64,000 bases of DNA, from assembly GCA_028703445.1 (NCBI GenBank), contig JAQVMW010000008.1, positions 6,223-70,222 of the forward strand. The letters run 5' to 3'. Shown piece by piece: positions 1-64,000 of this stretch. The notes below the pieces were generated by a model, which was given only the letters and a program-made list of their open reading frames with translations, had not been told where the DNA came from and did not search any database. Both the position numbers and the translations under genes were made by a program. Origin of the DNA: Candidatus Peribacteraceae bacterium. GTDB lineage: Bacteria; Patescibacteriota; Gracilibacteria; Peribacterales; Peribacteraceae. Numbering within the stretch: the stretch's first letter is position 1; every line of letters starts with the position of its first letter.

Positions 1-2394
1 CAGAACATCGAAGGCTCTCAGGTGCGCCACGGACTCTCGGTCTTTCTGCACAACGTCATCGAGCAGAGCGTGATCACCGCGCACAAGTTCCGGCACGCCA
101 ATGTGGGCACGGAGCATCTGCTCCACTCGCTCGTCTCTACGGGCAAGAACGCCGCCACCGTGCTTCTCGCGGAAATGCAGGTGGATCCGGATGACTTAAA
201 GGCGCGCGTGGAGGAAATGTTCGGCCAGATCAGCCAATTCAAGCAGCAGAACCGCAACATGGAGCAATCGCTGGAAGCTTTCTTCCAGGGACTTCAGGGT
301 GCAATCGTCGGTATGCAGGGTGCTAACATGATGATGGAACCGGATGGCCTCAAGCGCAGGCGCAACGGCGAAGCCAAGAGCAAAACGCCCGTCTTGGACT
401 ACTTCACCGATGATCTCGTCGAGAAAGCCAAGCAGGGCAAGATGGATCCCATCATCGGACGCGATCTCGAGATTGAGCGCCTCATCCACATCTTGAACCG
501 CAAAACAAAGAACAATCCCGTGATCATCGGCGAGCCGGGCGTTGGCAAGACAGCTATTGTGGAGGGTTTCGCCCAGCGCATCGCAGCCGGCAAGGTACCG
601 GTGAGCCTCAGGAACAAAAAGGTCCTGCAGCTCAACATGGGCTCGATCATCGCGGGGACCAAGTACCGCGGCGAGTTCGAGCAGCGTTTCGACGACATCA
701 TCAAAGAGGCTCTCGAGAGCGAAAAGGAGGTGATCCTCTTCATCGATGAGCTCCACACCGTCGTGGGCGCGGGCAGCGCTGAAGGATCACTGGATGCTGC
801 GAATATCCTCAAGCCTGCCTTGAGTCGCGGAGCAATCCAGGTGGTGGGCGCCACGACCACCGAAGAGTACCGCACCATCGAGAAAGATGGGGCGCTTGAG
901 CGCCGCTTCCAGTCCATTTTGGTCGAGGAAACCAGCGTGGAGGATACGATCAAGATCCTGCAGGGCATCCGCCCCACCTACGAGGAATTCCATCACCTGT
1001 CGATCACCGACGAAGCCCTCGAGAAGGCAGTGGTCTTAAGCAAGCGTTACCTGGCCGACCGCTTTCTGCCCGACAAAGCTATCGACCTCTTGGATGAAAC
1101 CGCAGCCGGCAAAAGCATCCAGCAGGACATCTCGCCCGACTTGAAGAAGATCGAAGAGAAGCTCGAGAAGATCGTCGCCCGGCAGCAGCTCGCCGTGAAG
1201 GAACAGAAGTACCACCAGGCGCTCAAGTTAAAGCAGGAACAGCAGCAGCTCGCGGAGAAGCTCAAGGAGCTGCAGGGACAAGTAGATGGCGACCGTCGCA
1301 CGCCCATTCAGATCACGGGCGATGATATCGCGCACACGCTCGCCCGCATCACGGGCGTCCCCGTGACGAAGATGCTCAAATCGGAAAGCAAGCGCCTTGC
1401 CAACCTCGAGCTCATCTTGAAGAAGCACGTGATCGGGCAGGACGAAGCCATCCAGAAAGTCGCCCGCGCCATCCGCCGCAGCCGTGTGGGCATCTCGGAC
1501 TCACGCAGACCCATCGGCTCCTTCCTCTTCCTCGGCCCCACGGGTGTGGGAAAGACCGAGCTCGTGCGCACCATCGCAAGCGAAGTCTTCAACCGCGAAG
1601 ATGCACTCATCAAGATCGACATGTCCGAGTTCATGGAACGGCACAACGTCTCGCGCCTGATCGGCACGACTGCCGGATACGTGGGCTACGAGGAGGGCGG
1701 CCAGCTCACCGAAGCCGTGCGTCGCAAGCCCTATTCCGTGGTCCTCTTCGACGAGGTGGAGAAGGCACATCCCGAATTCTTCAACCTGCTCCTGCAGATT
1801 ATGGAAGACGGAACGCTGACGGACGGACAGGGAAAGCAGGTGGACTTCCGCAACACGGTTATCGTGCTCACAAGCAACATCGGCGCCGAAAAGCTCACCA
1901 AGCAGGCTGCCAAAATCGGCTTCCAACTCGAGAGTGAAGCATCGACCGAAGAGAAGAATTACGAGGCGAAGCGCGAAGAGGTCATCGCGGAGCTGAAGGA
2001 CAGGCTGCGTCCCGAGTTCCTGAACCGCCTCGACCACATCATCGTCTTCAATGCGCTGAATCAGGAACACATCCAGAAAATCGTGAAGATGCACTTGGAT
2101 CTGCTCGCAGAGCGCCTGAAAGCGCAGGGCCTCGCCCTCAAGGCGGATCAGAAATCCATCGCCGTGTTGGCCAAGCTCGGATTCGACCCGGCCTACGGGG
2201 CCAGACCCGTCCGTCGCATGATTCAGGAGAAAGTGGAGGATGAAATTGCCGAATCAATGCTCAAAGGCATCTTCCGACCAGGCGATACGATCGTCATCGC
2301 CCGCAAAGACGATGATCATGTGACCATCCTCCCTGCAAATGCGGCGAAACTGGAGGAACCCGCCAATGAAGAGCAAAAGGCGGAAGTTGCATGA
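1..2394 (+). CDS. clpC: ClpC-type AAA+ unfoldase (5' end probably outside the window)
   Basis: The ORF track starts at GTG 22, but the frame stays open to base 1. It has a Clp_N-like repeat (VGTEHLLHSLV) and two Walker A loops (GEPGVGKTA, GPTGVGKTE). It also has a short coiled-coil middle region and an IGF ClpP-docking tripeptide (KIGFQL). Confidence 0.85.
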   Translation, partial: QNIEGSQVRHGLSVFLHNVIEQSVITAHKFRHANVGTEHLLHSLVSTGKNAATVLLAEMQVDPDDLKARVEEMFGQISQFKQQNRNMEQSLEAFFQGLQGAIVGMQGANMMMEPDGLKRRRNGEAKSKTPVLDYFTDDLVEKAKQGKMDPIIGRDLEIERLIHILNRKTKNNPVIIGEPGVGKTAIVEGFAQRIAAGKVPVSLRNKKVLQLNMGSIIAGTKYRGEFEQRFDDIIKEALESEKEVILFIDELHTVVGAGSAEGSLDAANILKPALSRGAIQVVGATTTEEYRTIEKDGALERRFQSILVEETSVEDTIKILQGIRPTYEEFHHLSITDEALEKAVVLSKRYLADRFLPDKAIDLLDETAAGKSIQQDISPDLKKIEEKLEKIVARQQLAVKEQKYHQALKLKQEQQQLAEKLKELQGQVDGDRRTPIQITGDDIAHTLARITGVPVTKMLKSESKRLANLELILKKHVIGQDEAIQKVARAIRRSRVGISDSRRPIGSFLFLGPTGVGKTELVRTIASEVFNREDALIKIDMSEFMERHNVSRLIGTTAGYVGYEEGGQLTEAVRRKPYSVVLFDEVEKAHPEFFNLLLQIMEDGTLTDGQGKQVDFRNTVIVLTSNIGAEKLTKQAAKIGFQLESEASTEEKNYEAKREEVIAELKDRLRPEFLNRLDHIIVFNALNQEHIQKIVKMHLDLLAERLKAQGLALKADQKSIAVLAKLGFDPAYGARPVRRMIQEKVEDEIAESMLKGIFRPGDTIVIARKDDDHVTILPANAAKLEEPANEEQKAEVA

Positions 2395-2400
2395 TGCACG

Positions 2401-2497
2401 AATTGTTAAATGGTTACATTATTGTTATCGCTCACTGTACTGAAGGGAAAAGTGCAGTGCTCTGTAACAATTTAACCATGTAACAATTTAACAATTG
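2401..2497. terminator. Long imperfect hairpin built from TTGTTAA/TTAACAA-type words, directly after the clpC stop
   Basis: The left arm aattgttaaatggttacattattgtta pairs with the right arm taacaatttaaccatgtaacaatttaacaatt. An inner stem is cactgtac/gtgcagtg. There is no clean T-run. Confidence 0.45.
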
Positions 2498-2553
2498 CAC
2501 AAGATCCACACCCATTCAGAAAAACACCAAAACATGCTACAATAACAGGATTT

Positions 2554-3204
2554 ATGCCAATCGAACCCGTCAAGATTCCGCAGAACGTCTACATAGAAGA
2601 CCGCATTGTCGGTCCGGTGACGTTGCGACAACTCATCATCCTGATGCTCTCGGGAGGACTCAGCTACGTCTTGTGGACTTCCGTCAAGAATCAACTGGGA
2701 GTGGCGAGCATCCCCGTCACCATCGTTTGCTGGATCCCGTTCATGGTCGGCGTGGTATTCGCATTCGTGCGGATTCAGGGGATCGGCCTCATGCGGTTCA
2801 TCCTGCTGATGGCAGAGAAAATGGAAAAACCGGCGGTCAGATTATGGTCCCCGCGTCGCGGCATTTCAATCAACTTCCAGTACTTCTCCGGCGTCGAGGA
2901 AAAAAAGAAACAGATCGTCATGCAGCCGCACCGTGAAAAGCTTGAAGAGCTGAGCGCTCTCTTGGACCAGGGTCCGATCGTCACAGCGAAGAGCGCAGAA
3001 AAGGAATCAATCGCTGTTCCGCATGAGGAATCCACAACGCCACGCCCGGTGGACAAGGGACGTATCCGCGCAGAGAGATCCGCAGACGCTCTCCACTTCG
3101 ATGACATCAGAACGGAGCACGCACCCACAACGGCGGAAGATCCGCCTCAGACTATCGGAGTGACAATGCAAGATATCCTTCCCCCTTCCGGAGCCCACGC
3201 ATGA
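2554..3204 (+). CDS. PrgI-family-like membrane protein (T4SS/conjugation-type small membrane component)
   Basis: The N-terminus VKIPQNVYIEDRIVGPVTLRQLIILMLSGG is followed by two TM helices. From memory, this matches the CPR PrgI-like pattern (VPQxIdxEDKIxGPLTxxQ). It is translationally coupled to the next ORF by an ATGA overlap at 3201-3204. Confidence 0.55.
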   Translation: MPIEPVKIPQNVYIEDRIVGPVTLRQLIILMLSGGLSYVLWTSVKNQLGVASIPVTIVCWIPFMVGVVFAFVRIQGIGLMRFILLMAEKMEKPAVRLWSPRRGISINFQYFSGVEEKKKQIVMQPHREKLEELSALLDQGPIVTAKSAEKESIAVPHEESTTPRPVDKGRIRAERSADALHFDDIRTEHAPTTAEDPPQTIGVTMQDILPPSGAHA

Positions 3205-3971
3205 CACCCGATGTTTCCGAACACATGGCCACCCCCGCGGATCACGCACCCGATACCCCCCACGGCAAGAAGCCAAAGGATACCGTGCGCAACCGCAAAG
3301 GACTCTCCAAGGCCCAAACCCAGCGATTCCTCCCCATCGCAGAGATCCGCAACGACACCGTAGTCCTGAAGAACGGGGGACTGCGGGCTGTCCTGGCCGT
3401 GGAGGCGCTGAACTTCAACCTGAAGAGCGAAACAGAGCAAAAAGGCATCATTGCCGGATATCAATCGTTCGTGAATACCATCGACTTCCCCATACAGATC
3501 TCCATCCGCTCGACGAAGATCAACATCGACCCCTACATCGATCAGCTGCGTGTCCGGGCAAAGGAGCAATCGAACGAACTCCTGCGGGATCAGACCGTGG
3601 AGTACGCCAAATTCATCGAGCGCATTGTGGAGGCCGCAGACATCATGCAAAAGCGCTTCTACGTCGTGATCCCCTTAAACGATCATCCTAAACGGAAATC
3701 ACTCATCGCCACGTTCCTCGAGTGGATCGGCATCGATGATTCAACGGGAAAGGCGCTCGCTCGTCACCAAATGTTCGAGAAACGCATCATGCCCCTGCGC
3801 GACCGCATCAATTTGGTGGAGGCCGGCCTCAACAACATCGGCCTGGTCACGCGCCGGCTTTCGACCCGGGAACTCTTGGAGCTCTACTACCAAGTCTATA
3901 ACCCGGGAACCAGCCAGGAGCAGAAACTGAATAAGATCTCGGATTTGAATACGGCAGAGTTGGTACTCTGA
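3201..3971 (+). CDS. Hypothetical protein resembling the N-terminal, non-ATPase region of VirB4/TraC-type proteins
   Basis: The motif IAEIRNDTVVLKNGGLRAVLAVEALNFNLKSETEQKGIIAGYQSFVNTIDFPIQISIRS is typical of the N-termini of CPR VirB4-like proteins. No Walker motifs are present in this 256 aa ORF. Confidence 0.4.
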   Translation: MTPDVSEHMATPADHAPDTPHGKKPKDTVRNRKGLSKAQTQRFLPIAEIRNDTVVLKNGGLRAVLAVEALNFNLKSETEQKGIIAGYQSFVNTIDFPIQISIRSTKINIDPYIDQLRVRAKEQSNELLRDQTVEYAKFIERIVEAADIMQKRFYVVIPLNDHPKRKSLIATFLEWIGIDDSTGKALARHQMFEKRIMPLRDRINLVEAGLNNIGLVTRRLSTRELLELYYQVYNPGTSQEQKLNKISDLNTAELVL

Positions 3972-4159
3972 GGAAGGTGAGGGAGGTAAGGGAAACATAA
4001 AGAAAAGGAATGAGAAGAATCAAAGGAAATAAAAGAAATAAAGGAATGTCCTCTCATGCCTCTTGTTTACAATCTCCTATTTCTTCTATTTCCTTTCCAT
4101 CCTTTGTTTCTTCTCAATCATCTATTTCCTCTATTTCTTCTTTTTCCTTTATTTCCTCC
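3971..4159. repeat. ~190-nt imperfect inverted repeat with a purine-rich arm (GGAAAT/GGTAAG words) and a pyrimidine-rich arm
   Basis: The arm 3971-4048 (aggaaggtgagggaggtaaggg...ggaaataaaagaaataaaggaatg) is largely complementary to 4074-4159 (ctcctatttcttctatttcctttcc...). It generates spurious low-complexity ORFs. Confidence 0.6.
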
Positions 4160-4263
4160 GTTTCATCTGCGTTCTCTGCTTCTTCAAACAGGCCTGTTTT
4201 CTTGACTCTGTGAGTCCGGAATGGGAAGCTGACGCCGACGTCATGGCTCGTGCGGGCATGACC

Positions 4264-4292
4264 GAATGTCCTGAGCTTGTCGAAGGACATTC
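4264..4292 (+). repeat. Short hairpin repeat with a conserved loop (CCTGAGC...GTCGAAGG family)
   Basis: The stem is gaatgtcc/ggacattc and the loop is tgagcttgtcgaa. Related copies lie at 15988-16023, 15668-15688 (reverse) and 54811-54860. Confidence 0.6.
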
Positions 4293-4324
4293 CTCCTTCC
4301 TTCTCCCCGCACTCCCTCTTTTCT

Positions 4325-5830
4325 ATGGCACGCCCCGCTCCCATCGCAAATCCCCTCATGGAACAGCTCCTTGCGTCTGCTCCGCCCATCGTGCGTGTGC
4401 GTCCCGGCGAGCTCATCGAGGGTACCGTGGTCTTCAAGGCAAAGAACAAACTCCTGCTCGACATCGGAGGGTCGCAGACCGGCATCGTCTCGGGACGGGA
4501 ACTGCGGGACTCCTTCAATACCTTCCGCAGCCTGCAGATCGGGGAAGAAGTATCTGCCCTCGTGCTCGAGGAAGAGAACAACGAAGGCATGATTGTCTTA
4601 AGTCTGCGGATGGCAAGCCAGCAAAAAGCCTGGGAGCGCTTTCACAAGCTTGTGGAGGCGGATGGCACTATGGAATTCGCGGCGCAGGAGGCGAACAAAG
4701 GCGGACTCCTGGCGAACATCGACGGCATTCGCACGTTCCTGCCGGTGAGTCAGCTCGCCCCCAGTAACTACCCCCGCGTGAATAACGCCGACGCCTCCGA
4801 AATCATCTCGAAATTGAAGAAGTTCATCGGCCACACGTTCACCGTAAAGATCATCACGATGGATGAGGAGGCCGGGAAGATCGTCGTGAGCGAGCGCGAA
4901 GCCATGGCCGAGGAGCGCGCCAAGGCACTGGAGAGTCTGAAGGTCGGCGATATCAAAGAAGGCCTCGTGAGCGGCATCGTGAAGTACGGCATCTTCGTTT
5001 CCTTCGACGGAGTGGAAGGGCTCGTGCACATCTCCGAAATCGCGTGGGGCCACGTGCGCAATCCCGCGGAGCACGCGGAGCTGGGCGACAAAGTGACTGT
5101 GAAGATCATCGGCATGGACGGCGACAAGATCTCGCTGTCGATCAAGCAGCTCACCAAGGACCCGTGGGAAGAGGTGGCCGAGCGCTACCCGGTGGGCAAG
5201 CGCGTCCAGGGCACGATCGTGCGCTTCACCGAGTACGGCGCCTTCCTCAAGCTCGAACGCGACATCAACGGTCTCGTCCACCTTTCCGAGATCGCCCACC
5301 ACAAGGTGACCGATCCTTCGGAAGTGCTCACCATCGGCCAGAAGATTGACGCGCAAGTGATCAACATCGACATCGACGAGCGCCGCATCGGCCTCTCGAT
5401 CAAGGCCCTCCTGCCCATCGACAAGGAAACCATGGAGCGTATCAAGCGCGAGCGCGAGGAGGAGGCGGCGAAGGAGAAGGAAGCGGCTGTTTCCAAGAAA
5501 ACGCCGGTAGAAAATCAGCAGCAGATGGAAACACCTGCTGCCGGACCCGAAGGGTCTGCCGTGCAAGCGAGCGCGTCGCCCGCGAAAAAGGAAAAGAAGC
5601 CAAAAGCATCGAAGCAGGAAGCCCTCTTCCCTGTAGAAGAGCAATTGGAGAAACAAGCTTCGCCTGCCCGCCGTAGCTCCGAGCGGAGCGAGGAGCGAAG
5701 GTGGGTGGCCTCCAAGACCGGCAAGAAGTACTACGAGCTGGATTCCGCCGTGGGCCAGAAGATCAAAGAGGAGAACCGCGTGTACTTCAAGACGGAAGCC
5801 GAGGCGAAGAAAGCGGGGTTCAGCGCGTGA
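4325..5830 (+). CDS. rpsA: Ribosomal protein S1-like protein with four S1/OB repeats and a Lys/Glu-rich tail
   Basis: Repeated S1 motifs are present (GELIEGTVV; GDIKEGLVSGIVKYGIFVSF; GKRVQGTIVRFTEYGAFLKL). The ORF opens at TTG 4277 inside the hairpin repeat, so ATG 4325 is preferred. Confidence 0.8.
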   Translation: MARPAPIANPLMEQLLASAPPIVRVRPGELIEGTVVFKAKNKLLLDIGGSQTGIVSGRELRDSFNTFRSLQIGEEVSALVLEEENNEGMIVLSLRMASQQKAWERFHKLVEADGTMEFAAQEANKGGLLANIDGIRTFLPVSQLAPSNYPRVNNADASEIISKLKKFIGHTFTVKIITMDEEAGKIVVSEREAMAEERAKALESLKVGDIKEGLVSGIVKYGIFVSFDGVEGLVHISEIAWGHVRNPAEHAELGDKVTVKIIGMDGDKISLSIKQLTKDPWEEVAERYPVGKRVQGTIVRFTEYGAFLKLERDINGLVHLSEIAHHKVTDPSEVLTIGQKIDAQVINIDIDERRIGLSIKALLPIDKETMERIKREREEEAAKEKEAAVSKKTPVENQQQMETPAAGPEGSAVQASASPAKKEKKPKASKQEALFPVEEQLEKQASPARRSSERSEERRWVASKTGKKYYELDSAVGQKIKEENRVYFKTEAEAKKAGFSA

Positions 5831-5835
5831 TCAAC

Positions 5836-6174
5836 TCACGCGTCTTTGTCCTCGACCCTCCACCCCAGCAACTGGGCGTACTGCGCCGCTTGCAGTCGCT
5901 TTTCTTCCGAAAGAAGTTCGTCCGCATCCCCGTTGTTGCCCATCGTCCGCAGGGAAACGGCAAGTGTATACAAGCTATCAACCACTCCATTGCGGTTCGT
6001 CGACGGAACTTTGCCTCCGTTCAACACTTTCCACATCCAATCCTCCACCTGCCGGCCGATGCTGGGCAATGGAATGACGCGCTCAAGACGCAGAGAGGGT
6101 GACTCGGTCGGGACGGTGCTGAGATCAGACATGGTATGGGGGGAAAGGAAGATGCTTCCTTCTAGGATCGTCAA
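5836..6174 (-). CDS. Hypothetical protein
   Basis: This is a 112 aa ORF of non-repetitive sequence. Competing plus-strand ORFs look Arg/Pro-rich and spurious. Confidence 0.35.
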   Translation of the reverse strand: MTILEGSIFLSPHTMSDLSTVPTESPSLRLERVIPLPSIGRQVEDWMWKVLNGGKVPSTNRNGVVDSLYTLAVSLRTMGNNGDADELLSEEKRLQAAQYAQLLGWRVEDKDA

Positions 6175-6325
6175 GGGACAGTGTCAACTGCCGTAGTCGA
6201 CGCACGCGTCCGTTGTTCATTCTTGCGACAGAACGGGTACTCCCTTCCATCGGCGCTGCACGTCGCGCCGTGAACGGCAAACGAACGGACGTCGAAAAAC
6301 GTTACATCTTGCGTCACGGCTTTTT

Positions 6326-6667
6326 TTATTCATTCAGTGCTTGCCCGCTCAGAAAATGCAGATGGAGGTAGAACACCTCCTGCCCTCCGTCCCTGCCCAC
6401 GTGGAACTTGAGCTGGTAGCCGGTGATGCCATGTGCCTTTGCGAATGCTTGCGCCTTGCGGATGAGGAGGCCGGGAACGTGCGCCGTCTGCTCCGTGAGA
6501 TCGTCGATGGACGGCACGAAGTCGCTGTCCTTCTTCGCAATGAAGAGCAGGTGTGTCGGAGCCTTGGGATGAATGTCTTTGAACGCCAACACCTCGTCAT
6601 CCTCGTAGACGATCGTCGCGGGAATTTCTTTGTCGCGGATACGGTGGAAGAGGGTGCGTTCAGCCAT
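6326..6667 (-). CDS. HIT-family (histidine triad) nucleotide hydrolase
   Basis: It carries the histidine triad HLHLHFL near the C-terminus. The 113 aa length is typical. Confidence 0.9.
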   Translation of the reverse strand: MAERTLFHRIRDKEIPATIVYEDDEVLAFKDIHPKAPTHLLFIAKKDSDFVPSIDDLTEQTAHVPGLLIRKAQAFAKAHGITGYQLKFHVGRDGGQEVFYLHLHFLSGQALNE

Positions 6668-6780
6668 AGATAATGAGGGATGCCTTCAGCATATCGTGAT
6701 CCTCTACCGGAGCCAATTCGCACTGTTCCAGAAAGCAGGAATCTTTGACTTTTACGCCATTTTGAGAGATAATAGAAACG

Positions 6781-7266
6781 ATGGCTGGGAACACTCCCGA
6801 CAGACACACCGAGACCGCCCCGTTGGCACCGAAGCCCGTGCTCACGGTCACGCAACCCGAGAAGATCGGGAGCCTGCTCGATACCCTGAACCTGATCGAT
6901 CAGATGAGTGAACGCATCGGCGAAGACAGGTCGGGCGATGCGGCGGGGAGCGGCGGACAGATGCAATCCGGCTCTGCGGGGGCCCGCGCGGTCTCTCCGC
7001 GCGATCAGGCCATTGCCGCTCTGCCAAGCGAGCAAGTCATGCAGACGAAACTTGCGGAGAAAATCCGCACAGAGGTCAGTACGCTCCGCAAGCAAATTCA
7101 CTCCATCCCGGGAAGCAGCCATCCCGGAGGCGCCTTTCACCTCAACAAGCTCTACGCGCGCATCCGACTCCTGAACCGCCTGCTCGCGAACCTGTTCGAA
7201 TCTTCCGTGGACGTCATCAAGCGCCTCTTCATTCGCGTGTTCATCGACGAACAACCCATTTTATAG
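6781..7266 (+). CDS. Hypothetical protein
   Basis: This is a 161 aa ORF with a helical C-terminal half. Its TAG stop is embedded in the first TTAGGG-like unit. Confidence 0.45.
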   Translation: MAGNTPDRHTETAPLAPKPVLTVTQPEKIGSLLDTLNLIDQMSERIGEDRSGDAAGSGGQMQSGSAGARAVSPRDQAIAALPSEQVMQTKLAEKIRTEVSTLRKQIHSIPGSSHPGGAFHLNKLYARIRLLNRLLANLFESSVDVIKRLFIRVFIDEQPIL

Positions 7267-7353
7267 GGTTAGGATTAGGGCTAGGGTTAGAACAAAATAG
7301 CGGCGGAAATTTCGCAAACCTCATCCAAGTCCTAACCTTATCCCTAACCCTAT
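7264..7353. terminator. Bidirectional hairpin whose arms are telomere-like repeats (TTAGGG-type / CCCTAA-type)
   Basis: The left arm is tagggttaggattagggctagggttag (7264-7290). The right arm is cctaaccttatccctaaccctat (7331-7353). It lies between convergent ORFs, and both stop codons lie inside the repeat units. Confidence 0.55.
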
Positions 7354-7592
7354 TCCTTCTTATCGTGCTTCTTCTTGCCGCTTTCAATCGTGTCGAGCAC
7401 CCACTGCAGGATGGCATCGACCATAGAGAGCGGTTTCATGAGAACATCTTCCAGCTCCTGTGTGAGCCCTTCCACGCGGCGCATCACCTTGCGCAGATCC
7501 ACGACGATGAAAATCACGTGGTAGAGCACGATGAGAACCAGGATGGCGATGGCAAATTCCATCCCGAGCAGGAGATCACTTGCAGAAATCAT
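7350..7592 (-). CDS. Small membrane-anchored coiled-coil protein (DUF948-like)
   Basis: It has one N-terminal TM helix (FAIAILVLIVLYHVIFIVV), then a helical region and a Lys-rich tail. Confidence 0.55.
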   Translation of the reverse strand: MISASDLLLGMEFAIAILVLIVLYHVIFIVVDLRKVMRRVEGLTQELEDVLMKPLSMVDAILQWVLDTIESGKKKHDKKE

Positions 7593-7637
7593 AGGGAGAG
7601 GAGAACGTAGCGCTGAGCGTAACGCTTCTGACCACCC

Positions 7638-7928
7638 GTGCGCAATCTCATCTCAACCCTCTGGCTTCTTCCCCGCAAGACGATTGTCGCGGCAATCACG
7701 TTGTACCAGCACACCCTCTCGCCCGATCATGGGCCGCTCAAACACCTGTGGCGATACGGCTACTGCCGGCATGATCCGACGTGTTCCGAGTACGGCAGAC
7801 AGGTCATCTTGGAACGGGGCGCGATCATCGGAAGCCTGCTGGCCTTCAAAAGGATCCTCACCTGCCATCCGTGGAGAAAACCCTCGCCACAGCGGATCAT
7901 GCAGGCTTCGCACGAACGCGGAGAATGA
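7638..7928 (+). CDS. yidD: Membrane protein insertion efficiency factor YidD
   Basis: It carries YQHTLSP...CRHDPTCSEYGRQVILERGAIIGSLLAFKRILTCHPW, which is the YidD signature. Confidence 0.85.
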   Translation: MRNLISTLWLLPRKTIVAAITLYQHTLSPDHGPLKHLWRYGYCRHDPTCSEYGRQVILERGAIIGSLLAFKRILTCHPWRKPSPQRIMQASHERGE

Positions 7929-8002
7929 TGGAGCGGGTAACGGGGATCGAACCCGTGTCCTCAGCTTGGAAGGCTGATGCACTACCATTGTGCTATACCC
8001 GC
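7929..8002 (-). tRNA. tRNA-Gly (anticodon UCC), CCA encoded
   Basis: The reverse complement is GCGGGTATAGCACAATGGTAGTGCATCAGCCTTCCAAGCTGAGGACACGGGTTCGATCCCCGTTACCCGCTCCA. It folds as a cloverleaf with a 7-bp acceptor stem, the anticodon loop CTTCCAA and the T-loop TTCGATC. Confidence 0.9.
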
Positions 8003-8039
8003 AATCGTCGGAGAGAATAGCAGAAAATCTGAGGCGAGC

Positions 8040-9041
8040 ATGTCACTTTTCCACTCACGACACGCACATGTCCTTTCCGCTATCCTGCAACACAGCGTCA
8101 TGCGTACACGGGAACGCCGCCTGCTCTCGGCCTTCGTAAGTCTCCTCCTCTTCCTTATCGCCGTGTGGGCGATCCGCAAAGCATTGGGGGGACATCATCT
8201 CGGTGAAATCTTCCGGAGCATTCTGGAGGTGCCGGCCTCGCAGGTGGGATGGGCGCTTCTGCTCATCGTCGTGAATTTTCTGCTCGTCGCGGCGATGGAC
8301 ACCATCGCCGCCCGGTTCGCCGGAAAGAAGGTGCCGTACCTGCACATGATCCTTCCCTCCTTCATCGGAATCACGTTCCAGTACAACGCCGGTTTCTTCG
8401 GCGGCTCCGCCATGCGCTTCCGCCTGTTCTCATCGCTGGGACTGGATGCCAAACAAACCGGCAAGATGCTCCTCCTTTTCTCGCTCGCATTCAGCGTCGG
8501 CTTCTTCCTGCTGACGGGGCTGACGCTCGTCTTCGACCCGCTCGAAATCTCCGAGCAGGCATCCTGGTTGCCGGAGGTTACTGGCTCTCTCCTGCTCACC
8601 GGGTGCCTGCTGTACTTCTGGCTGTGTGCGCGTGGAAAACCACTTCGCTTGCTCCGCTGGCACTTCACGCTCCCCCGCCTGCGCGCCAGCCTGCTACAGA
8701 CGCTCATCGCCACCGTGGATTGGGTCGTGGAGGCCGGCATCCTCTTCGTGCTCCTGCCGCCGGAGGGGCGCGCATCCTTCCTGATCTTCTTGAGCGTTTT
8801 CATGCTGGCACATAACCTCGGTGTGCTGAGCAACACGCCGGGAGGACTGGGCGTATTTGAGGCAACGGTCTTAAGCCTGCTGCCATCCGCCGCTTCCCCA
8901 TCCAGAATGCTGGGCATCCTGCTGGCCTATCGCGGGATCTACTACGTTCTTCCCCTCCTCATCGCTACCCCCCTGCTAGGGGAGCGCATGCTCGCCGCCC
9001 GTATCGCACGGAAACCGTTGAGAAAGGAAATGATGACATGA
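8040..9041 (+). CDS. Polytopic membrane protein, lysylphosphatidylglycerol-synthase TM-domain / flippase-like (UPF0104)
   Basis: It has multiple TM helices and the motif GFFGGSAMRFRLFSSLGL. ATG 8040 is chosen because the upstream part of the ORF overlaps the tRNA. Confidence 0.55.
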   Translation: MSLFHSRHAHVLSAILQHSVMRTRERRLLSAFVSLLLFLIAVWAIRKALGGHHLGEIFRSILEVPASQVGWALLLIVVNFLLVAAMDTIAARFAGKKVPYLHMILPSFIGITFQYNAGFFGGSAMRFRLFSSLGLDAKQTGKMLLLFSLAFSVGFFLLTGLTLVFDPLEISEQASWLPEVTGSLLLTGCLLYFWLCARGKPLRLLRWHFTLPRLRASLLQTLIATVDWVVEAGILFVLLPPEGRASFLIFLSVFMLAHNLGVLSNTPGGLGVFEATVLSLLPSAASPSRMLGILLAYRGIYYVLPLLIATPLLGERMLAARIARKPLRKEMMT

Positions 9042-9097
9042 TTTCCCAAGAGTTCCATATTTTTCGCTTGGGCAGGTTTTGACACGGAGGAAAAGAC

Positions 9098-9202
9098 ATG
9101 GCAGGATTCACCCGTGAATTCTGCGTACGTCCTTTCCTGCTCCCCTGTGTCCTCCTGCTGCTCCTTAGCAGGGGATGCACGCGCATGAAAGAACGTCCGT
9201 AG
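9098..9202 (+). CDS. Candidate 34-aa hydrophobic small protein (MAGFTREFCVRPFLLPCVLLLLLSRGCTRMKERP)
   Basis: GGAGG at 9086-9090 lies 7 nt before the ATG. The ORF ends at TAG 9200-9202 and is followed by a canonical terminator at 9217-9248. It is below the ORF-track size cutoff. Confidence 0.3.
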   Translation: MAGFTREFCVRPFLLPCVLLLLLSRGCTRMKERP

Positions 9203-9216
9203 TCCACATGCACGCG

Positions 9217-9248
9217 TCACCCCCGCCGAAAAACCGGGGGTGATTTTT
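9217..9248 (+). terminator. Rho-independent terminator
   Basis: It has a perfect 9-bp stem tcacccccg/cgggggtga and the loop ccgaaaaac, followed by ttttt. Confidence 0.7.
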
Positions 9249-9269
9249 ATTTCTTTCCCTTCTCCTCCC

Positions 9270-9527
9270 ATGACATCAGCAGATCATCATGAAATCGTGG
9301 AAAAGTTCATTCCCAACGAAGACAGGAAACTCCATTCCGTCACGCCAGCGGTCATTCGTGGAGTGAGCGGCCGGCGTTACCTCGCGCTCGTTCTCGGCGG
9401 TAATCACAGAGAAGTGCAGGAGGGAGAACACTATCACATCAACTCCATCTTGCAGGAACTTCCGCCCGCAAAAACCGCCGTGCCGGATACCGCTCCAGTA
9501 ACTAAGCACGAACCCATTCTCATCTGA
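9270..9527 (+). CDS. Hypothetical protein
   Basis: This is an ATG-started portion of ORF 9240-9527, bracketed by the terminators at 9217-9248 and 9547-9573. Confidence 0.35.
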   Translation: MTSADHHEIVEKFIPNEDRKLHSVTPAVIRGVSGRRYLALVLGGNHREVQEGEHYHINSILQELPPAKTAVPDTAPVTKHEPILI

Positions 9528-9546
9528 ACTGTGCGTCCACGTCGAA

Positions 9547-9573
9547 AAAAGGGGCGGCGTGGCCGCCCCTTTT
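9547..9573. terminator. Bidirectional rho-independent terminator
   Basis: The sequence is aaaaggggcggc gtg gccgcccctttt, with an A-run on one side and a T-run on the other. It lies between convergent genes. Confidence 0.75.
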
Positions 9574-9582
9574 CGCAAAAGT

Positions 9583-12087
9583 CTAGAAAATCACTTTCCC
9601 CTCTTCCCGTACCGTCTGTTCATGAGAACTCACCACGCGGTCCTTCCCGACAGTCACGAGGGAATCCCCGATACGTACGATCCGCTCGATATCCTTGCCG
9701 TAGAGGGAGCTCCCGGACTTCAGGATGTCATCCTCGCCGTAGTGCGTGATCGTGCCTCGGAGCTTGAGGCCGCTCTGCAGATCCACATCATAGACATAGG
9801 CACCCTGGAACGTCGTCTCGCCGTACGCGGGAAAATCCCACGAACCCTGTTCCTTCTGCGCAACAGAGACCTCTGTCACCTGCACCGGGAAGGCGAGCAG
9901 ATTGCGCTCGCGATCGAAGAGCAGCGCTTTGTGGTTCTGGAGGAGCGGGCTATCGGTGCCGCGGTCTCCGATGACCACCTTGCTCATCTCGACGGGATTA
10001 TTGGGGTCCGTGACGTCGAAGAGCGCGACTTTCATGCCCTGATACCAGGCGAAATTCCCCTCTTTGGCATCCTCCGCGTCCTTGCCGAAACCAAGAATAT
10101 GATTCTCGTCGTAGGGATGCAGGTAATCGCTGTAGCCCGGGATCTTGAGCTTTCCGACGATGCGGGGATTGCGGGGGTCACTCGTATCGATGACGAAGAA
10201 AGGATCGATCTTCTTGAAGGTCACCATGTAGGTGCGGTCTCCCACGAAGCGCACGGAGTAGATCTGCTCGCCGGGAGCGATATCTTCGATCGCCCCCACG
10301 CGCTCCATGTCGAGATTCAGGACATACAGGTTATTCGTGGACGGACGAGAGGAATCCCACGACTGACCCTGCGTCGTCGAAACGCGGAAGGACTGTTCGT
10401 GCTCATCCATCGAGAACTGGTTGAGAATATGGCCGGGCACGGTTCCCTTCGCCCTGAACGAAACACCATCATCCGTGAGTGTGAAACGATAGAGGTGCGT
10501 CTGTTCTTCGGAGCTACCGATGCCCCCACGCCAGAAGTACGACCACTCGGTGGCGGCGACGTAGAGATTCTCAGTCGAGACAAACAGGTTCTGCGCGGAA
10601 CCGACGACGACCTCTTTCTTCACCTCTGCCGTTTGGCTCGCAAGCGGCACAACGGCCACGATCAGGTATTCGGGCCGTGGCGTGTGCGGCAGGATGGTCA
10701 CATCGGCGCACTTCGAAACGGGCAAATCGCTCTCGCCCCCTGCGGAATCCGTGTACGTGGGCAGCACGTTCTCCTCGCGGTACAGCGGCATCGGTCCGAC
10801 CCACGTGAATCCCTGGTTCATAACGAGATACATTTTGTCCCCGATTCTCCGGCTCGAGACCAGTGACCCGTCAAACGACAGCTCCCGCCTCAGTTTTGGA
10901 TTGGCGCGATCGGACACATCGTAGATGCGCACCTGCGTGCGCTGCCGGCCGTAGGGATAATAATCCGGTGCGATCTTCTGCATGATGCGGTAGGGTTGCT
11001 CTTTCCACGTGGATCCTGTCACCACCAGACGGTCTCCATCCAGATAGAGTTCGGAGGGCGAGAACGACGAATCATGGAGATCGATCATGCTCACAATCTG
11101 CATTTCGGAAGCAGGCGTGGCCCGGATGATGCGGACGATATCGTCCTGAACGGCATAGATATACGTCCCATCCGTCTTGACGATGTCGGATTCATCAACG
11201 CCCTCGACCTGCACGTTTGTCTGTGAGAAATTGCCTGTTCCGCCTCCTCCGCCCGTCAGCACCGTCTCGGACTTCGCCTGTGGGGCCATAGTCCCCGTCG
11301 GAGCGATCATATCGAACATCTTGCCGCGTTCACCCCACGTTCCCGTCTGCTGCGACTCCTCCGCGAATACGGCCAGATCGGCGCAACTCTTGGCCACCTG
11401 TGGCTGCTCCGAAGAAAGGTTGATCGCAAGGGATGGATATTTCACGTTCAGGAATGCCTGTGTGGGCTGGTCGGTGACCCCTTCCGTGAGGCGCCACATC
11501 ATCTCAGCCATTTCCCCGCGCGTGACGGCGTTCGTCAGCGCCCCCACGGAAGGAGGAATAGCTTTGGAACTCTCGAGTGCCCGCGCGTACCCCGCGTACC
11601 ACTCGCCACTGGACTCAACCTGCTGGTCGTACGCCAGCGAAAGGATTTTGGCCGCTTCCACGAAGTTGATGGTTTGCTCGGGCTTGAACGTGCCGTCGGG
11701 GTACCCGTCGACGATCCCCTCCTCCTTGGCCATACAGACGTACGGCGCGAACCACTCGTCCTCTACGTCGGGGAAACAGTTGCTGCCCTCTGCAGTCTTG
11801 CCGCGACTCTCGAGAATGATCTTCAAAAACTCGGCGCGGTTGACTGTTTGAGACGGCCGGAAAGTGCCGTCGCTGTACCCTTCGATAATTCCATGCGCCT
11901 TGAGAGACTCGATGGCGGCGGCGTAGGGTGTGATCCCCGGCCGCACGTCCTGAAAGACGAGCGCGAGGGAGGTGGACGGCACGCTCACAAGGAACATTGC
12001 ACCGATGAGAGTGGAAGAAAAGACAGTGCGGAGTGCGCGCATAGAAATGATGGAAAGGAATCGCAAGTTTAGCACAAAGTTGCTCAA
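9583..12087 (-). CDS. Secreted SLH-domain protein with a C-terminal beta-propeller domain (COG4880/Beta_propel type)
   Basis: It has an N-terminal signal/TM segment and two SLH-like repeats (FQDVRPG...GYSDGTFRP; FPDVEDEW...GYPDGTFKP). It also carries the hallmark IYSVRFVGDRTYMVTFKKIDPFFVIDTSDPRNPRIVGKLKIPGYSDYLHPYDENHILGFG. Confidence 0.85.
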   Translation of the reverse strand: MSNFVLNLRFLSIISMRALRTVFSSTLIGAMFLVSVPSTSLALVFQDVRPGITPYAAAIESLKAHGIIEGYSDGTFRPSQTVNRAEFLKIILESRGKTAEGSNCFPDVEDEWFAPYVCMAKEEGIVDGYPDGTFKPEQTINFVEAAKILSLAYDQQVESSGEWYAGYARALESSKAIPPSVGALTNAVTRGEMAEMMWRLTEGVTDQPTQAFLNVKYPSLAINLSSEQPQVAKSCADLAVFAEESQQTGTWGERGKMFDMIAPTGTMAPQAKSETVLTGGGGGTGNFSQTNVQVEGVDESDIVKTDGTYIYAVQDDIVRIIRATPASEMQIVSMIDLHDSSFSPSELYLDGDRLVVTGSTWKEQPYRIMQKIAPDYYPYGRQRTQVRIYDVSDRANPKLRRELSFDGSLVSSRRIGDKMYLVMNQGFTWVGPMPLYREENVLPTYTDSAGGESDLPVSKCADVTILPHTPRPEYLIVAVVPLASQTAEVKKEVVVGSAQNLFVSTENLYVAATEWSYFWRGGIGSSEEQTHLYRFTLTDDGVSFRAKGTVPGHILNQFSMDEHEQSFRVSTTQGQSWDSSRPSTNNLYVLNLDMERVGAIEDIAPGEQIYSVRFVGDRTYMVTFKKIDPFFVIDTSDPRNPRIVGKLKIPGYSDYLHPYDENHILGFGKDAEDAKEGNFAWYQGMKVALFDVTDPNNPVEMSKVVIGDRGTDSPLLQNHKALLFDRERNLLAFPVQVTEVSVAQKEQGSWDFPAYGETTFQGAYVYDVDLQSGLKLRGTITHYGEDDILKSGSSLYGKDIERIVRIGDSLVTVGKDRVVSSHEQTVREEGKVIF

Positions 12088-12102
12088 CCTTTATTGAGCG
12101 CC

Positions 12103-14403
12103 TCATTCACACGTAATCCCCAGCCACGTTTTGATGCGCCTGAGGATAATGGCACGACGGGGGGAGGACAGGGGGATCCACTTGTCCACACGGGCACAGA
12201 TGCGCTGGGTGCGTGCTGAAGACAGGGATGAGGATGTCATGCCTCCGGAAGTGACGAGCGTCGAGGGGAGGGAACCCGAACGGAAACGTTGGTGGGAGGA
12301 AGAGGATGAAGCCGAAGATGCGGAGGGACGGAGAGAAGGATTGGTGAGGAGGTGATAGGGATCGAGGGATGAGAAAGAGGAAGCAGAAGAAGCAGAGGAT
12401 GTAGAAGAAGCAGAGGATGTCGAAGATGATGGAGTAGTACCCTCCCACCACTCCACGAAATCTGCGGGGGCGAGGCCGTCTTCGTAGAGGCGGCGCCAGT
12501 AGGTGGCACCGCCACCGGCACCGGGGGTAGCAGAGGCCGTGCTGAGGGTATAGCTGAGCGCCTCGTTGGTGTCTGCATCGTCTGCATTGGTGCCGTCGGT
12601 GCAGGCGATGTATACGGTCTTGGTTCCATCACTTCCGAGGTTGGGGGTTTCGCAGGAGTGGGACTGGGTGCCTCCGCCGGAGCAGAGGGTGTCGTCACTC
12701 ATCTGGGCGTACGTTTCATCACCGTCGAGAGAGAGGCGGCAGGTAGCGTTCTCATCGGTCGTGAAGGTGATGGTCTGGGTGGAATCGGTGATGGTGGAGG
12801 CGGAGGCGGGGGAGAAGCTGGAGGGGACGGGAGGGGTGGTGTCAAACCCCCAATTAACAGTGTTTCCGCCGTCTAAAAGATCAGTATATGTGGGCGTTAA
12901 ACCGCCGGAAGCGTCTGAATCAGTCACCTCTGCATAATCAATGGCAAAAGTGCCATTGGCAGATAAAGACCACTGATTGCCTGGACTGTCAGAAACAAGA
13001 TTTACCCTGTCATCATCATCAATGCCGTTAATAGTAAGCAATCCTGCGACAGTGATAGTGCCGGCATTATCAAAAGTGAATATTGAATCTGCGGAATCAT
13101 TGGCAGCATCAGTAAAACTAAGATTATAGTAATCCATCATAGCCACGGTGATCGCGGTACCAGTGTAACTAACTGTGCCGGATGTAACACTAAACGCTCC
13201 GGTATCAACGCCATCATATTGAGAAACTGTCACTGGCGTGCCAGTAGCGCGAGACAAGGTAAGAGTATAAATTGAAGGATCAAGTGTTGCACTATATGCA
13301 TTCGTTGTCTGGCCTAAAGTTAAGCCATAAGTAACAGTAGTATCACCACCAAGAGTATAAGTGCAATTTGCGGTAGGTGTCGCGAGATAAGCAATTCTAA
13401 GCATATAATAGCTCGTTCCCGCAATCGTTGTTGCGCCATCACCCCTATAGATAACGGTAATGCTTGTTGAGGTGCTAAAAGCGCCCGTAGGATTGCCACC
13501 AAATGAATTAATCACCACAGGCTGGCCGCCTGTGCTGGCATCTGTGCCAGTTAAAGCAATAATTTTATTTGTTCCTGCAAGCGTTACAACAAATGCATTG
13601 GCTGTTTGGCCTAGAGTAAGAACATTGGTAACCGTAACATTGCCTGCAAGGGTATAGACACGGTCAGCAGTTAAGGCAGCGCCAACGCCAATACCAAGAT
13701 TATAATAGGTGGTAGCTTTAACGTTTTGGGTTAAATTCCTTCTAAAGTTTACCGTATTACCGCTCGCTGTTGCAGTCAGCGTGGGCGTTATAGAACTGGC
13801 TAAATAATTAAGTGTGGAATTCGTCCCTTGCGTCCATGCGCCGGTGCTTCCCATATTTGTAACAGTAGCCGTTCCGTTATTGGTAACAGTTTTTCCTGCG
13901 GCAATTGCGAGAGTGCCCGATAAAGCAATACTGGCTGTGCTGTCTATTGTGTGGTCATCGCTGATTGTTATGGGGGCGGAAATCGTGCCCGAGCCGTAAA
14001 TTGTCTTTGACGCACCGGAAAGTACGATGGCGGTTGCTCCGGAAATTGTGCCATCCACCGTGAGGTCGCCGGCCACGGTAATTCCATTCGTGCTCGTTGC
14101 AATTTCAATGTTTGCGGATGAATCATTTAAATCAACCACTGTCACGCTTCCGGTGTTAATTGTTACAGTGCCCGAACCCGAGTTTGAATCAAAATACACG
14201 CTTCCTGTGCCATCGGGCACGCTTGCCCCTCCGCTTCCACCCGTGCTCGTCGACCAATGCGCCGTGTCGGTCCAATCTCCGGTTCCGCCTATCCAGTAGC
14301 GGTCAGGCGACTCCGCAAAGATAAAACTGGCGTTGTTTAAAAACAACGAGCAAACCAAAACAAAAATACTAATCGATTTCACTGATTTAAAAAATAATCC
14401 CAT
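12103..14403 (-). CDS. Large secreted surface protein: beta-helix/adhesin-like Thr/Gly-rich N-terminal region plus a Ser-rich C-terminal region
   Basis: It has a signal peptide (SIFVLVCSLFLNNASFIFA) followed by DRYWIGGTGDWTDTAHWS. Internal repeats include YTLAGNVTVTNVLTLGQTANA and YTLGGDTTVTYGLTLGQTTNA. There is a poly-Ser tail and a strong GC shift inside the ORF. Confidence 0.8.
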   Translation of the reverse strand: MGLFFKSVKSISIFVLVCSLFLNNASFIFAESPDRYWIGGTGDWTDTAHWSTSTGGSGGASVPDGTGSVYFDSNSGSGTVTINTGSVTVVDLNDSSANIEIATSTNGITVAGDLTVDGTISGATAIVLSGASKTIYGSGTISAPITISDDHTIDSTASIALSGTLAIAAGKTVTNNGTATVTNMGSTGAWTQGTNSTLNYLASSITPTLTATASGNTVNFRRNLTQNVKATTYYNLGIGVGAALTADRVYTLAGNVTVTNVLTLGQTANAFVVTLAGTNKIIALTGTDASTGGQPVVINSFGGNPTGAFSTSTSITVIYRGDGATTIAGTSYYMLRIAYLATPTANCTYTLGGDTTVTYGLTLGQTTNAYSATLDPSIYTLTLSRATGTPVTVSQYDGVDTGAFSVTSGTVSYTGTAITVAMMDYYNLSFTDAANDSADSIFTFDNAGTITVAGLLTINGIDDDDRVNLVSDSPGNQWSLSANGTFAIDYAEVTDSDASGGLTPTYTDLLDGGNTVNWGFDTTPPVPSSFSPASASTITDSTQTITFTTDENATCRLSLDGDETYAQMSDDTLCSGGGTQSHSCETPNLGSDGTKTVYIACTDGTNADDADTNEALSYTLSTASATPGAGGGATYWRRLYEDGLAPADFVEWWEGTTPSSSTSSASSTSSASSASSFSSLDPYHLLTNPSLRPSASSASSSSSHQRFRSGSLPSTLVTSGGMTSSSLSSARTQRICARVDKWIPLSSPRRAIILRRIKTWLGITCE

Positions 14404-14541
14404 GCTTTAGTTACAGTATTGTATAAAAGAGAATAGGCATACCCGACGGGAGGAGTTGACTCTCGGCATTGGCGGAAGTGTAAGGAAGAAACCTGCGCGA
14501 AACGATTGACGTTAAACTTGTATGCAGGGCTGGTTTCACTC

Positions 14542-15090
14542 ATGCTGGAGCCGATGCCGAATATCCTCCTCGTCACCGAAGACGGTACTCCGATGGGCAC
14601 GGCGGAGCGGGAAGCTGCGCACGCATCGCCCGGCATGTTGCACCGCGCTTTTTCTGTGTTCGTCTTCCGCGGTGGCCGTCAGGAACTGCTGATTCAGCAA
14701 CGAAGCAAAGAGAAGACTCTCTTCCCTCTTGTATGGGCCAATACCTGCTGCAGTCACTTGCGGGAAGGCGAAGTGCTCCCCGATGCGGCTCAAACAAGGC
14801 TCCACCAGGAACTCGGCTTCACCTGCCCGCTGAAAGAAATAGCTTCCTTCGTCTACCGCGCCGAAGATCCCGCAGGACGGGGCACGGAGTACGAGTACGA
14901 CACGATCCTCATCGGGAACATCCAGGGGAACCCGCCGCTCAAGCCAGACCCACAGGAAGTAGCCGCGACGAAATGGATCGCAACCGAGGAGCTGACAAAG
15001 GACATGCATGTGCACCCTCTGCTCTACGCGCCGTGGTTCCACTTGGCTCTTCCCATGGCAATGCGATGGCCACGAAAACTACACTATTAA
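14542..15090 (+). CDS. idi: Isopentenyl-diphosphate delta-isomerase, type 1 (Nudix fold)
   Basis: It carries LHRAFSVFVF...LLIQQRSKEKTLFPLVWANTCCSH and ...EYEYDTILIG. ATG 14542 is preferred over TTG 14506. Confidence 0.85.
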   Translation: MLEPMPNILLVTEDGTPMGTAEREAAHASPGMLHRAFSVFVFRGGRQELLIQQRSKEKTLFPLVWANTCCSHLREGEVLPDAAQTRLHQELGFTCPLKEIASFVYRAEDPAGRGTEYEYDTILIGNIQGNPPLKPDPQEVAATKWIATEELTKDMHVHPLLYAPWFHLALPMAMRWPRKLHY

Positions 15091-15182
15091 AAAAAACGGA
15101 ACGAAATGATTAAATTGTTAAATGGCTCAATTGATATTGCACCGGCTCCACTCTCGCTTGCGAACAATGTAACCATAGAACA

Positions 15183-15968
15183 ATGTATCAATACTCCTCC
15201 GACGTGATTCCAGCACCATCCTCATCCTCCGGTCTTCACATCGCCATCATCCCCGACGGTAACCGCCGCTGGGCTCGGTCGCGCGCCTGGTATCCCTGGC
15301 AGGGCCACGAAAAGGCGATCAAGAACTTCCGCACGATCACCGACTGGTGCCAGGCCGATCCGCGCATCGCCGTGGTCACGGTCTGGTGCTTCTCGACTGA
15401 GAATTGGAAACGCGACCCGCAGGAAATCACGAAACTCATGAAGCTTCTGGAGAATTACCTTGAGAAAGAGCGACCCACATTCCAGAAGAAAGAGATCCGC
15501 CTGCTCCATTCGGGACGCAAAGACCGCATCCCCGCTTCCCTCTCGTCATTGATTCAGACCATTGAGGAAGAGACGAAACACTTCTCCGATTTCACCCTGC
15601 ACATTGCCCTCGATTACGGCGGCAAAGATGAAATCCTCCGAGCATGCTACCGTTCCCAACAAGCCAACCCTTCGACTTCGCTCAGGGCAGGCAAGCCAAC
15701 AACCGAACAAGCCAACAACCGAACAAGCCAACCAGCACACACGCACGATCAGGATTTCCTTCGTGCCTTCCTCGATCATCCCGAACTTCCGGACATCGAT
15801 CTCATCATCCGCACTTCCGGCGAGCAGCGGACGAGTAATTTCTTCCTCTGGCAGAGTACGTACGCCGAGTGGGTCTTTTTGGATACGTTCTTTCCGGACT
15901 TCACGACGGATGATCTAAAAAATGCCGTGGACGGCTTCGCGAAGCGTTCCCGACGATTCGGAGGATGA
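15183..15968 (+). CDS. uppS: Undecaprenyl/isoprenyl diphosphate synthase (cis-prenyltransferase) with a low-complexity insert
   Basis: It carries HIAIIPDGNRRWAR, DYGGKDEI and DLIIRTSGEQRTSNFFLWQSTYAEW. Residues encoded by 15654-15752 are repeat-derived. Confidence 0.9.
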   Translation: MYQYSSDVIPAPSSSSGLHIAIIPDGNRRWARSRAWYPWQGHEKAIKNFRTITDWCQADPRIAVVTVWCFSTENWKRDPQEITKLMKLLENYLEKERPTFQKKEIRLLHSGRKDRIPASLSSLIQTIEEETKHFSDFTLHIALDYGGKDEILRACYRSQQANPSTSLRAGKPTTEQANNRTSQPAHTHDQDFLRAFLDHPELPDIDLIIRTSGEQRTSNFFLWQSTYAEWVFLDTFFPDFTTDDLKNAVDGFAKRSRRFGG

Positions 15969-15987
15969 AAAATGTTGTCACCACTAT

Positions 15988-16023
15988 GCGTGTCATCCTG
16001 AGCCCTGTCGAAGGACGACACGC
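15988..16023 (+). repeat. Hairpin repeat of the CCTGAGC...GTCGAAGG loop family
   Basis: The stem is gcgtgtcatcc/ggacgacacgc (1 mismatch) and the loop is tgagccctgtcgaa. Confidence 0.6.
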
Positions 16024-16089
16024 ACTGATCCGGTGCCATGGTTCGACAGAGCTCACCATGACACCTCGCATGCAAAACACTCCATTCCC

Positions 16090-16260
16090 ATGAAGCACAC
16101 CGCCGTCGCACACGGCAAAATCATTCTCACCGGCGAATATGCTTTCGTGAAAGGCAAACCTACGGTTTTCCTTCCACGGACCATCCTTTCCCTCTATGGT
16201 ATCGCTCCAGCGCGGGAACCCGCGAGACCCGCGCTTCGCGATGGCTACTTTCATTTATGA
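16090..16260 (+). pseudogene. 57-codon ORF carrying only a mevalonate-kinase/GHMP N-terminal motif, followed by REP-like sequence
   Basis: MKHTAVAHGKIILTGEYAFVKGKP compares with the mvk N-terminus MKYSSVAHGKIILTGEYAVVFGHP. The nucleotides differ at many synonymous sites. A degenerate REP (ccagcgcgggaa...cccgcg) lies at 16207-16240. The stop overlaps the mvk ATG (ATGA). Confidence 0.5.
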
Positions 16261-17126
16261 AATATTCCTCCGTTGCGCATGGGAAGATCATATTGACCGG
16301 AGAGTATGCGGTTGTGTTTGGGCATCCCGGCATCGCCGTTCCCGCTCCCCTCGCCATGCAGGCAACCTTCGAGGAGAACGCTGCAAGTCGTGACCTCACG
16401 CTCAAGTGGCTGGGCATCAGCGGAGGGGAGGCATGGGAGGACTACGCGCGCAAGATCATCCTGCATGTGGAACAGGCAAAGAGCGCTTCCTTCCGCGGGA
16501 CGCTGACGATCCGTAACCAGCTGCCCTTGAAGAAAGGCATGGGTTCCAGTACCGCACTCGTGATCGCACTCACACGCTGTCTGCTCGGACAGGGAAAGCG
16601 TATCGAAGCCCTCGCGATCGAAGATGCGATGAACCCGGGACACAGCGGCATCGACTTCGCCGTGATCTGGGAGGAACGGCCGCTCTACTTTAGAAAAGGG
16701 CAGGAGCCGCAAGTCATCACCCTGTCCCCGCATCTGCTCAGGGGAGCACTTCTGGTGGATACCGGCACGCCCGACCAAACAACACCAGAGCTCGTTTCGT
16801 GGGTGAAGGAGCGGACAGACGATCCTCGTGTGAAACAAGCCCTGATTAACATTGGGAAATGCACGGAGAGGCTCCGGAAGGGCGAAGACATCCGTACGGT
16901 CTTCCGCGATCATCACCGGTCCCAAGTGGCTCTGGGAGTCGTCCCGAAGCCCGTGCAGATTCTCATCAAAGAGATCGAGCGGCTGGGCGGAGCGGCCAAA
17001 GTGCTGGGAGCGGGCGGCAGGACAGGTGGCGGAGGAACGGTGCTCGCGCTCCACAAGAATCCTGATCTCATCCTGCCGGTCATTCGGAAGAATGCGCGTG
17101 GATTTTTGCCGCTATTCCATCTCTAG
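16257..17126 (+). CDS. mvk: Mevalonate kinase (GHMP family)
   Basis: It has the N-terminal motif HGKIILTGEYAVVFGHPGIAVP and the GHMP phosphate-binding motif KGMGSSTA. The 289 aa length fits. Confidence 0.85.
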   Translation: MKYSSVAHGKIILTGEYAVVFGHPGIAVPAPLAMQATFEENAASRDLTLKWLGISGGEAWEDYARKIILHVEQAKSASFRGTLTIRNQLPLKKGMGSSTALVIALTRCLLGQGKRIEALAIEDAMNPGHSGIDFAVIWEERPLYFRKGQEPQVITLSPHLLRGALLVDTGTPDQTTPELVSWVKERTDDPRVKQALINIGKCTERLRKGEDIRTVFRDHHRSQVALGVVPKPVQILIKEIERLGGAAKVLGAGGRTGGGGTVLALHKNPDLILPVIRKNARGFLPLFHL

Positions 17127-17896
17127 GAAAACTTTGGCGCTCCCATGAGTTGCCTCAATTTTTCAATGATGATACCGCGTTTTTCTTTGTACCATGAGAC
17201 GAGATTCTCCATCTGAACTCGAGCCTTTTCCTCATCTGCCGAGACCGAAGCTTGATTACCCGTTGCCTGCGAAAGTGAATGCTGAGCGTTAGTCAAAATC
17301 CTCGCCATGCGCCATGCTTCACACTCCTCATTGAGATCGGGGCTTCCAATCGTTGCCAAAATCTTCATCGCAGTTTCATGAATGAGACGGGAAACGAAAT
17401 GCTCCCCCGCCCCACTCCTGAAAAGCTCCTCCTGCTCACGATTCAAAACAAATCTCGAATCTGTCCCAATCATCCGTTCCACCGCAACTTGGAGATCTGA
17501 ATATCGAACCTGAAGGGGATCAATGAGTCCTTCCGCATCTGAAACAATGCGAATGAGGCGCCGCTCTGTATCTGTCTGAATGAGCAACATGTGCGAACAG
17601 ATAACATCCCCGGCTCTCTCCAAGAGAACATCCATACTGATCCCTCTCGTCGCCATTGCCTTCGACATGTTCGGTTCGAGAGCTCTCTCAAGCTCCGCTG
17701 CAGGGAAACGCAGCGTTTGAGAACGAGCGAATGCAACCGCATCGAAATCCTCCTTGATTGCATTGACCCTCGCCGCCGCCTCAAGTAATTCTTTGAAATC
17801 CAGCAAAGGAGAAAATGGGAAAAGGGTCTGGCAGTATAGAAAAAAACCACTATTCTGAAAGGAGTTTCCCTCACTTTTTGTGCGCTCCAAAGCCAT
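17123..17896 (-). CDS. Hypothetical protein, lower-GC, antisense-oriented inside the mevalonate cluster
   Basis: The ORF runs 17123-18118, but its upstream third overlaps mvaD, so it was trimmed to ATG 17896. It still overlaps the mvaD start by 17 nt, so the true start is uncertain. No recognisable motifs. Confidence 0.35.
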   Translation of the reverse strand: MALERTKSEGNSFQNSGFFLYCQTLFPFSPLLDFKELLEAAARVNAIKEDFDAVAFARSQTLRFPAAELERALEPNMSKAMATRGISMDVLLERAGDVICSHMLLIQTDTERRLIRIVSDAEGLIDPLQVRYSDLQVAVERMIGTDSRFVLNREQEELFRSGAGEHFVSRLIHETAMKILATIGSPDLNEECEAWRMARILTNAQHSLSQATGNQASVSADEEKARVQMENLVSWYKEKRGIIIEKLRQLMGAPKFS

Positions 17897-18890
17897 TTCC
17901 ACGCCCAATATCGCCTTCATCAAGTACTGGGGCAACCGCAATGATGAACTCCGGCTGCCCATGGCCCCCTCCCTCTCGATGACTCTGGACCGGCCGACAG
18001 TGAAAATCACCGTGGAAGATGCGGACACATTTTCGGTGCGCTCGTTCCTCGTCGATGGATCGGAGAAAACACTCAAAGAGAAAGACATCGATCGTTTTCG
18101 GAAAGTCGTTACGCTCATGCGACGCTATTTGGGAACCATCGGCGCCGAGGATGTGCTTTCGGAATCCATCGCAATCGCCGTCCGTTCACACATTCCGCCA
18201 GCAGTCGGTCTCGCCTCCTCCGCTGCCGTCTTCAGCTGCCTCGCAAAAGCGATTGCCGGATTCATTCGTGAAAAAAAGGAGCTCACGAACAAACAGGTGA
18301 GTATCCTTGCCCGGCTCGGATCTGGTTCGGCGGCACGGAGCATCTTTGGAGGGTTCTCAACACTCGAAGAAGGGAACGGGATGGAGATAGAAAATTCCTG
18401 GAGTGAGCAAATCGCCGACGAACATCACTGGGCTCTGTACGACTTCGTGACAATTCCTGCAATGGAAGAGAAGAAAGTGGGATCCACGGAGGGCCACGCT
18501 TCGTCTCATTCAAGCCCTTTCTATACGGAGCGCGTGCAAGCTATCCGCTCGCGCCGCCAGCGGGAGTGCATCGAAGCGATCCGGACAAAAGATTTTGAAG
18601 CACTCCAGCGCGTGACGGAGGAAGACTGCCTCGACATGCACCATGTGATGCAGACGCAGATGCCTCCGCTCCAGTACCTCAATGCGGAAACGCATCGGAT
18701 CGTCGATGCCATTAAAGAATTACGCACGAAGGAGCATCTGCCAGTGCTCTTCACCATGGATGCGGGACCAACAGTCCACCTGGTATGTCCAGAAGAGGGC
18801 AGATCAGCCGTTCTCTCCTTCGCCCATGCACAGAAGGGATGCACGATCTTCGAAACGAAAGTGGGATCTGGTGCATCGCTGATCGGATAA
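17880..18890 (+). CDS. mvaD: Diphosphomevalonate (or phosphomevalonate) decarboxylase, GHMP family
   Basis: It carries NIAFIKYWGNRN, GLASSAA and GSGSAARS. It starts at GTG, with gaaaggag upstream. Confidence 0.85.
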   Translation: MRSKAISTPNIAFIKYWGNRNDELRLPMAPSLSMTLDRPTVKITVEDADTFSVRSFLVDGSEKTLKEKDIDRFRKVVTLMRRYLGTIGAEDVLSESIAIAVRSHIPPAVGLASSAAVFSCLAKAIAGFIREKKELTNKQVSILARLGSGSAARSIFGGFSTLEEGNGMEIENSWSEQIADEHHWALYDFVTIPAMEEKKVGSTEGHASSHSSPFYTERVQAIRSRRQRECIEAIRTKDFEALQRVTEEDCLDMHHVMQTQMPPLQYLNAETHRIVDAIKELRTKEHLPVLFTMDAGPTVHLVCPEEGRSAVLSFAHAQKGCTIFETKVGSGASLIG

Positions 18891-18896
18891 AAAACT

Positions 18897-18924
18897 GCAG
18901 CGGAAGATCGCGATCTTCCGCTGC
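18897..18924. repeat. 28-bp perfect palindrome gcagcggaagaTCGCGAtcttccgctgc (family also at 41702 and 49612)
   Basis: The sequence is self-complementary. It lies between the mvaD stop and the HMG-CoA reductase start. Confidence 0.8.
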
Positions 18925-18944
18925 GGAAAGATTACAATGGCCCT

Positions 18945-20216
18945 ATGGATCTCCGTTCCCTTCCTGCCGGCCTGAATCCTGAAGAGCACTGCCGCGAACG
19001 GCGGGCGCGGGTCGAGAACGAAACAGTAACGGACCTTTCGCTCCTCCACACCGATGCCGGACGAATCGGTCAGGCCGACGAGAAGAATTGCGAGCAGATG
19101 ATCGGCTCTGTTCCCCTCCCCGTCGGCATCGCCGGTCCGCTCGCGATTACCTTCAGCTCCGGCGAAAAATCCAACGTCTTCCTTCCTCTTGCCACAACCG
19201 AGGCGGCACTTGTCGCGAGCGTCAATCGCGGATGCAAAGTTCTGTCGACAAGCGGAGGCGTTTCGATAAAATCCGTCTACCATGGCATGTCCCGATCGCT
19301 AGTATTCAAGCCAAAAAACAAGAAAGGACAAACGTTCACCTCCGCAATCAAAACTCTGGAACAAGAATGGAAACGTATCGGCGAGGCGACGAGCGCACAT
19401 CTCAAAATTCTCCGTTACGATCTCGATGAGTCCGACGGCTACACCTTCCTCACGATCTTCTGCGACACCTCGGAGGCCATGGGCATGAACATGACGACGA
19501 TCGCCGCACAAGCCATCGGCAATTTCCTTGCTCAAGAGCTTGATGCCGATCTCATCACCATTGCGGCAAACGTCGACAGCGACAAGAAGCCGAGCAGCCG
19601 CACGCACGACCGCGGCCGGGGATACGAAGTCACCGCGAAAGCGGATATTCCTTCTTCGATCATCGCGAATGTGTTGAAGACGACACCGCAGCAGTTGTGC
19701 GCCGTCGCGGACGCCAAGTTGCGCGTCGGATCCGCACTCGCAGGAGCCATCGGAAGTAATTTGCATGTGGCCAACGTGATCGCGGCTCTGTACCTGGCAA
19801 CGGGACAGGACGGCGCACACGTGGTGGAAGGATCGCTGGCGGATACGAAAATCGTGCCTTTGTGGACCTCTCCCCCACCTCCATCTCCTCCCCCGGTGGG
19901 GGAGGAGCGTCCCTTGATCCCCCTTCCCCCTCCGGGGGAAGGGTTGGGGATGGGGAAGAAACTTGCAGGCATACGAATAGAAGTCCGCCTGCCCGCCCTC
20001 CTCGTCGGCGTTCGCGGCGGCGGAACGGCTCTGCCTGCCCAAAATCAGTGCCTTTCGCTCATCTTAAAACCGCAACGCGGGATGCTTCCCGCGCTGCGGC
20101 GACCGCAGCAACTCGCGGAAACGATCGGCGCGGCCGTCCTCGCCGGGGAATTGAGTCTGCTCGCGGCACAGGCGACACAAACGCTTGCGTCTTCGCACAA
20201 AAAACTGGCACGGTGA
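18945..20216 (+). CDS. hmgA: HMG-CoA reductase, class I type, with an in-frame repeat-derived insertion
   Basis: It carries ENCIG-like EKNCEQMIGSVPLPVGIAGPL, EAALVASVNRGCK, SEAMGMNM, LVGVRGGGT and AVLAGELSL. Confidence 0.9.
   Translation: MDLRSLPAGLNPEEHCRERRARVENETVTDLSLLHTDAGRIGQADEKNCEQMIGSVPLPVGIAGPLAITFSSGEKSNVFLPLATTEAALVASVNRGCKVLSTSGGVSIKSVYHGMSRSLVFKPKNKKGQTFTSAIKTLEQEWKRIGEATSAHLKILRYDLDESDGYTFLTIFCDTSEAMGMNMTTIAAQAIGNFLAQELDADLITIAANVDSDKKPSSRTHDRGRGYEVTAKADIPSSIIANVLKTTPQQLCAVADAKLRVGSALAGAIGSNLHVANVIAALYLATGQDGAHVVEGSLADTKIVPLWTSPPPPSPPPVGEERPLIPLPPPGEGLGMGKKLAGIRIEVRLPALLVGVRGGGTALPAQNQCLSLILKPQRGMLPALRRPQQLAETIGAAVLAGELSLLAAQATQTLASSHKKLAR
19885..19943 (+). repeat. Two tandem C/T-rich-stem hairpins (CCCCTTCCYC-N5-GRGGAAGGGG family) inside the hmgA coding sequence
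   Basis: The first is ctcctcccc cggtg ggggaggag (19885-19907). The second is cccttcccc ctccg ggggaaggg (19921-19943). Relatives lie at 24932-24956, 32098-32120, 32159-32183, 39496-39547 and 39942-39979. Confidence 0.75.
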
Positions 20217-20296
20217 GAGTGAGAGTGGTTCTATTGCGAGATAGAACGGGTAAAATGGCTTTTTTAAGAGCAAAAAACGTCATGAGCGCAAACATT

Positions 20297-20817
20297 CCAG
20301 CGCGGGAAGCTTCCCGCGCTGGAATAGGACAGGAATGATAGATACCCATGACCCAGCGGCACCCTATTCAGAACGGACAGATGATGCTCGTAACAACGAA
20401 CACATGTAACCGCATGCGAATCTTCGTGGATTCCGCTTGCGCACGTCAAGTCATCGAAAGCCTGTACCGTGCACAATTGCATCATCCATTCTTTCTCCAT
20501 GGATTTGTCGTCATGCCGGATCACTGCCACATACTGCTCCATATTCCGGAAAACGGTTCCATCTCAAAAATCATGTATTGCTTCAAGCGATCTGTGTGCT
20601 TTGAGGTGGGAAAACCGATCTGGCAACGACGATTCCATGTCCGTCTTGTCGACAATGCATGGGAAGCTTTGCGTTACATCCACCTGAATCCAGTACGGCA
20701 AGGCATCTGCGAAGCGCCAGCAGATTATCCATGGTCATCCGCTTCTGGACGATGGGATGTCACTGATCTTTCAGAATGGTAATACAACCCAGCGCACGAA
20801 GCTTCGTGCGCTGGGTT
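20297..20817 (+). mobile_element. REP - RAYT - REP unit (REPtron-like)
   Basis: The Y1 transposase gene is flanked by GC-rich palindromes with an AAGCTT core. These lie at 20297-20322 (ccagcgcgggaagcttcccgcgctgg) and 20786-20817 (aacccagcgcacgaagcttcgtgcgctgggtt). Confidence 0.7.
20348..20782 (+). CDS. REP-associated tyrosine transposase (RAYT; IS200/IS605 Y1 HUH family)
   Basis: It has the HUH motif in VVMPDHCHILLH and the catalytic Tyr context ALRYIHLNPVRQG. The 144 aa length fits. Confidence 0.8.
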   Translation: MTQRHPIQNGQMMLVTTNTCNRMRIFVDSACARQVIESLYRAQLHHPFFLHGFVVMPDHCHILLHIPENGSISKIMYCFKRSVCFEVGKPIWQRRFHVRLVDNAWEALRYIHLNPVRQGICEAPADYPWSSASGRWDVTDLSEW

Positions 20818-20836
20818 TCTATGGCATACTGGCTAC

Positions 20837-22540
20837 GTGCAGTCCACCTGCAGAAATCCCTGGTGCTCTCAACCCTTCGAAGTCACCAAAGATGACCTCG
20901 CGTTCTACGACAAGGTCAGTCCCATCCTCAATGGGGGAAAATACACTATCCCCCCTCCGACACAGTGTCCCACATGCAGGAGACAGAGGAGACTTGTCTG
21001 GCACAATATCATGAACTTTCATAAGAGAAATTGTGACAGAACCGGAAGAGAAATTCTTTCAAACATCTCACCGGATAAGCCGCTCACAGTGTATGACATC
21101 AACGCGTGGTGGGAGGATTCTTGGGATCAGCATGAAGCAGGTCTTCCTCTTGATTTTCAAAAGACATTTTTCGAACAATTTGCAGAATTGCTTCTGGGAG
21201 CTCCGATACCCAGTCTGCATGCGCAACCATCCACGGACGAGAACTGCACGTACACGAACTACGCGTTATTCAATAAGAACTGCTATTTGATATTCCATGC
21301 AAACGGCAATGAGGATTGCCTGTATGGCTTTGGCGTGAAGTTCAGCAAGAACGCGGTTGATGTATTGAATTCATTCGATTCGGAAATACAGTACGAATGC
21401 ATCGATTGTGAGAAATGTTACAACTTGTACTCCTGCAAGGATTGCGAGAACTGCGCCGACTCGCTGTTCCTCGATGACTGCATCGGATGCAAGAACTGCA
21501 TCGCCTGTCACAACCTCCGCAACGCGGAGTTTTGCATTTTCAATAAGAAAACCTCCAAGCAAGAATTTGAAAAGCTGCGCGCGGCAATCCTGAACGGCTC
21601 GCATGCAACACGCGAGGAATGGAGGAAAGAATTCGAAAGCTTCCTGCTCCAAATGCCCCGACGCGCCACAATGATCCGGCAATGCGAAAATTGTTCGGGC
21701 GATCACCTGTACCGTTGTCAGAACGTTCACGAAAGCTATGACATAAAGGATGTACGGGATGGAAAATTCTTAGACAGAATATTCAATGGGCCAAATAGTG
21801 ATTTGTATGATGTCTACCAATTCGGTGTTAAAGCGGAGATGTGCTACGAGTGCTCGGTGGTGGGCATCAATGCGAACAACGTGTGCTTCAGTGCACTGTG
21901 CAGGAACGAAGTGAGTGACATCCTCTACAGCTTCTTCTGTCAGACATGCAAGCACTGCTTTGGCTGCGTGGGGCTCCACAATCAGGAATACTGCATCCTC
22001 AACAAGCAGTATTCAAAGGAGGACTACGAAACACTTGTGCCGAAGATTATCGAACACATGCAGCAAACCGGCGAATGGGGCGAGTTCTTTCCTGCCGAGC
22101 TGTCACCATTCTCGTACAACGAAACGATCGCACAGGAGCACTTTCCCATGACGCAACGAGAGATTGAGATGCGGGGATGGGAGTGGCGCGACCGGACGGA
22201 TGAGATCCCCAAAGTGAAGAAAACCATCCCAGCCGAAAAACTCCCCGACAACATTGCGGATATCCCCGACGACGTCATTCACTGGGCAATTGAGTGTGAG
22301 ATAACCAAACGACCCTTCCGGGTTACCAAGCAGGAATTGGCATTCTACCGCACAATGAGGCTGCCGGTTCCGCACCTGCATCCCGATGAGCGACACAAGC
22401 GGCGCACAGCAATGAGGAATCCCCGCAGGATCTGGAAGCGCCAGTGCGCAAAGTGCAACAAGCCGATCGAAACCACCTACTCGCCCGAACGACCAGAAAT
22501 TGTGTATTGCGAGGAATGTTATCTGAGGGAAGTGTATTGA
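20837..22540 (+). CDS. Cys-rich family paralog P1 (function unknown)
   Basis: It is 567 aa with 36 Cys by my count and has no signal peptide. The N-terminus is CRNPWCSQPFEVTKDDLAFY...CPTCRRQRRL. The C-terminus is QCAKCNKPIETTYSPERPEIVYCEECYLREVY. It starts at GTG. Confidence 0.9.
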   Translation: MQSTCRNPWCSQPFEVTKDDLAFYDKVSPILNGGKYTIPPPTQCPTCRRQRRLVWHNIMNFHKRNCDRTGREILSNISPDKPLTVYDINAWWEDSWDQHEAGLPLDFQKTFFEQFAELLLGAPIPSLHAQPSTDENCTYTNYALFNKNCYLIFHANGNEDCLYGFGVKFSKNAVDVLNSFDSEIQYECIDCEKCYNLYSCKDCENCADSLFLDDCIGCKNCIACHNLRNAEFCIFNKKTSKQEFEKLRAAILNGSHATREEWRKEFESFLLQMPRRATMIRQCENCSGDHLYRCQNVHESYDIKDVRDGKFLDRIFNGPNSDLYDVYQFGVKAEMCYECSVVGINANNVCFSALCRNEVSDILYSFFCQTCKHCFGCVGLHNQEYCILNKQYSKEDYETLVPKIIEHMQQTGEWGEFFPAELSPFSYNETIAQEHFPMTQREIEMRGWEWRDRTDEIPKVKKTIPAEKLPDNIADIPDDVIHWAIECEITKRPFRVTKQELAFYRTMRLPVPHLHPDERHKRRTAMRNPRRIWKRQCAKCNKPIETTYSPERPEIVYCEECYLREVY

Positions 22541-22545
22541 ACGAT

Positions 22546-22573
22546 CCTAGCGCACGAAGCTTCGTGCGCTAGG
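22546..22573. repeat. REP palindrome cctagcgcacgaagcttcgtgcgctagg
   Basis: It has the same 22-nt core as the copy at 20786-20817. It lies 6 nt after the P1 stop. Confidence 0.8.
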
Positions 22574-22640
22574 GATGCATTCCGAATACTGCTTACTTTT
22601 CGCAACACGCGAACCTACACAGGTATACTCACTTCATCCA

Positions 22641-23711
22641 ATGCCTTCTCCTCGCTCCGCCATCGGCACGTCGATCGCGACCGACAGTGCCATCGTCGGC
22701 TTCGGCATGTACATCCCCAGTAATCGCATCACGGTCGAAGAAATCGCGAAGCATTGGGGGCGTGACCCGAAGGAAATCGTGAGCGGACTCGGCGTGAAAG
22801 AAAAAGCAGTCGCGGGAGCCGATGAAGACAGCTTCACGCTCGCGTTCGAAGCCGGAAAGCAGGCCATCGCAACGGCGGGCATCCGCTCTTCGGAAATCTC
22901 GGCGATCTTCGCCGGTTCCGAATCTCACCCCTACGCGGTCAAACCCACAAGCGGCATGCTGGCCGCCGCCCTCGACCTGCACCCGTTCTCGTTCTGCGCG
23001 GACCTGGAATTCGCCTGCAAGGCGGGTACGGCCGGACTGCAGATCGTGGATGCCTTCGTCCGCAGCGGACAGATCACCTATGGAATGGCCATCGGTACGG
23101 ACAAAGCGCAATCGAAACCCGGTGACGCACTGGAATACACCGCAGCCGCGGGAGCGGCGGCGATTGTGGTCGGATCAGACACCTCCGAACACGCCATCTG
23201 CCGCATCGAACACACCATTTCCTTCACGACCGACACTCCCGACTTCTGGCGTACCGCGGATGCTCCCTATCCCGCCCACGCGGGGCGCTTCACGGGGGAA
23301 CCGGGCTACTTCCTGCACGTGCGCCAGGCTCTCACCGGAATCCTCGACATCACGAAAACGAAATTGAGTGACGTCGATCACGTCGTGCTGCACATGCCAA
23401 ACGCCAAGTTTCCGAACAAGATCGCCAAGGAATTCAAGATCTCAAAGGAGCAGATGCAGACCGGATTCATCGTGCCTCAGATCGGCAACACCTACAGCGC
23501 CTGCTCTCTGCTCGGACTCGTGTACGTGCTGAAACAGGCGAAGAAACATCAGAAGATCCTGCTCGTTTCGTACGGATCGGGTGCGGGGGCTGACGCCTTC
23601 CTGCTCACGATGCTCCGCGATGGCCCCGTTCTGCCCGTAGATGAGCGAAAACTTCGCTACATTTCCTACGGAGAGTACCGCAGAAATACGGAGAAAACAG
23701 CGGTTTCGTGA
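22641..23711 (+). CDS. HMG-CoA synthase, archaeal-type (thiolase-fold condensing enzyme)
   Basis: It carries GFGMYIPSNRITVEEIAKHWGRD, SESHPYAVKPTSGMLAAAL and DLEFACKAGTAGLQ. ATG 22641 is preferred. Confidence 0.8.
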   Translation: MPSPRSAIGTSIATDSAIVGFGMYIPSNRITVEEIAKHWGRDPKEIVSGLGVKEKAVAGADEDSFTLAFEAGKQAIATAGIRSSEISAIFAGSESHPYAVKPTSGMLAAALDLHPFSFCADLEFACKAGTAGLQIVDAFVRSGQITYGMAIGTDKAQSKPGDALEYTAAAGAAAIVVGSDTSEHAICRIEHTISFTTDTPDFWRTADAPYPAHAGRFTGEPGYFLHVRQALTGILDITKTKLSDVDHVVLHMPNAKFPNKIAKEFKISKEQMQTGFIVPQIGNTYSACSLLGLVYVLKQAKKHQKILLVSYGSGAGADAFLLTMLRDGPVLPVDERKLRYISYGEYRRNTEKTAVS

Positions 23712-23746
23712 AGAAAGAAGAACATGTAGAATCCTTCAGACATTCC

Positions 23747-24856
23747 ATGCAAAAGAACATCTCGCTTATTGGAATCGGCCAGACCACATTCGGGGAATGG
23801 TGGGGCAAGAGCCTCTTCACCCTCATCGAGGAGGCAGTGGATAGCGCCATTACGTCCGCCCCCTGCTCAGCACTGGATATCGACTTCATCATCGTGGCCA
23901 ACATGCTCGGAGAAGTAGTGAACGGTCAGGCACATCTGGGCGCAATCGCCTCCTCCCTGCTCCCCCATCACCCTCCCGCCATCCGCGTGGAGGCAGCCTG
24001 CGCTTCGGGATCGATTGCGGTACACACTGCCTGCGCTTTACTCGAGAGCGGACGCGCCGAGACCGTGCTCGTGGTGGGAGCTGAAAAGATGACCGATGCC
24101 TCCGGCGACGAAATCCAAACCGCGCTCATGGGCGCGGCAGACAGCGAGAAAGATGCTCCTTGCGGCCTCACCTTCCCCGGCATTTTCGGGCTCGTCGCGC
24201 GCCGGTACATGCACGAGTACGGCCTCACCCGTGACCAACTCAACCTCGTAAGTGCGCGGCACCACCTCAATGCCCTTAAAAATCCCTTCGCGCAGTTCCG
24301 GCAGGAAATCAGACCGGATCAGATCGGCGCGAGCACGATCGTGGCGGATCCCCTGCGACTCCTTGATTGTTCCCCGGTGAGCGACGGAGCAGCCGCCTGC
24401 ATCCTCTCGACAAAACACCGCTCCCCTATCCGCATCGCTGCCTCTCAGACGAGCACCGATTCCGTGAGCATCACTGACCGACCCACGCTCACCTCCTTCG
24501 CCGCCACCAAGGATGCTGTTGAGCGCGCGCTGGATGAGGCAAATATCTCGACGAGCGATATCGCGCACGTTGAACTGCATGACTGTTTCTCGATTGCCGC
24601 GGTCATTGCGCTGGAGGACATGGGGTTTGCGGAACCCGGCGAGGGAATTCAATGGTATGAGAAATTGCAATCCATGACCGTGAATGCCAGCGGAGGACTG
24701 AAGGCCTGCGGACATCCGGTCGCGGCAACGGGCATTAAACAGATCATCGATGTCAGTAAGCAACTGCAGAACTCCGGTAAACGTTTCGGTCTCGCCCACA
24801 ACTTTGGCGGCGTTGGCGCCACATGCTGTATCCACATTCTGCATCACTCCCCATAA
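23747..24856 (+). CDS. Acetyl-CoA acetyltransferase (archaeal-type thiolase)
   Basis: It carries ISLIGIGQTTFGEWW, the catalytic-Cys context VEAACASGS and the C-terminal NFGGVGATC. Confidence 0.8.
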   Translation: MQKNISLIGIGQTTFGEWWGKSLFTLIEEAVDSAITSAPCSALDIDFIIVANMLGEVVNGQAHLGAIASSLLPHHPPAIRVEAACASGSIAVHTACALLESGRAETVLVVGAEKMTDASGDEIQTALMGAADSEKDAPCGLTFPGIFGLVARRYMHEYGLTRDQLNLVSARHHLNALKNPFAQFRQEIRPDQIGASTIVADPLRLLDCSPVSDGAAACILSTKHRSPIRIAASQTSTDSVSITDRPTLTSFAATKDAVERALDEANISTSDIAHVELHDCFSIAAVIALEDMGFAEPGEGIQWYEKLQSMTVNASGGLKACGHPVAATGIKQIIDVSKQLQNSGKRFGLAHNFGGVGATCCIHILHHSP

Positions 24857-25007
24857 ATAATGCGATTGAACAACACCTTCAATCTCCGGCTCCTTCGCTA
24901 TTACCAACTGCCTCTGTTCGATTCCATGTCTCCTCTCCACCCGGAGGGGGGAGAGGGTAGGGTGAGGGGGCAAAAGACAAGAAAAGCATCATCTATTCCC
25001 CAAAACC

Positions 25008-25940
25008 ATGCATACTCCTGACTCCCCCGCCGTCACTGCGCGCTCCCTGGCCCGCCAAAAAAACCGCATGCTTCCAGGCACGTTGCTCTCCTTCACCACC
25101 GTCACCCATCCGCCCAAGGGATTTCCGGATCGCCCGCGCCTGATCGGGCTTATCGAACTCATGGATGGGCAGCGTGTCCTTGGAACACTCGCAGGAGTCA
25201 TGGAACCGAAGATCGGGCAGATGGTGATTCCGCGCATGCACTTGAGCCGCGTGAACGCAGAGGGATTGCGCCTGTACGAAATCGCCTACGAACTCACGGA
25301 GCGTGTGCGCGAACCGGAATCTGAAACAAAGAAATTCCCCGGATACATCCTCGCGCTCACGGGTCCGTCGGGCGTGGGCAAGACCACGGTCTCGCTGCTC
25401 CTGACGAAAATGCTCAGCGATTTCACAACCAAAGTACCCATCGTCACGAGCCGTTCTCCGAAGGAAGGTGATGATCAGGAGTACGACTATGTCACTCCAA
25501 AAGAATTTGAGCGAATGGAGAAGGGCGGAGCACTCGTCGCATGGACACATCTGCCCTCGGACTCAGAACAACGCTCCTACGGATATCGCAAAGCAGATAT
25601 TCTGGCAATTTGGGAGCAGGGCAAGCTGCCGGTCGTGGTGACGGAAATGCATCTGCTGCAGGGACTTGCCGGGCACTATGGACGTCGCTCCATCCTCTCG
25701 TTCGGACTGCTGCCGCCGGGCGAGAGCAAGCGCGCCATGCTCAGCCACCTGCTGCACCGCATGCGTGCCCGAGGTCGCGAAACCGACGCTCAGATCGAGG
25801 AGCGGCTGCTCAATGCCCAGGCGGATTTGGACTACTTCACACGCGCCGCGCACCTGTTCGATTTTGTCCTTGTCAATGAGGATTTGGACGCCGTACTGCA
25901 GGTCATCAAGGGCCATGTTTTGGAGCTTGCGAAAGCCTAG
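25008..25940 (+). CDS. Fusion protein: DUF35-type OB-fold domain (no zinc ribbon) plus guanylate-kinase-like P-loop kinase
   Basis: The N-terminal part is GTLLSFTTVTHPPKGFPDRPRLIGLIELMDGQRVLGTL...IGQMVIP (DUF35 OB pattern). The C-terminal part is ILALTGPSGVGKTT, TSRSPKEGDDQEYDYV and SYGY (Gmk-like). Confidence 0.65.
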   Translation: MHTPDSPAVTARSLARQKNRMLPGTLLSFTTVTHPPKGFPDRPRLIGLIELMDGQRVLGTLAGVMEPKIGQMVIPRMHLSRVNAEGLRLYEIAYELTERVREPESETKKFPGYILALTGPSGVGKTTVSLLLTKMLSDFTTKVPIVTSRSPKEGDDQEYDYVTPKEFERMEKGGALVAWTHLPSDSEQRSYGYRKADILAIWEQGKLPVVVTEMHLLQGLAGHYGRRSILSFGLLPPGESKRAMLSHLLHRMRARGRETDAQIEERLLNAQADLDYFTRAAHLFDFVLVNEDLDAVLQVIKGHVLELAKA

Positions 25941-26002
25941 AAGTCCACACCATCATTTTGAGTTCATGCAACGCTCACACCATTCAGCCCGAAGGGAGAT
26001 TG

Positions 26003-26011
26003 TGGTATAAT
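26003..26011 (+). promoter_or_regulatory. Candidate extended -10 promoter element (TGgTATAAT) upstream of the GT4 gene
   Basis: tgtggtataat lies ~42 nt before ATG 26053. The -35 element is weak (ttcagc). Confidence 0.35.
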
Positions 26012-26052
26012 CATGAGATTATTCGCGTGCGTGCGCGAAGAAACAAACATCC

Positions 26053-27270
26053 ATGTCATTCCATTCACTTATGTTCGGCTGGGAATACCCCCCGCGTCAC
26101 CTGGGTGGGCTTGGCGTGGCCTGCCAGGGACTCATTCGGGGACTCGTGAACCAGAATGTGAAGGTCACACTGGTGCTGCCGTTCGCCGCCGACGGATCGG
26201 AAGATCAAATCGACATCCTCTGCCCACAGGAGCATCACATCCAGAAGATCCGGGTCGCCAGTCTCCTGCTCCCCTACGATTCCGCCGAGCTCTACGCACA
26301 GCGCATCCAGTCCATCCCGCGTGAAACGGCGCAGATCTACGGCGCAGACCTCGGCCATGCCGTCCATGTGTTCACCGAAACAAGTGTTGAAGTGACGAAG
26401 CATCTTCAGCCCGACATCGTGCATGCGCACGATTGGATGACCTACGAAGCGGGACTCCGTTCGGCGCGCCACCACGGCAAGCCCCTCGTCACACACATCC
26501 ACGCTACGGAACTGGATCGCACGCATTTCCATCCCAACGAGTGGATCTACGGACGCGAGCGGTGGGCATTTGAACAGGCGGATCACGTCATCGCCGTGAG
26601 TAATTACACAAAAAATATCCTGGTGCAGCATTACGGAATCAATCCGGATAAGATTTCCGTCGTGCACAACGGCAGTGACGAAACTTATCACGCCGATACG
26701 GCGCCGACACAGATCACACCCATGTCCGGAAAGAAAAACCCGATGGTGCTCTTCCTCGGACGCCTCACGATTCAAAAAGGCCCGATGCACTTCCTGGAAA
26801 TGGCATCCATGGTGCACCGGCACGATCCGGACGTGCAGTTCGTTATCGCGGGAGACGGCCACATGTTCCCCTCTCTCGTCCATCAGGCAGTCAAACTCGG
26901 ACTGCAGGATTGCATCGTCTTCGCAGGGAAAGTTTCGAGCGACGAGGCGCGAAAACTCTACACGCAGGCAAGTTGTTTCGTGATGCCGTCGCTCTCGGAG
27001 CCCTTCGGACTCGTGGCACTGGAAGCAATCGCCCAAGGAACTCCTGTCATCCTGAGTAAGCAATCCGGGGCGAGCGAAGTGATCGGACACGCCTTCAAGG
27101 TGGATTTCTGGGATACCGAAAAAATGGCGGACTGCGTACTCACGATCCTCCGCGAGACACCGCTTGCCTCTCAACTGACAGCCGAAGCCCCGCGCGTGCT
27201 GCAGCGTCTGACGTGGGAGAACCAGGCAGACAAAGTCGTCTCGATTTACAAAAATCTGCTCCATTCCTAA
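26053..27270 (+). CDS. Glycosyltransferase family 4 / GT-B, glycogen (alpha-glucan) synthase-like
   Basis: It carries FGWEYPPRHLGGLGVACQGL and the C-terminal EPFGLVALEA motif. The 405 aa length fits. Confidence 0.8.
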   Translation: MSFHSLMFGWEYPPRHLGGLGVACQGLIRGLVNQNVKVTLVLPFAADGSEDQIDILCPQEHHIQKIRVASLLLPYDSAELYAQRIQSIPRETAQIYGADLGHAVHVFTETSVEVTKHLQPDIVHAHDWMTYEAGLRSARHHGKPLVTHIHATELDRTHFHPNEWIYGRERWAFEQADHVIAVSNYTKNILVQHYGINPDKISVVHNGSDETYHADTAPTQITPMSGKKNPMVLFLGRLTIQKGPMHFLEMASMVHRHDPDVQFVIAGDGHMFPSLVHQAVKLGLQDCIVFAGKVSSDEARKLYTQASCFVMPSLSEPFGLVALEAIAQGTPVILSKQSGASEVIGHAFKVDFWDTEKMADCVLTILRETPLASQLTAEAPRVLQRLTWENQADKVVSIYKNLLHS

Positions 27271-27310
27271 TCCCCCTACGCCCTAATCCTAACCCTAACC
27301 CCTAACCCTC
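27266..27310 (+). repeat. Telomere-like CCCTAA-type tract between GT4 and GH57
   Basis: The sequence is cctaatccccctacgccctaatcctaaccctaacccctaaccctc. The GT4 TAA stop lies inside the first unit. Confidence 0.7.
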
Positions 27311-27316
27311 AATAAA

Positions 27317-28684
27317 ATGCCTCCCCGCATCTGCCTCTACTTCCAGATCCATCAGCCGTACCGACTCCGCGATCTTCGGATCACGGAAATCGGGAAGGGA
27401 AAAACCATGGACTACTTTGACCACGACAAGAACCGTTCGGTCTTCCGCAAGGTCGCCGAAAAGTGTTACCTGCCGGCGAACCGCCTGATGCTCTCACTGC
27501 TGCAGCAGTATCCGGATTTCCAAATCGCCTACTCGCTCTCGGGCGTCTTTTTGGATCAGTGCGAGGAGTACGGACAGGATGTCCTCGAGAGTTTTCAGCG
27601 CCTCGCCAAGACGGGCAGAGTGGAATTCCTCGCCGAAACATACTATCACTCGCTCTCATCCATTCAGGATACGGAGGAATTCTGCGAGCAGACCACGCTG
27701 CACATCCGCAAGATCGAGGATCTGTTCGGGATGACCCCGACAGTCTTCCGGAATACGGAACTCATCTACTCGAATGAGCTGGCCCAGACGGCGCGACTGA
27801 TGGGATTCAAGGGCATTCTCGCCGAAGGCACCGATCATCTCCTGCAGGGGCGAAGCGCGAATCTGCCCTATACGCCTCCGCGGTTCCGTCTTCCACGCAG
27901 GAAGGAAATGCTCATTGCCCGGCACCGCCCGCTGCCGCAGAGATCGGAAAATATTTCCGTCCTGCTCAAGAACTATCGTCTCTCCGACGATGTGGCTTTC
28001 CGCTTCTCGGACAAAAGTTGGGTGGGCTTCCCGCTCAATGCGGAAAACTTCACCGACTGGCTGCTCGGCGGCGGCGGACACAGCGTGAACTTGTTCATGG
28101 ATTACGAAACCTTCGGCGAACACCAGTGGGAAGACACCGGCATCTTCGAATTCCTCGCAACGCTCCCTCACATCTGGCAGGAACGCGGCATCACGTGCGC
28201 CACACCCTCTCAGGTGATCAATGCCTGGAAACACACCGATGCCCCTGTCTACGACGCACATAATGTCATCTCATGGGCCGACACCGAACGCGATCTCTCG
28301 GCATGGCAGGGCAATCAGATCCAAACCTCCGCGCTCAAGGCCATCCATGCTCTGGGGCCGCTGGTGAAAGCCACGGGAAATCCCGATCTCCTCCGCATAT
28401 GGCGCAAATTGCAAACATCCGACCACTTCTACTACATGTGCACCAAGTACTGGAACGACGGCGACGTGCACAAGTACTTCAGTCCCTATGACTCTCCCTA
28501 TGAAGCCTATCGTCGCTACAGTCATGCGCTCTGTGATCTGAAAATGCGCGTGGAACCCGTAAAGGCGTCCCGGCGGGACGCCTCAACCAAAAACATAAAG
28601 ACATCCCGACGGGACGTCTCAAACAAACAGCACACAGCACACAGCAACCGTCCTAAGTCCCAATCCCCAATCCCTAATCCCTAA
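27317..28684 (+). CDS. Glycoside hydrolase family 57 (alpha-amylase/branching-enzyme-like) with a repeat-derived C-terminal tail
   Basis: It has the N-terminal ICLYFQIHQPYRLR motif. The last ~45 codons (about 28555-28684) are translated hairpin and CCCTAA repeats. Confidence 0.85.
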   Translation: MPPRICLYFQIHQPYRLRDLRITEIGKGKTMDYFDHDKNRSVFRKVAEKCYLPANRLMLSLLQQYPDFQIAYSLSGVFLDQCEEYGQDVLESFQRLAKTGRVEFLAETYYHSLSSIQDTEEFCEQTTLHIRKIEDLFGMTPTVFRNTELIYSNELAQTARLMGFKGILAEGTDHLLQGRSANLPYTPPRFRLPRRKEMLIARHRPLPQRSENISVLLKNYRLSDDVAFRFSDKSWVGFPLNAENFTDWLLGGGGHSVNLFMDYETFGEHQWEDTGIFEFLATLPHIWQERGITCATPSQVINAWKHTDAPVYDAHNVISWADTERDLSAWQGNQIQTSALKAIHALGPLVKATGNPDLLRIWRKLQTSDHFYYMCTKYWNDGDVHKYFSPYDSPYEAYRRYSHALCDLKMRVEPVKASRRDASTKNIKTSRRDVSNKQHTAHSNRPKSQSPIPNP

Positions 28685-28686
28685 AA

Positions 28687-30735
28687 ATGCCCCGCTCCCT
28701 CGTCATCGGCAACGGCCAGGTGCTCGCCGCGTTCGACGATCGGCTGCAGATGCGCGACCTGTACTTCCCTCATGTGGGCATGGAGGACCACACGGGTTAC
28801 GGCAACGTGCACCGCACGGGCATCTTCGTAGAAGGCCGCGGATTTGCGTGGTTTTCGGACTCATCGTGGTCGGTCGAACCACGGTACCGCATGGATTCCC
28901 TTGTGGGCGAGTCGAGACTGAAGAACGAACATCTTGGCATCGAACTCATCGCCGAAGATTTCGTGCACCCGTTCTACAACATCCTCATAAGAAACTTCCG
29001 CATCCGGAGCCTGGATGGCATTGCGAAAAAAATCCGCGTCTACTTCCACCACAATCTGTTCATTTACGGCGATAAGCAAAAGGATACCGCCTTCTACGAA
29101 CCGTTCACGAATACCGTCATCCACTACCGCCAGACCCGCTATTTCCTGATCGGCGGCGAGACGAGCGATCCGGATGCGAGCCTCACCGGACGCGTGGGGA
29201 CGGGAGAGTATCAGTCTGTCCTCCGCAGCAAGGAACGTCTGGGGACATGCGGCATCGGCAGCTACAGCATCGGAAAAGCCAACTATCAGGGCTTCGAAGG
29301 AACATGGCGGGACGCGGAGGACGGTGCGCTCTCGAACACGACCATCGACCAGGGTTCGGTGGATTCGACCGTAGGGATCCATGCCCTCCTGCCCCCGAAC
29401 AGGGAAACGACCGTGACGCTCTGGCTCTGCATGGGCAGGAACCTCGAGGAGGTCGTGAACCTGCACCAGATCGTGGTCACGGAAGGACAGCAGCGGCTGC
29501 AATCAAACTGTCACAACTACTGGAAGAGTCTCGTCCACATGGCGCAGCAGTCCTTCGGGAGCCTGAGCGAGCGCATCGTAGACCTCTACCGCAGGAGTCT
29601 GCTTCTGATCCGTCTGCACGCGGACAGCGCCGGCGGGATCGTGGCGGCGGCCGATGCGGATATCATGGCGTTCAACCGCGACACCTACACGTACGTGTGG
29701 CCGCGGGACGGCGCCTTCATTTCGCTCGCGCTGGATCAGGCGCACCTGCACGAGGTGACGCGGCGCTTCTTCGAATTCTGCGCGCGCGTGCAGACGCCCG
29801 ACGGCTACCTGCTTCACAAATACAACCCCGACGGCTCGCTGGGATCCTCGTGGCACCCGTGGTACCGCGACGGCGAAGCGCAGATGCCCATTCAGGAAGA
29901 CGAAACGGCACTCGTGATCTATGCGCTCTGGAAACACTTCGAGCGCGTGCAGGATTTCGAATTCCTGCAGGAGATGTACGAGAAATTCGTGAAGAAAGCC
30001 GGCCAGTTTCTCACGGAATTCCGCGAGGATGCGACGGGGCTGCCCTTCCCCAGCTACGACCCGTGGGAGGAGCACCGCGGCATCTTCACCTACACGGTCG
30101 CGACCGTGGCCGCCGGCCTTCATGCGGCGGCGCAGATCTGCCAGATTCTGGGTCACCACACGCATTCCGAACGATTCCATACCGCCGCGGATGAAACGCG
30201 GCAGGCACTGCACTTCCACCTCTACGATGAAAAGGAGAAACGCTTCATGAAGATGATCCGCCGGAAGGACGGACGCACGGTCGAACGGGACCTCACCATC
30301 GACACCAGCATCGCGGCAATCTGGAAGCTCAACGTCCTCCCCGCAGGCGATCCGCGCGTCGTCTCGACCATGGAACAGATGAAGCAGGCACTCACCGTTC
30401 GCACGCCTATCGGAGGGCTCGCGCGGTTCACGCACGATATGTACCACGCCAAAGTCCCCCTCACGTCCGATATTCCGGGTAATCCCTGGATCATCACCAC
30501 GCTCTGGGAGGCGCAATGGCGCATCGCGCAGGCCAAAACTCTGGAAGATCTGAAGCCGGCGAGACAGACCCTCGAGTGGGCGGCGGACAGAGCTTCCCGC
30601 ACGGGCATCCTCCCGGAACAAATGCACCCCATAACAGGAGAGCCGCTCTCGGTCGCCCCGCTCGCATGGAGCCACGCAACATTCGTGGAAACGGTCCTGC
30701 AGTTTGTGGAAAAAGAGCGCGGATTAGCTTCTTAG
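28687..30735 (+). CDS. Glycoside hydrolase family 15 (glucoamylase/glucodextranase-like)
   Basis: It carries IGNGQVLAAFDDRLQMRDLYFPHVG and YVWPRDGAF. The 682 aa length fits. Confidence 0.85.
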   Translation: MPRSLVIGNGQVLAAFDDRLQMRDLYFPHVGMEDHTGYGNVHRTGIFVEGRGFAWFSDSSWSVEPRYRMDSLVGESRLKNEHLGIELIAEDFVHPFYNILIRNFRIRSLDGIAKKIRVYFHHNLFIYGDKQKDTAFYEPFTNTVIHYRQTRYFLIGGETSDPDASLTGRVGTGEYQSVLRSKERLGTCGIGSYSIGKANYQGFEGTWRDAEDGALSNTTIDQGSVDSTVGIHALLPPNRETTVTLWLCMGRNLEEVVNLHQIVVTEGQQRLQSNCHNYWKSLVHMAQQSFGSLSERIVDLYRRSLLLIRLHADSAGGIVAAADADIMAFNRDTYTYVWPRDGAFISLALDQAHLHEVTRRFFEFCARVQTPDGYLLHKYNPDGSLGSSWHPWYRDGEAQMPIQEDETALVIYALWKHFERVQDFEFLQEMYEKFVKKAGQFLTEFREDATGLPFPSYDPWEEHRGIFTYTVATVAAGLHAAAQICQILGHHTHSERFHTAADETRQALHFHLYDEKEKRFMKMIRRKDGRTVERDLTIDTSIAAIWKLNVLPAGDPRVVSTMEQMKQALTVRTPIGGLARFTHDMYHAKVPLTSDIPGNPWIITTLWEAQWRIAQAKTLEDLKPARQTLEWAADRASRTGILPEQMHPITGEPLSVAPLAWSHATFVETVLQFVEKERGLAS

Positions 30736-30832
30736 CTTGTTGGGTTATTGGGTTTTTGGCTTGTTGGTTTCCTTGCAAATCTTAAGCAGGCGAACAAGCT
30801 AACCAGCTAACAAGCTAACCAGCTAAGAAGCT
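30726..30832. terminator. Long imperfect hairpin built from AAGCTAACC/GGTTAGCTT-type words after GH15
   Basis: agcttcttagcttgttgggttattgg... pairs with ...caagctaaccagctaacaagctaaccagctaagaagct. The first 12 nt are perfectly complementary. Confidence 0.5.
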
Positions 30833-30856
30833 ACAACCTAAAAAGCTCCCTATGCT

Positions 30857-31747
30857 ATGATCTCCCCCATGCGCCCGTCCTCGCCTCCAGCTCCGCCGCG
30901 GCTTCGTACAATCATCCTCTCTCTTCTTGCATGCTGCTTCCTGACGCCCATGGCCAACGCACAGTCTGCCTCTTCGTTGAGCTCTGCAACAACAGGAAGT
31001 GGAAATACCGTGGATGTCTGGGCACAGCGCCGGGAACGTGCAGGTTCTTTCGGCGCACAGTGGGCGGACTTTGCTCTCGTACAGAAGAGCTGGGTGACGA
31101 AGTGGCAGAAAGCACACGGCAAACTGACGGCACACATCGATCGGTGTCACGATGAAGTGCGCAACGCGAACCGTGACACCCTGCTGCCGGTGACGCTGCA
31201 GTGCTATCGCGGCCAGCTGCTTCTGGAACGAGACGCGCTCACAAACGAACGGGAAGTGATCAACCTGTGGCCGGGCATTCCCGTCGAATCAAAGGCAACG
31301 ATGCTCCAGACAATCGACGGACTCCTCAGTGCCATCCAGCCGGTCGTTGATGCCATTGATGCCAAGGTCTTCACCACGCTGGATGCCTTTCAGGATGTAC
31401 GCACCAATCTGCGCACGCAGTACCGTGCATCCTACTGGCTGGTTTCTGCCCGCTTTCGCGCCGATGCCGCCCTCACGTGGCTGAATGCGCTGTTGATCTC
31501 CATCCACACTCTGACACAGGAAGGAACGTTTGAACCTGCTGTACAGGAAAAAATCCTCTCCGCCCTTCAGTGTTATGAAACTGCGGAGCCCCTGCTTGCA
31601 GCCGCCAGTAGCGCAGAAACATTGGAGGCATCGCGTAAGAAGTTCTCAGAAGCAGGCGCGCTTCTCTCTCCCTGCGCAGCTCTCCTCACGGAAGCACAAA
31701 CCCTTGCGCCTCAATCTTCTTCTTCCCTGTCCTCCGAAACTCAATGA
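30857..31747 (+). CDS. Secreted hypothetical protein
   Basis: It has a signal peptide (ILSLLACCFLTPMANAQS), a helical body and a Ser-rich C-terminus. Confidence 0.6.
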   Translation: MISPMRPSSPPAPPRLRTIILSLLACCFLTPMANAQSASSLSSATTGSGNTVDVWAQRRERAGSFGAQWADFALVQKSWVTKWQKAHGKLTAHIDRCHDEVRNANRDTLLPVTLQCYRGQLLLERDALTNEREVINLWPGIPVESKATMLQTIDGLLSAIQPVVDAIDAKVFTTLDAFQDVRTNLRTQYRASYWLVSARFRADAALTWLNALLISIHTLTQEGTFEPAVQEKILSALQCYETAEPLLAAASSAETLEASRKKFSEAGALLSPCAALLTEAQTLAPQSSSSLSSETQ

Positions 31748-32097
31748 GCGAAGGAGGATCTTCCCACTCATCCCTATGTTCCAAGACGACGATGACAACA
31801 ACGGTAAGAAACCGGCTCCCCCGCCCGAGCCTCCGTTCCCCGAGGAAGACGACAGCAATCTGGGAGATGACTTCACGAAAGTAGGCGAAGGCAAAGATCT
31901 CACGAATGACCAGCAATGATGGAAAGGGTACATCTGCCTGCTCATCGAAGAGGCTGGAGGCAAGTTCCGCACCGAGCTCATGGATCCCAAAAACCCCCGT
32001 GGCGGCGTGCGCTGCGTCGCTGCGACGCAACCGATCTTCGAGGAGTTGTGCCAATTTGTGTTTAAGGAATGAGTTTGAAACAAACCCCTCCCCCTTC

Positions 32098-32183
32098 CCC
32101 CCTCTCCACAAGAGAGGGGGAACGCATGTTATTTTGTCGCACTACTAAAAAAGACGCTCCCCTTCCTCTCGTGGAGGAAGGGG
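32098..32183. repeat. Two C/T-rich-stem hairpins immediately downstream of maf
   Basis: The first is ccccctctc cacaa gagaggggg (32098-32120). The second is ccccttcctc tcgtg gaggaagggg (32159-32183). The second abuts the maf stop codon. Confidence 0.7.
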
Positions 32184-32777
32184 TCAGGGGGATGGAGGAA
32201 AATCCAACCACCCCGCTTTCTTCAAGAGCTGCCCCAGCAGAAATATCGGCAATCCAACAATCGAAGACCAGTCCCCCTCGATCCGCTCGATCATCAGCTG
32301 TCCTAAGCCGTCGATCTGAAACGAGCCGGAACGCCCTTCCCAAAGCCGCGTACCGATCCACCAGTCGATCTCTGAAGGCGAGAGGTGCTTGAACATCACC
32401 GAAGACATTGACATGCTCTCCTGCACTTCGCCCTGCGGATTACTGACACAGAGCCCGGAGTAGACGAGAGATGTCCCGCCGCTCTGTAACTGAATCATGG
32501 CGCGTGCCTCATCTGCGCCTCTTGGCTTTTCGAGGAGCGTGCCGTCAGCAGCCACCACAAGCGTGTCGCAGCCGATGATCCATGCATGGGGATGCATGCT
32601 GTGTGCGCGCTCAGCTTTCAGGCGCGCGAAGAACTGCGCTCGTTCCACGGGATCGCGATGCGTCACGTCGCTCTCGTCCTCCACCCCCGTCACGCAGACT
32701 TCAAACGGCAGACCGAGCCCCTCGAGTAGCTGACGCCGCTGAGGACTGGCCGATGCAAGAACGAGTTTGCGATGCAT
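32184..32777 (-). CDS. maf: Maf-like nucleoside triphosphate pyrophosphatase
   Basis: It carries LVLASASPQRRQLLEGLGLPF and a C-terminal region GLGQLMIERIEGDWSSIVGLP. ATG 32777 is preferred over GTG 32798. Confidence 0.85.
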   Translation of the reverse strand: MHRKLVLASASPQRRQLLEGLGLPFEVCVTGVEDESDVTHRDPVERAQFFARLKAERAHSMHPHAWIIGCDTLVVAADGTLLEKPRGADEARAMIQLQSGGTSLVYSGLCVSNPQGEVQESMSMSSVMFKHLSPSEIDWWIGTRLWEGRSGSFQIDGLGQLMIERIEGDWSSIVGLPIFLLGQLLKKAGWLDFPPSP

Positions 32778-32857
32778 GCGTTCATCATAACGCAACACTC
32801 ACCAAACTTTCTTCACTTTCCTGACCTTCCTTACCTACCTTACTTCCCTTACCTTCT

Positions 32858-33541
32858 TTACCTTTCAACAGGCTTCGTCATCTCGATGCGATCCTTGAGC
32901 GTGGAGGGCTGTGACGTACGACGAGTCGTCCGGATTTGCTGCAGATCATTACCAAGTCCTGTAGGAGCCACATCTTGCAGTTGTTCTCCCACGAGCGACG
33001 TGCAGAGCAGATACATCGCCTGCGGGAGTTTCTTGGAGCAGTACCTGATGCGAACAGCGCGCCGCATGGCCATTCGTTCGCTGGGTTCCAGATCCTGAAT
33101 GGTAAGATCTCCCGCAGCAGCCGCATGGGTCGTCGAGGAAGAAGAACCTTCCTTTCCAATGGCGGGAATCGGCTGCTTCATCTCGATGGCACTCTGCACG
33201 TTTGCGATACGCGCCATGTCATTGATCGTAGGGCACCCCGTGTTCTCGTAGTACTGACTCTGTCGTGCAATGCATTCGTTCTGCACGATCGTATAGGCCT
33301 CACAGACAGCACTGGACTTCTCGATTTCCCTGACACAGCGCTCATTGAGACGCGAAAGCGCACGACGCGTCGCCTTGAGTTCTGTTTGGTTCCCGAATGC
33401 CTGATCCTGCAGCGTCTGGCTGTAATGCCCGTCACTGAGGAAGGCCGTTGCCATCGGAACGGCAATGGCAACGGTGAGGACGCCGGTCGACAGGTACACG
33501 GAGAGTCTGCTGCGCTTCATATTGGTGTGTGGAGGAATCAA
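32858..33541 (-). CDS. Membrane-anchored/secreted hypothetical protein
   Basis: It has the N-terminal signal anchor LSVYLSTGVLTVAIAVPMATAFL and several Cys in the extracytoplasmic part. Confidence 0.55.
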   Translation of the reverse strand: MIPPHTNMKRSRLSVYLSTGVLTVAIAVPMATAFLSDGHYSQTLQDQAFGNQTELKATRRALSRLNERCVREIEKSSAVCEAYTIVQNECIARQSQYYENTGCPTINDMARIANVQSAIEMKQPIPAIGKEGSSSSTTHAAAAGDLTIQDLEPSERMAMRRAVRIRYCSKKLPQAMYLLCTSLVGEQLQDVAPTGLGNDLQQIRTTRRTSQPSTLKDRIEMTKPVER

Positions 33542-33564
33542 TCCATTATAGCAAAACTCCGCTT

Positions 33565-34521
33565 TTACCGCAATCCTACGGCTTTTCGCACCTTTTGCAT
33601 GGTTTCTTCGGCGAGACTGCGTGCATGTGCATTCCCCTGCTCCAACACATGGGCAACTTCCTTGGGTTTGAGGGCAGCCCTGCGTGTGCGGAGCGGCCGG
33701 AGTGCATCCATCACCTGCTCGAACAGACGCTTCTTGGCATCAGCGTAACTCAAGCCGGAGCGGTACTCACCGGCCAGTGTCTCTGCTTCTTTCTTATCGA
33801 GGAAAAGCCGGTGAATCTGGAAGATGGGACACGTGTCGGGATCTTTGGGATCGTTCATTCCCTTCGAATCGGTCTGGATGCCCATGATCGCCTTCTTGAG
33901 AACGCTCTCCTCGGCAAAGAGCGGAATCGTATTGCCGTAGCTCTTGCTCATCTTGCGTCCGTCCGTTCCCGGAACGACCGCCGCCTCCGCGCGGATGAAA
34001 GACTCCGGAAGCGTGAAGACCTCGTCGAACGTGCGATTGAACTTGGTCGCAATGTCGCGGGCGATCTCGACGTGCTGCTTCTGATCGCGCCCGACCGGAA
34101 CGATATTTGTCTGATAGAGCAGAATATCGGCAGCCATGAGCACGGGATACGTGAAGAGACCGGCGGAAGCGGCAATCCCCTGCTGAACCTTGTCCTTGTA
34201 ACTCACAGCCCGCTCCAAGAGCCCCATGGGCGTCACGGTGGAGAGGATCCAGAGGAGCTCTGTGTGTTCGGGAATCCTGGACTGCTCGAAGATCACGGCC
34301 TTCTCGGGGTCGAATCCGCAGGCAAGGTAGTCGAGGACGATATCCTCGCGTGCTTGCTTCAATTTGGCCGCATTCTGCATGGTCGTGAGCGCGTGCAGGT
34401 CTGCAATGAAGAAAAAACTCTCATCGGATTTCTGCAGCCACTCCAGATTGGGCTTGATGGAACCGAAGTAATTGCCGAGATGGAGTGAGCCGGAGGGCTG
34501 GATACCGGAGAGGACTCTCAT
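33565..34521 (-). CDS. trpS: Tryptophan--tRNA ligase
   Basis: It has the class I motifs SGIQPSGSLHLGNYFG (HIGH-like) and KMSKS. Confidence 0.9.
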   Translation of the reverse strand: MRVLSGIQPSGSLHLGNYFGSIKPNLEWLQKSDESFFFIADLHALTTMQNAAKLKQAREDIVLDYLACGFDPEKAVIFEQSRIPEHTELLWILSTVTPMGLLERAVSYKDKVQQGIAASAGLFTYPVLMAADILLYQTNIVPVGRDQKQHVEIARDIATKFNRTFDEVFTLPESFIRAEAAVVPGTDGRKMSKSYGNTIPLFAEESVLKKAIMGIQTDSKGMNDPKDPDTCPIFQIHRLFLDKKEAETLAGEYRSGLSYADAKKRLFEQVMDALRPLRTRRAALKPKEVAHVLEQGNAHARSLAEETMQKVRKAVGLR

Positions 34522-34577
34522 GGAGGAAGTGTAGCAGAGAAGGGCAGGAAAAGACGAAGTCCTCACATGCAGTTCTC

Positions 34578-35231
34578 TTACAACTTCCGCAACTGCTTCA
34601 ACACCCCTTCAAACACCCTCGGCAGCGGCGCCTCAATCGTAAGCGTTTTTCCGGTCACCGGATGCGGGAATGAGAGTTTGGCGGCATGCAGAAAGAACCG
34701 CCGCAGGTGAAACTCGCGCGTGAAGACCCGATTGATGCCCTTATTTCCGTACTCTTCATCCAGGAGCAGAGGATGACCGATAGAGGCGAAGTGGCGACGA
34801 ATCTGGTGGTGCCGTCCCGTCTCGATATCCGCCTCAACCAGGCAGGAATTGGCGAAGACGCCGAGCACGCGGTAGGTGGTCAGAGCGGGAATCACCCCCT
34901 TTCCGCGGGCGGGCAACGGAGTACGGATGACGCCTTCCTGACGCGGCATGCGCCCGGAGACGAGTGTCAGGTACGTCTTCTTCCATCCATTGAACTTTGA
35001 AGTGACCACCGCCTCGGCGACCTGCTTCGTCCGCGCGAAGACGACAACACCGGATGTCTCGAAATCGAGGCGATGCAGAGGTTTAAGCCCCGGATACTCC
35101 TTGCGCAGAAAATCGAGGAGAGAGAGCTTTTCTGAAGTGCCAGCTCCAGCCACAACGAGCTCACCGCTCAGCTTATTCACGGCGAGCAGGGAATCGTCTT
35201 TAAAAAGTAAACGGAAAGAGGACAGTGACAT
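34578..35231 (-). CDS. RluA-family pseudouridine synthase
   Basis: It has the catalytic motif HRLDFETSGVVVFAR. The 217 aa length fits. Confidence 0.85.
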   Translation of the reverse strand: MSLSSFRLLFKDDSLLAVNKLSGELVVAGAGTSEKLSLLDFLRKEYPGLKPLHRLDFETSGVVVFARTKQVAEAVVTSKFNGWKKTYLTLVSGRMPRQEGVIRTPLPARGKGVIPALTTYRVLGVFANSCLVEADIETGRHHQIRRHFASIGHPLLLDEEYGNKGINRVFTREFHLRRFFLHAAKLSFPHPVTGKTLTIEAPLPRVFEGVLKQLRKL

Positions 35232-35254
35232 GCAGAGATCTTACATCGAGAAGA

Positions 35255-35452
35255 TCAACCTTGCCTCTGAACACGCGGAATATCCGGATCATCCGGATCA
35301 TACGGCAAACCGAACTGCAGATAGTTATCGAGACTTTCCCGTTGTATTGCAGCAACCGCCTCTGCGGGAGTCATGCCATCGGTGGCATCGCAGGATGACT
35401 GAACGCCATCGTGCTCCTCAGGAAGAACATCCATCTCGTCTTCGAACGACAT
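35255..35452 (-). CDS. Small acidic hypothetical protein
   Basis: This 65 aa ORF fills an otherwise empty same-strand gap. No motifs are recognisable. Confidence 0.3.
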   Translation of the reverse strand: MSFEDEMDVLPEEHDGVQSSCDATDGMTPAEAVAAIQRESLDNYLQFGLPYDPDDPDIPRVQRQG

Positions 35453-35522
35453 AGGGAAGAAGGGGAAGAAGATGCCGCATTATAAGAAGACCTGCACTGC
35501 AGTCAAATAGTTCACCGACAGT

Positions 35523-37052
35523 TCACAACGATCGCAGACAGTGCTCTGGCCGGCGCACCTCCGGCAGCATCTTCATGAAGATTCCGTACTCATTACTGGC
35601 GTTCCAGATGGTGAATCCGCAAGAGCCGGAATCGAATACGGCATCAATTTCGTCACGAAGATTCTTCTGGGTGATGCCGTACCCCTGAATCCACGGACGA
35701 AGCTTGTAGGCCTGATCCCCGAGAAGTTCTCGGTACCCCGTGAGCGTGCGGTACACCAGGTAGTACATGCGACTGCGCGGATGCTTTTGGGGATTGTAGT
35801 AGGCGCCCTGCGCGAACGTGGCCGGGTACGCCATGGGCGAGATGACGTCCACGAGCGGCGCGAAGCGTGCGATATCCTGGCCAAGCGGTTCGAAGTTCAC
35901 GGGAAAGTTCCAGCCGAGGATCGCGTAGGTTGAAATCCCGAGCTTGGTCTTGGACCCGTGCTCGTCAATCACGCGGCGCGCCATCGTGAGGAACGCCTCA
36001 ATGCGATCTGCTTTTTCGCTGCCCTTGAGTCCGATGGAAGCCTGCGCGTACTCCGTGGGGTAGCGGATGTAATCCAGGTTGATCTCGTCGATGCCTGCCG
36101 AAACGAGATCGGCAAGGATCTGTTCGTTGTAGCGGATCACCGTCGGATCACCGGGATCAACCCAGACATTGCCGGCACTGCGACCCGTCTTGGGATTTTT
36201 GATTTGCGTCTCGGGCAGCTCCTGCGCGAGGTTGGGATCTTTGAGCGAAACGAAGCGGGCGATCGTCGTGACGCCGCGCTCGCGCGCCTGACGGATCACC
36301 TCGGGCAGGTCATACGACGGTTGTACGAGATCGAGCTCATTGGCCATGGGCGCGGCTGCGGCGAAGTGCACGGTCCCCGCCTTCACGTTGAAGATGAGCG
36401 CGGACCCGGTCAGCGCACTGAGACGATCAAGAGTTTCGAGGAAGTACTTTTCATTCTTCACGCTCCCTTGCGTAAAGAAGACGCCGATCTCCTGCGGAGG
36501 AAGAGACAGGCCAGAAGGAGGAACGGGAACCGCCGGCACTTCTGGCAGGATCGTTTCTCCGCTCGCGGAAGGCAGTTCCTCTGCCGCCGGAGGTACAACG
36601 GGCTCCGTGGGCTCCTCGGCAGGAGGCACGGGCACCGGTTCAGCAGGAATAATTTCGAGGAGAGGCGCAGACTGCTCCTTCGGCATGCTTGATTCTGAAG
36701 AGGAAGAGACAGGAACTTCAACGGGCTGTTGCTCAGGCGGCGCGGCGTGCTGCGCCCGCTCCTCCTCCCTCTCTTCCACCTTCTGCTCCATGCGACGCGG
36801 ATTCAAGGTTTCACGATCGAAACCTTCGGGAGCCTGCCGCGCAAAAACCGGAACACTCTTCCCATGTTGAAAATAAGAAAACGAAGCTCCGAATCCGAAC
36901 ATCAGCAATCCTGTGAGTGCCAAGAGAGTGAACGAACCCCTGCCGCCTCTCTTCGGTGCGGGAACAGCCGACAATACATGCTTCAGCGCTGCATGCGTGG
37001 AGCCCTGAAGCTCCGTCAGACTGCAATCCGGCTGAAGAAAATTGTCGGGCAT
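35523..37052 (-). CDS. Membrane-anchored putative glycoside hydrolase (DUF4015-like TIM barrel) with a Pro/Glu-rich linker
   Basis: It has one TM helix (FTLLALTGLLMFGFGASF) and a C-terminal domain with GIDEINLDYIRYP. The DUF4015 pattern is recalled from memory. Confidence 0.55.
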   Translation of the reverse strand: MPDNFLQPDCSLTELQGSTHAALKHVLSAVPAPKRGGRGSFTLLALTGLLMFGFGASFSYFQHGKSVPVFARQAPEGFDRETLNPRRMEQKVEEREEERAQHAAPPEQQPVEVPVSSSSESSMPKEQSAPLLEIIPAEPVPVPPAEEPTEPVVPPAAEELPSASGETILPEVPAVPVPPSGLSLPPQEIGVFFTQGSVKNEKYFLETLDRLSALTGSALIFNVKAGTVHFAAAAPMANELDLVQPSYDLPEVIRQARERGVTTIARFVSLKDPNLAQELPETQIKNPKTGRSAGNVWVDPGDPTVIRYNEQILADLVSAGIDEINLDYIRYPTEYAQASIGLKGSEKADRIEAFLTMARRVIDEHGSKTKLGISTYAILGWNFPVNFEPLGQDIARFAPLVDVISPMAYPATFAQGAYYNPQKHPRSRMYYLVYRTLTGYRELLGDQAYKLRPWIQGYGITQKNLRDEIDAVFDSGSCGFTIWNASNEYGIFMKMLPEVRRPEHCLRSL

Positions 37053-37138
37053 GGGTGTGCGTATGTGGTGTTATGCATATTATACTATTTTTTCACAAAA
37101 AATCAATGTTCTCTCACGCGCAAGCATGACTATCACTT

Positions 37139-37183
37139 CCCTAACCCTAACCCTAATCCCTAACCCTAATCCCTAACCCTAAA
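37139..37183 (-). repeat. Telomere-like tract; on the transcribed (minus) strand it reads (TTAGGG/ATTAGGG)x7
   Basis: The plus strand reads ccctaaccctaaccctaatccctaaccctaatccctaaccctaaat. The TAG stop of the upstream gene is part of the first TTAGGG unit. Confidence 0.8.
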
Positions 37184-39422
37184 TAATCGGCTCTTCGAAC
37201 TTCTCCTCAATAGACGAAATCTCATCCTCCTCTGGAGGCGCTGCAGCCGCTTCATCCCACTTCTTGAGCATCTCCTCCACGTTCTTCTTCGGCTGGCAGT
37301 ACTTCTTGCGCGAGAGGGCGATGATCTCTTGCGTGTGGTCATCCTTGGGCTTCGGTACATCGACCGTGCGACCTGAAAAGGCCTCGCGAATCTCGCCCTT
37401 CACCGACATCTTCACGTAGAACTCGCGCACACCCAGGTTGATGATGTCACGTTCCTTGAAGATCGGCTCGTACTCCTTCTCGAGCACAACAGCATCCTCC
37501 GCGCCCACGCGGAAACTGATCATGGAACCCACGTTGCCGAAGACCGTCTGCCGGATCCGCGAAGAGAGCTGCCCCATGTACTGGTGGGCAATGGTGAGAT
37601 TGAGATGGTACTTGCGGGCCTCGGAGAGAATCTCGTAGAACGTATCGGTCGCGAAGTTCTGGAACTCATCGACGTAGAAGTAGAAGTCCGACCGCTTCTC
37701 CTCCTCTACGCTCGCCCGACTCATCGCCGCCTGATACATCTTCGTGATGATCATGGAACCGAGGAGTGACGAGTTTTCCTCTCCGAGGAGACCTTTGGAA
37801 ACCTTCATGAGCAGAATTTTCTTGTTATCCATGACATCACGGATGTCGAACCGTGTCGTGGGCTGGCCGATGATGTTGCGGATCATGTTCGTGGCCACGA
37901 ACTGGCCGACTTTGTTGAGGAGCGGCGTGATGGCCTCGGCATCGAACTTTTCGCTCCACGCGGCGAATTCCGAAACCCAGAAGCTCTTCACGACGTTATC
38001 CTGAATGCGCGCCACGATCTTCTGACGGTAGTTCTTGTCATTGAGCATCTTTAAGATAGAGAGCACCGTGGTATTTGGGCTGTCGAGGAGCGCCAACGTG
38101 GTGTAGCGGAGAACGTGCTCAAGACGATACGACCAGTTGTCCCCGAAGAGCTTTTTAAAGATATCAAGGAACCCGATGGTAAGCTGCATCTTGTAGGCCT
38201 CATCCACCTTCGCGAGCGGGTTGAAAGCGATGGGGAACTCCGTGTCCCCCGGATCGAAGAGGATTACGTCGTTGATACGGCTCTTCGGCACGTGCCGGAG
38301 CACGCAGTCGACCAGATCCCCGTGCGGATCGAGCACCGCCACTCCCCTGCCACACTCCAAATCCTCTTTAATGAGGAGCTCCAGGAGCTTTGACTTTCCC
38401 ACACCGGACTTCCCCACCACGTACAGGTGGCGCCGGCGATCCTCCAGGCGCACGCCGAACTTCACGAAATTGTTGTGGTAGTTCGTGATGCCGAACGTGC
38501 TCACCTCCTTCTCGCCGGCACGCGGCAGATCCTGCGGAGGATCTGATTTGCGCGCGAGCACGTGGACGATGTGGTGCACGTAGTCCGCATTCGGCAGATG
38601 GTAGAGCGTGGCGACCTCCGTCGCGCTCAGAATGTATGTGCTCGCATGCCATCGCTCACGGTACCGACGGAGGAATGACGCCACATTCATGTCTTTGGAG
38701 GAGACAAACCCGTTGATATCCGAATCATTGAAATGGTAGAAGCTGTTCTTCACTGCTTCGAGCTTGCGGCTGGCTTCCTCATCACTCTTGCTCAAGTACG
38801 CGCAGCGGATGGATACCCTGAAAGGCTTCGTCTGCTCCTTCTGCCTGGCCGCCTCATAGCGGACGGACTGAATACCTTTGCGACCCTCCTTGCGCAACCG
38901 GTCGCGCACGGAGAAGTACTTCTTCAGGTTCGCGAACTTGAACCGCCAGCTCCGGCGGAAGTGGTAGAGAGCATCGTCGGCATGCGGCTCCACGATGATC
39001 TGCACCCAGACCTGCTCGCCGCTGTCGATCTTCGAGAGCACCGAGAAAAGGCGCGACATCGAGTCCTCTTCGAACTTGTCATACATCTTCACGGGATACA
39101 CGTCCCGCTCTTTGAGCGTGAGCTCGCACCCGGCAAGGTGGTGCTTCTCGGGATGCATCAGTTCCGTGTAATCCTTGGTTTCGCGGATCTCGGCGTCGGG
39201 GAAACTGGCGTAGATCAAACCTTCGATCGTCTCCTTGTACTTCTCATCCATGACCACATAGAAGTACGTGTACTGCTCGTAACCGAAGTACTCGAACGAA
39301 AACCGCTCCTCCGTGACGGTATTGCGAAGGCTCACGAGCAGATCCTGGAATTTGGACTCCAGTTTCCTGTTCTCCTTCTTCCCCTGGGGGACCACGATGT
39401 GGAGGTAACGGAGATTAGCCAT
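37179..39422 (-). CDS. TraD/VirD4-like (T4SS coupling-protein-type) P-loop ATPase
   Basis: It has the Walker A motif VVGKSGVGKSKL and the Walker B-like motif FYFYVDEFQNFAT. The N-terminal domain is typical of CPR 'T4SS DNA-binding domain' proteins. Confidence 0.65.
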   Translation of the reverse strand: MANLRYLHIVVPQGKKENRKLESKFQDLLVSLRNTVTEERFSFEYFGYEQYTYFYVVMDEKYKETIEGLIYASFPDAEIRETKDYTELMHPEKHHLAGCELTLKERDVYPVKMYDKFEEDSMSRLFSVLSKIDSGEQVWVQIIVEPHADDALYHFRRSWRFKFANLKKYFSVRDRLRKEGRKGIQSVRYEAARQKEQTKPFRVSIRCAYLSKSDEEASRKLEAVKNSFYHFNDSDINGFVSSKDMNVASFLRRYRERWHASTYILSATEVATLYHLPNADYVHHIVHVLARKSDPPQDLPRAGEKEVSTFGITNYHNNFVKFGVRLEDRRRHLYVVGKSGVGKSKLLELLIKEDLECGRGVAVLDPHGDLVDCVLRHVPKSRINDVILFDPGDTEFPIAFNPLAKVDEAYKMQLTIGFLDIFKKLFGDNWSYRLEHVLRYTTLALLDSPNTTVLSILKMLNDKNYRQKIVARIQDNVVKSFWVSEFAAWSEKFDAEAITPLLNKVGQFVATNMIRNIIGQPTTRFDIRDVMDNKKILLMKVSKGLLGEENSSLLGSMIITKMYQAAMSRASVEEEKRSDFYFYVDEFQNFATDTFYEILSEARKYHLNLTIAHQYMGQLSSRIRQTVFGNVGSMISFRVGAEDAVVLEKEYEPIFKERDIINLGVREFYVKMSVKGEIREAFSGRTVDVPKPKDDHTQEIIALSRKKYCQPKKNVEEMLKKWDEAAAAPPEEDEISSIEEKFEEPII

Positions 39423-39495
39423 TTAAGCCATATTCTTCAGTATTTTTGCTCTTTTGTAAATAGTTTTCGCAGCCTGCTGGAATTGCCCCACCCCC

Positions 39496-39547
39496 CTTCC
39501 CCCCTCCCCGCTCATCCCACGATGTTTCCTCCACGGGGAGGGGGAAG
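39496..39547. repeat. C-rich/G-rich hairpin (14-bp stem, 23-nt loop)
   Basis: cttcccccctccccg ... cggggagggggaag. Confidence 0.6.
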
Positions 39548-39585
39548 ATTGATCCGAGATACAAATAATCCTATCGCTACGCGCT

Positions 39586-40221
39586 ATGCATGAAGAAACG
39601 CACCGCCAGCAAAAACGGAGAAAGCTGCTCTACGCGATGAAGCTCCGCAGTAGAATGACGAAGGCAGAATCTTTGCTCTGGAACGCGCTACGCGGAAAGA
39701 AGTGTGACAGCATGAAGTTCCGTCGCCAGGTACCAATCAGTTGGTTTGTTGTTGATTTTCTGTGCGTCGAAAAACAGCTGATCATCGAACTCGATGGTCC
39801 GATTCATGAAAGGCAAAAATCGTATGATCATGAGCGGGAGAACGAGCTTCGAAGCCGGGGATACCGAATGATACGCTTCAAGAACGATCAAGTGCTTCAT
39901 GCATTGCCAACAGTGCTCAATGAAATACGCGATGCGGCTCTCCTCTCTCCCTACGGATGTCGGGATGGGGGGAGAGGGGCTGGGGGTGAGGAAAATTTCA
40001 ATAGACTTCCTTCAAATAGCACTCCTCACAATAGACGATCTCGGGTCGGTCGGGAGCGTACGTTGTCTGTATTTCTTTCTGGCATTTCATGCACGCTCTT
40101 TTCCAGAGCTTGCGGGGATTGCGGAGTGCAAGACGACGGTCGTAGCGTTCATCGGGGTGGAGACGCGGCACAGGAATCTTCTGTCGACGGTAGAAATCGA
40201 GCTCCTGCTTCAGAATCCTGA
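39586..40221 (+). CDS. DUF559 endonuclease-domain protein; the ORF runs on through a repeat and into the antisense of P2
   Basis: It carries ESLLWNALRGKK...FRRQVPISWFVVDFLCVEKQLIIELDGPIHE...RGYRMIRFKNDQVL. The recognisable domain ends near 39930. The rest is probably read-through. Confidence 0.6.
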   Translation: MHEETHRQQKRRKLLYAMKLRSRMTKAESLLWNALRGKKCDSMKFRRQVPISWFVVDFLCVEKQLIIELDGPIHERQKSYDHERENELRSRGYRMIRFKNDQVLHALPTVLNEIRDAALLSPYGCRDGGRGAGGEENFNRLPSNSTPHNRRSRVGRERTLSVFLSGISCTLFSRACGDCGVQDDGRSVHRGGDAAQESSVDGRNRAPASES

Positions 40222-41695
40222 AGGGACGGCCTGTTCTCTCGCAGAGAATCGCCCAATCCACGACGTCATCGTGAACATCCTCAATCCGATCAGGGAGCGT
40301 ATCTGCGGAAATGGTTTTGGAAACAGTCAGCTTCTTTTCCTCGATATCTCTCCAGTAGAAGCCCCGAGCTTGCGCTCCTTCCTTCGTGAGCGGCAAATAT
40401 TCGTACGCGAGTGATTCGTTGTACCCGAACGGTGAGAGAGACGGAGGAAAGTACAGGCCCCATTCCCCCGTCCCTTTCATGTGCTCGACGATGCGGGGCA
40501 CGAGCGATTCGTATTCCTCCTTCGTATACTGCACGTTGAAAACGCAGTACTGTTTGCGTTTCAGCCCCACGCACCCGAAGCAGTCCTTGCAGAAGTAACA
40601 GTACTCGCAGTAGAGAAGATCCCGGCAATGGAAGATGAAAAGACAGTACACGCAGTGATAGACCTCCAGCGTGCCGAGCGTGTCGTAGCAGAGCTCCGGT
40701 TTGATATACATGTTGGAACAGTCGTAGCAATCCTTCACTTGTACGCCGACGATGACGTTGCGGCAGTCCTGACTCTCATTCATGTCATAGCAGTCGATGC
40801 AATCTTTGGAATTCTCAATGAAATCACCCGTGCAGCGCTCGCTCGAAACGATATTTGCAGAGCGGTGAATCATCTTCGCAAAGAGCTGCATCCAGCGTTT
40901 CCGCATTGCCTCCGTGGCTGAAGCCGACCCCCGAAACTCCGCGATGCGGCGCTCGTACTCCTCTTTTGAAAGCGGTTCGTTGAGGAAGTAGTACTGCTTC
41001 TGCCGGAGATTGCTGCAGAGGCAACAGTTGCTGCAGCCGCTTAAATTCCAAGAAAAGGAACAGTCTCTGCAGTTCTGCGCAAAGGCGACGAAATCGAGTC
41101 CGTAGGACTTGAAGACGGAGAGGCACTCGTAGCAGAGCTCGCTATTGTAAAGGTACGAGCAATCCACGCTGTCCCGGGAACTCTGGAACAGTTTGCCGTA
41201 GTAGCATCGTTCGCAGTACTCGGATGAGTTGATGAGGTAGCAATCTTTGCAGTATCCCGTGCCGGCCGTATAGTCACAGTTCTCGTTGCCCATGAGCATG
41301 GATCCCAGGCGCGGGACCGCTTTGTGGAGCGCCGCAAACTGCGGGAAGAACGGTTGTGAGAAATCGTACGGACGACCGTGCTCGATGAAATCACGTCGGT
41401 CATCATTCCACTCGTCATGCGTGTACACGGCGTCTTTGGATCCCCAAAGGGGCTTCTCGTCATAGATGGAAATCATCTCTTTGCCGGTGAGCGTTGCCGT
41501 CCTGCGGTAGAAGTGCCATTCGTTCCTGTGGCATGTGCGAATTTTCAGCCGGCAGTCGGGGCAGTAGACGGGAAGCGGCAGATGGATCTTCGTCGCACCG
41601 AACGTGAATGTCATCTTGCGAAGAAACTCCTCCTCATCGGGATGGACATCGAAGGACTGCTTGCACCAAGGATTGCGGCAGGGAAGCTGCACCAT
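39998..41695 (-). CDS. Cys-rich family paralog P2
   Basis: It is 565 aa. The N-terminus is MVQLPCRNPWCKQSFDV. The C-terminus is ACMKCQKEIQTTYAPDRPEIVYCEECYLKEVY. Confidence 0.9.
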   Translation of the reverse strand: MVQLPCRNPWCKQSFDVHPDEEEFLRKMTFTFGATKIHLPLPVYCPDCRLKIRTCHRNEWHFYRRTATLTGKEMISIYDEKPLWGSKDAVYTHDEWNDDRRDFIEHGRPYDFSQPFFPQFAALHKAVPRLGSMLMGNENCDYTAGTGYCKDCYLINSSEYCERCYYGKLFQSSRDSVDCSYLYNSELCYECLSVFKSYGLDFVAFAQNCRDCSFSWNLSGCSNCCLCSNLRQKQYYFLNEPLSKEEYERRIAEFRGSASATEAMRKRWMQLFAKMIHRSANIVSSERCTGDFIENSKDCIDCYDMNESQDCRNVIVGVQVKDCYDCSNMYIKPELCYDTLGTLEVYHCVYCLFIFHCRDLLYCEYCYFCKDCFGCVGLKRKQYCVFNVQYTKEEYESLVPRIVEHMKGTGEWGLYFPPSLSPFGYNESLAYEYLPLTKEGAQARGFYWRDIEEKKLTVSKTISADTLPDRIEDVHDDVVDWAILCERTGRPFRILKQELDFYRRQKIPVPRLHPDERYDRRLALRNPRKLWKRACMKCQKEIQTTYAPDRPEIVYCEECYLKEVY

Positions 41696-41701
41696 TTTAT
41701 C

Positions 41702-41729
41702 GTAGCGGAAGATCGCGATCTTCCGCTAC
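41702..41729. repeat. 28-bp perfect palindrome gtagcggaagaTCGCGAtcttccgctac between P3 and P2
   Basis: It is identical to the copy at 49612-49639. Confidence 0.85.
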
Positions 41730-41739
41730 AGGACATGAC

Positions 41740-43389
41740 TCAATAGACCTCTTTCAAATAACACTCCTCGCAATAGATGATCTCGGGTCGGTCGGGAGCG
41801 TACGTTGTTTGCATTTCTTTACCGCACTTCATGCATTGCCGCTTCCAGAGACGGCGAGGATTGCGGCGCTGGATCCGCTCTAAGTGGCGCTCATCGAAAC
41901 ATAGGCGAGGCAGTGGCAGACAATGCTGACGATAGAGAGTAAGCTCCTGTGGAATGATCTTGTAGGGCTTACCCGTGCGCTCGCAGGTGAGGATCTTCTC
42001 CGTAATATCATCAGGCACATCTTTGATATCCAGGGGGAGTGAGAGGCGCGGTCCCTGGTAGGCGGATGTCTGGCTCTCCGAGTCCTCACGCCACTTCCAA
42101 CCACGCTTGGCCGCATCATTTTCCGTGAGCGGGAAGTACTCCTGCGCCACGGTCTCGTTGTAACCGAAGGGACTCAATTCCGGCGACAGCGGCTGGCCCC
42201 ACTCCCCCGTTTTCTTCATGTGCTCGACAATCTTCGCTTTCAGGCGCACGTACTCCTGTTCGGAGTACTGCTTGTTGAAGATGCAGAACCGCTGCTTTTT
42301 GAGTCCCGAACAGGCGAAGCAGTCCTCGCAGTATTGGCAGTGATCCAGGTACTGGGAATTCTTGGAATAGAAACTCACGAACGTGAACTGCGTGTTGTAC
42401 TGATTGATCGTAGAGATGGTTCCGTACGTCAGTTCACAGCGATCCACGACCACGTGCCCGTCATAGCAATCTTTCGACTTGAAGCTGAAGATCAGATAGC
42501 CGCAATCCTCCAGATCCGCGCTGTCGTAGCACTCCACACAATTCCTGCAGTGCACGATGTGGTCGCCCGTCACGTTCTCGTTGCCGTTGCCGTCGATGTA
42601 CTGGTGAATCTGCTGCTGCCCGGCCTTCCTGAGGAAGACGTCGCGGGCCGCCGAGAGCGTGCGAAAGTTGCCCGTGTTGAGCTCGCTGAGCTTCTTTGCA
42701 TACTCCTCCCTGGAATGCTGTTCGTTGAAGATGCAGTACTGCTTGTTCCGGAGACCGAAGCAGCCGAAACAGCTGTGACAACCCTTGCAGTCACTGAGGA
42801 AGAAACTGTCACGACAATTGTGCGACTTCTCGGAATGGGCGAGGTTGTAGGATTCCGAGCAATCCACACACTCGATGCAGAGCTCGCACTTAAAGCAGTT
42901 CAGGCACTCGATACAACTTAAGCAACTGTCGATGCCATAGGAGTACAGGCAGTCCTCATCGTGGTCGGAGACGAAGATCATATGGCAGTTCTTGTCCTGC
43001 TGCGCGCCGTTCGTGTAGTCGCTATTCACGTTGTTGGATGTGAAGACGGAAATCTTCGGCGTGGCCTTGATCAGGGCATCGAACTGCGGAAAAAACGGCT
43101 GACTGAAATCGAAGTCACGTCCGTGCTGCATCGCATCCCATTTGTCGGTGTACCACTCGTGCTGATCGTAAACGGTGTACGGACTGTCCGGCGCATAGAC
43201 GGAAATGATCTGCTTGCCCGTAAGGTCACACTTGCGATGGTAGAGTCGGCGCTCGTTGCGCCAGGCAAAGCGCCCTTGCCGTCGGCACGTGGGACAGAGT
43301 GTCGGGTCAGGCAGTGAAACCTTTGTGAGGAAAGCATGTTCCTGCGGCAGGACAGCGAAGGACGATCGGCAATGGGAGCAGGTGGGCAT
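41740..43389 (-). CDS. Cys-rich family paralog P3
   Basis: It is 549 aa. The N-terminus is MPTCSHCRSSFAVLPQEHAFL...CPTCRRQGRF. The C-terminus is QCMKCGKEMQTTYAPDRPEIIYCEECYLKEVY. Confidence 0.9.
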   Translation of the reverse strand: MPTCSHCRSSFAVLPQEHAFLTKVSLPDPTLCPTCRRQGRFAWRNERRLYHRKCDLTGKQIISVYAPDSPYTVYDQHEWYTDKWDAMQHGRDFDFSQPFFPQFDALIKATPKISVFTSNNVNSDYTNGAQQDKNCHMIFVSDHDEDCLYSYGIDSCLSCIECLNCFKCELCIECVDCSESYNLAHSEKSHNCRDSFFLSDCKGCHSCFGCFGLRNKQYCIFNEQHSREEYAKKLSELNTGNFRTLSAARDVFLRKAGQQQIHQYIDGNGNENVTGDHIVHCRNCVECYDSADLEDCGYLIFSFKSKDCYDGHVVVDRCELTYGTISTINQYNTQFTFVSFYSKNSQYLDHCQYCEDCFACSGLKKQRFCIFNKQYSEQEYVRLKAKIVEHMKKTGEWGQPLSPELSPFGYNETVAQEYFPLTENDAAKRGWKWREDSESQTSAYQGPRLSLPLDIKDVPDDITEKILTCERTGKPYKIIPQELTLYRQHCLPLPRLCFDERHLERIQRRNPRRLWKRQCMKCGKEMQTTYAPDRPEIIYCEECYLKEVY

Positions 43390-43419
43390 GCCAGTAGAAC
43401 AGAAAAGAATTAAAAAATG

Positions 43420-43881
43420 CTAAACTATTTTGATAAACGGTAAAAGTTTCTGGAGAGCGGCGCTCATACGATCACGCTCATCTGACGTGGGTTCCGGTCC
43501 CTTTGCATAGAAACCGTGGTAGAAACAGCTCGTATCACGGCAACAAGTAGCATCGAACTGTTTCATGCCATAGCAATAAATGTGGCTGCACGGGCCTGTA
43601 ATATTTCCGGCGAGCACTTCCTGAATTTTGCGTGCAGTTTGCTGAGCATAAGAGAGTACGCGTTCCCGGTCCCTTCCGCTGAGATCTCCTTCCAGTAACG
43701 TAGCTTGCCGTTCTGCACACATATAGAGAGAAACAAGAAAAAGGCGCCGTTGTTCGTTATTCGGATCTCGAACCTTGTAATTCCACCAGTTGATACCGCT
43801 CACGTCGTAGAGCGCGCCATTGACCATCTTGAGTGGCAGCGAAGTGATGGCCATTTGATCGAATTGTTCCATTGCGCTCAT
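43420..43881 (-). CDS. Hypothetical 153-aa protein embedded in the array
   Basis: This is a non-repetitive ORF 30 nt upstream of P3 on the same strand, with a Cys-containing C-terminal half. There is an AT-rich divergent promoter region upstream. Confidence 0.55.
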   Translation of the reverse strand: MSAMEQFDQMAITSLPLKMVNGALYDVSGINWWNYKVRDPNNEQRRLFLVSLYMCAERQATLLEGDLSGRDRERVLSYAQQTARKIQEVLAGNITGPCSHIYCYGMKQFDATCCRDTSCFYHGFYAKGPEPTSDERDRMSAALQKLLPFIKIV

Positions 43882-43950
43882 CCTATGTCTTATTGTAATA
43901 TAGTCAATACAGCACTAACTCATCATCTAAATATTTTCATTCATATTCTT

Positions 43951-43964
43951 TATTGTATACAATA
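43951..43964. promoter_or_regulatory. 14-bp perfect palindrome tattgtatacaata in the divergent AT-rich spacer (candidate operator)
   Basis: It lies between the minus-strand ORF 43420-43881 and the plus-strand TrmB gene starting at 44007. Confidence 0.35.
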
Positions 43965-44006
43965 TTCTTGATTCTATTTTTGTAGTAATTTAATTACAAC
44001 ACTCGC

Positions 44007-44768
44007 ATGCAAGCATCCGATCTTCTGGACTTTGGCCTCACAAAAGATGAGGCGTGTGTGTACCTCGCGCTCTTGGAACTGGGCGGCTCATATGTGAGCG
44101 CAATTGCCAAGAAGTCCGGCATTCACCGCGTTGTCTGTTATAAAATTCTGGATGACTTGGTAGGGAAAGGACTGGTCAGCAGCTTCCTCAAGAACAAGGT
44201 GAAGCACTTCGCAGTGGAGAGTCCGCAAATCCTGGTACGCCGCCAACAGGAGAAACTCGATAAAGCCAAAAAGATCCTCCCTGAACTCCTATCCATCACT
44301 AATGCACTCGCCTACAAACCGAAGATCCAGTATTACGAAGGGCTGGAGGGTATGAAGAACATCTTTGAAGAGACACTCACCGCCCAGAGCGAGCTCCTCG
44401 GTTACACGAATCTGGAAGACATCCCCAAAGTCATTCCGGAGGAATTTTTGCGTGACTATGCCAAGCGCAAGATCGCGAAAGGCCTCAAAACACGCATGCT
44501 TTCGCCTCACACGCCACGGGCACTCAAGTACCTGGAGAAGTATTATCCGAGGGGATTTGATCCGAATCTGGTCGAAATCCTCTTCGTGAACCCACGTGAA
44601 TTCCACTTTGAGTACGAAATCACGATCTACGGCGAGAAAGTGGCGATCCTCTCCCTCAATTCGGAGGAACGCATGGGGCTGATCATCGAGAGTCCGATCT
44701 ACGCGCGCACGCAGCGTGCGGTCTTTCAGCTGGCGTGGCTCGGAGCGACGAGCTTCGTGGCAAAGTAA
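44007..44768 (+). CDS. TrmB-family winged-helix transcriptional regulator
   Basis: It carries DLLDFGLTKDEACVYLALLELGGSYVSAIAKKSGIHRVVCYKILDDLVGKGLVS. It is a paralog of 60950-61705, and both end AWLGAT(S/A)FVAK. Confidence 0.8.
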   Translation: MQASDLLDFGLTKDEACVYLALLELGGSYVSAIAKKSGIHRVVCYKILDDLVGKGLVSSFLKNKVKHFAVESPQILVRRQQEKLDKAKKILPELLSITNALAYKPKIQYYEGLEGMKNIFEETLTAQSELLGYTNLEDIPKVIPEEFLRDYAKRKIAKGLKTRMLSPHTPRALKYLEKYYPRGFDPNLVEILFVNPREFHFEYEITIYGEKVAILSLNSEERMGLIIESPIYARTQRAVFQLAWLGATSFVAK

Positions 44769-44774
44769 CACACA

Positions 44775-46457
44775 TCAATAGACCTCTTTCAAATAGCACT
44801 CCTCACAATAGACAATCTCGGGTCTATCTGAAGAGTATGTCGTCTCGATCGGCTTCCGGCACTTCATGCAATTGCGGCTCCAGAGACGACGGGGATTGCG
44901 GAGCGCCATCCTCCTGCTATGCCGCTCATCGGGATGGAAGTGTGGGACGGGCAGGTGATTGGAACGGTAGAACTCCAATTCCCTCTTTACCACTCGAAAC
45001 GGCCGACTGGTTGCAGGACAAATGATCGCCCAGTTGAGGATGTCATCCGGAATAGCATCAATCGACGAAGGAAGTTGAGAGGCAGGGATCGTCTTGCTGA
45101 CCGCAAGCTTCTCTTCCTTCTCTTCTCTCCACGGGAATCCCCGCTTTTTGGCCTCAGCGTGAGTGAGTGGGAAATAGATTTGCGCCGTGGTCTCGTTGTA
45201 CGCAAACGGCGCGATACCGGCCGGGAAAAACTCCCCCCACTCACCGTGTTTTTGCATCAGTGCAATCACCTTCGGCACGAGCTTCTCATACTCCTCTTTC
45301 GTGCACTGCTTATTGAGGACACAGTACTTTCCCGGTTTCATGCACACGCACCCGCACATGTCCGAGCCCGTCTGGATGATGTCACAGTAGAGCAGGTTCT
45401 TACTGCCCCAGGACCCGTGCGTGAAGACCGTATTGTACGAGCCATAGCCGAGGCTCAGAGAGTCATATCCGAGCTCCGCATCCGTGGTGTGGCACACATC
45501 CATAAGGTCTTTGACCTGGAAACCCGTGAAGATGTACGCGCAGTCCTCACCGTACGACAGGTCGAAGCAATGTCGAAGGTTTTTGGAGTCCTTGAGGTAA
45601 TCGCCGGTCACGTTGTCGCAGTTCACCACTTCGCGCGCACGGTGGATGCTCTTCTCTTTGAAATCGGCAAACTCCTGCAGCACCTCTGCGAGTCCTCCGT
45701 TCGCCACGCGATCCATCATCTCCTTCTTCAACCGCAGATACTCCCCTTTCGCGTACTCCCGATTCCAGATGTAGTTGCGCTTGTTTCTGAGATTCGTCGA
45801 CATCAAGCACTCGGTGCAGCCTTTGCAGTCGAAAAGGAAGGCGCCCGAGGAACAATTGGTGCAGTTCTGAGAAAAGGAGAGCGAGTGACACTTGTCGACG
45901 TCGGTCACCTCGAAGCAGTAGTGCGATTCTGTACAGTCCACCGTGTCCACGCACCCAGTGGATTTGATGACCTGGTACCCGTACAGACAATCTTCGTTGA
46001 ACTCCGCGGCGAAGATGAGGTAGCAATTCTTGTTACTGCCGGAGTGATTGATGAATTCCGAGTTCTCGTTGTTGATGACATTGAGTGCGAGACGCGGAAC
46101 CGCATTCTGGAGCTCTTTCACCTGAGCGAGGAAGGGACGATTGAAATCCACCGGCCGACCGTACGTGAGCGGATCGTTTTTGTCGGACCACCAGCATTCC
46201 GTGCAGTAGACGGGAAAGGCCGAGCCAGCGGGATACATCGAGATGATGGACTTCTTGCACAGATCGCACGTCCGCCGATAGAGGGCGCGCTCATTACGCC
46301 AGAAGAGTCGGCGCTGCTGGCGACAGTCGGGGCAGAGCAGAGGCGACGGGATCGGGAATTTCTTCCCGGCGAAGACGGGGGAAAGTTTGTCTAAAAGCGC
46401 GAGATCAGCAGGGGTGACCTCGAACGCCGATGAACACTGGCGGCAGGAATAATTCAT
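44775..46457 (-). CDS. Cys-rich family paralog P4
   Basis: It is 560 aa. The N-terminus is MNYSCRQCSSAFEVTPADLALL...CPDCRQQRRL. The C-terminus is NCMKCRKPIETTYSSDRPEIVYCEECYLKEVY. Confidence 0.9.
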   Translation of the reverse strand: MNYSCRQCSSAFEVTPADLALLDKLSPVFAGKKFPIPSPLLCPDCRQQRRLFWRNERALYRRTCDLCKKSIISMYPAGSAFPVYCTECWWSDKNDPLTYGRPVDFNRPFLAQVKELQNAVPRLALNVINNENSEFINHSGSNKNCYLIFAAEFNEDCLYGYQVIKSTGCVDTVDCTESHYCFEVTDVDKCHSLSFSQNCTNCSSGAFLFDCKGCTECLMSTNLRNKRNYIWNREYAKGEYLRLKKEMMDRVANGGLAEVLQEFADFKEKSIHRAREVVNCDNVTGDYLKDSKNLRHCFDLSYGEDCAYIFTGFQVKDLMDVCHTTDAELGYDSLSLGYGSYNTVFTHGSWGSKNLLYCDIIQTGSDMCGCVCMKPGKYCVLNKQCTKEEYEKLVPKVIALMQKHGEWGEFFPAGIAPFAYNETTAQIYFPLTHAEAKKRGFPWREEKEEKLAVSKTIPASQLPSSIDAIPDDILNWAIICPATSRPFRVVKRELEFYRSNHLPVPHFHPDERHSRRMALRNPRRLWSRNCMKCRKPIETTYSSDRPEIVYCEECYLKEVY

Positions 46458-46473
46458 GAATGGAGAAAGAATA

Positions 46474-46941
46474 TTAACACCAGCCTCTCTGGCGTACTAC
46501 ATTCATCGCTGCGGTAGTGGCGCAGTCAATGGAACCTGAAGATTGTTGAGGAGCGCCGCCTCGGATATCTTCATTAAGCAAAGCAATAATACGCTGTCGC
46601 ACTGCCCCCAGCCGCATAAAATACTCATGTGCATCCGTGTGTGTGTTCGGCGTTTGAAGAATGAAAAGGAAAGAGAGGGCAGCAACCTGTTCTGAGGATC
46701 GAAAGACCACACAACCTTCTGGGACAGAACCTTCGTCGAATATTTCACCTTCACCCACCAAATCATCCCAAGAATGAGCATCGCACTGCACAGCAATCAT
46801 CCCGTCACTTCTCCTCTTCACCTCACCCCCTTCGCCCTGAATCACAGCCGAATAATAGTGATTGCCACGTTTGATAACTACACGTGTCCCGGCTGCGATT
46901 TTTTCCGGCCGGATCGGAGACAGTGAAGGACATTCACTCAT
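46474..46941 (-). CDS. Hypothetical 155-aa protein embedded in the array
   Basis: This ORF lies 16 nt upstream of P4 on the same strand. No motifs are recognisable. Confidence 0.5.
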   Translation of the reverse strand: MSECPSLSPIRPEKIAAGTRVVIKRGNHYYSAVIQGEGGEVKRRSDGMIAVQCDAHSWDDLVGEGEIFDEGSVPEGCVVFRSSEQVAALSFLFILQTPNTHTDAHEYFMRLGAVRQRIIALLNEDIRGGAPQQSSGSIDCATTAAMNVVRQRGWC

Positions 46942-47066
46942 GACAACATCGTATGAATGTTCAGCAGGTCAGTCACATGCTGTGTACACCTTTGCGAATA
47001 CTGCGACAAATCAGCAAAGGAAACTGAAAATCGCCACCCAATGTTCACAGACTCCTGTGATCATCC

Positions 47067-47864
47067 CTACGCTCCGACACCGTTACTCCACATACGCTCG
47101 AACTGATCGCGATAGAGCGCCACAAGCTCCGGATGCCGGATAATGATCACGCGCGGATTTCCCCTGTCGCAGATGAAGTGGCGCACGTGATCTTTGGTGT
47201 ACCCCAGGTAATTCCTGGCAACGGGGATCGTGTCCACGAGACGCGTGGTACGCAGCTCCTTACTATCCCGCTTGGCAAATGTCTCGGATTCGGGTGAGTG
47301 CGTATTGAAGACGCGGCAGAACATGTTTCGACTGAAGCGTTTATGACGAAACGCCAGCTCCTCAGATGCCTCGTCGGACATGCCGGCAACATCCCAATAA
47401 TTCTGCATAGACCCCATGCACAGAAACTCGTCATCACAGAGATCGGGAATCTTGAGGTACTCCTCGCGAAACGCATCCAGGCCTTCCCTGAGTTCGACCG
47501 GCTCATGCTCCGTTTTCCCATCCGCATCGCGGGTGAGATCCGCGAACGGGAGCAAATGATCCAGATCCTGCAGGGCCAGCTGTACCTTGCGCAGCGACCG
47601 CTGCTCCTGATCGAGTTTGTGAATGAGTGCCTTGAGCGTGAGCGGCGCATACACGCTCTGCTTCTGGTTGATGCTGAACGCCTGCACCAGCCCGCGCTCG
47701 GTGAGGCGCTTGATGGTGCGGTAGGCGGTCATGATATTGAGCCCCGATTCCGCGATGAGCTCCGTCATCGAGGCACGCCGGAGCTTAAGCAAATGGAGAT
47801 ACAGGGTGACCTCCTCGTCCTTGAGACCAGCCAGACTAAGAAGATGTTGGAGCTTGCGACGCAC
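47067..47864 (-). CDS. TrmB-like transcriptional regulator (divergent member)
   Basis: It has the N-terminal wHTH LKDEEVTLYLHLLKLRRASMTELIAESGLNIMTAYRTIKRLTERGLV. It starts at GTG. Confidence 0.7.
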   Translation of the reverse strand: MRRKLQHLLSLAGLKDEEVTLYLHLLKLRRASMTELIAESGLNIMTAYRTIKRLTERGLVQAFSINQKQSVYAPLTLKALIHKLDQEQRSLRKVQLALQDLDHLLPFADLTRDADGKTEHEPVELREGLDAFREEYLKIPDLCDDEFLCMGSMQNYWDVAGMSDEASEELAFRHKRFSRNMFCRVFNTHSPESETFAKRDSKELRTTRLVDTIPVARNYLGYTKDHVRHFICDRGNPRVIIIRHPELVALYRDQFERMWSNGVGA

Positions 47865-47913
47865 CGGAGCAGTATAAACGAATGTAAAAACATGTAAAGT
47901 TTATTTGTCAATC

Positions 47914-49605
47914 TCAGTACACCTCTTTCAGGTAGCAGGCTTCGCAATAAATCATCTCAGGCCGATCGGGGGCATAAGTAGTCTCGATCCCCTCACCGCA
48001 CTTCGCGCACGTGCGCTTCCAGAGATGGCGGGGATTGCGCAGGAGGGCGCGACGCTGGAAGCGTTCATCGGGATGCAAATACGGTATGGGCAAACCGTTT
48101 GCCCGATAGAATTCCAATTCCTGTTTCACAATACGAAAAGGGCGCTTGGTTCTTGCGCACTCGATCGCCCAGTCGAGGATGTCGTCCGGGGTGTCATCAA
48201 TGGTAGTCGGCAATTGTGCGGCAGGAATAACTTTCGATACTTTGGGGCTGTCCTCTTTCTGATCCCGCCATCGCCATTTCCGCTCCCATGCCGCCTCTCT
48301 CTTGAGAGGGTAATAGCGATGCGCCGCCGTTTCGTTGTAGCCGAAGGGTGAGAGGCTGATTGGGAAGAAGTGCCCCCATTCGCCCGCCTTGCACATCGCA
48401 TCAATCACCTTGGGCACCAGTGTTTCGTACTCCTCCTTCGTATACTGTTTGTTGAAGATGCAGTATTTTTTGTTCCGGAGCCCGAAGCATCCGAAGCAAT
48501 CCGTGCAGTACCAACAGTACTGACTATAGAGCACGGATTTGCACTCGTAGCACTTGGAGCAGACGCAGAGGGAGTAGCCCAGATTACAGCCGTGGGATTC
48601 GTACTGCAGCTCCCCCCGGAGGGGCTCGAGCGTATCCAGACAATTCTTCACCATGCCTGTGTCGTAACAGTACGCGCAGTCTTCGGACTCGAAGACGTAG
48701 AAACAATTATGGCAGTTTTTGCAGTGAGCCAGGTGATCGCCCGTTACATTCTCGCAATGTTCGAGTACGAGAGCTTTATGCAGGGCTCGCTCGGCAACAT
48801 CTTTCTGGAAACGCGCGCACTGTTCCTGTGCGGCTTTCCATGTCACCGGATGCAGGACCTTGAGTTTTGCTTCATACGCATCCTTCGTCAGCTGCTCATT
48901 GTTGATGCAGTACCGTTTATGACGAAGGTTCCAACATCCGAAACAATCGGAGCATCCCTGGCAGTCGTAGCAGAAGGAACAGTTGGTGCAATTGATACAT
49001 TCGTGGAGATAGGTAGAGAACGCGCACTGCTTGCAATCCACGCACTCGTAGCAACGCTCGCACTTCTGCACGGCCAGGCAATCGGCGCAGTTGCGGCTGT
49101 CCGGCGTGAAATCGCTGGTATAGAAGCAATCCTCGCAGTACCCGGTATTGATGCACATGTAGCAGTTCTTGTTGTAGGCGGAGTGATTGGTGTAGGCGGA
49201 GTTCTCGCTGCTCATATTCACGATGCACGGCCGCGGGGCAACGAGACTCAGATCATGGAATTGTTCGAAGAAGGGACGTTTGAAATCGTAGGCCCGGCCG
49301 GTAGCAAGTTGATCCCAGTCATCGCTCCACCAGACAACCTGATCATAGACAATGCACTCCTTGTCATCCGAATAGACGGAAACCATCTCCTTCCCGGTTT
49401 TATCACACTTCCGCCGGTAGAAGCACCTCTCGTTTCGGTAACTTAAGCGCCGCTGCTGCCTGCAATCGGGACAGTGTGTGGGTGGTGGAAGCGCATACTT
49501 TGCACCGGCAAGCATCGGCGACACCCGATCGAGGAGATCGAGATCGGCATCGGTGACCTCGAATGGCTGCTTGCACCAAGGATTGCGGCAGGTCTTCTGC
49601 ACCAC
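47914..49605 (-). CDS. Cys-rich family paralog P5
   Basis: It is 563 aa. The N-terminus is MVQKTCRNPWCKQPFEVTDADLDLL. The C-terminus is TCAKCGEGIETTYAPDRPEMIYCEACYLKEVY. It starts at GTG. Confidence 0.9.
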   Translation of the reverse strand: MVQKTCRNPWCKQPFEVTDADLDLLDRVSPMLAGAKYALPPPTHCPDCRQQRRLSYRNERCFYRRKCDKTGKEMVSVYSDDKECIVYDQVVWWSDDWDQLATGRAYDFKRPFFEQFHDLSLVAPRPCIVNMSSENSAYTNHSAYNKNCYMCINTGYCEDCFYTSDFTPDSRNCADCLAVQKCERCYECVDCKQCAFSTYLHECINCTNCSFCYDCQGCSDCFGCWNLRHKRYCINNEQLTKDAYEAKLKVLHPVTWKAAQEQCARFQKDVAERALHKALVLEHCENVTGDHLAHCKNCHNCFYVFESEDCAYCYDTGMVKNCLDTLEPLRGELQYESHGCNLGYSLCVCSKCYECKSVLYSQYCWYCTDCFGCFGLRNKKYCIFNKQYTKEEYETLVPKVIDAMCKAGEWGHFFPISLSPFGYNETAAHRYYPLKREAAWERKWRWRDQKEDSPKVSKVIPAAQLPTTIDDTPDDILDWAIECARTKRPFRIVKQELEFYRANGLPIPYLHPDERFQRRALLRNPRHLWKRTCAKCGEGIETTYAPDRPEMIYCEACYLKEVY

Positions 49606-49611
49606 TCTATC

Positions 49612-49639
49612 GTAGCGGAAGATCGCGATCTTCCGCTAC
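49612..49639. repeat. 28-bp perfect palindrome gtagcggaagaTCGCGAtcttccgctac between P6 and P5
   Basis: It is identical to the copy at 41702-41729. Confidence 0.85.
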
Positions 49640-49649
49640 GGGACACGAC

Positions 49650-51302
49650 TCAATACACTTCTTTGAGATAACACGCTTCACAGAGGATTCTCCCGTCGTA
49701 CTCCTTGGGCCAGCTCGTTTGCGTTTCCGCTTTGCATTTGCCACAGATCACCGTCCGCAACGTCCCGTCGAAGGGAATCAGACGGAAATTCTCCTGCAGC
49801 CGGCGCATATAGTAGGTATACGGAAGCGGCACCTTGAGATCCTGCGCAAAAGCGACATCCTCCTTGAGAATCTGGAACGGGCGAGCGGCAACGGAATCCC
49901 AGTAGGGCGATGCGGTGACTGAATCGTCCGCCTGGTCACTGCGATCGGGAACTTCAGAGGCATCCCGTGTATCGGACTCACGCTTTTCTGCACTCTCGAG
50001 CATGCGAAATCCTCTCTTCTTCCCCTCAGTCGTCGTCATCTGCCAGACGAAACCTGCCAGACTCTCTTCGTAGGGATTTGCTGCAAAGTACGGCGGGAAA
50101 AATTGGCCGTATTCACCTGTCCTCTTCATCGTTTCGACGACTTCTGCCTTCTTTTTCTCATACGCCGCAGGTTCGAAAGCCTTATTGAAGATGTGATACT
50201 CCTTCCCCACAAGTCCGCAGCAGCCGAAGCAGTGCTTGCACTGGAAACACTGCGCGCAGTACTCCATGAACTTGCACTGGATCACGTTGTAGCCGAATTT
50301 TATGTCGTAACATTTGTCCTGCGGCTCTATCGAGCCGTACACGAGTTCCGATCCCACGGCGGCACACACGGTATCCAGACAATCCTTGCCGCCGAAGCCG
50401 CGAAATATGTTCATGCAGTCCTCCAGTTCGTCTACGAAGAAACAGTTCGTGCATCCCTTGCTGGAGTAGATGTAGTTGGACCCTCCACACTCCTGACACT
50501 GATCCATGAAAATGGCACGGTGCCAGGCGTTCTCTTTCAACATCTTCCTGAATTCCTGTTTGGCGTGCTCATACACGGTGCGCGACTGTAGATCCCATGC
50601 CGCAACACGCTGTTCATACTCCTCCTTCGTGAGTTGCTGATTGGCAAAACAGTAGGACTGGTTGCGCAGATTCGTGCAGAACATGCAGTGATTACAGTTT
50701 CGGCAGTCATAGAGGAACGCACTCTCCGTACATTGCCAGCAGTTTAAGGTGAACACGACGCGGAAACAGAGATGGCTGTTGATGAGATCAACGGAGCGCT
50801 CACTGTCGTACGAAAAGACACCGTACTGGCTGCTCTTCACGTTAAAGACCCGATAGCAGTAGCGGAGATCCTCGTCATTCAGCCCTGAGTGGCAGAGGTG
50901 GCAGTTCTTCGAGTACCACCAGTCATCGGTGTACTCGCAATTCTCGTTCCCCGCGCCCACATTGTGCGCGATGGGGCAGCGCCGGAAAAGCTCCCACATC
51001 TGTGGAAAGAGCTGCTTCGTGAGATCGATCTCGGCCGCAGGCGGATCGGCGTGCTTGATCCACTCGTCCTTGTGCCAGACGGGATAGGGACAGTCCTCGG
51101 AGAAGACGGAAACAATCGGCTTCCCCGTCTTGTCACACTTCCTCTTGTGGAGCGCCCAGTGCTGCCAGAAGGCACCGAGGATCTGCCAGCGTGCGATGGG
51201 ATGAAGATCTGGCTCGCCCTCAATGCCAAGCTTCTTGCGCAACTCCATCTCGGCAGAAGTCACGGTGAAGGTGAGGCCGGTGACGGGGCAGGTCTTGGAC
51301 AT
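49650..51302 (-). CDS. Cys-rich family paralog P6 (divergent termini)
   Basis: It is 550 aa. The N-terminal Cys pairs are lost (MSKTCPVTGLTFTVTSAEMEL). The C-terminus is ICGKCKAETQTSWPKEYDGRILCEACYLKEVY. The central region is conserved. Confidence 0.85.
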   Translation of the reverse strand: MSKTCPVTGLTFTVTSAEMELRKKLGIEGEPDLHPIARWQILGAFWQHWALHKRKCDKTGKPIVSVFSEDCPYPVWHKDEWIKHADPPAAEIDLTKQLFPQMWELFRRCPIAHNVGAGNENCEYTDDWWYSKNCHLCHSGLNDEDLRYCYRVFNVKSSQYGVFSYDSERSVDLINSHLCFRVVFTLNCWQCTESAFLYDCRNCNHCMFCTNLRNQSYCFANQQLTKEEYEQRVAAWDLQSRTVYEHAKQEFRKMLKENAWHRAIFMDQCQECGGSNYIYSSKGCTNCFFVDELEDCMNIFRGFGGKDCLDTVCAAVGSELVYGSIEPQDKCYDIKFGYNVIQCKFMEYCAQCFQCKHCFGCCGLVGKEYHIFNKAFEPAAYEKKKAEVVETMKRTGEYGQFFPPYFAANPYEESLAGFVWQMTTTEGKKRGFRMLESAEKRESDTRDASEVPDRSDQADDSVTASPYWDSVAARPFQILKEDVAFAQDLKVPLPYTYYMRRLQENFRLIPFDGTLRTVICGKCKAETQTSWPKEYDGRILCEACYLKEVY

Positions 51303-51308
51303 TGGGTG

Positions 51309-52985
51309 TCAGTATACCTCTTTGAGGTAGCACTCCTCGCACAACACGCGCTCTTTTCTCTCGGGCGCAAAGGTGGACTCCACTTCCTTCCCACACTTGG
51401 AACATGGCCGTTTCCAGAGCCGGCGCGGCGGGCGGAGTGCCGTGCGACGATCCTGACGTTCCTCCGGGTGCAGGTGCGGAATGGGCAGATTATGCGTGCG
51501 ATAGAACGCAAGTTCCTGCTTCACGATGCGGAAGGGACGCCCCGATTCCTCCGAAGTCACCGCCCAATTGAGCACATCGTCGGGAACCTCGGCGATCGTC
51601 TGCGGCAATTTGGATGCGGGAATGACCTTCTTCACGTCGGGCTTCTCGTCGTGCTCATCGCGCCACGGATAGCCACGCTTGATGGCTTCTTCTTTGGTGA
51701 GCGGAAAGTATTCCTGGGCGATTGATTCGTTGTAGGCGAAGGAGCACATGCTCTTCGGAAAAAACTCCCCGTATGCGCCGGTCTTGCGCATGTGCGCGAT
51801 CAGTTTCCTCCGCAATCGTTCGTATTCCTCCTTTGAATACTGTTTGTTCAAAATGCAGTACTGCTTCTTCTTGAGTCCCACACACCCGAAACAGTCTTTG
51901 CAGCCCGTGCAGCTGTCCAAGTACGCGCAATCGCTCAAATTCGTCGTGCACATGGTGGAAAATTTGAGGTTGAAGATGTTGTTGCCGCACGCGCCGCACT
52001 GGTACACCCGTTCCGCCTTGTCACCCCAGAAGGTGTAATCCATGGAGGATTTCACTCCCATCGAAACGCGCTGGCAGTAGCGGCAATCCTCCAGATCCTT
52101 GGCATCCATGCAGGAGAAAGCGTTCCGCGTGTTCGAGATGTGATCGCCCGTGGAGTGCTCGTTGTGCTCCCCCTGCACGTAGCGCTGCGGCTGTAATTGG
52201 AAAAACTGTGCAGCCTTTTCGCGAACCTGCGCGATCCCGGCAGACGAATCAAGCTTCAGAGCCTTCTTCTTCGCCTCGTACTCCTCTTTCGTCAGCTGCT
52301 CATTGAAGATCATATTCCTCTTCTGTCGCTGATGCATGCAACCAATGCACTCACTGCAGCCGATGCAATTCTTGAGGAAAAAACTGTTCGAACAGTTCTG
52401 GCAATCCTGCGAGAAGAAGAGACTGTGACAGTCGATGCAGTCCAGACATTCGTAGATCAGTTCGCTTTGATGGCAATTGAAGCAGTCGACTGCGTTTGTG
52501 CAGTGATAGACGCGGTTACTGTAGAGACAGTCCTCGTCGTAATCGGCTTCCGCAATCAGGTAACAGTTCTTTGAAAATCCGGCATTGTTCACGTAGTCGC
52601 TGTTCACCATCGTCCCCTGGATCACAAAGCGCGCCTGATGGGGAACTTTGTTCCGCAACTCCGCAAACTGTTCGAAGAAGGAGCGGGAAAAGTCGATCTC
52701 CTGCCCGTACGCGAGGGCATCCCACTCGTCACCCCACCATGCTTCGGGGCTGAAGACGGGGAATGGATTACCGTCGTGGAACTGCGAGAGGATGCGCTCG
52801 CCTGTGAGATCGCACTTCCTCCAATAGAGTTTGCGCGAATTGCGCTCGAGCAAGCGCCGCCTGAGCCGGCACTCCGGGCAGGATTTGGGTGCCGGGACTT
52901 CGAAATCGTCCAAAAACTTCTGATCGTCCGGAGTGATCTCGAAAGGTGTGCCACAGTCGATGCAGGTGTGCTCCATGGGATGCAT
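51309..52985 (-). CDS. Cys-rich family paralog P7
   Basis: It is 558 aa. The N-terminus is EHTCIDCGTPFEITPDDQKFL...CPECRLRRRL. The C-terminus is PCSKCGKEVESTFAPERKERVLCEECYLKEVY. Only 6 nt separate its stop from the P6 start. Confidence 0.9.
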   Translation of the reverse strand: MHPMEHTCIDCGTPFEITPDDQKFLDDFEVPAPKSCPECRLRRRLLERNSRKLYWRKCDLTGERILSQFHDGNPFPVFSPEAWWGDEWDALAYGQEIDFSRSFFEQFAELRNKVPHQARFVIQGTMVNSDYVNNAGFSKNCYLIAEADYDEDCLYSNRVYHCTNAVDCFNCHQSELIYECLDCIDCHSLFFSQDCQNCSNSFFLKNCIGCSECIGCMHQRQKRNMIFNEQLTKEEYEAKKKALKLDSSAGIAQVREKAAQFFQLQPQRYVQGEHNEHSTGDHISNTRNAFSCMDAKDLEDCRYCQRVSMGVKSSMDYTFWGDKAERVYQCGACGNNIFNLKFSTMCTTNLSDCAYLDSCTGCKDCFGCVGLKKKQYCILNKQYSKEEYERLRRKLIAHMRKTGAYGEFFPKSMCSFAYNESIAQEYFPLTKEEAIKRGYPWRDEHDEKPDVKKVIPASKLPQTIAEVPDDVLNWAVTSEESGRPFRIVKQELAFYRTHNLPIPHLHPEERQDRRTALRPPRRLWKRPCSKCGKEVESTFAPERKERVLCEECYLKEVY

Positions 52986-53030
52986 TAAGTATACCTATGT
53001 TTCTGACGGTGTTTGGGAGAATGAAGAAGT

Positions 53031-53078
53031 AAGAATTATGAATAATGCACGATAACAATACCTTTATTCATAATTCTT
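53031..53078. terminator. AT-rich hairpin between P8 and P7
   Basis: It has a 15-bp perfect stem aagaattatgaataa / ttattcataattctt and an 18-nt loop. Its function is unknown (terminator or regulatory). Confidence 0.4.
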
Positions 53079-53093
53079 CATTCTTACTTCTCG

Positions 53094-54794
53094 TTAATAC
53101 ACTTCCTTCAAATAACACTCTTCGCAATACACAATCTCCGGCCGTTCGGGCGCATACGTCGTCTGCATCTCCTTTCCGCACTTCATGCAGGGGCGGGCCC
53201 AGAGATGGCGGGGGTTTCGAAGCTGCATCCGCGCAGCATGACGCACGTCAAAGTGCCGGCGCGGGAGCGGAATATTCAACTTCCGATAGAGAGTGAGCTC
53301 GCTTGGCTGAATTCTGAATAACTTTCCCGTGACCTCACAGCGGATGGCCCACTGGAGCACATCATCCGGAACAGATTCGATGGACTCGGGAAGGAGTTTG
53401 CCATCAATCACCTTACTCACCGCGGACATTTCTTCCTGCCGATCCCGCCACTTCCACCCGCGCTGGAGCACCTCCTTCTTCGTGAGTGGAAAATAATCCT
53501 GTGCGACGGTCTCGTTGTAGGCAAAGGCGGAGACAGTGGGCGGAAAAAACTCCCCCCAGATCCCCTCTTCGCGCATCTGCCCGATAATGCGCGGCATCAA
53601 CTGCTCGTATTCTTCTTTGAAATACTGCTTGTTCAGGATGCAGTGCTGCATTTTCTTGAGACCCACGCAGCCGAAGGAATCCCTGGTGCCCTGGAGACAG
53701 TAGATGGAATAGCAGAGATTGCTGGCCCCGAATGACTGGTAGTAACAGGCAATGAGGTGGTCCACGCCCGCCCCCACGTAGGCGCAGTTGTAGACCAATG
53801 TCATGTGATCGCCCCACGCATCGATATCTTGTGCATCCGTCCCGCCCATGATGCAATTCGTGCAGTACCGACCATCCCGCATATCCATGCAATCGAAAGA
53901 ATCGTGGACATTCTTGCAGGACGTGAGGTTGTCGCCCGTCGCCTCCTCGCTCATCACATTGCGCATGGCCTTGCGCGGATGCGTAAGGAAAAATGCTTCG
54001 GCCTGTTCCCTCAACGCACGAATACCGGAGAATGTATGAAGGTTCATTGCTGTCCTCTGCTGCTCGTACTCTTCCTTGGAAAAAGGCTTATTGAAGATGT
54101 GATGGTCCTTCTGATGCAGGTTCGTGCACCCGATGCAGTTCCGGCAGCTCGAGCAATCGAGCAGGAACATGGAATCCGAACAGTTGTTGCAGAAACGTGA
54201 ATGCCGCAAGTTGAAACAACCCTGACAGTGGATACACTCGTAGCAGAGTTCGCACTGCTTGATGTAGTAGAAATCAGAACAGTCCCGAATGAGCGCGTAG
54301 ACCTCTCCATAATAGGAATCTTGCGCCTGCTCTCCATCGAAGATGAGATAACAATTCTTCAGACGGTAGCCGTCGTGGGCATAGTCGCTGTTGATATTGT
54401 CATTGAGCGCGAGGATGGAAATCTTGGGGACAGCATACCAGAGATCGCGAAACTGATCGAAGCATGGCCGTGAGAAGTCGTACGCCCGGCCAAAGGAAAG
54501 CGGATCCCAGCTGTCACCCCACCAGCACGCAGGGCAGAGAACAGTGAAAGAAGAATCAGCGGGGTAGATGGAAATGATGTGTTTCTTGCAATGATCGCAC
54601 ATGCGCGGATACAGAGTCCTTTCATTACGCATAGCCAGTCGCCGCTGCTGGCGGCAATCGGGACAGAGCAAAGGCGGCGGCAGGGGCTCTTTCTTTCCGA
54701 CGAAGATTGGAGAAATCTTCTCGAGGAACCTAAGGTCGTCATCGGTGACCTCGAAGGGCTGCTTACACCACGCATTGCGACAGGATTGCTGCAT
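53094..54794 (-). CDS. Cys-rich family paralog P8
   Basis: It is 566 aa. The N-terminus is MQQSCRNAWCKQPFEVTDDDLRFL. The C-terminus is PCMKCGKEMQTTYAPERPEIVYCEECYLKEVY. Confidence 0.9.
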   Translation of the reverse strand: MQQSCRNAWCKQPFEVTDDDLRFLEKISPIFVGKKEPLPPPLLCPDCRQQRRLAMRNERTLYPRMCDHCKKHIISIYPADSSFTVLCPACWWGDSWDPLSFGRAYDFSRPCFDQFRDLWYAVPKISILALNDNINSDYAHDGYRLKNCYLIFDGEQAQDSYYGEVYALIRDCSDFYYIKQCELCYECIHCQGCFNLRHSRFCNNCSDSMFLLDCSSCRNCIGCTNLHQKDHHIFNKPFSKEEYEQQRTAMNLHTFSGIRALREQAEAFFLTHPRKAMRNVMSEEATGDNLTSCKNVHDSFDCMDMRDGRYCTNCIMGGTDAQDIDAWGDHMTLVYNCAYVGAGVDHLIACYYQSFGASNLCYSIYCLQGTRDSFGCVGLKKMQHCILNKQYFKEEYEQLMPRIIGQMREEGIWGEFFPPTVSAFAYNETVAQDYFPLTKKEVLQRGWKWRDRQEEMSAVSKVIDGKLLPESIESVPDDVLQWAIRCEVTGKLFRIQPSELTLYRKLNIPLPRRHFDVRHAARMQLRNPRHLWARPCMKCGKEMQTTYAPERPEIVYCEECYLKEVY

Positions 54795-54810
54795 CTAGAG
54801 AAAGTATAGC

Positions 54811-54907
54811 GTGTCACCCTGAGGAATCCCGCATATGCGGGACGTCTCGAAGGGCGGTACGCATCTTATGCTGCAACGTGTATGGTTCGAGACGCTTCGT
54901 TCCTCAC
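54811..54907. repeat. Pair of CTGAGG...TCGAAGG-type elements in opposite orientation, including a 16-nt perfect palindrome
   Basis: The first is gtgtcaccctgaggaa tcccgcatatgcggga cgtctcgaaggg (54811-54860). The second is the reverse-oriented ggttcgagacgcttcgttcctcacc (54884-54907). They lie between P9 and P8. Confidence 0.5.
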
Positions 54908-54924
54908 CATGACACGTTGCTTGG

Positions 54925-56598
54925 TTAATACACCTCCTTCAAGTAACACTCCTCGCAATAGACGATTTCGGGTCTGTTGGGTGCGTACGTCGTTTCGATG
55001 GGCTTTTTGCACTTGGCACAGGTGCGCTTGAAAAGCTGACGGGGATTGCGAAGTGCGAAACGCTCTCTCTGTCTCTGCACGAAACACTTACGCGGCAAAG
55101 GTAATTTCATGTCGCGGTAGAATTGGAGCTCCTGGGGAATGATCTTGAAGAGTTTTCCCGTTACTGCGCAGCGGAGAATTCTTTCGCAAATGGAATCGTC
55201 GGCATCCCGAATATCATCGGGAACCGGCACCTGCGGTCCGAGGTAGTTCTCCTGTCTCTCTTCGACCTCCTCCTCCTCCTCCTTCCACCGCCAGCCGTGA
55301 GCAATGGCCTGCTCCTTCGTGAGAGGAAAATACTCCTGCGCAATGGTTTCGTTGTACGCAAAAGGACTCATCTCTCTCGGAAAGAACTGCCCCCACTCTT
55401 TATGCTTCTTCATGTGAGCAATGAGTTTCGAAAGGAGTGTTTCGTACTCCTCCTTCGTGTACTGCTTGTTCAAGATGCAGTACCGCTTCTGCTTCAGGCT
55501 GACGCAGCCGAAGCAATCCTGGCAACCATGGCAGGTATCGCAGTAAAAGAGGTTTGCATTGTCATTCTGACAGGCATGGCAGGCAATGAGCCGATGATTC
55601 GGTCCGATGGTGAGACAGTTGTAGCAGAGTTCGGCGCGCGCACCCGCGTTGATCCCGCAGAAATTGCAGTCGAGGGAATCGGAGAAACTGTCGAGTGTGG
55701 CGCTATAGAGCGTGTCTTCACAGTTCTTCAGATCGTACCCGTCGTAGATATTCCTGCAGTTGTACAGATAGTCTCCGGTCACATTCTCGCAGTTGAAGCC
55801 GTGATAGTTCTTCACAATCTCCTTTCCGATCAGGGTATCCACCTTCTTCTTCGCGAGGGCAATCGTGCGGATGTTCCCGGTATTCAATTCCGCGATCTTC
55901 TTTCGATAGTCTTCCTTGCTGTGCGGAACATTGAAAATATGAAACTCCTTGTTCTTGAGTCCCACGCATCCGAAACAATCATGGCATCCCACGCAGTGCA
56001 CGAGGAACATCGACGAAGAGCAATTGTCACAGGTGCGTGAGAAGCTGAGCGAATGGCATTGGACGCAATCGATGCATTCGTAACAATATTCCGATCGATA
56101 GGTGTAGAGGCAATCGTAGCAATCTTTCGATTGCCACACGATATGACCGTACATGCAGTCTTCGTTCCCGACGTTCCCGAAGACAAGGTAACAATTGCGG
56201 CTGCCGTTCGACATGTTGCAGTAATCGCAGTTCTCGCAATTAACGTTCATGAACGCGATGCGTGGAACCGTGCGATGGAGAACGGCGACTTGCTCGAAGA
56301 ACGAACGCGAAAAGTCCGGGGCGATGCCGTAGTCGAGACCGTCCCACTTGTCGCTCCACCATTCCTGCAACCCATACACGGGAAAAGCGGTCCCTTCGTC
56401 GTAGACCGACAGTATTTTCTTGCCCGTCAGATCGCAGGTGCGATGGTAGAGATGGAAGAAGTTGCGGAACATGAGACGTCGCTGGCGGCGGCAGGCAGGG
56501 CACTCCACGGGATCCGGTACATCCAATGTTTTGTAGAGCTCCTGCTCCTTTGGGAGAAGTTCGAAGACAGCCGAACAATGACGACACGTTCTACCCAT
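54925..56598 (-). CDS. Cys-rich family paralog P9
   Basis: The ORF extends to 56640, but ATG 56598 (MGRTCRHCSAVFEL) aligns with the family N-terminus. The C-terminus is TCAKCKKPIETTYAPNRPEIVYCEECYLKEVY. Confidence 0.9.
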   Translation of the reverse strand: MGRTCRHCSAVFELLPKEQELYKTLDVPDPVECPACRRQRRLMFRNFFHLYHRTCDLTGKKILSVYDEGTAFPVYGLQEWWSDKWDGLDYGIAPDFSRSFFEQVAVLHRTVPRIAFMNVNCENCDYCNMSNGSRNCYLVFGNVGNEDCMYGHIVWQSKDCYDCLYTYRSEYCYECIDCVQCHSLSFSRTCDNCSSSMFLVHCVGCHDCFGCVGLKNKEFHIFNVPHSKEDYRKKIAELNTGNIRTIALAKKKVDTLIGKEIVKNYHGFNCENVTGDYLYNCRNIYDGYDLKNCEDTLYSATLDSFSDSLDCNFCGINAGARAELCYNCLTIGPNHRLIACHACQNDNANLFYCDTCHGCQDCFGCVSLKQKRYCILNKQYTKEEYETLLSKLIAHMKKHKEWGQFFPREMSPFAYNETIAQEYFPLTKEQAIAHGWRWKEEEEEVEERQENYLGPQVPVPDDIRDADDSICERILRCAVTGKLFKIIPQELQFYRDMKLPLPRKCFVQRQRERFALRNPRQLFKRTCAKCKKPIETTYAPNRPEIVYCEECYLKEVY

Positions 56599-56705
56599 GC
56601 ATGGAACGGAGAACATGGCTCCATGAAAACAAGAAACCACTTGTCCATCCAGAATCTTTTTGGAGCGTTGCTACGGAACAAAAATCGCTGGTACGATGAC
56701 CGCCC

Positions 56706-56993
56706 ATGATCAAGAAACCAGCCCGCATCACATTGGCCATCGTTCTCGACCACATCCAGGCGATGCGCGGCGACTTTGCAACGCGGATGGACCGTATGGA
56801 ACAAAGGATGGACCGTATGGAGTCCCGCATGGATCGTATGGAGGGGAATATCGACCACCTCAAAGAAAACATGCGACGGATGGATCGGAAAGTTGACCTG
56901 ATTTCAACGCAAGTTACAAACATCGATGCTCGCCTCGACGATCTGGAGGTCGTACAAGTGCCGAAGCTGAAGAAAGCTGTGAGCATGCGCTAG
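56706..56993 (+). CDS. Small coiled-coil protein with three tandem RMDRME heptads
   Basis: The 95 aa sequence contains ...ATRMDRMEQRMDRMESRMDRMEGNIDHLKENMRRMDRKV... It has a 3 x 21-nt repeat at 56784-56846. Its stop overlaps the convergent stop of P10. Confidence 0.5.
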   Translation: MIKKPARITLAIVLDHIQAMRGDFATRMDRMEQRMDRMESRMDRMEGNIDHLKENMRRMDRKVDLISTQVTNIDARLDDLEVVQVPKLKKAVSMR

Positions 56994-58684
56994 TAGACGG
57001 AGGCGAGATAGCACTCCTCGCAATACACGATCTCCGGCCGCTCCGGTGCGTAGCTCGTAGCAATTGGCTGTTGGCATTTGGCGCATGTCCGCTTCCAGAG
57101 CTTGCGGGGGTTTCGGAGCGCCATGCGCTCCTTGTGACGCTGGTCGGGGCATTTGCGCGGAAGAGGCAGGCCCACCTCGCGGTAGAACTTGAGTTCCTGC
57201 GGGATGATTTTGAAGGGACGGCCGGTCACGGAGCACTGCAGGATTTTCTGGCAGATGGAATCATCGATATCCGTGATCTTCTTCGTGAGATCGATCGGGG
57301 GACCCAAATACTTGTCGCGCGCCTGCTCCTCATCCCGCCACTGCCATCCCCTCTCTCTGACTTCGCTCTCTGTGAGCGGAAAGTACTCCTGCGCCACCGT
57401 TTCGTTATAACCGAAAGGACTCAATGGGCTCGGAAAGAATTCGCCCCACTCCTTGGTTTTGCGCATATGCTCAATGATCTTCGGCACCAACGCCTCGTAC
57501 TCCGCCTTCGTGTACTGCTTGTTGAGGATGTAGAACTCCGCATTCTTGAGCCCAATGCACCCGAAAAGGTATTTGGAGCCGAAGCAGCTGTCACAGTAGA
57601 GCGCGTCGGAGACTCGGTTACAGAAGCGCGAGAAGAGCAGGCACTGATCCTGGTACGCGCCGAGGTAATCGCAGCACAGCTCATTCTCCTCTGTATAGTT
57701 ATTGTCGTAGCAGTCTTTCAGGTCGACGACCTGCGCGCAGTAGCGGCAGTCCTGCGAGCGGTCGGCGTAGTACGCATCGCGGACGTTGCGGCACTGGTAC
57801 ACGTAGTTCCCGCTCACCTGTTCCGTCTGGGCGCTCTGCATGTAGCGGTGCGGGATCTTGAGGGAAAGATCGGCAAGCTGGGATCGCAGGAGCTCGTGCA
57901 CTTCGGGCTGCGACAGATCCAATTCTTTCCGTCTCTTCTTGAATTCCTCCTCCGTGTATTGCGTGTTGAGGATGCAGTAGCTCTTCTGCCGCAGTCCCGC
58001 GCAGCCGATGCAGTCGTGACAGCCCTGCAGGTCGTAGCAGTAGAGAAGATCTCGGCAGTTATGGCAGTCGCGGCAGTAGAAGCAGGAGTGCAGTTTGCGA
58101 CAATCCACGCATTCGTAGCACCGCTCGCACTCGCGCACGACGAGCGTGTCGACGCAATTCCTGGAGTAGTACGGGGAACCGTAGTAGCAGTCCTGCGAGT
58201 AGACGGACCCGAAGATCAGATAGCTGTCCTTCACATGCCCCACGTAGTTGCAGTAGTCGCTGTTCTCGGAATTCCAAACAGAGAGAGCCAACTGCGGCAC
58301 ATGATCCTGCAGGTCACGGTACTGTTCGAAGAACGGCCGGGAGAAATCGAAATTCAAAGCGAAGGTCCTTCCATCCCACTTGTCGCTCCACCATTCTTCG
58401 TATGCGTAGACGGGATTTTTGGCATCGACGGAGAAATTAGAAATAATCTGCTTGCCGCTAAGATCGCACTTGCGATGGTAGAGCGTACGTTCGTTGCGGA
58501 AGGAAAACCTCCGCTGCCGGCGACAATCCGGACAGAGGGTAGGGGGAGGAACCGATTCTTTCTTGCCCGCGAAGACAGGCGATACCTTCTCGTAGAACGC
58601 CAGGTCGTCTTTGGTCACCTCGAACGCCGATGAGCATTGGCGGCAGGTTTTCCCTGTAGTGAGCGTGGTCGAACTATGCATCAT
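56990..58684 (-). CDS. Cys-rich family paralog P10
   Basis: The ORF extends to 58777, but ATG 58684 (MMHSSTTLTTGKTCRQCSSAFEVTKDDLAFY) fits the family. It overlaps the P11 stop as ATGA. The C-terminus is TCAKCQQPIATSYAPERPEIVYCEECYLASVY. Confidence 0.9.
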   Translation of the reverse strand: MMHSSTTLTTGKTCRQCSSAFEVTKDDLAFYEKVSPVFAGKKESVPPPTLCPDCRRQRRFSFRNERTLYHRKCDLSGKQIISNFSVDAKNPVYAYEEWWSDKWDGRTFALNFDFSRPFFEQYRDLQDHVPQLALSVWNSENSDYCNYVGHVKDSYLIFGSVYSQDCYYGSPYYSRNCVDTLVVRECERCYECVDCRKLHSCFYCRDCHNCRDLLYCYDLQGCHDCIGCAGLRQKSYCILNTQYTEEEFKKRRKELDLSQPEVHELLRSQLADLSLKIPHRYMQSAQTEQVSGNYVYQCRNVRDAYYADRSQDCRYCAQVVDLKDCYDNNYTEENELCCDYLGAYQDQCLLFSRFCNRVSDALYCDSCFGSKYLFGCIGLKNAEFYILNKQYTKAEYEALVPKIIEHMRKTKEWGEFFPSPLSPFGYNETVAQEYFPLTESEVRERGWQWRDEEQARDKYLGPPIDLTKKITDIDDSICQKILQCSVTGRPFKIIPQELKFYREVGLPLPRKCPDQRHKERMALRNPRKLWKRTCAKCQQPIATSYAPERPEIVYCEECYLASVY

Positions 58685-60357
58685 ACGAGCGATTGCTGAT
58701 AACACTTTTCGCAATACACTTTCTCCGGACGAGCCGGTGCGTAGCTGGTTTGAATCGGAATGCCGCATACGCCACACGTGCGTTCGTAGAGGATGCGCTT
58801 ATTACGCATCTGGAGCTGCTTGCGGTACCGCGTGAAAAAACTGGTCCGAGGCAGCGGCACATGCAACTGTCTGTGGAATGTGAGCTCCTGTGGAATAATC
58901 TTGTACTGCCTGCCGCTCTCGCCGCACGTGAGTATTTTCTTGCAGATATCGTCGGTGACATCGTCGATGTTGTCTGGAATTTCGACTTTTGGGCCAAGGT
59001 ATTGATCCTTCTTCTCCACGGCATCGAACCACCGCCAGCCTCGTGCCAGAACCTCTTTTTTCGTAAGCGGGAAATAGTCCTGGGCCAGCGTCTCGTTGTA
59101 GGCAAAACAGGATGTCTCGGTCGGAAAGAATTCACCCCATTCGTTCGTCGATCGCATGTGTTGGATGATCTTCGGTACGAGTGTTTCGTACTCCTCTTTG
59201 GTATATTGCTTATTGAGAATGCAGTACTCCTTGCGTCGCAGGCCGACACAGGCGAAGCAGTGCTTCGAGTGGTGACACAATTGGCAGTAGATCATGTCGC
59301 TCATGCTCGCGAGCGTATGGTTGCAGAAGTAACAACTGTGGATCTCATATCCCGCGACCGAGCACTCGTAGAGCCTCTCCGCTTCGCCGCACTCGTGAAT
59401 GTCCATGCAGTTTTTCAGCGGCATGAATCCCTGAAAGACGTATCTGCAATCCCACAGATCTTCGCTGTCGAAGCAGTAATAGGCATTCTTACAGTTGACC
59501 AGATAATCGCCGACTACGTCTTCGTTCTGCACGCCGTGCATATACTTTTGCGGAAACTCCAGCTTGAGTGTGTCAAAGCGTTGTCGCGCGGACTCCACGG
59601 CTGAGTAATGGCCAAGCATGGCGCGAAACTTCTCAAATTCCTCTTTCGTCACTCGCTTGTTCTCCACGAAATACTCCTTATTTTTCAGGTTACTGCACAT
59701 CAGGCATTTTTTGCAGCCCGTGCAGTTTTTGAGGAACATTGATTCCGAGCAGTTGTCGCAATCCTGCAGATACGATGAGCCATAACATTTCACGCAGTCG
59801 ATGCATTCGTAGCAGAGTTCCGATTTCCGTGCGCGAAAGCATCCGACGCAATTCACGCACTGGTTACAGCTGTAGCTGTAGTAGCAGTCCCGGTTTTCAT
59901 CGGAGTCAAAGATCAGATAGCAGTCCTTGTTCTTCCCTGCATAGTTCGTGTAGTCGCAGTTTTCATCGAACTCGTAACCCGTCATCAGATTGGGTCGGGG
60001 TACAACATCGAAGAGCTCTTTCCACTGCGCGAAGAACGGCCGGGAGAAATCGAAATCCCGCTGGTATGCATGCGGATCCCACTTGTCGCTGTACCAGTCC
60101 TCCTGGGCATAAACTTTGTAAGGGGAAGAGGGATGGATGTTGGAAATGATCTGCGCTCCCGTGAGGTCGCACTTCCGCTCGTAGAGGTTGACATGGTTGA
60201 CATGCGTTTGCCTGCGCCGGAGCCTGCAGTCAGGACAGAGCGTGGGAGGAGGAATCGGGAGCTTCTGCCCTCCGATTACCGGACTCAAGGAATCGAGCAT
60301 CGCCAGATCATCCTTCGTCACCACGAATGCCGATGAGCAGTGCTTGCAGGCGGGCAT
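58681..60357 (-). CDS. Cys-rich family paralog P11
   Basis: The ORF extends to TTG 60429. ATG 60357 (MPACKHCSSAFVVTKDDLAML) aligns with the family. The C-terminus is TCGVCGIPIQTSYAPARPEKVYCEKCYQQSLV. Confidence 0.9.
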   Translation of the reverse strand: MPACKHCSSAFVVTKDDLAMLDSLSPVIGGQKLPIPPPTLCPDCRLRRRQTHVNHVNLYERKCDLTGAQIISNIHPSSPYKVYAQEDWYSDKWDPHAYQRDFDFSRPFFAQWKELFDVVPRPNLMTGYEFDENCDYTNYAGKNKDCYLIFDSDENRDCYYSYSCNQCVNCVGCFRARKSELCYECIDCVKCYGSSYLQDCDNCSESMFLKNCTGCKKCLMCSNLKNKEYFVENKRVTKEEFEKFRAMLGHYSAVESARQRFDTLKLEFPQKYMHGVQNEDVVGDYLVNCKNAYYCFDSEDLWDCRYVFQGFMPLKNCMDIHECGEAERLYECSVAGYEIHSCYFCNHTLASMSDMIYCQLCHHSKHCFACVGLRRKEYCILNKQYTKEEYETLVPKIIQHMRSTNEWGEFFPTETSCFAYNETLAQDYFPLTKKEVLARGWRWFDAVEKKDQYLGPKVEIPDNIDDVTDDICKKILTCGESGRQYKIIPQELTFHRQLHVPLPRTSFFTRYRKQLQMRNKRILYERTCGVCGIPIQTSYAPARPEKVYCEKCYQQSLV

Positions 60358-60438
60358 AGACAAAAAATGCTGGGCATACAATCCGGCCCCAGCATCCAAA
60401 GTCTGGAACGTATAGTCATCATTGTCCAACAGTCTGAG

Positions 60439-60507
60439 GGAATATTCCTATTTTTCCGCTTTAGTAAGCCATAAAACTACATACAAATAGTGTAGAAAAT
60501 ATTCTAC
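60439..60507. promoter_or_regulatory. Palindromes in the divergent spacer upstream of P11 (candidate operators)
   Basis: These are ggaatattcc (60439-60448, perfect 10-mer) and gtagaa aata ttctac (60492-60507). The spacer is AT-rich. Confidence 0.3.
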
Positions 60508-60555
60508 AACAGTGCTATGTTAACCTGTGACTATTAACAATTGACCATTAACTTT

Positions 60556-60930
60556 ATGAAAACTTTTCGATTCCGTGACTTCCAAGTGTACCGAGACGCG
60601 CGAAAATTCAGAAAGAAGGTAGCTTCTATCCTGAAATTGTTTCCCACCACCGAACGCTACCGATTGGTCGATCAAATTCACCGCTCATGCCTCTCTGTGC
60701 TCCTCAACATCGCAGAGGGTTCAGCCAAACGATCGGATGCTGACTTTGCCCGTTTTCTTGAGATGTCCATTTGCTCACTTAATGAGTGCGTCGCGGGATT
60801 CGACACTGCGTACGACGATGCCTTGGTAACCGAAGAAATTCGATTGGACGTCGAAAAAGCAGCCGAACTCCTTGTGAAGCAACTTGGCGGCTTCATCAAA
60901 TCCCTCCGTTCAGAAAAAGTTAAATGTTAA
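60556..60930 (+). CDS. Four-helix-bundle protein (23S rRNA intervening-sequence protein family, TIGR02436-like)
   Basis: It carries FRDFQVYRDARKFRKKVASILKLFP...ERYRLVDQIHRSCLSVLLNIAEGSAKRSDADFARFLEMSICSLNE. ATG 60556 is preferred over TTG 60541. Confidence 0.8.
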   Translation: MKTFRFRDFQVYRDARKFRKKVASILKLFPTTERYRLVDQIHRSCLSVLLNIAEGSAKRSDADFARFLEMSICSLNECVAGFDTAYDDALVTEEIRLDVEKAAELLVKQLGGFIKSLRSEKVKC

Positions 60931-60949
60931 CTGTTAATTGTTATCAGTT

Positions 60950-61705
60950 ATGCTTACCGATCTCCTCAAACTCGGCCTCAGCGATGAAGAAGCCAAAGTC
61001 TACCTCGCCTGCCTCGAAGTGAACGGCGGAGCGGTTTCCGTCATCGCGCGCAAAGCCGGAGTGCACCGCGTCAGCTGCTACCACACGCTGGAGAAGCTGC
61101 TCCAGAAAAAACTCCTGAGCCAGTACAACCGAAACGGCATCAAGTGCTTCGCTCCCGAGCCGCCCGAGCGCCTGCAGGAGCTGGAGCTTGAAAAGGTGAA
61201 CATTGCGAAGTCGCTCATCCCCGATCTCAAGGCGCTCTTAAGCCCCCACGGGTTCCGTCCCAAAATCCGCTCGTACGAAGGGCGCGACGGCGTCGAGCGC
61301 GTGTTTCTGGAATCCCTTTCTGCTAAAGGGGAACTTCTCGGCTACACCAACTTAAAACAGGTCACGGAATTCTTTCCGGAATTCTTTCGCGAGTACACCA
61401 AAAAGCGCTTCGAGCGCCGTATCAAAGCGCGCTACCTCTCGCCCAACACCGTCGAGAGCGTAAAGGCAATCGAGCCGTTCCTGCCGAAGAACTACGATCC
61501 GTCCCTCATCGAAATCCTGCTCGTGAATCGCGAGCAGTTCCCCTTCGATACCGAGATCCTGCTCTTCGGCAATGCCGTTGGGGTGGTCTCGCTCAATCCC
61601 GACGAGCTCCTGGGGATCATCGTGGAAAGCGCCACGTTCACGAAGACGATGAAGGCGGTCTTCGACCTGGCGTGGCTCGGCGCGACGGCTTTCGTGGCGA
61701 AATAA
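60950..61705 (+). CDS. TrmB-family winged-helix transcriptional regulator
   Basis: It carries MLTDLLKLGLSDEEAKVYLACLEVNGGAVSVIARKAGVHRVSCYHTLEKLLQKKLLS. It is collinear with 44007-44768. Confidence 0.8.
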   Translation: MLTDLLKLGLSDEEAKVYLACLEVNGGAVSVIARKAGVHRVSCYHTLEKLLQKKLLSQYNRNGIKCFAPEPPERLQELELEKVNIAKSLIPDLKALLSPHGFRPKIRSYEGRDGVERVFLESLSAKGELLGYTNLKQVTEFFPEFFREYTKKRFERRIKARYLSPNTVESVKAIEPFLPKNYDPSLIEILLVNREQFPFDTEILLFGNAVGVVSLNPDELLGIIVESATFTKTMKAVFDLAWLGATAFVAK

Positions 61706-61819
61706 TAATTTGTCGCGAAGTTGTGGGTGCCTCCGGCGGGACCCACAACTGGAGCGACACCGCTGAAGGGAAAGGATGGCTCGTGGAAGGAAAACCGTTA
61801 GGTTTGCCTTCCACGAAGT

Positions 61820-62356
61820 TTACGCCCCCGTCGTGTTTTTGATGTACTGATTCGCCGCGAACGTCATCGAGAGGTACGGCTTGGCCGCATCGGTGTACTG
61901 CGCATGTTGATGGACATTCTGCTGCTGCCAGAGTCGCGTGACCTCGGAGCAGTCCATCGCGCCGTCGTAGCCGTTGTCCTTGTTCTGGACGACGCCGTTT
62001 TTGAGAAGTTTGAACGTCCAGTGCAGGTGCGGACCCGTGGAACTGCCCGTCTTGCCGCTCAAGGCCACCGGATCCCCCTGCGAAACCGACTGGCCGTTTT
62101 TCGCGGTGATCGTGGAACAGTGCGCGAGGGTACTTCGGCGCGTCGGTCCGTCAATAACCACGTACTTGCCGTATCCCGTCGCCCCGTCATCCTTCACTGT
62201 AGCTACTCCATCATGCGGCGCGAAGACCTTGGTCCCTTCCGGCACGCCGAAATCGAAACCGTTGTGCCCAAGCCAGCCATACTGCTGATAGAGATCTTTG
62301 TTCTGGCCGAAACCTTGAGTAACGGTGGGTGTGCCGGCGAGCGGGGAGAAGATCAT
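61820..62356 (-). CDS. M23-family metallopeptidase (no obvious signal peptide)
   Basis: It carries HNGFDFGVPEGTKVFAPHDG and GSSTGPHLHWTF (HxxxD / HxH motifs). Confidence 0.8.
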   Translation of the reverse strand: MIFSPLAGTPTVTQGFGQNKDLYQQYGWLGHNGFDFGVPEGTKVFAPHDGVATVKDDGATGYGKYVVIDGPTRRSTLAHCSTITAKNGQSVSQGDPVALSGKTGSSTGPHLHWTFKLLKNGVVQNKDNGYDGAMDCSEVTRLWQQQNVHQHAQYTDAAKPYLSMTFAANQYIKNTTGA

Positions 62357-62472
62357 CGGTGGGGTGGTAAGCGTATTGAGTGTTGATCACGCTCAAACAT
62401 CTGTCAAAGGGTAGTTGATAGCTGGTAGCCAGTAGCTTGGAAAACACATCCCTAACTACCAACTGCCAACTA

Positions 62473-63006
62473 CTATTCGATGCAGCAGTCAATAACCTTC
62501 TTCACCAGCGTCCCCAGCGCCCCCATGAACCCCTTCTTCTCCGTATCCTGCTTATTCAGCGCCCCATCATCGATCTTCTTGATGTCTCCCACGTTGAGCA
62601 GTTTCATATTGAGTCCCCAGAAGAGCGAGTAGAGGTTATAGGCCTTGCTGAAGAGATCGTAGGCCTCTTCCTTCCTGCCCATCCCAAGCTGCTTCGTCCC
62701 CACTTCCATCAGGCGCATCGAAGCGGCGAGCAGGTGCTTCGAAATACACCACACTTCCCCTTCGTACTCCTTGATGATCTTCTGCAGGAGGGTTTTGCGC
62801 ATCTCGCGCACGTCCTTGATCATGTCGTAGTACGCAGGCTTGTCGAGTTTGGCTCCAGTGAAGAAGAAATGCTCCTCGATCGAAATCAGATTCATGATCG
62901 CGATCGACAGATCCTGATCGGACGACAGATCCATTTTCTCCTGCTTCTTCATGGTGTCGACCTTGTCGATGAACGCCTTGAGTTGTTCGGGAGTGGGATC
63001 AGTCAT
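62473..63006 (-). CDS. Hypothetical helical protein
   Basis: This is a 177 aa non-repetitive ORF ending in CCIE. Confidence 0.5.
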   Translation of the reverse strand: MTDPTPEQLKAFIDKVDTMKKQEKMDLSSDQDLSIAIMNLISIEEHFFFTGAKLDKPAYYDMIKDVREMRKTLLQKIIKEYEGEVWCISKHLLAASMRLMEVGTKQLGMGRKEEAYDLFSKAYNLYSLFWGLNMKLLNVGDIKKIDDGALNKQDTEKKGFMGALGTLVKKVIDCCIE

Positions 63007-63009
63007 GGC

Positions 63010-63519
63010 TTAGAGGGTTACAAAGTAGAAGAAGACACTGAGCAGAATCAGAGGAGCAACCGGCATCGCGACTTTCTGGAACGGAAAGTGCGCATGACCG
63101 CGCTTCGCCTTGATCCTGCGGTACCAATCCGCACCGAGGAAGAACGCGATACTCCCGATCACGATGCCGAGCAGGAGCTTATCCACCCCCCAGAGCACAT
63201 GGTTGGGATTCCCAAAGATGCCTGAGAAGAAGTACGGGAGCGGCAGCACCACGAGGATGAAGTATCCGAGCGTCGTGAGGAAGTCGCGGGCGAAGAAGCG
63301 GATGTGCTTCCTCTCGAACCAGTCGTGCGTCCACATCGAGAGCGAAACGGTGAGCCCGCCGATCCAGAGCCCCGCAACGGAATCGTCGATCCCCAACCGT
63401 TCCGAGACCCCGAGGCCGACGCCCACCGCAATCGTGCAGACCGGACAAACCGCCATCGCTTTTCCGGCGACGGCGAACAGCAGGCCTGCGAATGGAAGAA
63501 GCCGAAGATATTTGGTCAT
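63010..63519 (-). CDS. Polytopic membrane protein with a CPVC motif just after a signal-peptide-like segment
   Basis: It begins MTKYLRLLPFAGLLFAVAGKAMAVCPVCTIAVGV..., followed by about 4 TM helices. Its start overlaps the stop of the upstream thioredoxin-fold gene (ATGA at 63516-63519). Confidence 0.55.
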   Translation of the reverse strand: MTKYLRLLPFAGLLFAVAGKAMAVCPVCTIAVGVGLGVSERLGIDDSVAGLWIGGLTVSLSMWTHDWFERKHIRFFARDFLTTLGYFILVVLPLPYFFSGIFGNPNHVLWGVDKLLLGIVIGSIAFFLGADWYRRIKAKRGHAHFPFQKVAMPVAPLILLSVFFYFVTL

Positions 63520-63914
63520 AGCTGCCGCTGGAAGAACGCAATGATGTCTTTGTCCCCCGTCAGGCACTGTGTGCCGGTCCAGAGGAACGGAATGCCGATG
63601 CTATCCGTCGGCAGACCGCACTTCTTGGCGAACGATGCCATCTCGCGGGCATTGCGCTTGTTGTTGTAGACCTCTTTTCGTTCGAACTTCACTTTCTCCT
63701 CCACGTTCTTCTCTTTCACGAACGTCTCGACGAGCGCGCAGTGCGGACACCCGTCACCGTAGTAGAGCACAATGCCCTGCGGCAGTGATTTCCCGGAACG
63801 GGCGACAAAAAAGACCACGACAAGGAACGCGACCACGGCAACACCGCCGATGATCGGCTTCAAGAATGATCGGGAACGAGGCAGAGAAGTATCGGGAGAA
63901 TCCATAGCCCCCAT
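63516..63914 (-). CDS. Membrane-anchored thioredoxin/glutaredoxin-fold protein (CPHC active site)
   Basis: It has an N-terminal TM helix (IIGGVAVVAFLVVVFFV). This is followed by VLYYGDGCPHCALVETF and the cis-Pro context GIPFLW. Confidence 0.7.
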   Translation of the reverse strand: MGAMDSPDTSLPRSRSFLKPIIGGVAVVAFLVVVFFVARSGKSLPQGIVLYYGDGCPHCALVETFVKEKNVEEKVKFERKEVYNNKRNAREMASFAKKCGLPTDSIGIPFLWTGTQCLTGDKDIIAFFQRQL

Positions 63915-64000
63915 AGGCTAGCGGGAAAAATGATCAAGTCTATGGACTAGAGCACCGAATTGAAGAGAAATCCTGTGCACAGGATGCCAATGCCCATCAC

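What the first reader, a model, noticed from the sequence alone, without database searches (positions are those of the whole stretch)
25008..25940. DUF35 OB-fold fused to a guanylate-kinase-like P-loop kinase at the end of a mevalonate cluster that lacks phosphomevalonate kinase
The cluster encodes HMGS (22641-23711) and thiolase (23747-24856), followed by this ORF. Its first ~100 aa match the OB-fold half of DUF35 proteins (GTLLSFTTVTHPPKGF...LIGLIELMDGQRVLGTL...IGQMVIP) but lack the usual zinc ribbon.

In archaea, DUF35 proteins are known to scaffold the thiolase/HMGS complex. Here the domain is fused to a complete NMP-kinase fold (GPSGVGKTT; TSRSPKEGD..YDYV; SYGY).

The window contains mvk and a decarboxylase but no GHMP-type PMK. 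Animal PMKs are P-loop NMP-kinase-fold enzymes.

There are two readings. One is a bona fide Gmk that happens to be fused; the GMP-binding-like residues look largely conserved, which favours this. The other is a recruited kinase acting on phosphomevalonate or isopentenyl phosphate and tethered to the pathway complex.
Basis: partly seen in the sequence, partly recalled or inferred. Interest (0 to 1): 0.6.

Follow-up and report, generated by a model that had tools for sequence, protein, structure and literature searches.

The report
Scaffold domain fused to isoprenoid kinase
The last gene of this tiny bacterium's mevalonate operon joins the docking domain of the first two pathway enzymes to a guanylate-kinase look-alike that no longer reads guanine; it is the best candidate for the pathway's missing last kinase (isopentenyl phosphate to isopentenyl diphosphate), a step no enzyme of this fold is known to perform.

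Summary
ORF 25008-25940 (+), 310 aa, is a DUF35-type OB fold without a zinc ribbon, fused to a guanylate-kinase (Gmk) fold P-loop kinase. It lies directly after archaeal-type HMG-CoA synthase and thiolase in a Peribacterales (CPR) genome.

It is not the cell's Gmk:
- A separate housekeeping gmk exists in this genome and in nearly all 121 genomes sampled from the order.
- The guanine-contact residues are replaced, while the P-loop, lid arginines and acceptor-phosphate residues are kept.

The genome has no MEP marker (IspH), no GHMP phosphomevalonate kinase, no animal-type PMK and no amino-acid-kinase IPK. Its decarboxylase carries the Asn and His specificity residues of the solved Anaerolinea phosphomevalonate decarboxylase, so the step left open is isopentenyl phosphate to IPP.

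Comparative evidence agrees:
- A sister lineage has a classical IPK in the same operon.
- Unfused kinase relatives lie beside undecaprenyl-diphosphate synthase in contigs without mevalonate genes.
- In 9 of 10 genomes that replaced the decarboxylase with another type plus an extra mevalonate kinase, only the kinase domain has decayed.

Best reading, about 0.6: a non-orthologous IPK tethered to the thiolase/HMGS complex. No biochemistry exists. This scan reached the same reading before on orthologues in at least seven other genomes.

The parts
25008..25940 (+). Fusion gene (310 aa): DUF35-type OB docking domain plus a diverged guanylate-kinase-fold kinase
   Evidence: Open frame. Pfam PF01796 and PF00625. 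Orthologues of 87-44% identity over the full length in 85 genomes of the order. AF2 model with mean pLDDT 90.7.
25077..25307 (+). OB-fold domain (residues about 24-100), preceded by one helix (residues 8-20); no zinc ribbon
   Evidence: PF01796 at residues 24-73. Beta strands at residues 24-100 in the model. Match to the ChsH2 DUF35 OB fold of 6OK1_B. No Cys in residues 1-110. Predicted to dock on the thiolase: ipSAE 0.82 against a best control of 0.58.
25341..25922 (+). Kinase domain (residues about 112-305), Gmk fold
   Evidence: PF00625. Foldseek best match is yeast Gmk 1GKY, TM 0.89 on the target. TIGR03263 gives only 77 bits against a cut-off of 160.45. Residue table.
25362..25388 (+). 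P-loop GPSGVGKTT (residues 119-127)
   Evidence: G119, P120, G122, V123 and G124 are invariant, and K125 and T127 nearly invariant, across 76 family members.
24857..25007 (.). 151-nt spacer between thiolase and the fusion gene, with a G+C-rich hairpin at about 24929-24960
   Evidence: Sequence. Fold -46.7 kcal/mol, z -1.5, not significant. No terminator-like site on the + strand and no promoter-like site. In close relatives the two genes abut or overlap.
23747..24856 (+). Archaeal-type acetoacetyl-CoA thiolase, predicted docking partner of the OB domain
   Evidence: NF004720 379 bits and NF053570 342 bits. The HDxF motif is invariant in alignment A3. HMGS-thiolase-fusion order holds in the 28 of 30 loci that reach far enough; the other two are cut by a contig end.
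22641..23711 (+). Archaeal-type HMG-CoA synthase
   Evidence: NF003274 431 bits and TIGR00748 379 bits, both above cut-off. Start supported by orthologues.
18945..20216 (+). Class I HMG-CoA reductase
   Evidence: PF00368, E 1e-86.
17880..18890 (+). Decarboxylase of the phosphomevalonate-decarboxylase (PMD) type; its product would be isopentenyl phosphate
   Evidence: The best solved relative is 6N0X/6N0Y, Anaerolinea thermophila PMD (172 bits, against at most 135 for the diphosphomevalonate decarboxylases). It shares KYWGNR (Asn), STEGHA (His) and Arg at the Ile27 position. The engineered 6N0Z and the DMDs have Lys and Met at the first two. The criteria come from PMC3857490 Table 4 and PMC9254496. 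The signature is invariant in 26 type-1 orthologues.
16257..17126 (+). Diverged GHMP kinase, the probable mevalonate kinase
   Evidence: TIGR00549 94 bits (below cut-off) against TIGR01220 PMK 20 bits. It is one of only two GHMP genes in the genome.
15183..15968 (+). Undecaprenyl-diphosphate synthase (cis-prenyltransferase), the consumer of IPP
   Evidence: PF01255, E 1.5e-67. This is the gene most often found beside the unfused kinase relatives.
14506..15090 (+). Type 1 IPP isomerase
   Evidence: NF002995 155 bits and TIGR02150 118 bits, both above cut-off.

Best explanation
The gene encodes a two-part protein.

The N-terminal part is the OB half of a DUF35 protein. DUF35 is the small subunit that holds the archaeal-type thiolase/HMG-CoA synthase complex together. 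I infer that it still docks on the thiolase.

The C-terminal part descends from guanylate kinase. It keeps everything needed to transfer the gamma-phosphate of ATP onto a phosphate-monoester acceptor: the P-loop, the lid arginines, and the Arg/Lys/Tyr/Tyr acceptor-phosphate site. It has replaced the guanine-reading residues with aliphatic and aromatic ones and gained two conserved insertions.

I infer that it phosphorylates isopentenyl phosphate to isopentenyl diphosphate. That would complete a haloarchaea/Chloroflexi-type mevalonate route in an organism with no amino-acid-kinase-family IPK: mevalonate kinase, then phosphomevalonate decarboxylase, then IP kinase.

Shown: domain architecture, residue pattern, gene content, synteny and co-variation across genomes. 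Inferred: the substrate, catalysis and physical tethering.
For: 1. It is not the housekeeping Gmk.
- A second gmk lies at G000:C11:9622-10182 (130 bits).
- In 121 genomes of the order, 120 have a TIGR03263 match. The stand-alone gmk scores 118-148 bits (one outlier at 252 bits, in G113) and is listed for genomes with and without the fusion. The fusion is the second, weaker hit at about 80-95 bits.

2. Residues, comparing 137 family members with 78 Gmks and the yeast 1GKY alignment.
- Kept: K125, R149, K152 (Arg in Gmk), Y159, Y191, R251, R255, R266.
- Changed at the guanine contacts: Ser to I145, Glu to A178, Thr/Ser to Y193, Asp to E213. Also changed: Gly to L216 in the conserved Gly of that strand.
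- New conserved insertions at 183-190 (with E187 and R189) and at 238-245.

3. The pathway has a gap.
- No IspH, the one MEP-pathway gene searched.
- Only two GHMP genes.
- The only AAK-family gene is bacterial PyrH.
- No PF04275.

4. The gap is the IP kinase step. The decarboxylase has the PMD determinants Asn, His and Arg, identical to 6N0X and unlike 6N0Z and the DMDs.

5. Distribution.
- 87 of 121 genomes have the kinase. The 85 fused copies all lie in genomes with the thiolase and GHMP genes, directly after the thiolase wherever the coordinates were compared.
- The two unfused copies (G008, G100) are in genomes without GHMP kinases or HMGR.

6. Slot equivalence. The complete sister-family genome G489 has IDI, decarboxylase, AAK IPK, MVK and HMGR together. 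It has two GHMP genes, no DUF35 OB domain and a single Gmk.

7. Unfused relatives lie beside UPPS and/or IDI, in contigs that show no mevalonate genes (the contig has His_Phos_1 but no UPPS called). They keep the family signature residues.

8. A natural experiment.
- In 10 genomes the PMD-type decarboxylase is replaced by a different type, with a canonical MVK added in those where the contig reaches that far.
- In 9 of these 10, the kinase keeps only 6-10 of 14 key residues.
- All 57 other loci keep at least 12 of 14.
- Conservation of the OB domain is unchanged (92.7% against 93.7%), while that of the kinase domain falls (82.4% against 96.0%).

9. Docking. Predicted complex of OB residues 1-108 with HMGS and thiolase: ipSAE 0.82, best control 0.58. 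That mark was reached by 58 of 80 solved complexes and 2 of 110 mismatched pairs. The runs agree in at least 80% of contacts, and partner pLDDT is at least 76.
Against: - There is no biochemical evidence for any member of the family.
- G008 (99% complete, 5 contigs) keeps an intact unfused kinase next to secY/adk. It has no IDI, UPPS, HMGR or GHMP genes, though it does have MiaA, a DMAPP user.
- G053 has the replacement decarboxylase and still an intact kinase.
- G001 has an intact kinase but no decarboxylase at all.
- The PMD assignment rests on sequence determinants taken from one solved enzyme and one modelling study.
- The type-2 decarboxylase is not shown to be a diphosphomevalonate decarboxylase. 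It keeps the His and the Arg27-like residue.
- Tethering the last kinase to the first two enzymes has no obvious kinetic logic. The fusion may simply reflect gene adjacency.
- The complex prediction may pass by memory of the solved archaeal complex.
- The genomes are related, so the counts are not independent.
Confidence: 0.6

Rival explanations
1. The kinase is a non-orthologous phosphomevalonate kinase (mevalonate 5-phosphate to mevalonate 5-diphosphate), and the decarboxylase is a classical diphosphomevalonate decarboxylase.
For: - The chemistry is the same: a phosphomonoester is turned into a diphosphate.
- No GHMP PMK is present.
- The decarboxylase passes TIGR01240 'diphosphomevalonate decarboxylase' (206 bits against a cut-off of 171).
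- The 2016 Peribacteria paper lists mevalonate-5P to mevalonate-5PP as the step not identified (PMC4736985).
- Animal PMK shows that a P-loop kinase can do this (established knowledge).
Against: - The decarboxylase has Asn and His where the DMDs and the engineered 6N0Z have Lys and Met. It is 37 bits closer to the solved PMD than to any DMD.
- Unfused kinase copies persist beside UPPS/IDI in genomes and contigs without any decarboxylase.
- Kinase decay goes with replacement of the decarboxylase by another type, not only with the gain of one kinase.
- The sister lineage fills the slot with an IPK, not a PMK.
Confidence: 0.13
2. It is a working guanylate (or other nucleoside monophosphate) kinase that happens to be fused to DUF35. 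It would be a second Gmk with no role in isoprenoid synthesis.
For: - Gmk fold, TM 0.89 to yeast Gmk.
- Best family hits are guanylate kinase models.
- Catalytic residues are intact.
- In G008 the unfused copy lies next to adk and secY.
Against: - A separate gmk is present in this genome and across the order.
- The guanine contacts Ser34, Glu69, Ser80 and Asp100 (yeast numbering) are Ile, Ala, Tyr and Glu, and are conserved as such in the family.
- The fusion occurs only with mevalonate genes: 85 of 85 fused copies.
- It decays when the lower pathway is exchanged. A nucleotide kinase would not do that.
Confidence: 0.05
3. The kinase domain acts on another acceptor, or is mainly regulatory. Possible acceptors are dimethylallyl or longer prenyl monophosphates for salvage, or a sugar phosphate of envelope glycan synthesis. 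As a regulator it would be a nucleotide-sensing module controlling the thiolase/HMGS complex.
For: - Unfused relatives are translationally coupled to a histidine-phosphatase-family gene. They lie among WecG, UDP-GlcNAc 2-epimerase and Wzy-like genes as well as UPPS.
- G008 has the kinase without UPPS or IDI.
- PhnN shows that the Gmk fold can take a sugar phosphate (TIGR02322 weak hit; established knowledge).
- Fusion to the entry complex of the pathway would suit a regulator.
Against: - The full catalytic set is conserved under strong constraint in 57 loci, which argues for catalysis.
- The specific link to the PMD-type decarboxylase is not explained by a glycan role.
- The pathway would still lack its last kinase.
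Confidence: 0.2

Closest known systems
Guanylate kinase (Gmk/Guk1, EC 2.7.4.8; PF00625, TIGR03263; yeast 1GKY)
   Same: Same fold (Foldseek TM 0.89 on 1GKY). Same P-loop, lid arginines and acceptor-phosphate residues (Arg38, Tyr50 and Tyr78 in yeast numbering). Same chemistry class: ATP plus a phosphomonoester gives a diphosphate.
   Different: - The guanine contacts are replaced by Ile, Ala, Tyr and Glu.
- There are two family-specific insertions.
- TIGR03263 scores 77 bits against a cut-off of 160.
- It is a paralogue beside a separate housekeeping gmk.
- It is fused to an OB domain.
- It is tied to mevalonate genes.
DUF35 subunit of the archaeal HMGS/thiolase/DUF35 complex (PF01796 plus the rubredoxin-like PF12172; Vogeli 2018, PMC5879682; PMC12960953)
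   Same: OB fold of the same Pfam family. It is encoded directly after archaeal-type HMGS and thiolase. The thiolase keeps the HDxF motif. A complex model places the OB domain on the thiolase.
   Different: The N-terminal zinc ribbon is missing (no Cys) and a single helix stands in its place. A 200-residue kinase is attached at the C terminus. It is the only PF01796 gene in the genome.
Isopentenyl phosphate kinase (IPK, EC 2.7.4.26; amino-acid-kinase family, PF00696, NF040647)
   Same: The proposed reaction and pathway position, after a phosphomevalonate decarboxylase. A sister-lineage operon has an AAK IPK in the equivalent gene set.
   Different: The fold is unrelated: P-loop Gmk against amino-acid kinase. 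This would be a functional analogue, not a member. The activity is untested.
PhnN, ribose 1,5-bisphosphate phosphokinase (Gmk-fold; TIGR02322)
   Same: A precedent for a Gmk-fold enzyme that has lost nucleotide specificity and turns a non-nucleotide phosphomonoester into a diphosphate (established knowledge). There is a weak hit of 27 bits.
   Different: Far below the cut-off of 156 bits. The context is not phosphonate metabolism. The acceptor-site residues differ.
Animal-type phosphomevalonate kinase (PF04275, P-loop NMP-kinase-like)
   Same: A P-loop kinase recruited to the lower mevalonate pathway, independently of the GHMP family.
   Different: No sequence match. The fold matches are all Gmk. 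The probable substrate differs: IP, not mevalonate 5-phosphate.

Membership tests
Guanylate kinase (functional Gmk, TIGR03263 equivalog) | Gmk fold with P-loop and lid arginines | tested here: met
   PF00625, E 1e-11. 1GKY TM 0.89. K125, R251, R255 and R266 conserved.
Guanylate kinase (functional Gmk, TIGR03263 equivalog) | Score at or above the curated equivalog cut-off | tested here: not met
   77 bits against 160.45. Caveat: the order's housekeeping gmk also falls short (118-148 bits). The gap between the two classes is the more informative result.
Guanylate kinase (functional Gmk, TIGR03263 equivalog) | Guanine-contact residues (yeast Ser34, Glu69, Ser80, Asp100) | tested here: not met
   I145, A178, Y193 and E213, each conserved in the family, against Ser, Glu, Thr/Ser and Asp in 78 Gmks.
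Guanylate kinase (functional Gmk, TIGR03263 equivalog) | It is the genome's gmk | tested here: not met
   A separate gmk lies on C11. The same holds across the order.
DUF35 scaffold of the thiolase/HMGS complex | C-terminal OB fold (PF01796) | tested here: met
   36 bits against a cut-off of 27.1. 6OK1_B match. Beta strands at residues 24-100.
DUF35 scaffold of the thiolase/HMGS complex | N-terminal rubredoxin-like zinc ribbon (4 Cys) | tested here: not met
   No Cys in residues 1-110. Only a helix at residues 8-20.
DUF35 scaffold of the thiolase/HMGS complex | Encoded with archaeal-type thiolase and HMGS | tested here: met
   The order HMGS-thiolase-fusion holds in all 30 loci where the contig allows. 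All 85 fused copies are in genomes with the thiolase.
DUF35 scaffold of the thiolase/HMGS complex | Binds the thiolase/HMGS pair | tested here: inconclusive
   The model supports binding: ipSAE 0.82 against a best control of 0.58. That mark was reached by 58 of 80 solved complexes and 2 of 110 mismatched pairs. A like complex is solved, so the pass may be from memory. A pull-down is needed.
Isopentenyl phosphate kinase (AAK family) | Amino-acid-kinase fold (PF00696 / NF040647) | tested here: not met
   The fold is Gmk. The only AAK gene in the genome is PyrH. Not a member; at most a functional analogue.
Isopentenyl phosphate kinase (AAK family) | Catalyses IP + ATP to IPP + ADP | not testable with these tools
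   Inferred from the pathway gap, the decarboxylase type and comparative genomics only.
Animal-type phosphomevalonate kinase (PF04275) | Sequence or fold membership | tested here: not met
   No PF04275 match in the genome at E up to 1. The 50 listed Foldseek matches are guanylate kinases, plus one MAGUK GK-domain entry (4WSI).
PhnN ribose 1,5-bisphosphokinase (TIGR02322) | Score at or above the cut-off | tested here: not met
   27 bits against 156.

The most novel reading that the evidence does not exclude
A previously undescribed class of isopentenyl phosphate kinase, built on the guanylate-kinase fold. It would be ancestral as a stand-alone enzyme beside UPPS in some CPR bacteria. In Peribacterales it is fused to the DUF35 docking domain, so that the last kinase of a PMD-type mevalonate pathway rides on the thiolase/HMG-CoA synthase complex. 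In lineages that later switched to another decarboxylase and an extra mevalonate kinase, the kinase half is turning into a pseudo-kinase while the docking half is kept.
Probability: 0.55. Interest if true: 0.8.

Novelty: new variant of a known kind. Interest (0 to 1): 0.7.

Why it matters
The 2016 description of complete Peribacteria genomes called their mevalonate pathway 'near-complete' (PMC4736985). Later surveys of CPR isoprenoid genes left the role of IPK open (PMC6107057). If this protein is the missing kinase, three things follow.

- It closes the only route to IPP in these organisms. IPP is needed for undecaprenyl phosphate and hence for their cell wall.
- It adds a third, unrelated enzyme type for the last phosphorylation steps of mevalonate pathways, beside GHMP kinases with animal PMK, and AAK-family IPK.
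- It gives a clean example of a nucleotide kinase re-tooled for a small lipid phosphate.

A compact soluble IP kinase would also interest builders of isopentenol-utilisation pathways.

For annotation, current pipelines name these proteins 'guanylate kinase' or 'OB-fold domain-containing protein'. This hides the pathway step and can inflate gmk counts.

Tried and rejected
- **Animal-type PMK.** PF04275 gave no hit in the genome. The analogy is only at the level of 'P-loop kinase'.
- **AAK IPK hidden elsewhere.** The single PF00696 gene is bacterial PyrH, next to frr.
- **A third GHMP gene in the 17126-17880 gap.** That stretch holds a minus-strand ORF of about 255 aa with no Pfam family. It is not a GHMP kinase.
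- **The 567-aa protein upstream of HMGS as the 'lost' zinc ribbon of DUF35.** It has only a weak treble-clef hit. Dropped.
- **Class-wide NF040647 search.** Noisy. No hit reached the cut-off, and most full-length hits in other families lie in genomes with a single GHMP gene. Only G489 was usable as a comparison.
- **MiaA as an explanation for the kinase-only genome G008.** MiaA is present in genomes both with and without the kinase, so it does not discriminate.
- **Thomas et al. 2019.** The paper could not be read. The N/K and H/M determinants were instead read from the two deposited sequences 6N0X and 6N0Z and from PMC9254496 and PMC3857490.
- **Spacer hairpin as a terminator.** Not supported.
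- **Not done.** I could not inspect the model's coordinates, so no pocket analysis or ligand docking was done. No RNA-seq check was run.
Full report
**1. What is there**

The ORF at 25008-25940 (+) is open and encodes 310 aa.
- Pfam finds the DUF35 OB fold (PF01796, residues 24-73) and a guanylate-kinase domain (PF00625, residues 116-301).
- The N-terminal 110 residues contain no cysteine, so the rubredoxin-like zinc ribbon of DUF35 proteins is missing.
- The OB part aligns to ChsH2(DUF35), 6OK1_B.
- An AlphaFold2 model built on 76 relatives is confident (mean pLDDT 90.7). It shows one helix, a beta barrel at residues 24-100, a short linker and an alpha/beta kinase domain.
- Foldseek matches the kinase domain to guanylate kinases, best to yeast Gmk with GMP (1GKY, TM 0.89 on the target).

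The gene closes a plus-strand cluster:

| Coordinates | Gene |
|---|---|
| 14506-15090 | IDI-1 |
| 15183-15968 | UPPS |
| 16257-17126 | GHMP kinase closest to mevalonate kinase |
| 17880-18890 | decarboxylase |
| 18945-20216 | HMGR |
| 22641-23711 | archaeal-type HMGS |
| 23747-24856 | thiolase |
| 25008-25940 | the fusion |

A RAYT-type transposase gene and a Cys-rich gene lie between HMGR and HMGS. Database names place the organism in Candidatus Peribacter / Peregrinibacteria, within the CPR. The genome is 1.37 Mb and 98.75% complete.

**2. It is not the cell's guanylate kinase**

- The genome has a second Gmk-family gene on contig C11. It is 217 aa and scores 130 bits on TIGR03263, against 77 bits for the fusion.
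- In 121 genomes sampled from the order, 120 have a TIGR03263 match. The stand-alone gmk scores 118-148 bits (one outlier at 252 bits), whether or not the genome has the fusion. The fusion appears as a second, weaker hit of about 80-95 bits.
- A search of 1.8 billion cluster representatives finds 21 clusters at E below 1e-30. These are fused and unfused members of this subfamily. Ordinary Gmks follow only from about 1e-21 to 1e-11.

Column by column, 137 family members compare with 78 Gmks as follows (mapped on yeast Gmk).
- Kept: the P-loop Lys (K125), R149 (yeast Arg38), K152 (Arg41), Y159 (Tyr50), Y191 (Tyr78) and the lid arginines R251, R255 and R266.
- Replaced, at the positions that read guanine: Ser34 to I145, Glu69 to A178, Ser80 to Y193, Asp100 to E213. 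The conserved Gly that follows is L216.
- Added: two insertions with conserved charged residues, at 183-190 (E187, R189) and at 238-245.

**3. Which step is missing**

- IspH, the one MEP-pathway gene searched, is not found.
- The genome has exactly two GHMP-family genes, the MVK-like gene and the decarboxylase.
- Its only amino-acid-kinase-family gene is bacterial PyrH, next to frr.
- PF04275 (animal PMK) finds nothing.

One phosphorylation is therefore unaccounted for. Whether it is PMK or IPK depends on the decarboxylase.

- The closest solved relative of the decarboxylase is 6N0X/6N0Y (172 bits). The best diphosphomevalonate decarboxylase scores 135 bits.
- PMC9254496 identifies the Anaerolinea thermophila structure of Thomas et al. 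2019 as a phosphomevalonate decarboxylase (PMD). It states that its specificity was changed to DMD by mutagenesis.
- In the printed alignments, wild-type 6N0X reads YWGN and GH. The variant 6N0Z reads YWGK and GM, as do the human, mouse and S. aureus DMDs. The window's enzyme reads YWGN and GH.
- It also fits the MPD column of Table 4 of Dellas et al. 2013: no Lys at position 21 and Arg at position 27 (PMC3857490).
- The signature KYWGNR / STEGHA / TMDAGP is invariant in 26 type-1 orthologues.

I conclude, by inference from these determinants, that the product is isopentenyl phosphate and that the missing enzyme is an IP kinase.

**4. Comparative genomics**

- *Confinement to the order.* In a 300-genome sample of the phylum, the fusion appears only in the window's own family. 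No claim here rests on the unpublished genome G272 flagged in that call.
- *Counts within the order.* 87 of 121 genomes have the kinase subfamily, 88 have GHMP kinases and 86 have the thiolase.
- *Fused copies.* All 85 are in genomes with the mevalonate genes, directly downstream of the thiolase wherever the coordinates were compared. The order HMGS-thiolase-fusion holds in all 30 fetched loci where the contig allows.
- *Apparent exceptions.* Three genomes have GHMP genes without a fusion hit: G016, whose contig ends inside the thiolase; G059, in 180 contigs; and G119, which has a single GHMP gene.
- *Unfused copies.* The two (G008, G100) are in genomes without GHMP kinases or HMGR. G100 keeps IDI, and has UPPS next to the kinase.
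- *Metagenomic unfused relatives.* All keep the signature residues.
  - IDI-UPPS-kinase.
  - UPPS, histidine phosphatase, kinase.
  - Kinase-UPPS.
  - Histidine phosphatase and kinase, with no UPPS called.
  - None of these contigs shows mevalonate genes. One short contig is uninformative.
- *Tree.* In a FastTree of the kinase domain, the subfamily is separate from Gmks, unfused forms are basal and the fused clade is derived. No support values were examined, so this is tentative.
- *Sister family.* The one-contig genome G489 has IDI, decarboxylase, an AAK-family IPK (111.7 bits on NF040647, just under the cut-off), MVK and HMGR together. It has two GHMP genes, no PF01796 and a single Gmk. The same gene set therefore uses an ordinary IPK where Peribacterales have the Gmk-like kinase.

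**5. A natural experiment**

Ten genomes of the order (G007, G027, G047, G053, G058, G068, G075, G077, G084, G096) carry a different lower-pathway module.
- A canonical MVK (TIGR00549 190-207 bits in the two scanned, above cut-off) is present in nine of the ten. In G096 the contig ends before it.
- A second type of decarboxylase is present: about 31% identity to type 1, KYMGRK or KYMGK in place of KYWGNR, and Asn in place of the catalytic Asp.
- This module replaces the PMD-type gene. The diverged MVK-like gene and the fusion remain.

I scored 14 catalytic and acceptor-site positions in each fusion.
- 9 of these 10 genomes keep only 6-10 of the 14, and the substitutions differ between lineages. 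G053 keeps all 14.
- All 57 other loci keep at least 12, and 50 keep all 14 (with L023 and L065 reassigned).
- Of those 57, 25 have a directly typed type-1 decarboxylase. The rest were typed by having two GHMP genes.

At columns at least 80% conserved in the ordinary loci:

| Domain | Ordinary loci | Replaced-module loci |
|---|---|---|
| OB domain | 93.7% | 92.7% |
| Kinase domain | 96.0% | 82.4% |

(The replaced-module averages are over 11 loci, because G075 was fetched twice.) Every decayed copy lies below the lowest ordinary one.

The consensus was defined on the ordinary loci, so the OB domain serves as the internal control. The docking half therefore stays under selection, while the kinase half is released exactly where the PMD-type decarboxylase is gone.

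Switching from MVK/PMD/IPK to MVK/PMK/DMD needs both a new kinase and a new decarboxylase, and makes both PMD and IPK dispensable. This fits the IPK reading better than the PMK reading. The activity of the type-2 decarboxylase is not known, and the genomes are related, so I treat this as strong circumstantial evidence only.

**6. The OB domain**

In archaea, HMGS, thiolase and a DUF35 protein (rubredoxin plus OB fold) form a complex that channels acetoacetyl-CoA (PMC12960953, citing Vogeli 2018, PMC5879682).
- Here the thiolase keeps the HDxF motif.
- The fusion is the only PF01796 gene in the genome.
- A complex prediction of OB residues 1-108 with HMGS and thiolase gave ipSAE 0.82 against a best control of 0.58. 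That mark was reached by 58 of 80 solved complexes and 2 of 110 mismatched pairs. The runs agree in at least 80% of contacts, and partner pLDDT is at least 76. The contacts are mainly with thiolase residues 118-156 and 197-203.
- A like complex is solved, so this shows likeness, not binding.
- The OB domain is absent exactly in the two genomes without thiolase and HMGS. This supports its role as the docking part.

**7. What does not fit**

- G008 has an intact unfused kinase next to secY/adk and none of IDI, UPPS, HMGR or GHMP. It does have MiaA, but so do genomes without the kinase.
- G001 has an intact fusion but no decarboxylase.
- G053 has the replacement module and an intact kinase.
- G060 has a type-2-like decarboxylase, a split MVK-like gene and an intact kinase.
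- The unfused forms are often translationally coupled to a histidine-phosphatase-family gene of unknown role.

These cases leave room for a broader or different acceptor, such as DMAP or longer prenyl phosphates.

**8. Literature and earlier notes**

Full-text searches found no paper linking DUF35, guanylate kinase and IPK, and none describing this protein. The 2016 Peribacteria paper reports a 'near-complete' mevalonate pathway without the step after mevalonate-5P.

This scan has met orthologues of this gene in at least seven other genomes, and earlier follow-ups reached the same reading. My result agrees with them but is not independent proof. I do not know whether those reports included the kinase-domain decay in type-B genomes, the G489 comparison or the 6N0X/6N0Z determinant match.

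**9. Verdict**

| Reading | Confidence |
|---|---|
| IP kinase | about 0.6 |
| PMK | about 0.13 |
| True NMP kinase | about 0.05 |
| Other acceptor or regulator | about 0.2 |

It is a new variant of a known kind of system: a mevalonate pathway with a non-orthologous terminal kinase, fused to the DUF35 scaffold. Interest 0.7.

Noticed in passing
L013:11870-13834 (G007), L014:10162-12398 (G084), and L072, L078-L083, L095: About 10 of 121 genomes of the order carry a canonical mevalonate kinase plus a second type of decarboxylase in place of the PMD-type gene. In this decarboxylase the catalytic Asp of the DAGP motif is Asn (TLNTGQ), and the Lys21 position is Arg or Lys. Its substrate is unknown.
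   Followed up: partly
L059 (G001:C1:32008-47395): A genome reported 100% complete has the whole cluster (IDI, UPPS, MVK-like, HMGR, HMGS, thiolase, intact fusion) but no decarboxylase. Only one GHMP gene is found in that genome, and only about 320 nt separate HMGR from the MVK-like gene.
   Followed up: no
L009:7490-8642, L050:5073-6187, L051:2710-3929, L052:719-1953: Unfused kinase relatives are translationally coupled to an upstream histidine-phosphatase-family (His_Phos_1) gene. UPPS, WecG, UDP-GlcNAc 2-epimerase and Wzy-like genes are often nearby. This is a conserved phosphatase-kinase pair of unknown role.
   Followed up: partly
window 17123-17890 (-): A minus-strand ORF of about 255 aa with no Pfam family lies between the MVK-like gene and the decarboxylase, opposite to the operon's direction. 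It was not examined further.
   Followed up: no
window 20348-22540: An IS200/RAYT-like transposase gene (PF01797) and a 567-aa protein with a C-terminal treble-clef zinc finger interrupt the operon between HMGR and HMGS. Earlier notes of the scan describe both.
   Followed up: no
G000:C11:9622-10182 and order-wide: The housekeeping guanylate kinase of this whole order scores 118-148 bits on TIGR03263, below the curated cut-off of 160.45. Only 1 of 121 genomes passes. Cut-off-based annotation would therefore miss gmk in these genomes.
   Followed up: partly
window 24929-24960: A G+C-rich hairpin (CTCCTCTCC / GGAGGGGGGAG) lies in the 151-nt spacer before the fusion gene. In close relatives the thiolase and fusion genes abut. 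It is not terminator-like, and its fold energy is not significant.
   Followed up: yes
window 26053-30735: Directly downstream lie a GT4 glycogen-synthase-like gene, a GH57 gene and a GH15 glucoamylase-like gene. The GT4 and GH57 genes are found next to the fusion in G007 as well.
   Followed up: no

Follow-up and report, generated by a model that had tools for sequence, protein, structure and literature searches.

Cysteine-rich paralogue arrays, their TrmB-type regulators, and a frequent orphan coupling-protein-like ATPase as a conserved, undescribed locus of Peregrinibacteria and Gracilibacteria

The locus described here, from a Candidatus Peribacteraceae bacterium, raises the question of why one genome should carry eleven versions of a single cysteine-rich protein, ten of them in one array, and what these copies might do. 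A sequence-only reading of the window (the whole stretch of 64,000 nt that was analysed) had described eleven intact ORFs covering about 29% of it. Our ORF check confirmed all eleven as full-length family members with one terminal stop apiece:

20837..22540, + strand: P1, dispersed copy of 567 aa within the mevalonate-pathway cluster
39998..41695, - strand: P2, 565 aa, final family gene of the array
41740..43389, - strand: P3, 549 aa, with a 90%-identical orthologue in locus L034
44775..46457, - strand: P4, 560 aa
47914..49605, - strand: P5, 563 aa with 52 Cys, the copy used for the structure model
49650..51302, - strand: P6, 550 aa, divergent subfamily (26-31% identity to other copies)
51309..52985, - strand: P7, 558 aa
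53094..54794, - strand: P8, 566 aa, keeping all four Cys of the second putative zinc site of the N-terminal module
54925..56598, - strand: P9, 557 aa
56990..58684, - strand: P10, 564 aa, its start overlapping the P11 stop by 4 nt
58681..60357, - strand: P11, 558 aa, first gene of the main array, with orthologues 89-92% identical in L030 and L053

Together they sum to 18,504 nt (28.9% of the window) and encode proteins of 549-567 aa with 34-52 Cys per copy (36 in the 567 aa of P1), corresponding to 6-9% of residues and found chiefly as CxxC. The operon-like spacing is as had been claimed, with the ATGA overlap of P11 and P10, 6 nt between P7 and P6, and 44 nt each between P3 and P2 and between P6 and P5; P9, P10, and P11 also have alternative GTG or TTG starts further upstream, giving longer ORFs. 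A Kyte-Doolittle scan found no 19-residue window at 1.6 in any of P1-P11, which bears out the proposed lack of TM segments and of a signal-peptide core, and the proteins are predicted to be cytoplasmic.

Age and distribution of the family

An all-vs-all alignment, which the earlier reading had suggested together with a dN/dS analysis, showed that the copies can be aligned over their full length with pairwise identities of 40-48% (lower for P6) and 42 invariant columns, a similarity far beyond chance. The idea of conserved ends around a variable centre stood up to a moderate degree: pairs of copies are on average 46-54% identical across the end and middle modules but 23-39% identical in the central domains, and the centre is the paralogue-specific part. 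Orthologues of individual copies in other genomes are 60-98% identical, as against about 45% between paralogues; that of P1 in L003 reaches 98%, another in L029 (80% identical) sits within an array, and P6 orthologues are 62-89% identical with a dN/dS of 0.046. Since the paralogues are equidistant at about 45% while each has such close orthologues elsewhere, the expansion is ancient, and the “massive local amplification” proposed earlier is not supported. Nor is an actively diversifying recognition system, given an orthologue dN/dS of 0.05-0.10 that is no higher in the centre than at the ends. The copies are old paralogues under purifying selection, neither a recent amplification nor an arms-race family.

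The family forms more than 7,640 clusters at 90% identity, every one named “hypothetical”, and 2,452 clusters at 50% identity (E<1e-30). No Pfam or NCBIfam model for it and no characterised enzyme class were matched, nor did the AF2 model of P5 (pLDDT 91.2, pTM 0.91) have a PDB neighbour in Foldseek, in agreement with the earlier view of an uncharacterised family; it is large, ancient, and, judging from these searches, so far undescribed. Its hosts among the sampled loci belong to Peregrinibacteria/Peribacteria, Gracilibacteria (Altimarinota), and Abawacabacteria. Contrary to the expectation that such proteins would usually not occur in arrays, arrays are the rule among 77 related loci, where up to 11 copies lie within about 21 kb, and related genomes normally have arrays that can reach 11 or more copies. 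A mis-assembly artefact is very unlikely, since DNA identity between copies does not exceed about 70% and comparable arrays recur in dozens of independent assemblies, contigs of more than 1 Mb included.

Protein architecture and two kinds of cysteine

Each protein of about 560 aa is laid out as A-B-B'-A', an internal duplication that had been overlooked before: A and A' are homologous (hhalign probability 99.4, E=2e-21), as are B and B' (probability 99.8, E=6e-29). The end modules A and A', each of about 100 aa, contain two CxxC...CxxC sites flanking a basic Arg-rich stretch (motifs CRxQRRLxxRNER and RxALRNPRKLWKR), of which the N-terminal module usually retains site 1 and the C-terminal module site 2, the latter as an exact CxxC-x17-CxxC treble-clef-like finger located 6 residues before the C-terminus. 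The termini are fixed, with 91% of members stopping exactly 6 residues past the last CxxC and 72% ending in [VI]Y. B' is joined to A' by an acidic “mid” segment under strong conservation (GEWGEFFP..SPFxYNETxAQEYFPLT), and the C-terminal 170 aa, basic stretch included, are the most conserved part of the protein. Both end modules open with a basic portion (net charge +5, pI 9.2-9.6), and most of the remaining segments are acidic. On the basis of DSSP, periodicity, and weak Foldseek matches, the homologous domains B and B' are read as Cys-ladder beta-solenoids; their Cys sit on a strict period-3 lattice. Profile and structure searches revealed no catalytic motif or known interaction domain in the family.

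Zinc binding at the end modules is supported by the all-or-none presence of their CxxC...CxxC cysteines across the family (phi 0.99-1.0 for C70/C88/C91, 0.96 for C486/C514, and 0.83 for C11/C48; 97-99% conservation of the C-terminal CxxC-x17-CxxC). P4, like P8, has all four Cys of the second N-module site, and P6 lacks the first N-terminal site yet is kept across genomes. Central Cys, in contrast, are singly swapped for Ser, Ala, Val, Leu, or Ile, vary between 9 and 22 in one domain and between 5 and 19 in the other, and show little co-occurrence, which is weakly positive at i+12. Their free replacement marks them as small core residues rather than Fe-S or metal quartets. Of the earlier metal-binding proposal, zinc at the conserved ends is supported, whereas a role of the central CxxC lattice in holding Fe-S clusters or metal is not.

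Among known domains, the “probable treble clef” finger of PF23477 (zf_Tbcl_2) and TIGR04272 has a Cys spacing identical to that of the family's C-terminal 35 residues, and GATA/LIM-type C4 fingers are also close. Eight of the ten paralogues scanned against Pfam matched PF23477 at the same position, below cut-off, and all matches stayed under the curated cut-offs (18.6-24.5 bits vs 27 for PF23477, 14.6-18.1 bits vs 36 for TIGR04272). A profile of the family finger also matched the second finger of CRP LIM domains (E=7e-5), but a LIM domain requires two tandem fingers and the arrangement in the family differs. The likeness to PF23477/TIGR04272 is confined to about 6% of the protein, and these domains are themselves without assigned function.

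The narrow, solenoid-like Cys-lattice repeats of the centre recall the Tenebrio-type insect antifreeze beta-helix with its 12-residue Cys coils (IPR016133) and phage (xxC)n proteins, and in tblastn residues 113-221 of P5 matched a Vibrio phage protein annotated with an insect antifreeze motif (E=3e-4). These matches are composition-dominated with large bias scores, and the 50 top-ranking Foldseek matches listed include no antifreeze protein structure. The family centre may resemble TmAFP itself; a disulfide-bonded core is unlikely, unlike in insect antifreeze proteins, because the copies are predicted to be cytoplasmic and have no signal peptide. Left-handed beta-helix hexapeptide-repeat proteins (LpxA/LpxD, GlmU, gamma-carbonic anhydrase) were the sole recurring class among the weak Foldseek matches (E at least 0.014, probability at most 0.25, TM at most 0.21). 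Membership in this class was rejected given these scores, the lack of any Hexapep Pfam match in the family, and the different repeat, which is [LIV]-G-x4 in hexapeptide proteins and of period 3 with Cys here.

Neighbouring genes and control elements

The arrays, their TrmB-type regulators, and in many cases an orphan T4CP-like ATPase together constitute a conserved, undescribed locus of Peregrinibacteria/Gracilibacteria. Its parts beside the family genes are as follows:

37179..39422, - strand: soluble, hexameric-type ATPase of 747 aa, DUF8128 plus a VirD4/TraD/VirB4/HerA-type ATPase, downstream of and co-directional with the array
44007..44768, + strand: TrmB-family regulator T1 (PF01978), 46% identical to T3, divergent from the P3-P2 sub-operon
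47067..47864, - strand: TrmB-family regulator T2 (PF01978), co-directional within the array, with homologues in 8 loci
60938..61705, + strand: TrmB-family regulator T3 (PF01978), divergent from the array
60362..60395, - strand: leader element made up of a conserved hairpin and a subsequent T-run, its end 5 nt upstream of the P11 ATG
60491..60508, - strand: inverted repeat TGTAGAA-N4-TTCTACA in the conserved region upstream of the array, overlapping a -10-like box

The three interleaved TrmB-type regulators had been recognised before, and all three match PF01978 above threshold. Between 34 and 36 of the 77 related loci contain a homologue of T1 or T3, as a rule upstream of and divergent from the first family gene; these probably act as conserved regulators of the arrays. 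A candidate operator for such a regulator is the inverted repeat, which lies within a block mostly invariant across 7 genomes; a promoter-like site is at 60523-60496. The 6-bp stem of the leader hairpin persists in 6 of 7 genomes, where the changes are confined to G-U and compensatory pairs are absent. Among the small ORFs, those at 43420-43881 and 46474-46941 have no family matches and no homologues in the 77 related loci, and that at 56591-56986, with its R/S-rich translation, looks spurious.

That the array has conserved partner genes had escaped the earlier reading, and the ATPase gene lies just outside the span that it reported. The ATPase matches T4SS-DNA_transf, DUF87, and TrwB_AAD_bind in Pfam, sharing the first and last of these above cut-offs with TrwB/VirD4 and TrwK/VirB4, and Foldseek relates it to TrwK/VirB4 (E=2e-13) and TrwB (TMt 0.60-0.65). 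It carries an all-alpha insertion (residues 408-532). Canonical T4CPs have an N-terminal TM anchor, whereas this protein has no TM segment and begins with a DUF8128 alpha/beta domain of 280 aa; no virB4, relaxase, or other T4SS genes adjoin it. It belongs to the orphan Patescibacteria T4CP homologues treated in PMC12102498.

Of 20 arrays with a visible 3' end, at least 9, or about half, have the ATPase gene directly after their final family gene; the other 11 were scored without it immediately downstream, at least one of them through a scoring miss. It was found behind arrays only, following none of 21 singleton family copies, and dispersed copies such as P1 have neither regulator nor ATPase nearby; at least one genome (locus L080) has the ATPase without adjacent family genes. 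Gene order across loci shows a conserved arrangement of a divergent TrmB-like regulator, n family copies, and then the DUF8128-VirD4/VirB4-like ATPase.

Possible roles of the array

Tentatively, and with a probability of about 0.35, we regard the copies as paralogue-specific clients or adaptors of this ATPase. The conserved ends and mid segment would form a common, zinc-shaped docking unit for one common partner, most economically the co-operonic ATPase and alternatively nucleic acid. Each copy may have its own ligand or target bound via its solenoid surface, since these surfaces differ between paralogues and are conserved between orthologues. The array would then supply one ATPase with a fixed repertoire of about ten specialised clients, adaptors, or substrates, and the TrmB-like regulators would turn the array on and off. 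Counting against the link, the adjacency of family and ATPase could be inherited synteny within one class.

Somewhat less probable is that the copies are stand-alone nucleic-acid-binding zinc-finger proteins, for example RNA/DNA chaperones or factors that regulate or protect particular RNAs or DNA sites. Their Zn/Arg-rich end modules would clamp nucleic acid, with the solenoids as spacers or specificity surfaces and the ATPase as a coincidental neighbour or a DNA translocase on the same substrate. The two basic modules with CxxC fingers and Arg-rich motifs and the GATA/LIM-like spacing of the C-terminal finger are consistent with this, as is a partner ATPase from the FtsK/HerA/VirD4 clade of DNA translocases. 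However, the whole protein is acidic (median net charge -7), no DNA- or RNA-binding family was matched except a generic finger, and the need for about ten paralogues with individually conserved centres would be left without explanation. The abundance of CxxC and the likely terminal zinc sites could instead indicate a metal or redox store or buffer for an organism of minimal metabolism, resembling metallothionein or an Fe-S carrier in Zn, Fe, or Cu sequestration or thiol buffering, and Peribacteria proteomes are reported to be unusually rich in Cys (PMC4736985). We consider this quite unlikely, as the exchangeable central Cys show no co-variation of the kind expected of ligand sets, the Pfam search gave neither a ferredoxin-type motif nor a Fer4 match, the AF2 model is confidently ordered and multi-domain without metal, and orthologue-conserved, paralogue-specific centres favour specific interactions over bulk binding.

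A repertoire of effectors secreted into a host cell, with the conserved C-terminal module read by the adjacent coupling-protein-like ATPase, seems improbable despite its precedents. Bartonella Bep arrays adjoin virB/virD4, and Xanthomonas X-Tfe effectors have a common C-terminal domain; the arrays studied here likewise combine tandem paralogues, a conserved C-terminal module, and a VirD4-like neighbour immediately downstream. Yet the family has no sequence relation to BID or XVIPCD (Pfam search), is conserved at both ends and not at the C-terminus alone, and lies in a neighbourhood with no demonstrable secretion channel, so we would regard the likeness as functional analogy only. The lack of Sec signals and TM segments, the well-conserved C-terminal 170 aa with basic stretch and fixed C-terminus, and a PrgI/VirB3-family gene in the same window argue for export, but the ATPase is without the membrane anchor seen in canonical T4CPs and has no virB4 in its vicinity, T4SSs generally handle tightly folded proteins with several zinc sites poorly, and strong purifying selection with 1:1 orthology is unusual in host-directed effectors. 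In favour of secretion, cultured representatives of related Patescibacteria classes live attached to the cells of a host, but VirB6 is reported as undetected in Gracilibacteria and the T4CP as non-essential to epibiotic growth in Southlakia (PMC12102498). Least probable of all, and only slightly behind the store or buffer, is an anti-phage or conflict system of diversified intracellular sensors with the HerA/VirD4-like ATPase as motor or effector. HerA-type ATPases do pair with effectors in known defence systems, structural matches of the ATPase include SIR2-HerA and DUF4297-HerA, it weakly matches mad8 in PADLOC (E=1.6e-12), and the locus holds numerous paralogues. Against this, the family has no PADLOC match, no nuclease or toxin domain is present, there are no relatives in viral contigs or plasmids, the low dN/dS goes along with stable orthologues and chromosomal context, and the ATPase, 69-93% identical over its best 120 matches, exhibits housekeeping-like conservation.

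The eleven paralogues and their wider family

Eleven genes of one family, a dispersed copy P1 (20837-22540, plus strand) and ten array copies P2 to P11 (39998-60357, minus strand), lie where the sequence-only reading had placed them, each with a single terminal stop codon, and their summed length of 18,504 nt (28.9% of the window) agrees with its estimate of about 29%. Their products of 549-567 aa contain 34-52 cysteines each (36 in P1) and align from end to end with 42 invariant columns and pairwise identities of 40-48% (26-31% for P6), and a hydrophobic stretch compatible with a transmembrane helix or signal peptide is absent from every copy. The array spacings reported earlier are likewise exact, with a 4-nt overlap of P11 and P10, 6 nt between P7 and P6, and 44 nt each between P3 and P2 and between P6 and P5, and three TrmB-family genes are indeed interleaved with the array or flank it. 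An assembly artefact or collapsed repeat can be ruled out because the copies are only about 60-80% identical at the DNA level and equivalent arrays are present in dozens of independent assemblies. The small interleaved ORFs at 43420-43881 and 46474-46941 share no similarity with each other, match no known family and have no homologues in 77 related loci, close relatives included, which rules them out as conserved partners. Scanning the window for Rfam families and tRNAs gave no match within the array.

Searching with a profile of the 11 copies brought up over 7,640 90%-identity protein clusters. The 120 best are all full-length, with most at 548-580 aa and E values of about 1e-230 to 1e-256; none carries a name other than "hypothetical", and those with a stated organism are assigned to Peregrinibacteria, Peribacteria or the Patescibacteria group. 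When 1.84 billion representatives at 50% identity were scanned exhaustively with HMMER, 5,610 clusters passed E<=1e-3, 2,452 of them also E<=1e-30. In a set of one genome for each GTDB species, no fewer than 588 loci were found to encode the family, in records titled Peribacteria/Peribacteraceae, Peregrinibacteria, Gracilibacteria, Altimarinota or Abawacabacteria. Tandem arrays prevail among the 77 related loci, fetched with flanks of at most ±10 kb, and three loci (L017, L022 and L037) hold at least 10-11 copies each within about 21 kb of fetched sequence; the earlier impression that such arrays are usually not found in CPR genomes was therefore wrong.

The same holds for the suggested "massive local amplification". 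Orthologues of each window paralogue in other genomes are 60-98% identical, whereas the window paralogues are uniformly about 45% identical to each other, and orthologue pairs show a dN/dS of 0.05-0.10 (0.02-0.09 in the central region, which is not above the ends; dS is saturated in the more distant pairs). These values mark the expansion as ancient and every copy as individually maintained, and the selection pattern speaks against the diversified recognition proposed earlier, at least in the sense of an arms-race family. Recent local amplification or concerted evolution is ruled out by the same identities, with the P3/P2 and P6/P5 junctions as the lone local exception. A phage or plasmid origin was also rejected, given that IMG/VR and PLSDB contain no relatives and GenBank phages yield only composition-biased (xxC)n proteins.

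At these two junctions (41600-41800 and 49510-49710, minus strand), the DNA is 84% identical over 200 nt spanning the 44-nt spacer and the CRNPWCKQ N-termini, far above the identity of the remaining gene parts, and the junction may have undergone local gene conversion or been duplicated as a segment. Both contain a perfect 28-nt palindrome, GTAGCGGAAGATCGCGATCTTCCGCTAC, a few nucleotides upstream of the P2 and P5 start codons (41702-41729 and 49612-49639). A third copy, at 18897-18924 between the mevalonate-diphosphate decarboxylase and HMG-CoA reductase genes, has both outer arms altered in a compensatory manner (GCAGCGG...CCGCTGC). No copies are expected by chance and none was found in the 77 related loci, and the palindrome resembles a REP-like or hairpin element specific to this genome. 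Elsewhere, the 108-nt gap between P8 and P7 carries an AT-rich inverted repeat (53017-53092; 29-nt arms, 86% complementarity, 18-nt loop). The P10-P9 gap (56599-56989) is unusually long at 390 nt, and its sole ORF (56591-56986, 131 aa, R/S-rich translation) looks spurious; the corresponding spacers of three related loci (L030, L015 and L062) match parts of the gap at about 80% identity, and it may hold a conserved non-coding element.

Protein layout and two kinds of cysteine

No Pfam or NCBIfam model reaches threshold on the family copies, and PDB sequence searches gave matches confined to LIM- or GATA-type fingers. With 128 sequences as input, AF2 gave a confident model of P5 (pLDDT 91.2, pTM 0.91), for which Foldseek found nothing at E<0.01 in PDB or BFVD. 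The weak matches are left-handed beta-helix proteins (E>=0.014, probability <=0.25, TM <=0.21), but the family repeat has a period of 3 with cysteine in place of the [LIV]-G-x4 repeat of hexapeptide-repeat helices, and no Hexapep match was found. Profile-profile comparison of sub-alignments revealed two internal duplications: residues 5-91 match residues 482-557 with a probability of 99.4 and E=2e-21, and residues 125-240 match residues 276-389 with a probability of 99.8 and E=6e-29. The protein is therefore laid out as A-B-(helices)-B'-(helix and conserved acidic "mid" segment)-A', an A-B-B'-A' architecture with end modules A and A' around central domains B and B'. The first part of each end module is basic (net charge +5, pI 9.2-9.6) and most remaining segments are acidic; the C-terminus is nearly fixed, with the stop exactly 6 residues past the last CxxC in 91% of members and a [VI]Y ending in 72%. 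Judged from these searches and the predicted model, the family is very large, strongly conserved and lineage-defining, and its fold is apparently novel.

Two rare database homologues, P0195 and P0231, deviate from this layout, one by an N-terminal GNAT acetyltransferase domain (PF00583) and one by a 250-aa C-terminal extension without a Pfam match. Such fusions are too rare, and possibly products of gene calling, to be informative as a functional clue.

Across 504 family members, the cysteines of the end modules occur as all-or-none sets and behave like zinc sites, gained or lost as sets of four in the manner of zinc-ribbon or treble-clef proteins. In P5 numbering, almost all members have the sites C6/C11/C45/C48 and C533/C536/C554/C557 (phi 0.83 for C11/C48). 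At the CxxC-x17-CxxC site C67/C70/C88/C91, by comparison, C70, C88 and C91 co-occur with phi 0.99-1.0 in 22% of members, and at C483/C486/C511/C514 phi is 0.96 for C486 and C514, which are present in 17-18%. Each end module therefore descends from a unit with two zinc sites, of which the N-terminal module has usually kept site 1 and the C-terminal module site 2. The decay of the duplicated sites (67-91 and 483-514) is complementary, and N-module site 2 and C-module site 1 co-occur weakly (phi ~0.22).

The sole recurrent domain signal lies in the last 35 residues, where C533-x2-C536-x17-C554-x2-C557 (each cysteine 97-99% conserved among 504 sequences) has the spacing of PF23477 (zf_Tbcl_2) and TIGR04272 at a consistent match position; the scores stay below the cut-offs, at 18.6-24.5 bits against 27 and 14.6-18.1 bits against 36, respectively. 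The LIM domain (PF00412) consists of two contiguous zinc fingers (C2HC and C4), but in the family the alignment is restricted to the second-finger half (profile positions 28-57 of 58) and scores 14.2-16.2 bits, short of the cut-off of 22.9, and the LIM matches in PDB cover just 30 residues.

The central cysteines follow a different logic. They sit on a strict period-3 lattice (in B, autocorrelation values are 0.5-0.76 at all multiples of 3) and vary in number from 9 to 22 in B and from 5 to 19 in B'. They are individually swapped for Ser, Ala, Val, Leu or Ile, with occupancies of 12-95% and weak co-occurrence (phi <=0.38; slightly positive at i+12 and negative at i+6). On this sequence pattern, they behave as small, inward-facing core residues of a narrow solenoid. 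An Fe-S or metal-binding interpretation of the central CxxC motifs does not survive this result, since replaceable cysteines of variable number without any ligand-quartet pattern rule out Fe-S clusters or obligate metal quartets in the centre. Searches for ferredoxin-type and other Fe-S proteins gave no Fer4 or radical-SAM matches and no invariant ligand set such as CxxCxxCxxxCP. The observations made from the sequence alone were thus confirmed, and their interpretation held up in part, with the claims on arrays and amplification falling away.

The lone outside sequence link of the central domains is to the phage (xxC)n proteins, dominated by composition, one of which is annotated with the insect-antifreeze motif IPR016133; the connection to insect antifreeze proteins is thus indirect and composition-biased. 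Tenebrio-type antifreeze beta-helices are secreted and built from 12-residue coils with paired cysteines in disulfides. The family's central domains may be comparable in shape; their period-3 lattice is robust and co-occurrence at i+12 weakly positive, and the proteins have no signal peptide.

A conserved locus of regulators, array and ATPase

The array is accompanied by the following regulatory genes and upstream elements:

44007-44768, plus strand: TrmB winged-helix gene T1 (PF01978, 49.6 bits; cut-off 25.6)
47067-47864, minus strand: TrmB winged-helix gene T2 (PF01978, 37.7 bits; cut-off 25.6)
60938-61705, plus strand: TrmB winged-helix gene T3 (PF01978, 36.0 bits; cut-off 25.6)
60358-60546, minus strand: non-coding stretch preceding the first array gene (DNA 69-89% identical across seven related genomes)
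60491-60508: inverted repeat TGTAGAA-N4-TTCTACA in this conserved region, overlapping a -10-like box
within 60358-60546, minus strand: second conserved block CTGTTGGACAAT.ATGACTATAC
60362-60395: conserved hairpin and T-run, 5 nt from the P11 start codon

Read along the minus strand, the gene order is M23 peptidase, T3 (divergent), P11, P10, P9, P8, P7, P6, P5, T2, P4, T1 (divergent), P3, P2, the 747-aa ATPase gene (37179-39422, minus strand; hereafter A) and a DUF4015 hydrolase. Mapping of homologues of the family genes (F), the TrmB genes (T) and A onto the 77 related loci showed that this arrangement is conserved: a divergent T gene is followed by a series of F genes, sometimes with more T genes inside, and then by a co-directional A gene at a median gap of 58 nt. 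In 16 of 32 arrays, a divergent T gene precedes the first visible F gene, and A directly follows the last F gene in at least 9 of the 20 arrays with a visible 3' end, while singleton copies have A downstream in 0/21 and T upstream in 1/20 scored. In the close relative STB_147 (L030, L034), the M23-T3-array start and the T2-F-T1-F-A-DUF4015 end are the same as in the window. Because A lacks neighboring F genes in at least one genome, the link is frequent but not obligatory.

The TrmB genes match TrmB in the PDB (3qph, E=1e-4), and no sugar-binding C-domain was detected in them. Comparison of the array-upstream region with L030, L053, L052, L074, L007 and L050 indicates that it may comprise an operator and an attenuator or leader. 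The leader hairpin stem shows no compensatory covariation, and a generic promoter and terminator scan performed no better than on shuffled sequence. Immediately upstream of T3, an ORF missing from the earlier gene list (60547-60930, plus strand) encodes a 23S rRNA intervening-sequence protein of the four-helix-bundle type (PF05635, E=6e-24).

A is a soluble ATPase with a DUF8128 domain at its N-terminus and matches to the Pfam models T4SS-DNA_transf (PF02534), DUF87 and TrwB_AAD_bind (PF02534 34.2 bits, cut-off 20.1; PF10412 23.1 bits, cut-off 20.5). Its 120 best homologues are 69-93% identical and annotated as T4SS DNA-binding or coupling proteins, and Foldseek with its AF2 model (pLDDT 80) retrieved TrwK/VirB4 (E=2e-13), TrwB (TMt 0.60-0.65) and also HerA. 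A thus shares the P-loop nucleotide-binding domain, the all-alpha domain and the TrwB homology of VirD4/TrwB coupling proteins, but has neither their N-terminal membrane anchor (no hydrophobic transmembrane window) nor their linkage to virB4, relaxase or T4SS-channel genes. No VirB4 or relaxase gene was found among the window genes scanned, and the sole other T4SS-type gene among them is a PrgI-family (VirB3-like) ORF 35 kb from A (2554-3204, plus strand), which adjoins clpB (22-2394) far from any virB4. Its placement fits the dispersed T4SS genes reported for Gracilibacteria. A 2025 survey of T4SS in Patescibacteria counted 5,713 VirD4-like T4CPs with only 148 near virB4 and does not mention the Cys-rich array family (PMC12102498).

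Candidate functions and remaining features of the window

The explanation that we favor, at a probability of roughly one in three, is that the zinc-stabilized conserved ends and the mid segment would be a docking site for one common partner, with the co-operonic ATPase as the most parsimonious choice. Solenoid surfaces vary from one paralogue to another and stay alike among orthologues, which suggests a ligand of its own for each copy, and the array would form a fixed repertoire of clients or adaptors under TrmB-like regulation. That the proteins instead act autonomously as nucleic-acid-binding zinc-finger proteins is possible but doubtful. A bolder version of the docking model, which we consider rather unlikely, holds that the array encodes about ten zinc-capped beta-solenoid clients of orphan VirD4-like ATPases, each with its own target surface, and that a DUF8128-VirD4 hexamer would engage their C-terminal modules and deliver them to a host or load them onto nucleic acid. 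If true, this would be a new ATPase-plus-client system specific to Gracilibacteria/Peregrinibacteria, with a fold that has no solved relative.

Secreted effectors handed over by the coupling-protein-like ATPase are unlikely: neither BID, XVIPCD nor another C-terminal translocation domain was matched in Pfam. We regard storage of metal or redox equivalents in these cysteine-rich proteins as very improbable, with the central cysteines being freely replaceable, and a defence or conflict system is the least probable of all, with 0 PADLOC matches (anti-phage defence models) for P5 and weak mad8 and HerA matches only for A.

As a whole, the ~560-aa protein fell outside every known family against which it was compared, and its resemblance to known modules is limited to pieces, namely the CxxC-x17-CxxC treble-clef finger and Cys-containing narrow beta-helices. 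The neighbors of the array belong to known families (TrmB; the VirD4/VirB4/HerA clade). Full-text searching of the literature found no description of the family or of the T-Fn-A locus. The paper on Peribacter riflensis describes a "cysteine-rich 14-gene cluster", which is not identical with it, as Table S4 there lists only large proteins of 580-3,860 aa, described as mostly having signal peptides or extracellular localization (PMC4736985). T-Fn-A matches no described system; were the proteins effectors, the locus would be a variant of T4CP-client systems.

Genomes of these bacteria measure about 1-1.4 Mb, judged from near-complete contigs, and about 18.5 kb of such a small genome is devoted to a single undescribed family. 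Its thousands of members, labelled "hypothetical" and lacking a domain model or structural neighbor, are under strong purifying selection and must therefore have an important, lineage-specific role. The linkage to a TrmB-like regulator and an orphan coupling-protein-like ATPase provides a testable handle on two questions of CPR biology, the role of the many T4CP homologues without T4SS linkage and the cytoplasmic machinery behind the host-dependent lifestyle of Peregrinibacteria/Gracilibacteria. With its cytoplasmic Cys-ladder solenoid and the complementary decay of its duplicated zinc sites, the A-B-B'-A' protein is likewise an attractive subject for structural work.

Outside the array, the window contains a mevalonate-pathway cluster (15183-24856) with genes for undecaprenyl-PP synthase, GHMP kinase, diphosphomevalonate decarboxylase, HMG-CoA reductase, an HMG-CoA-synthase-like protein and thiolase. 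P1 is inserted between the reductase and synthase-like genes, and its orthologue in the related genome L029 lies inside an array instead. Further upstream, two adjoining minus-strand genes encode an 834-aa protein with SLH domain and beta-propeller (9583-12087) and a 766-aa protein without a Pfam match (12103-14403), both probably of the cell-surface kind highlighted in the Peribacter genome paper.
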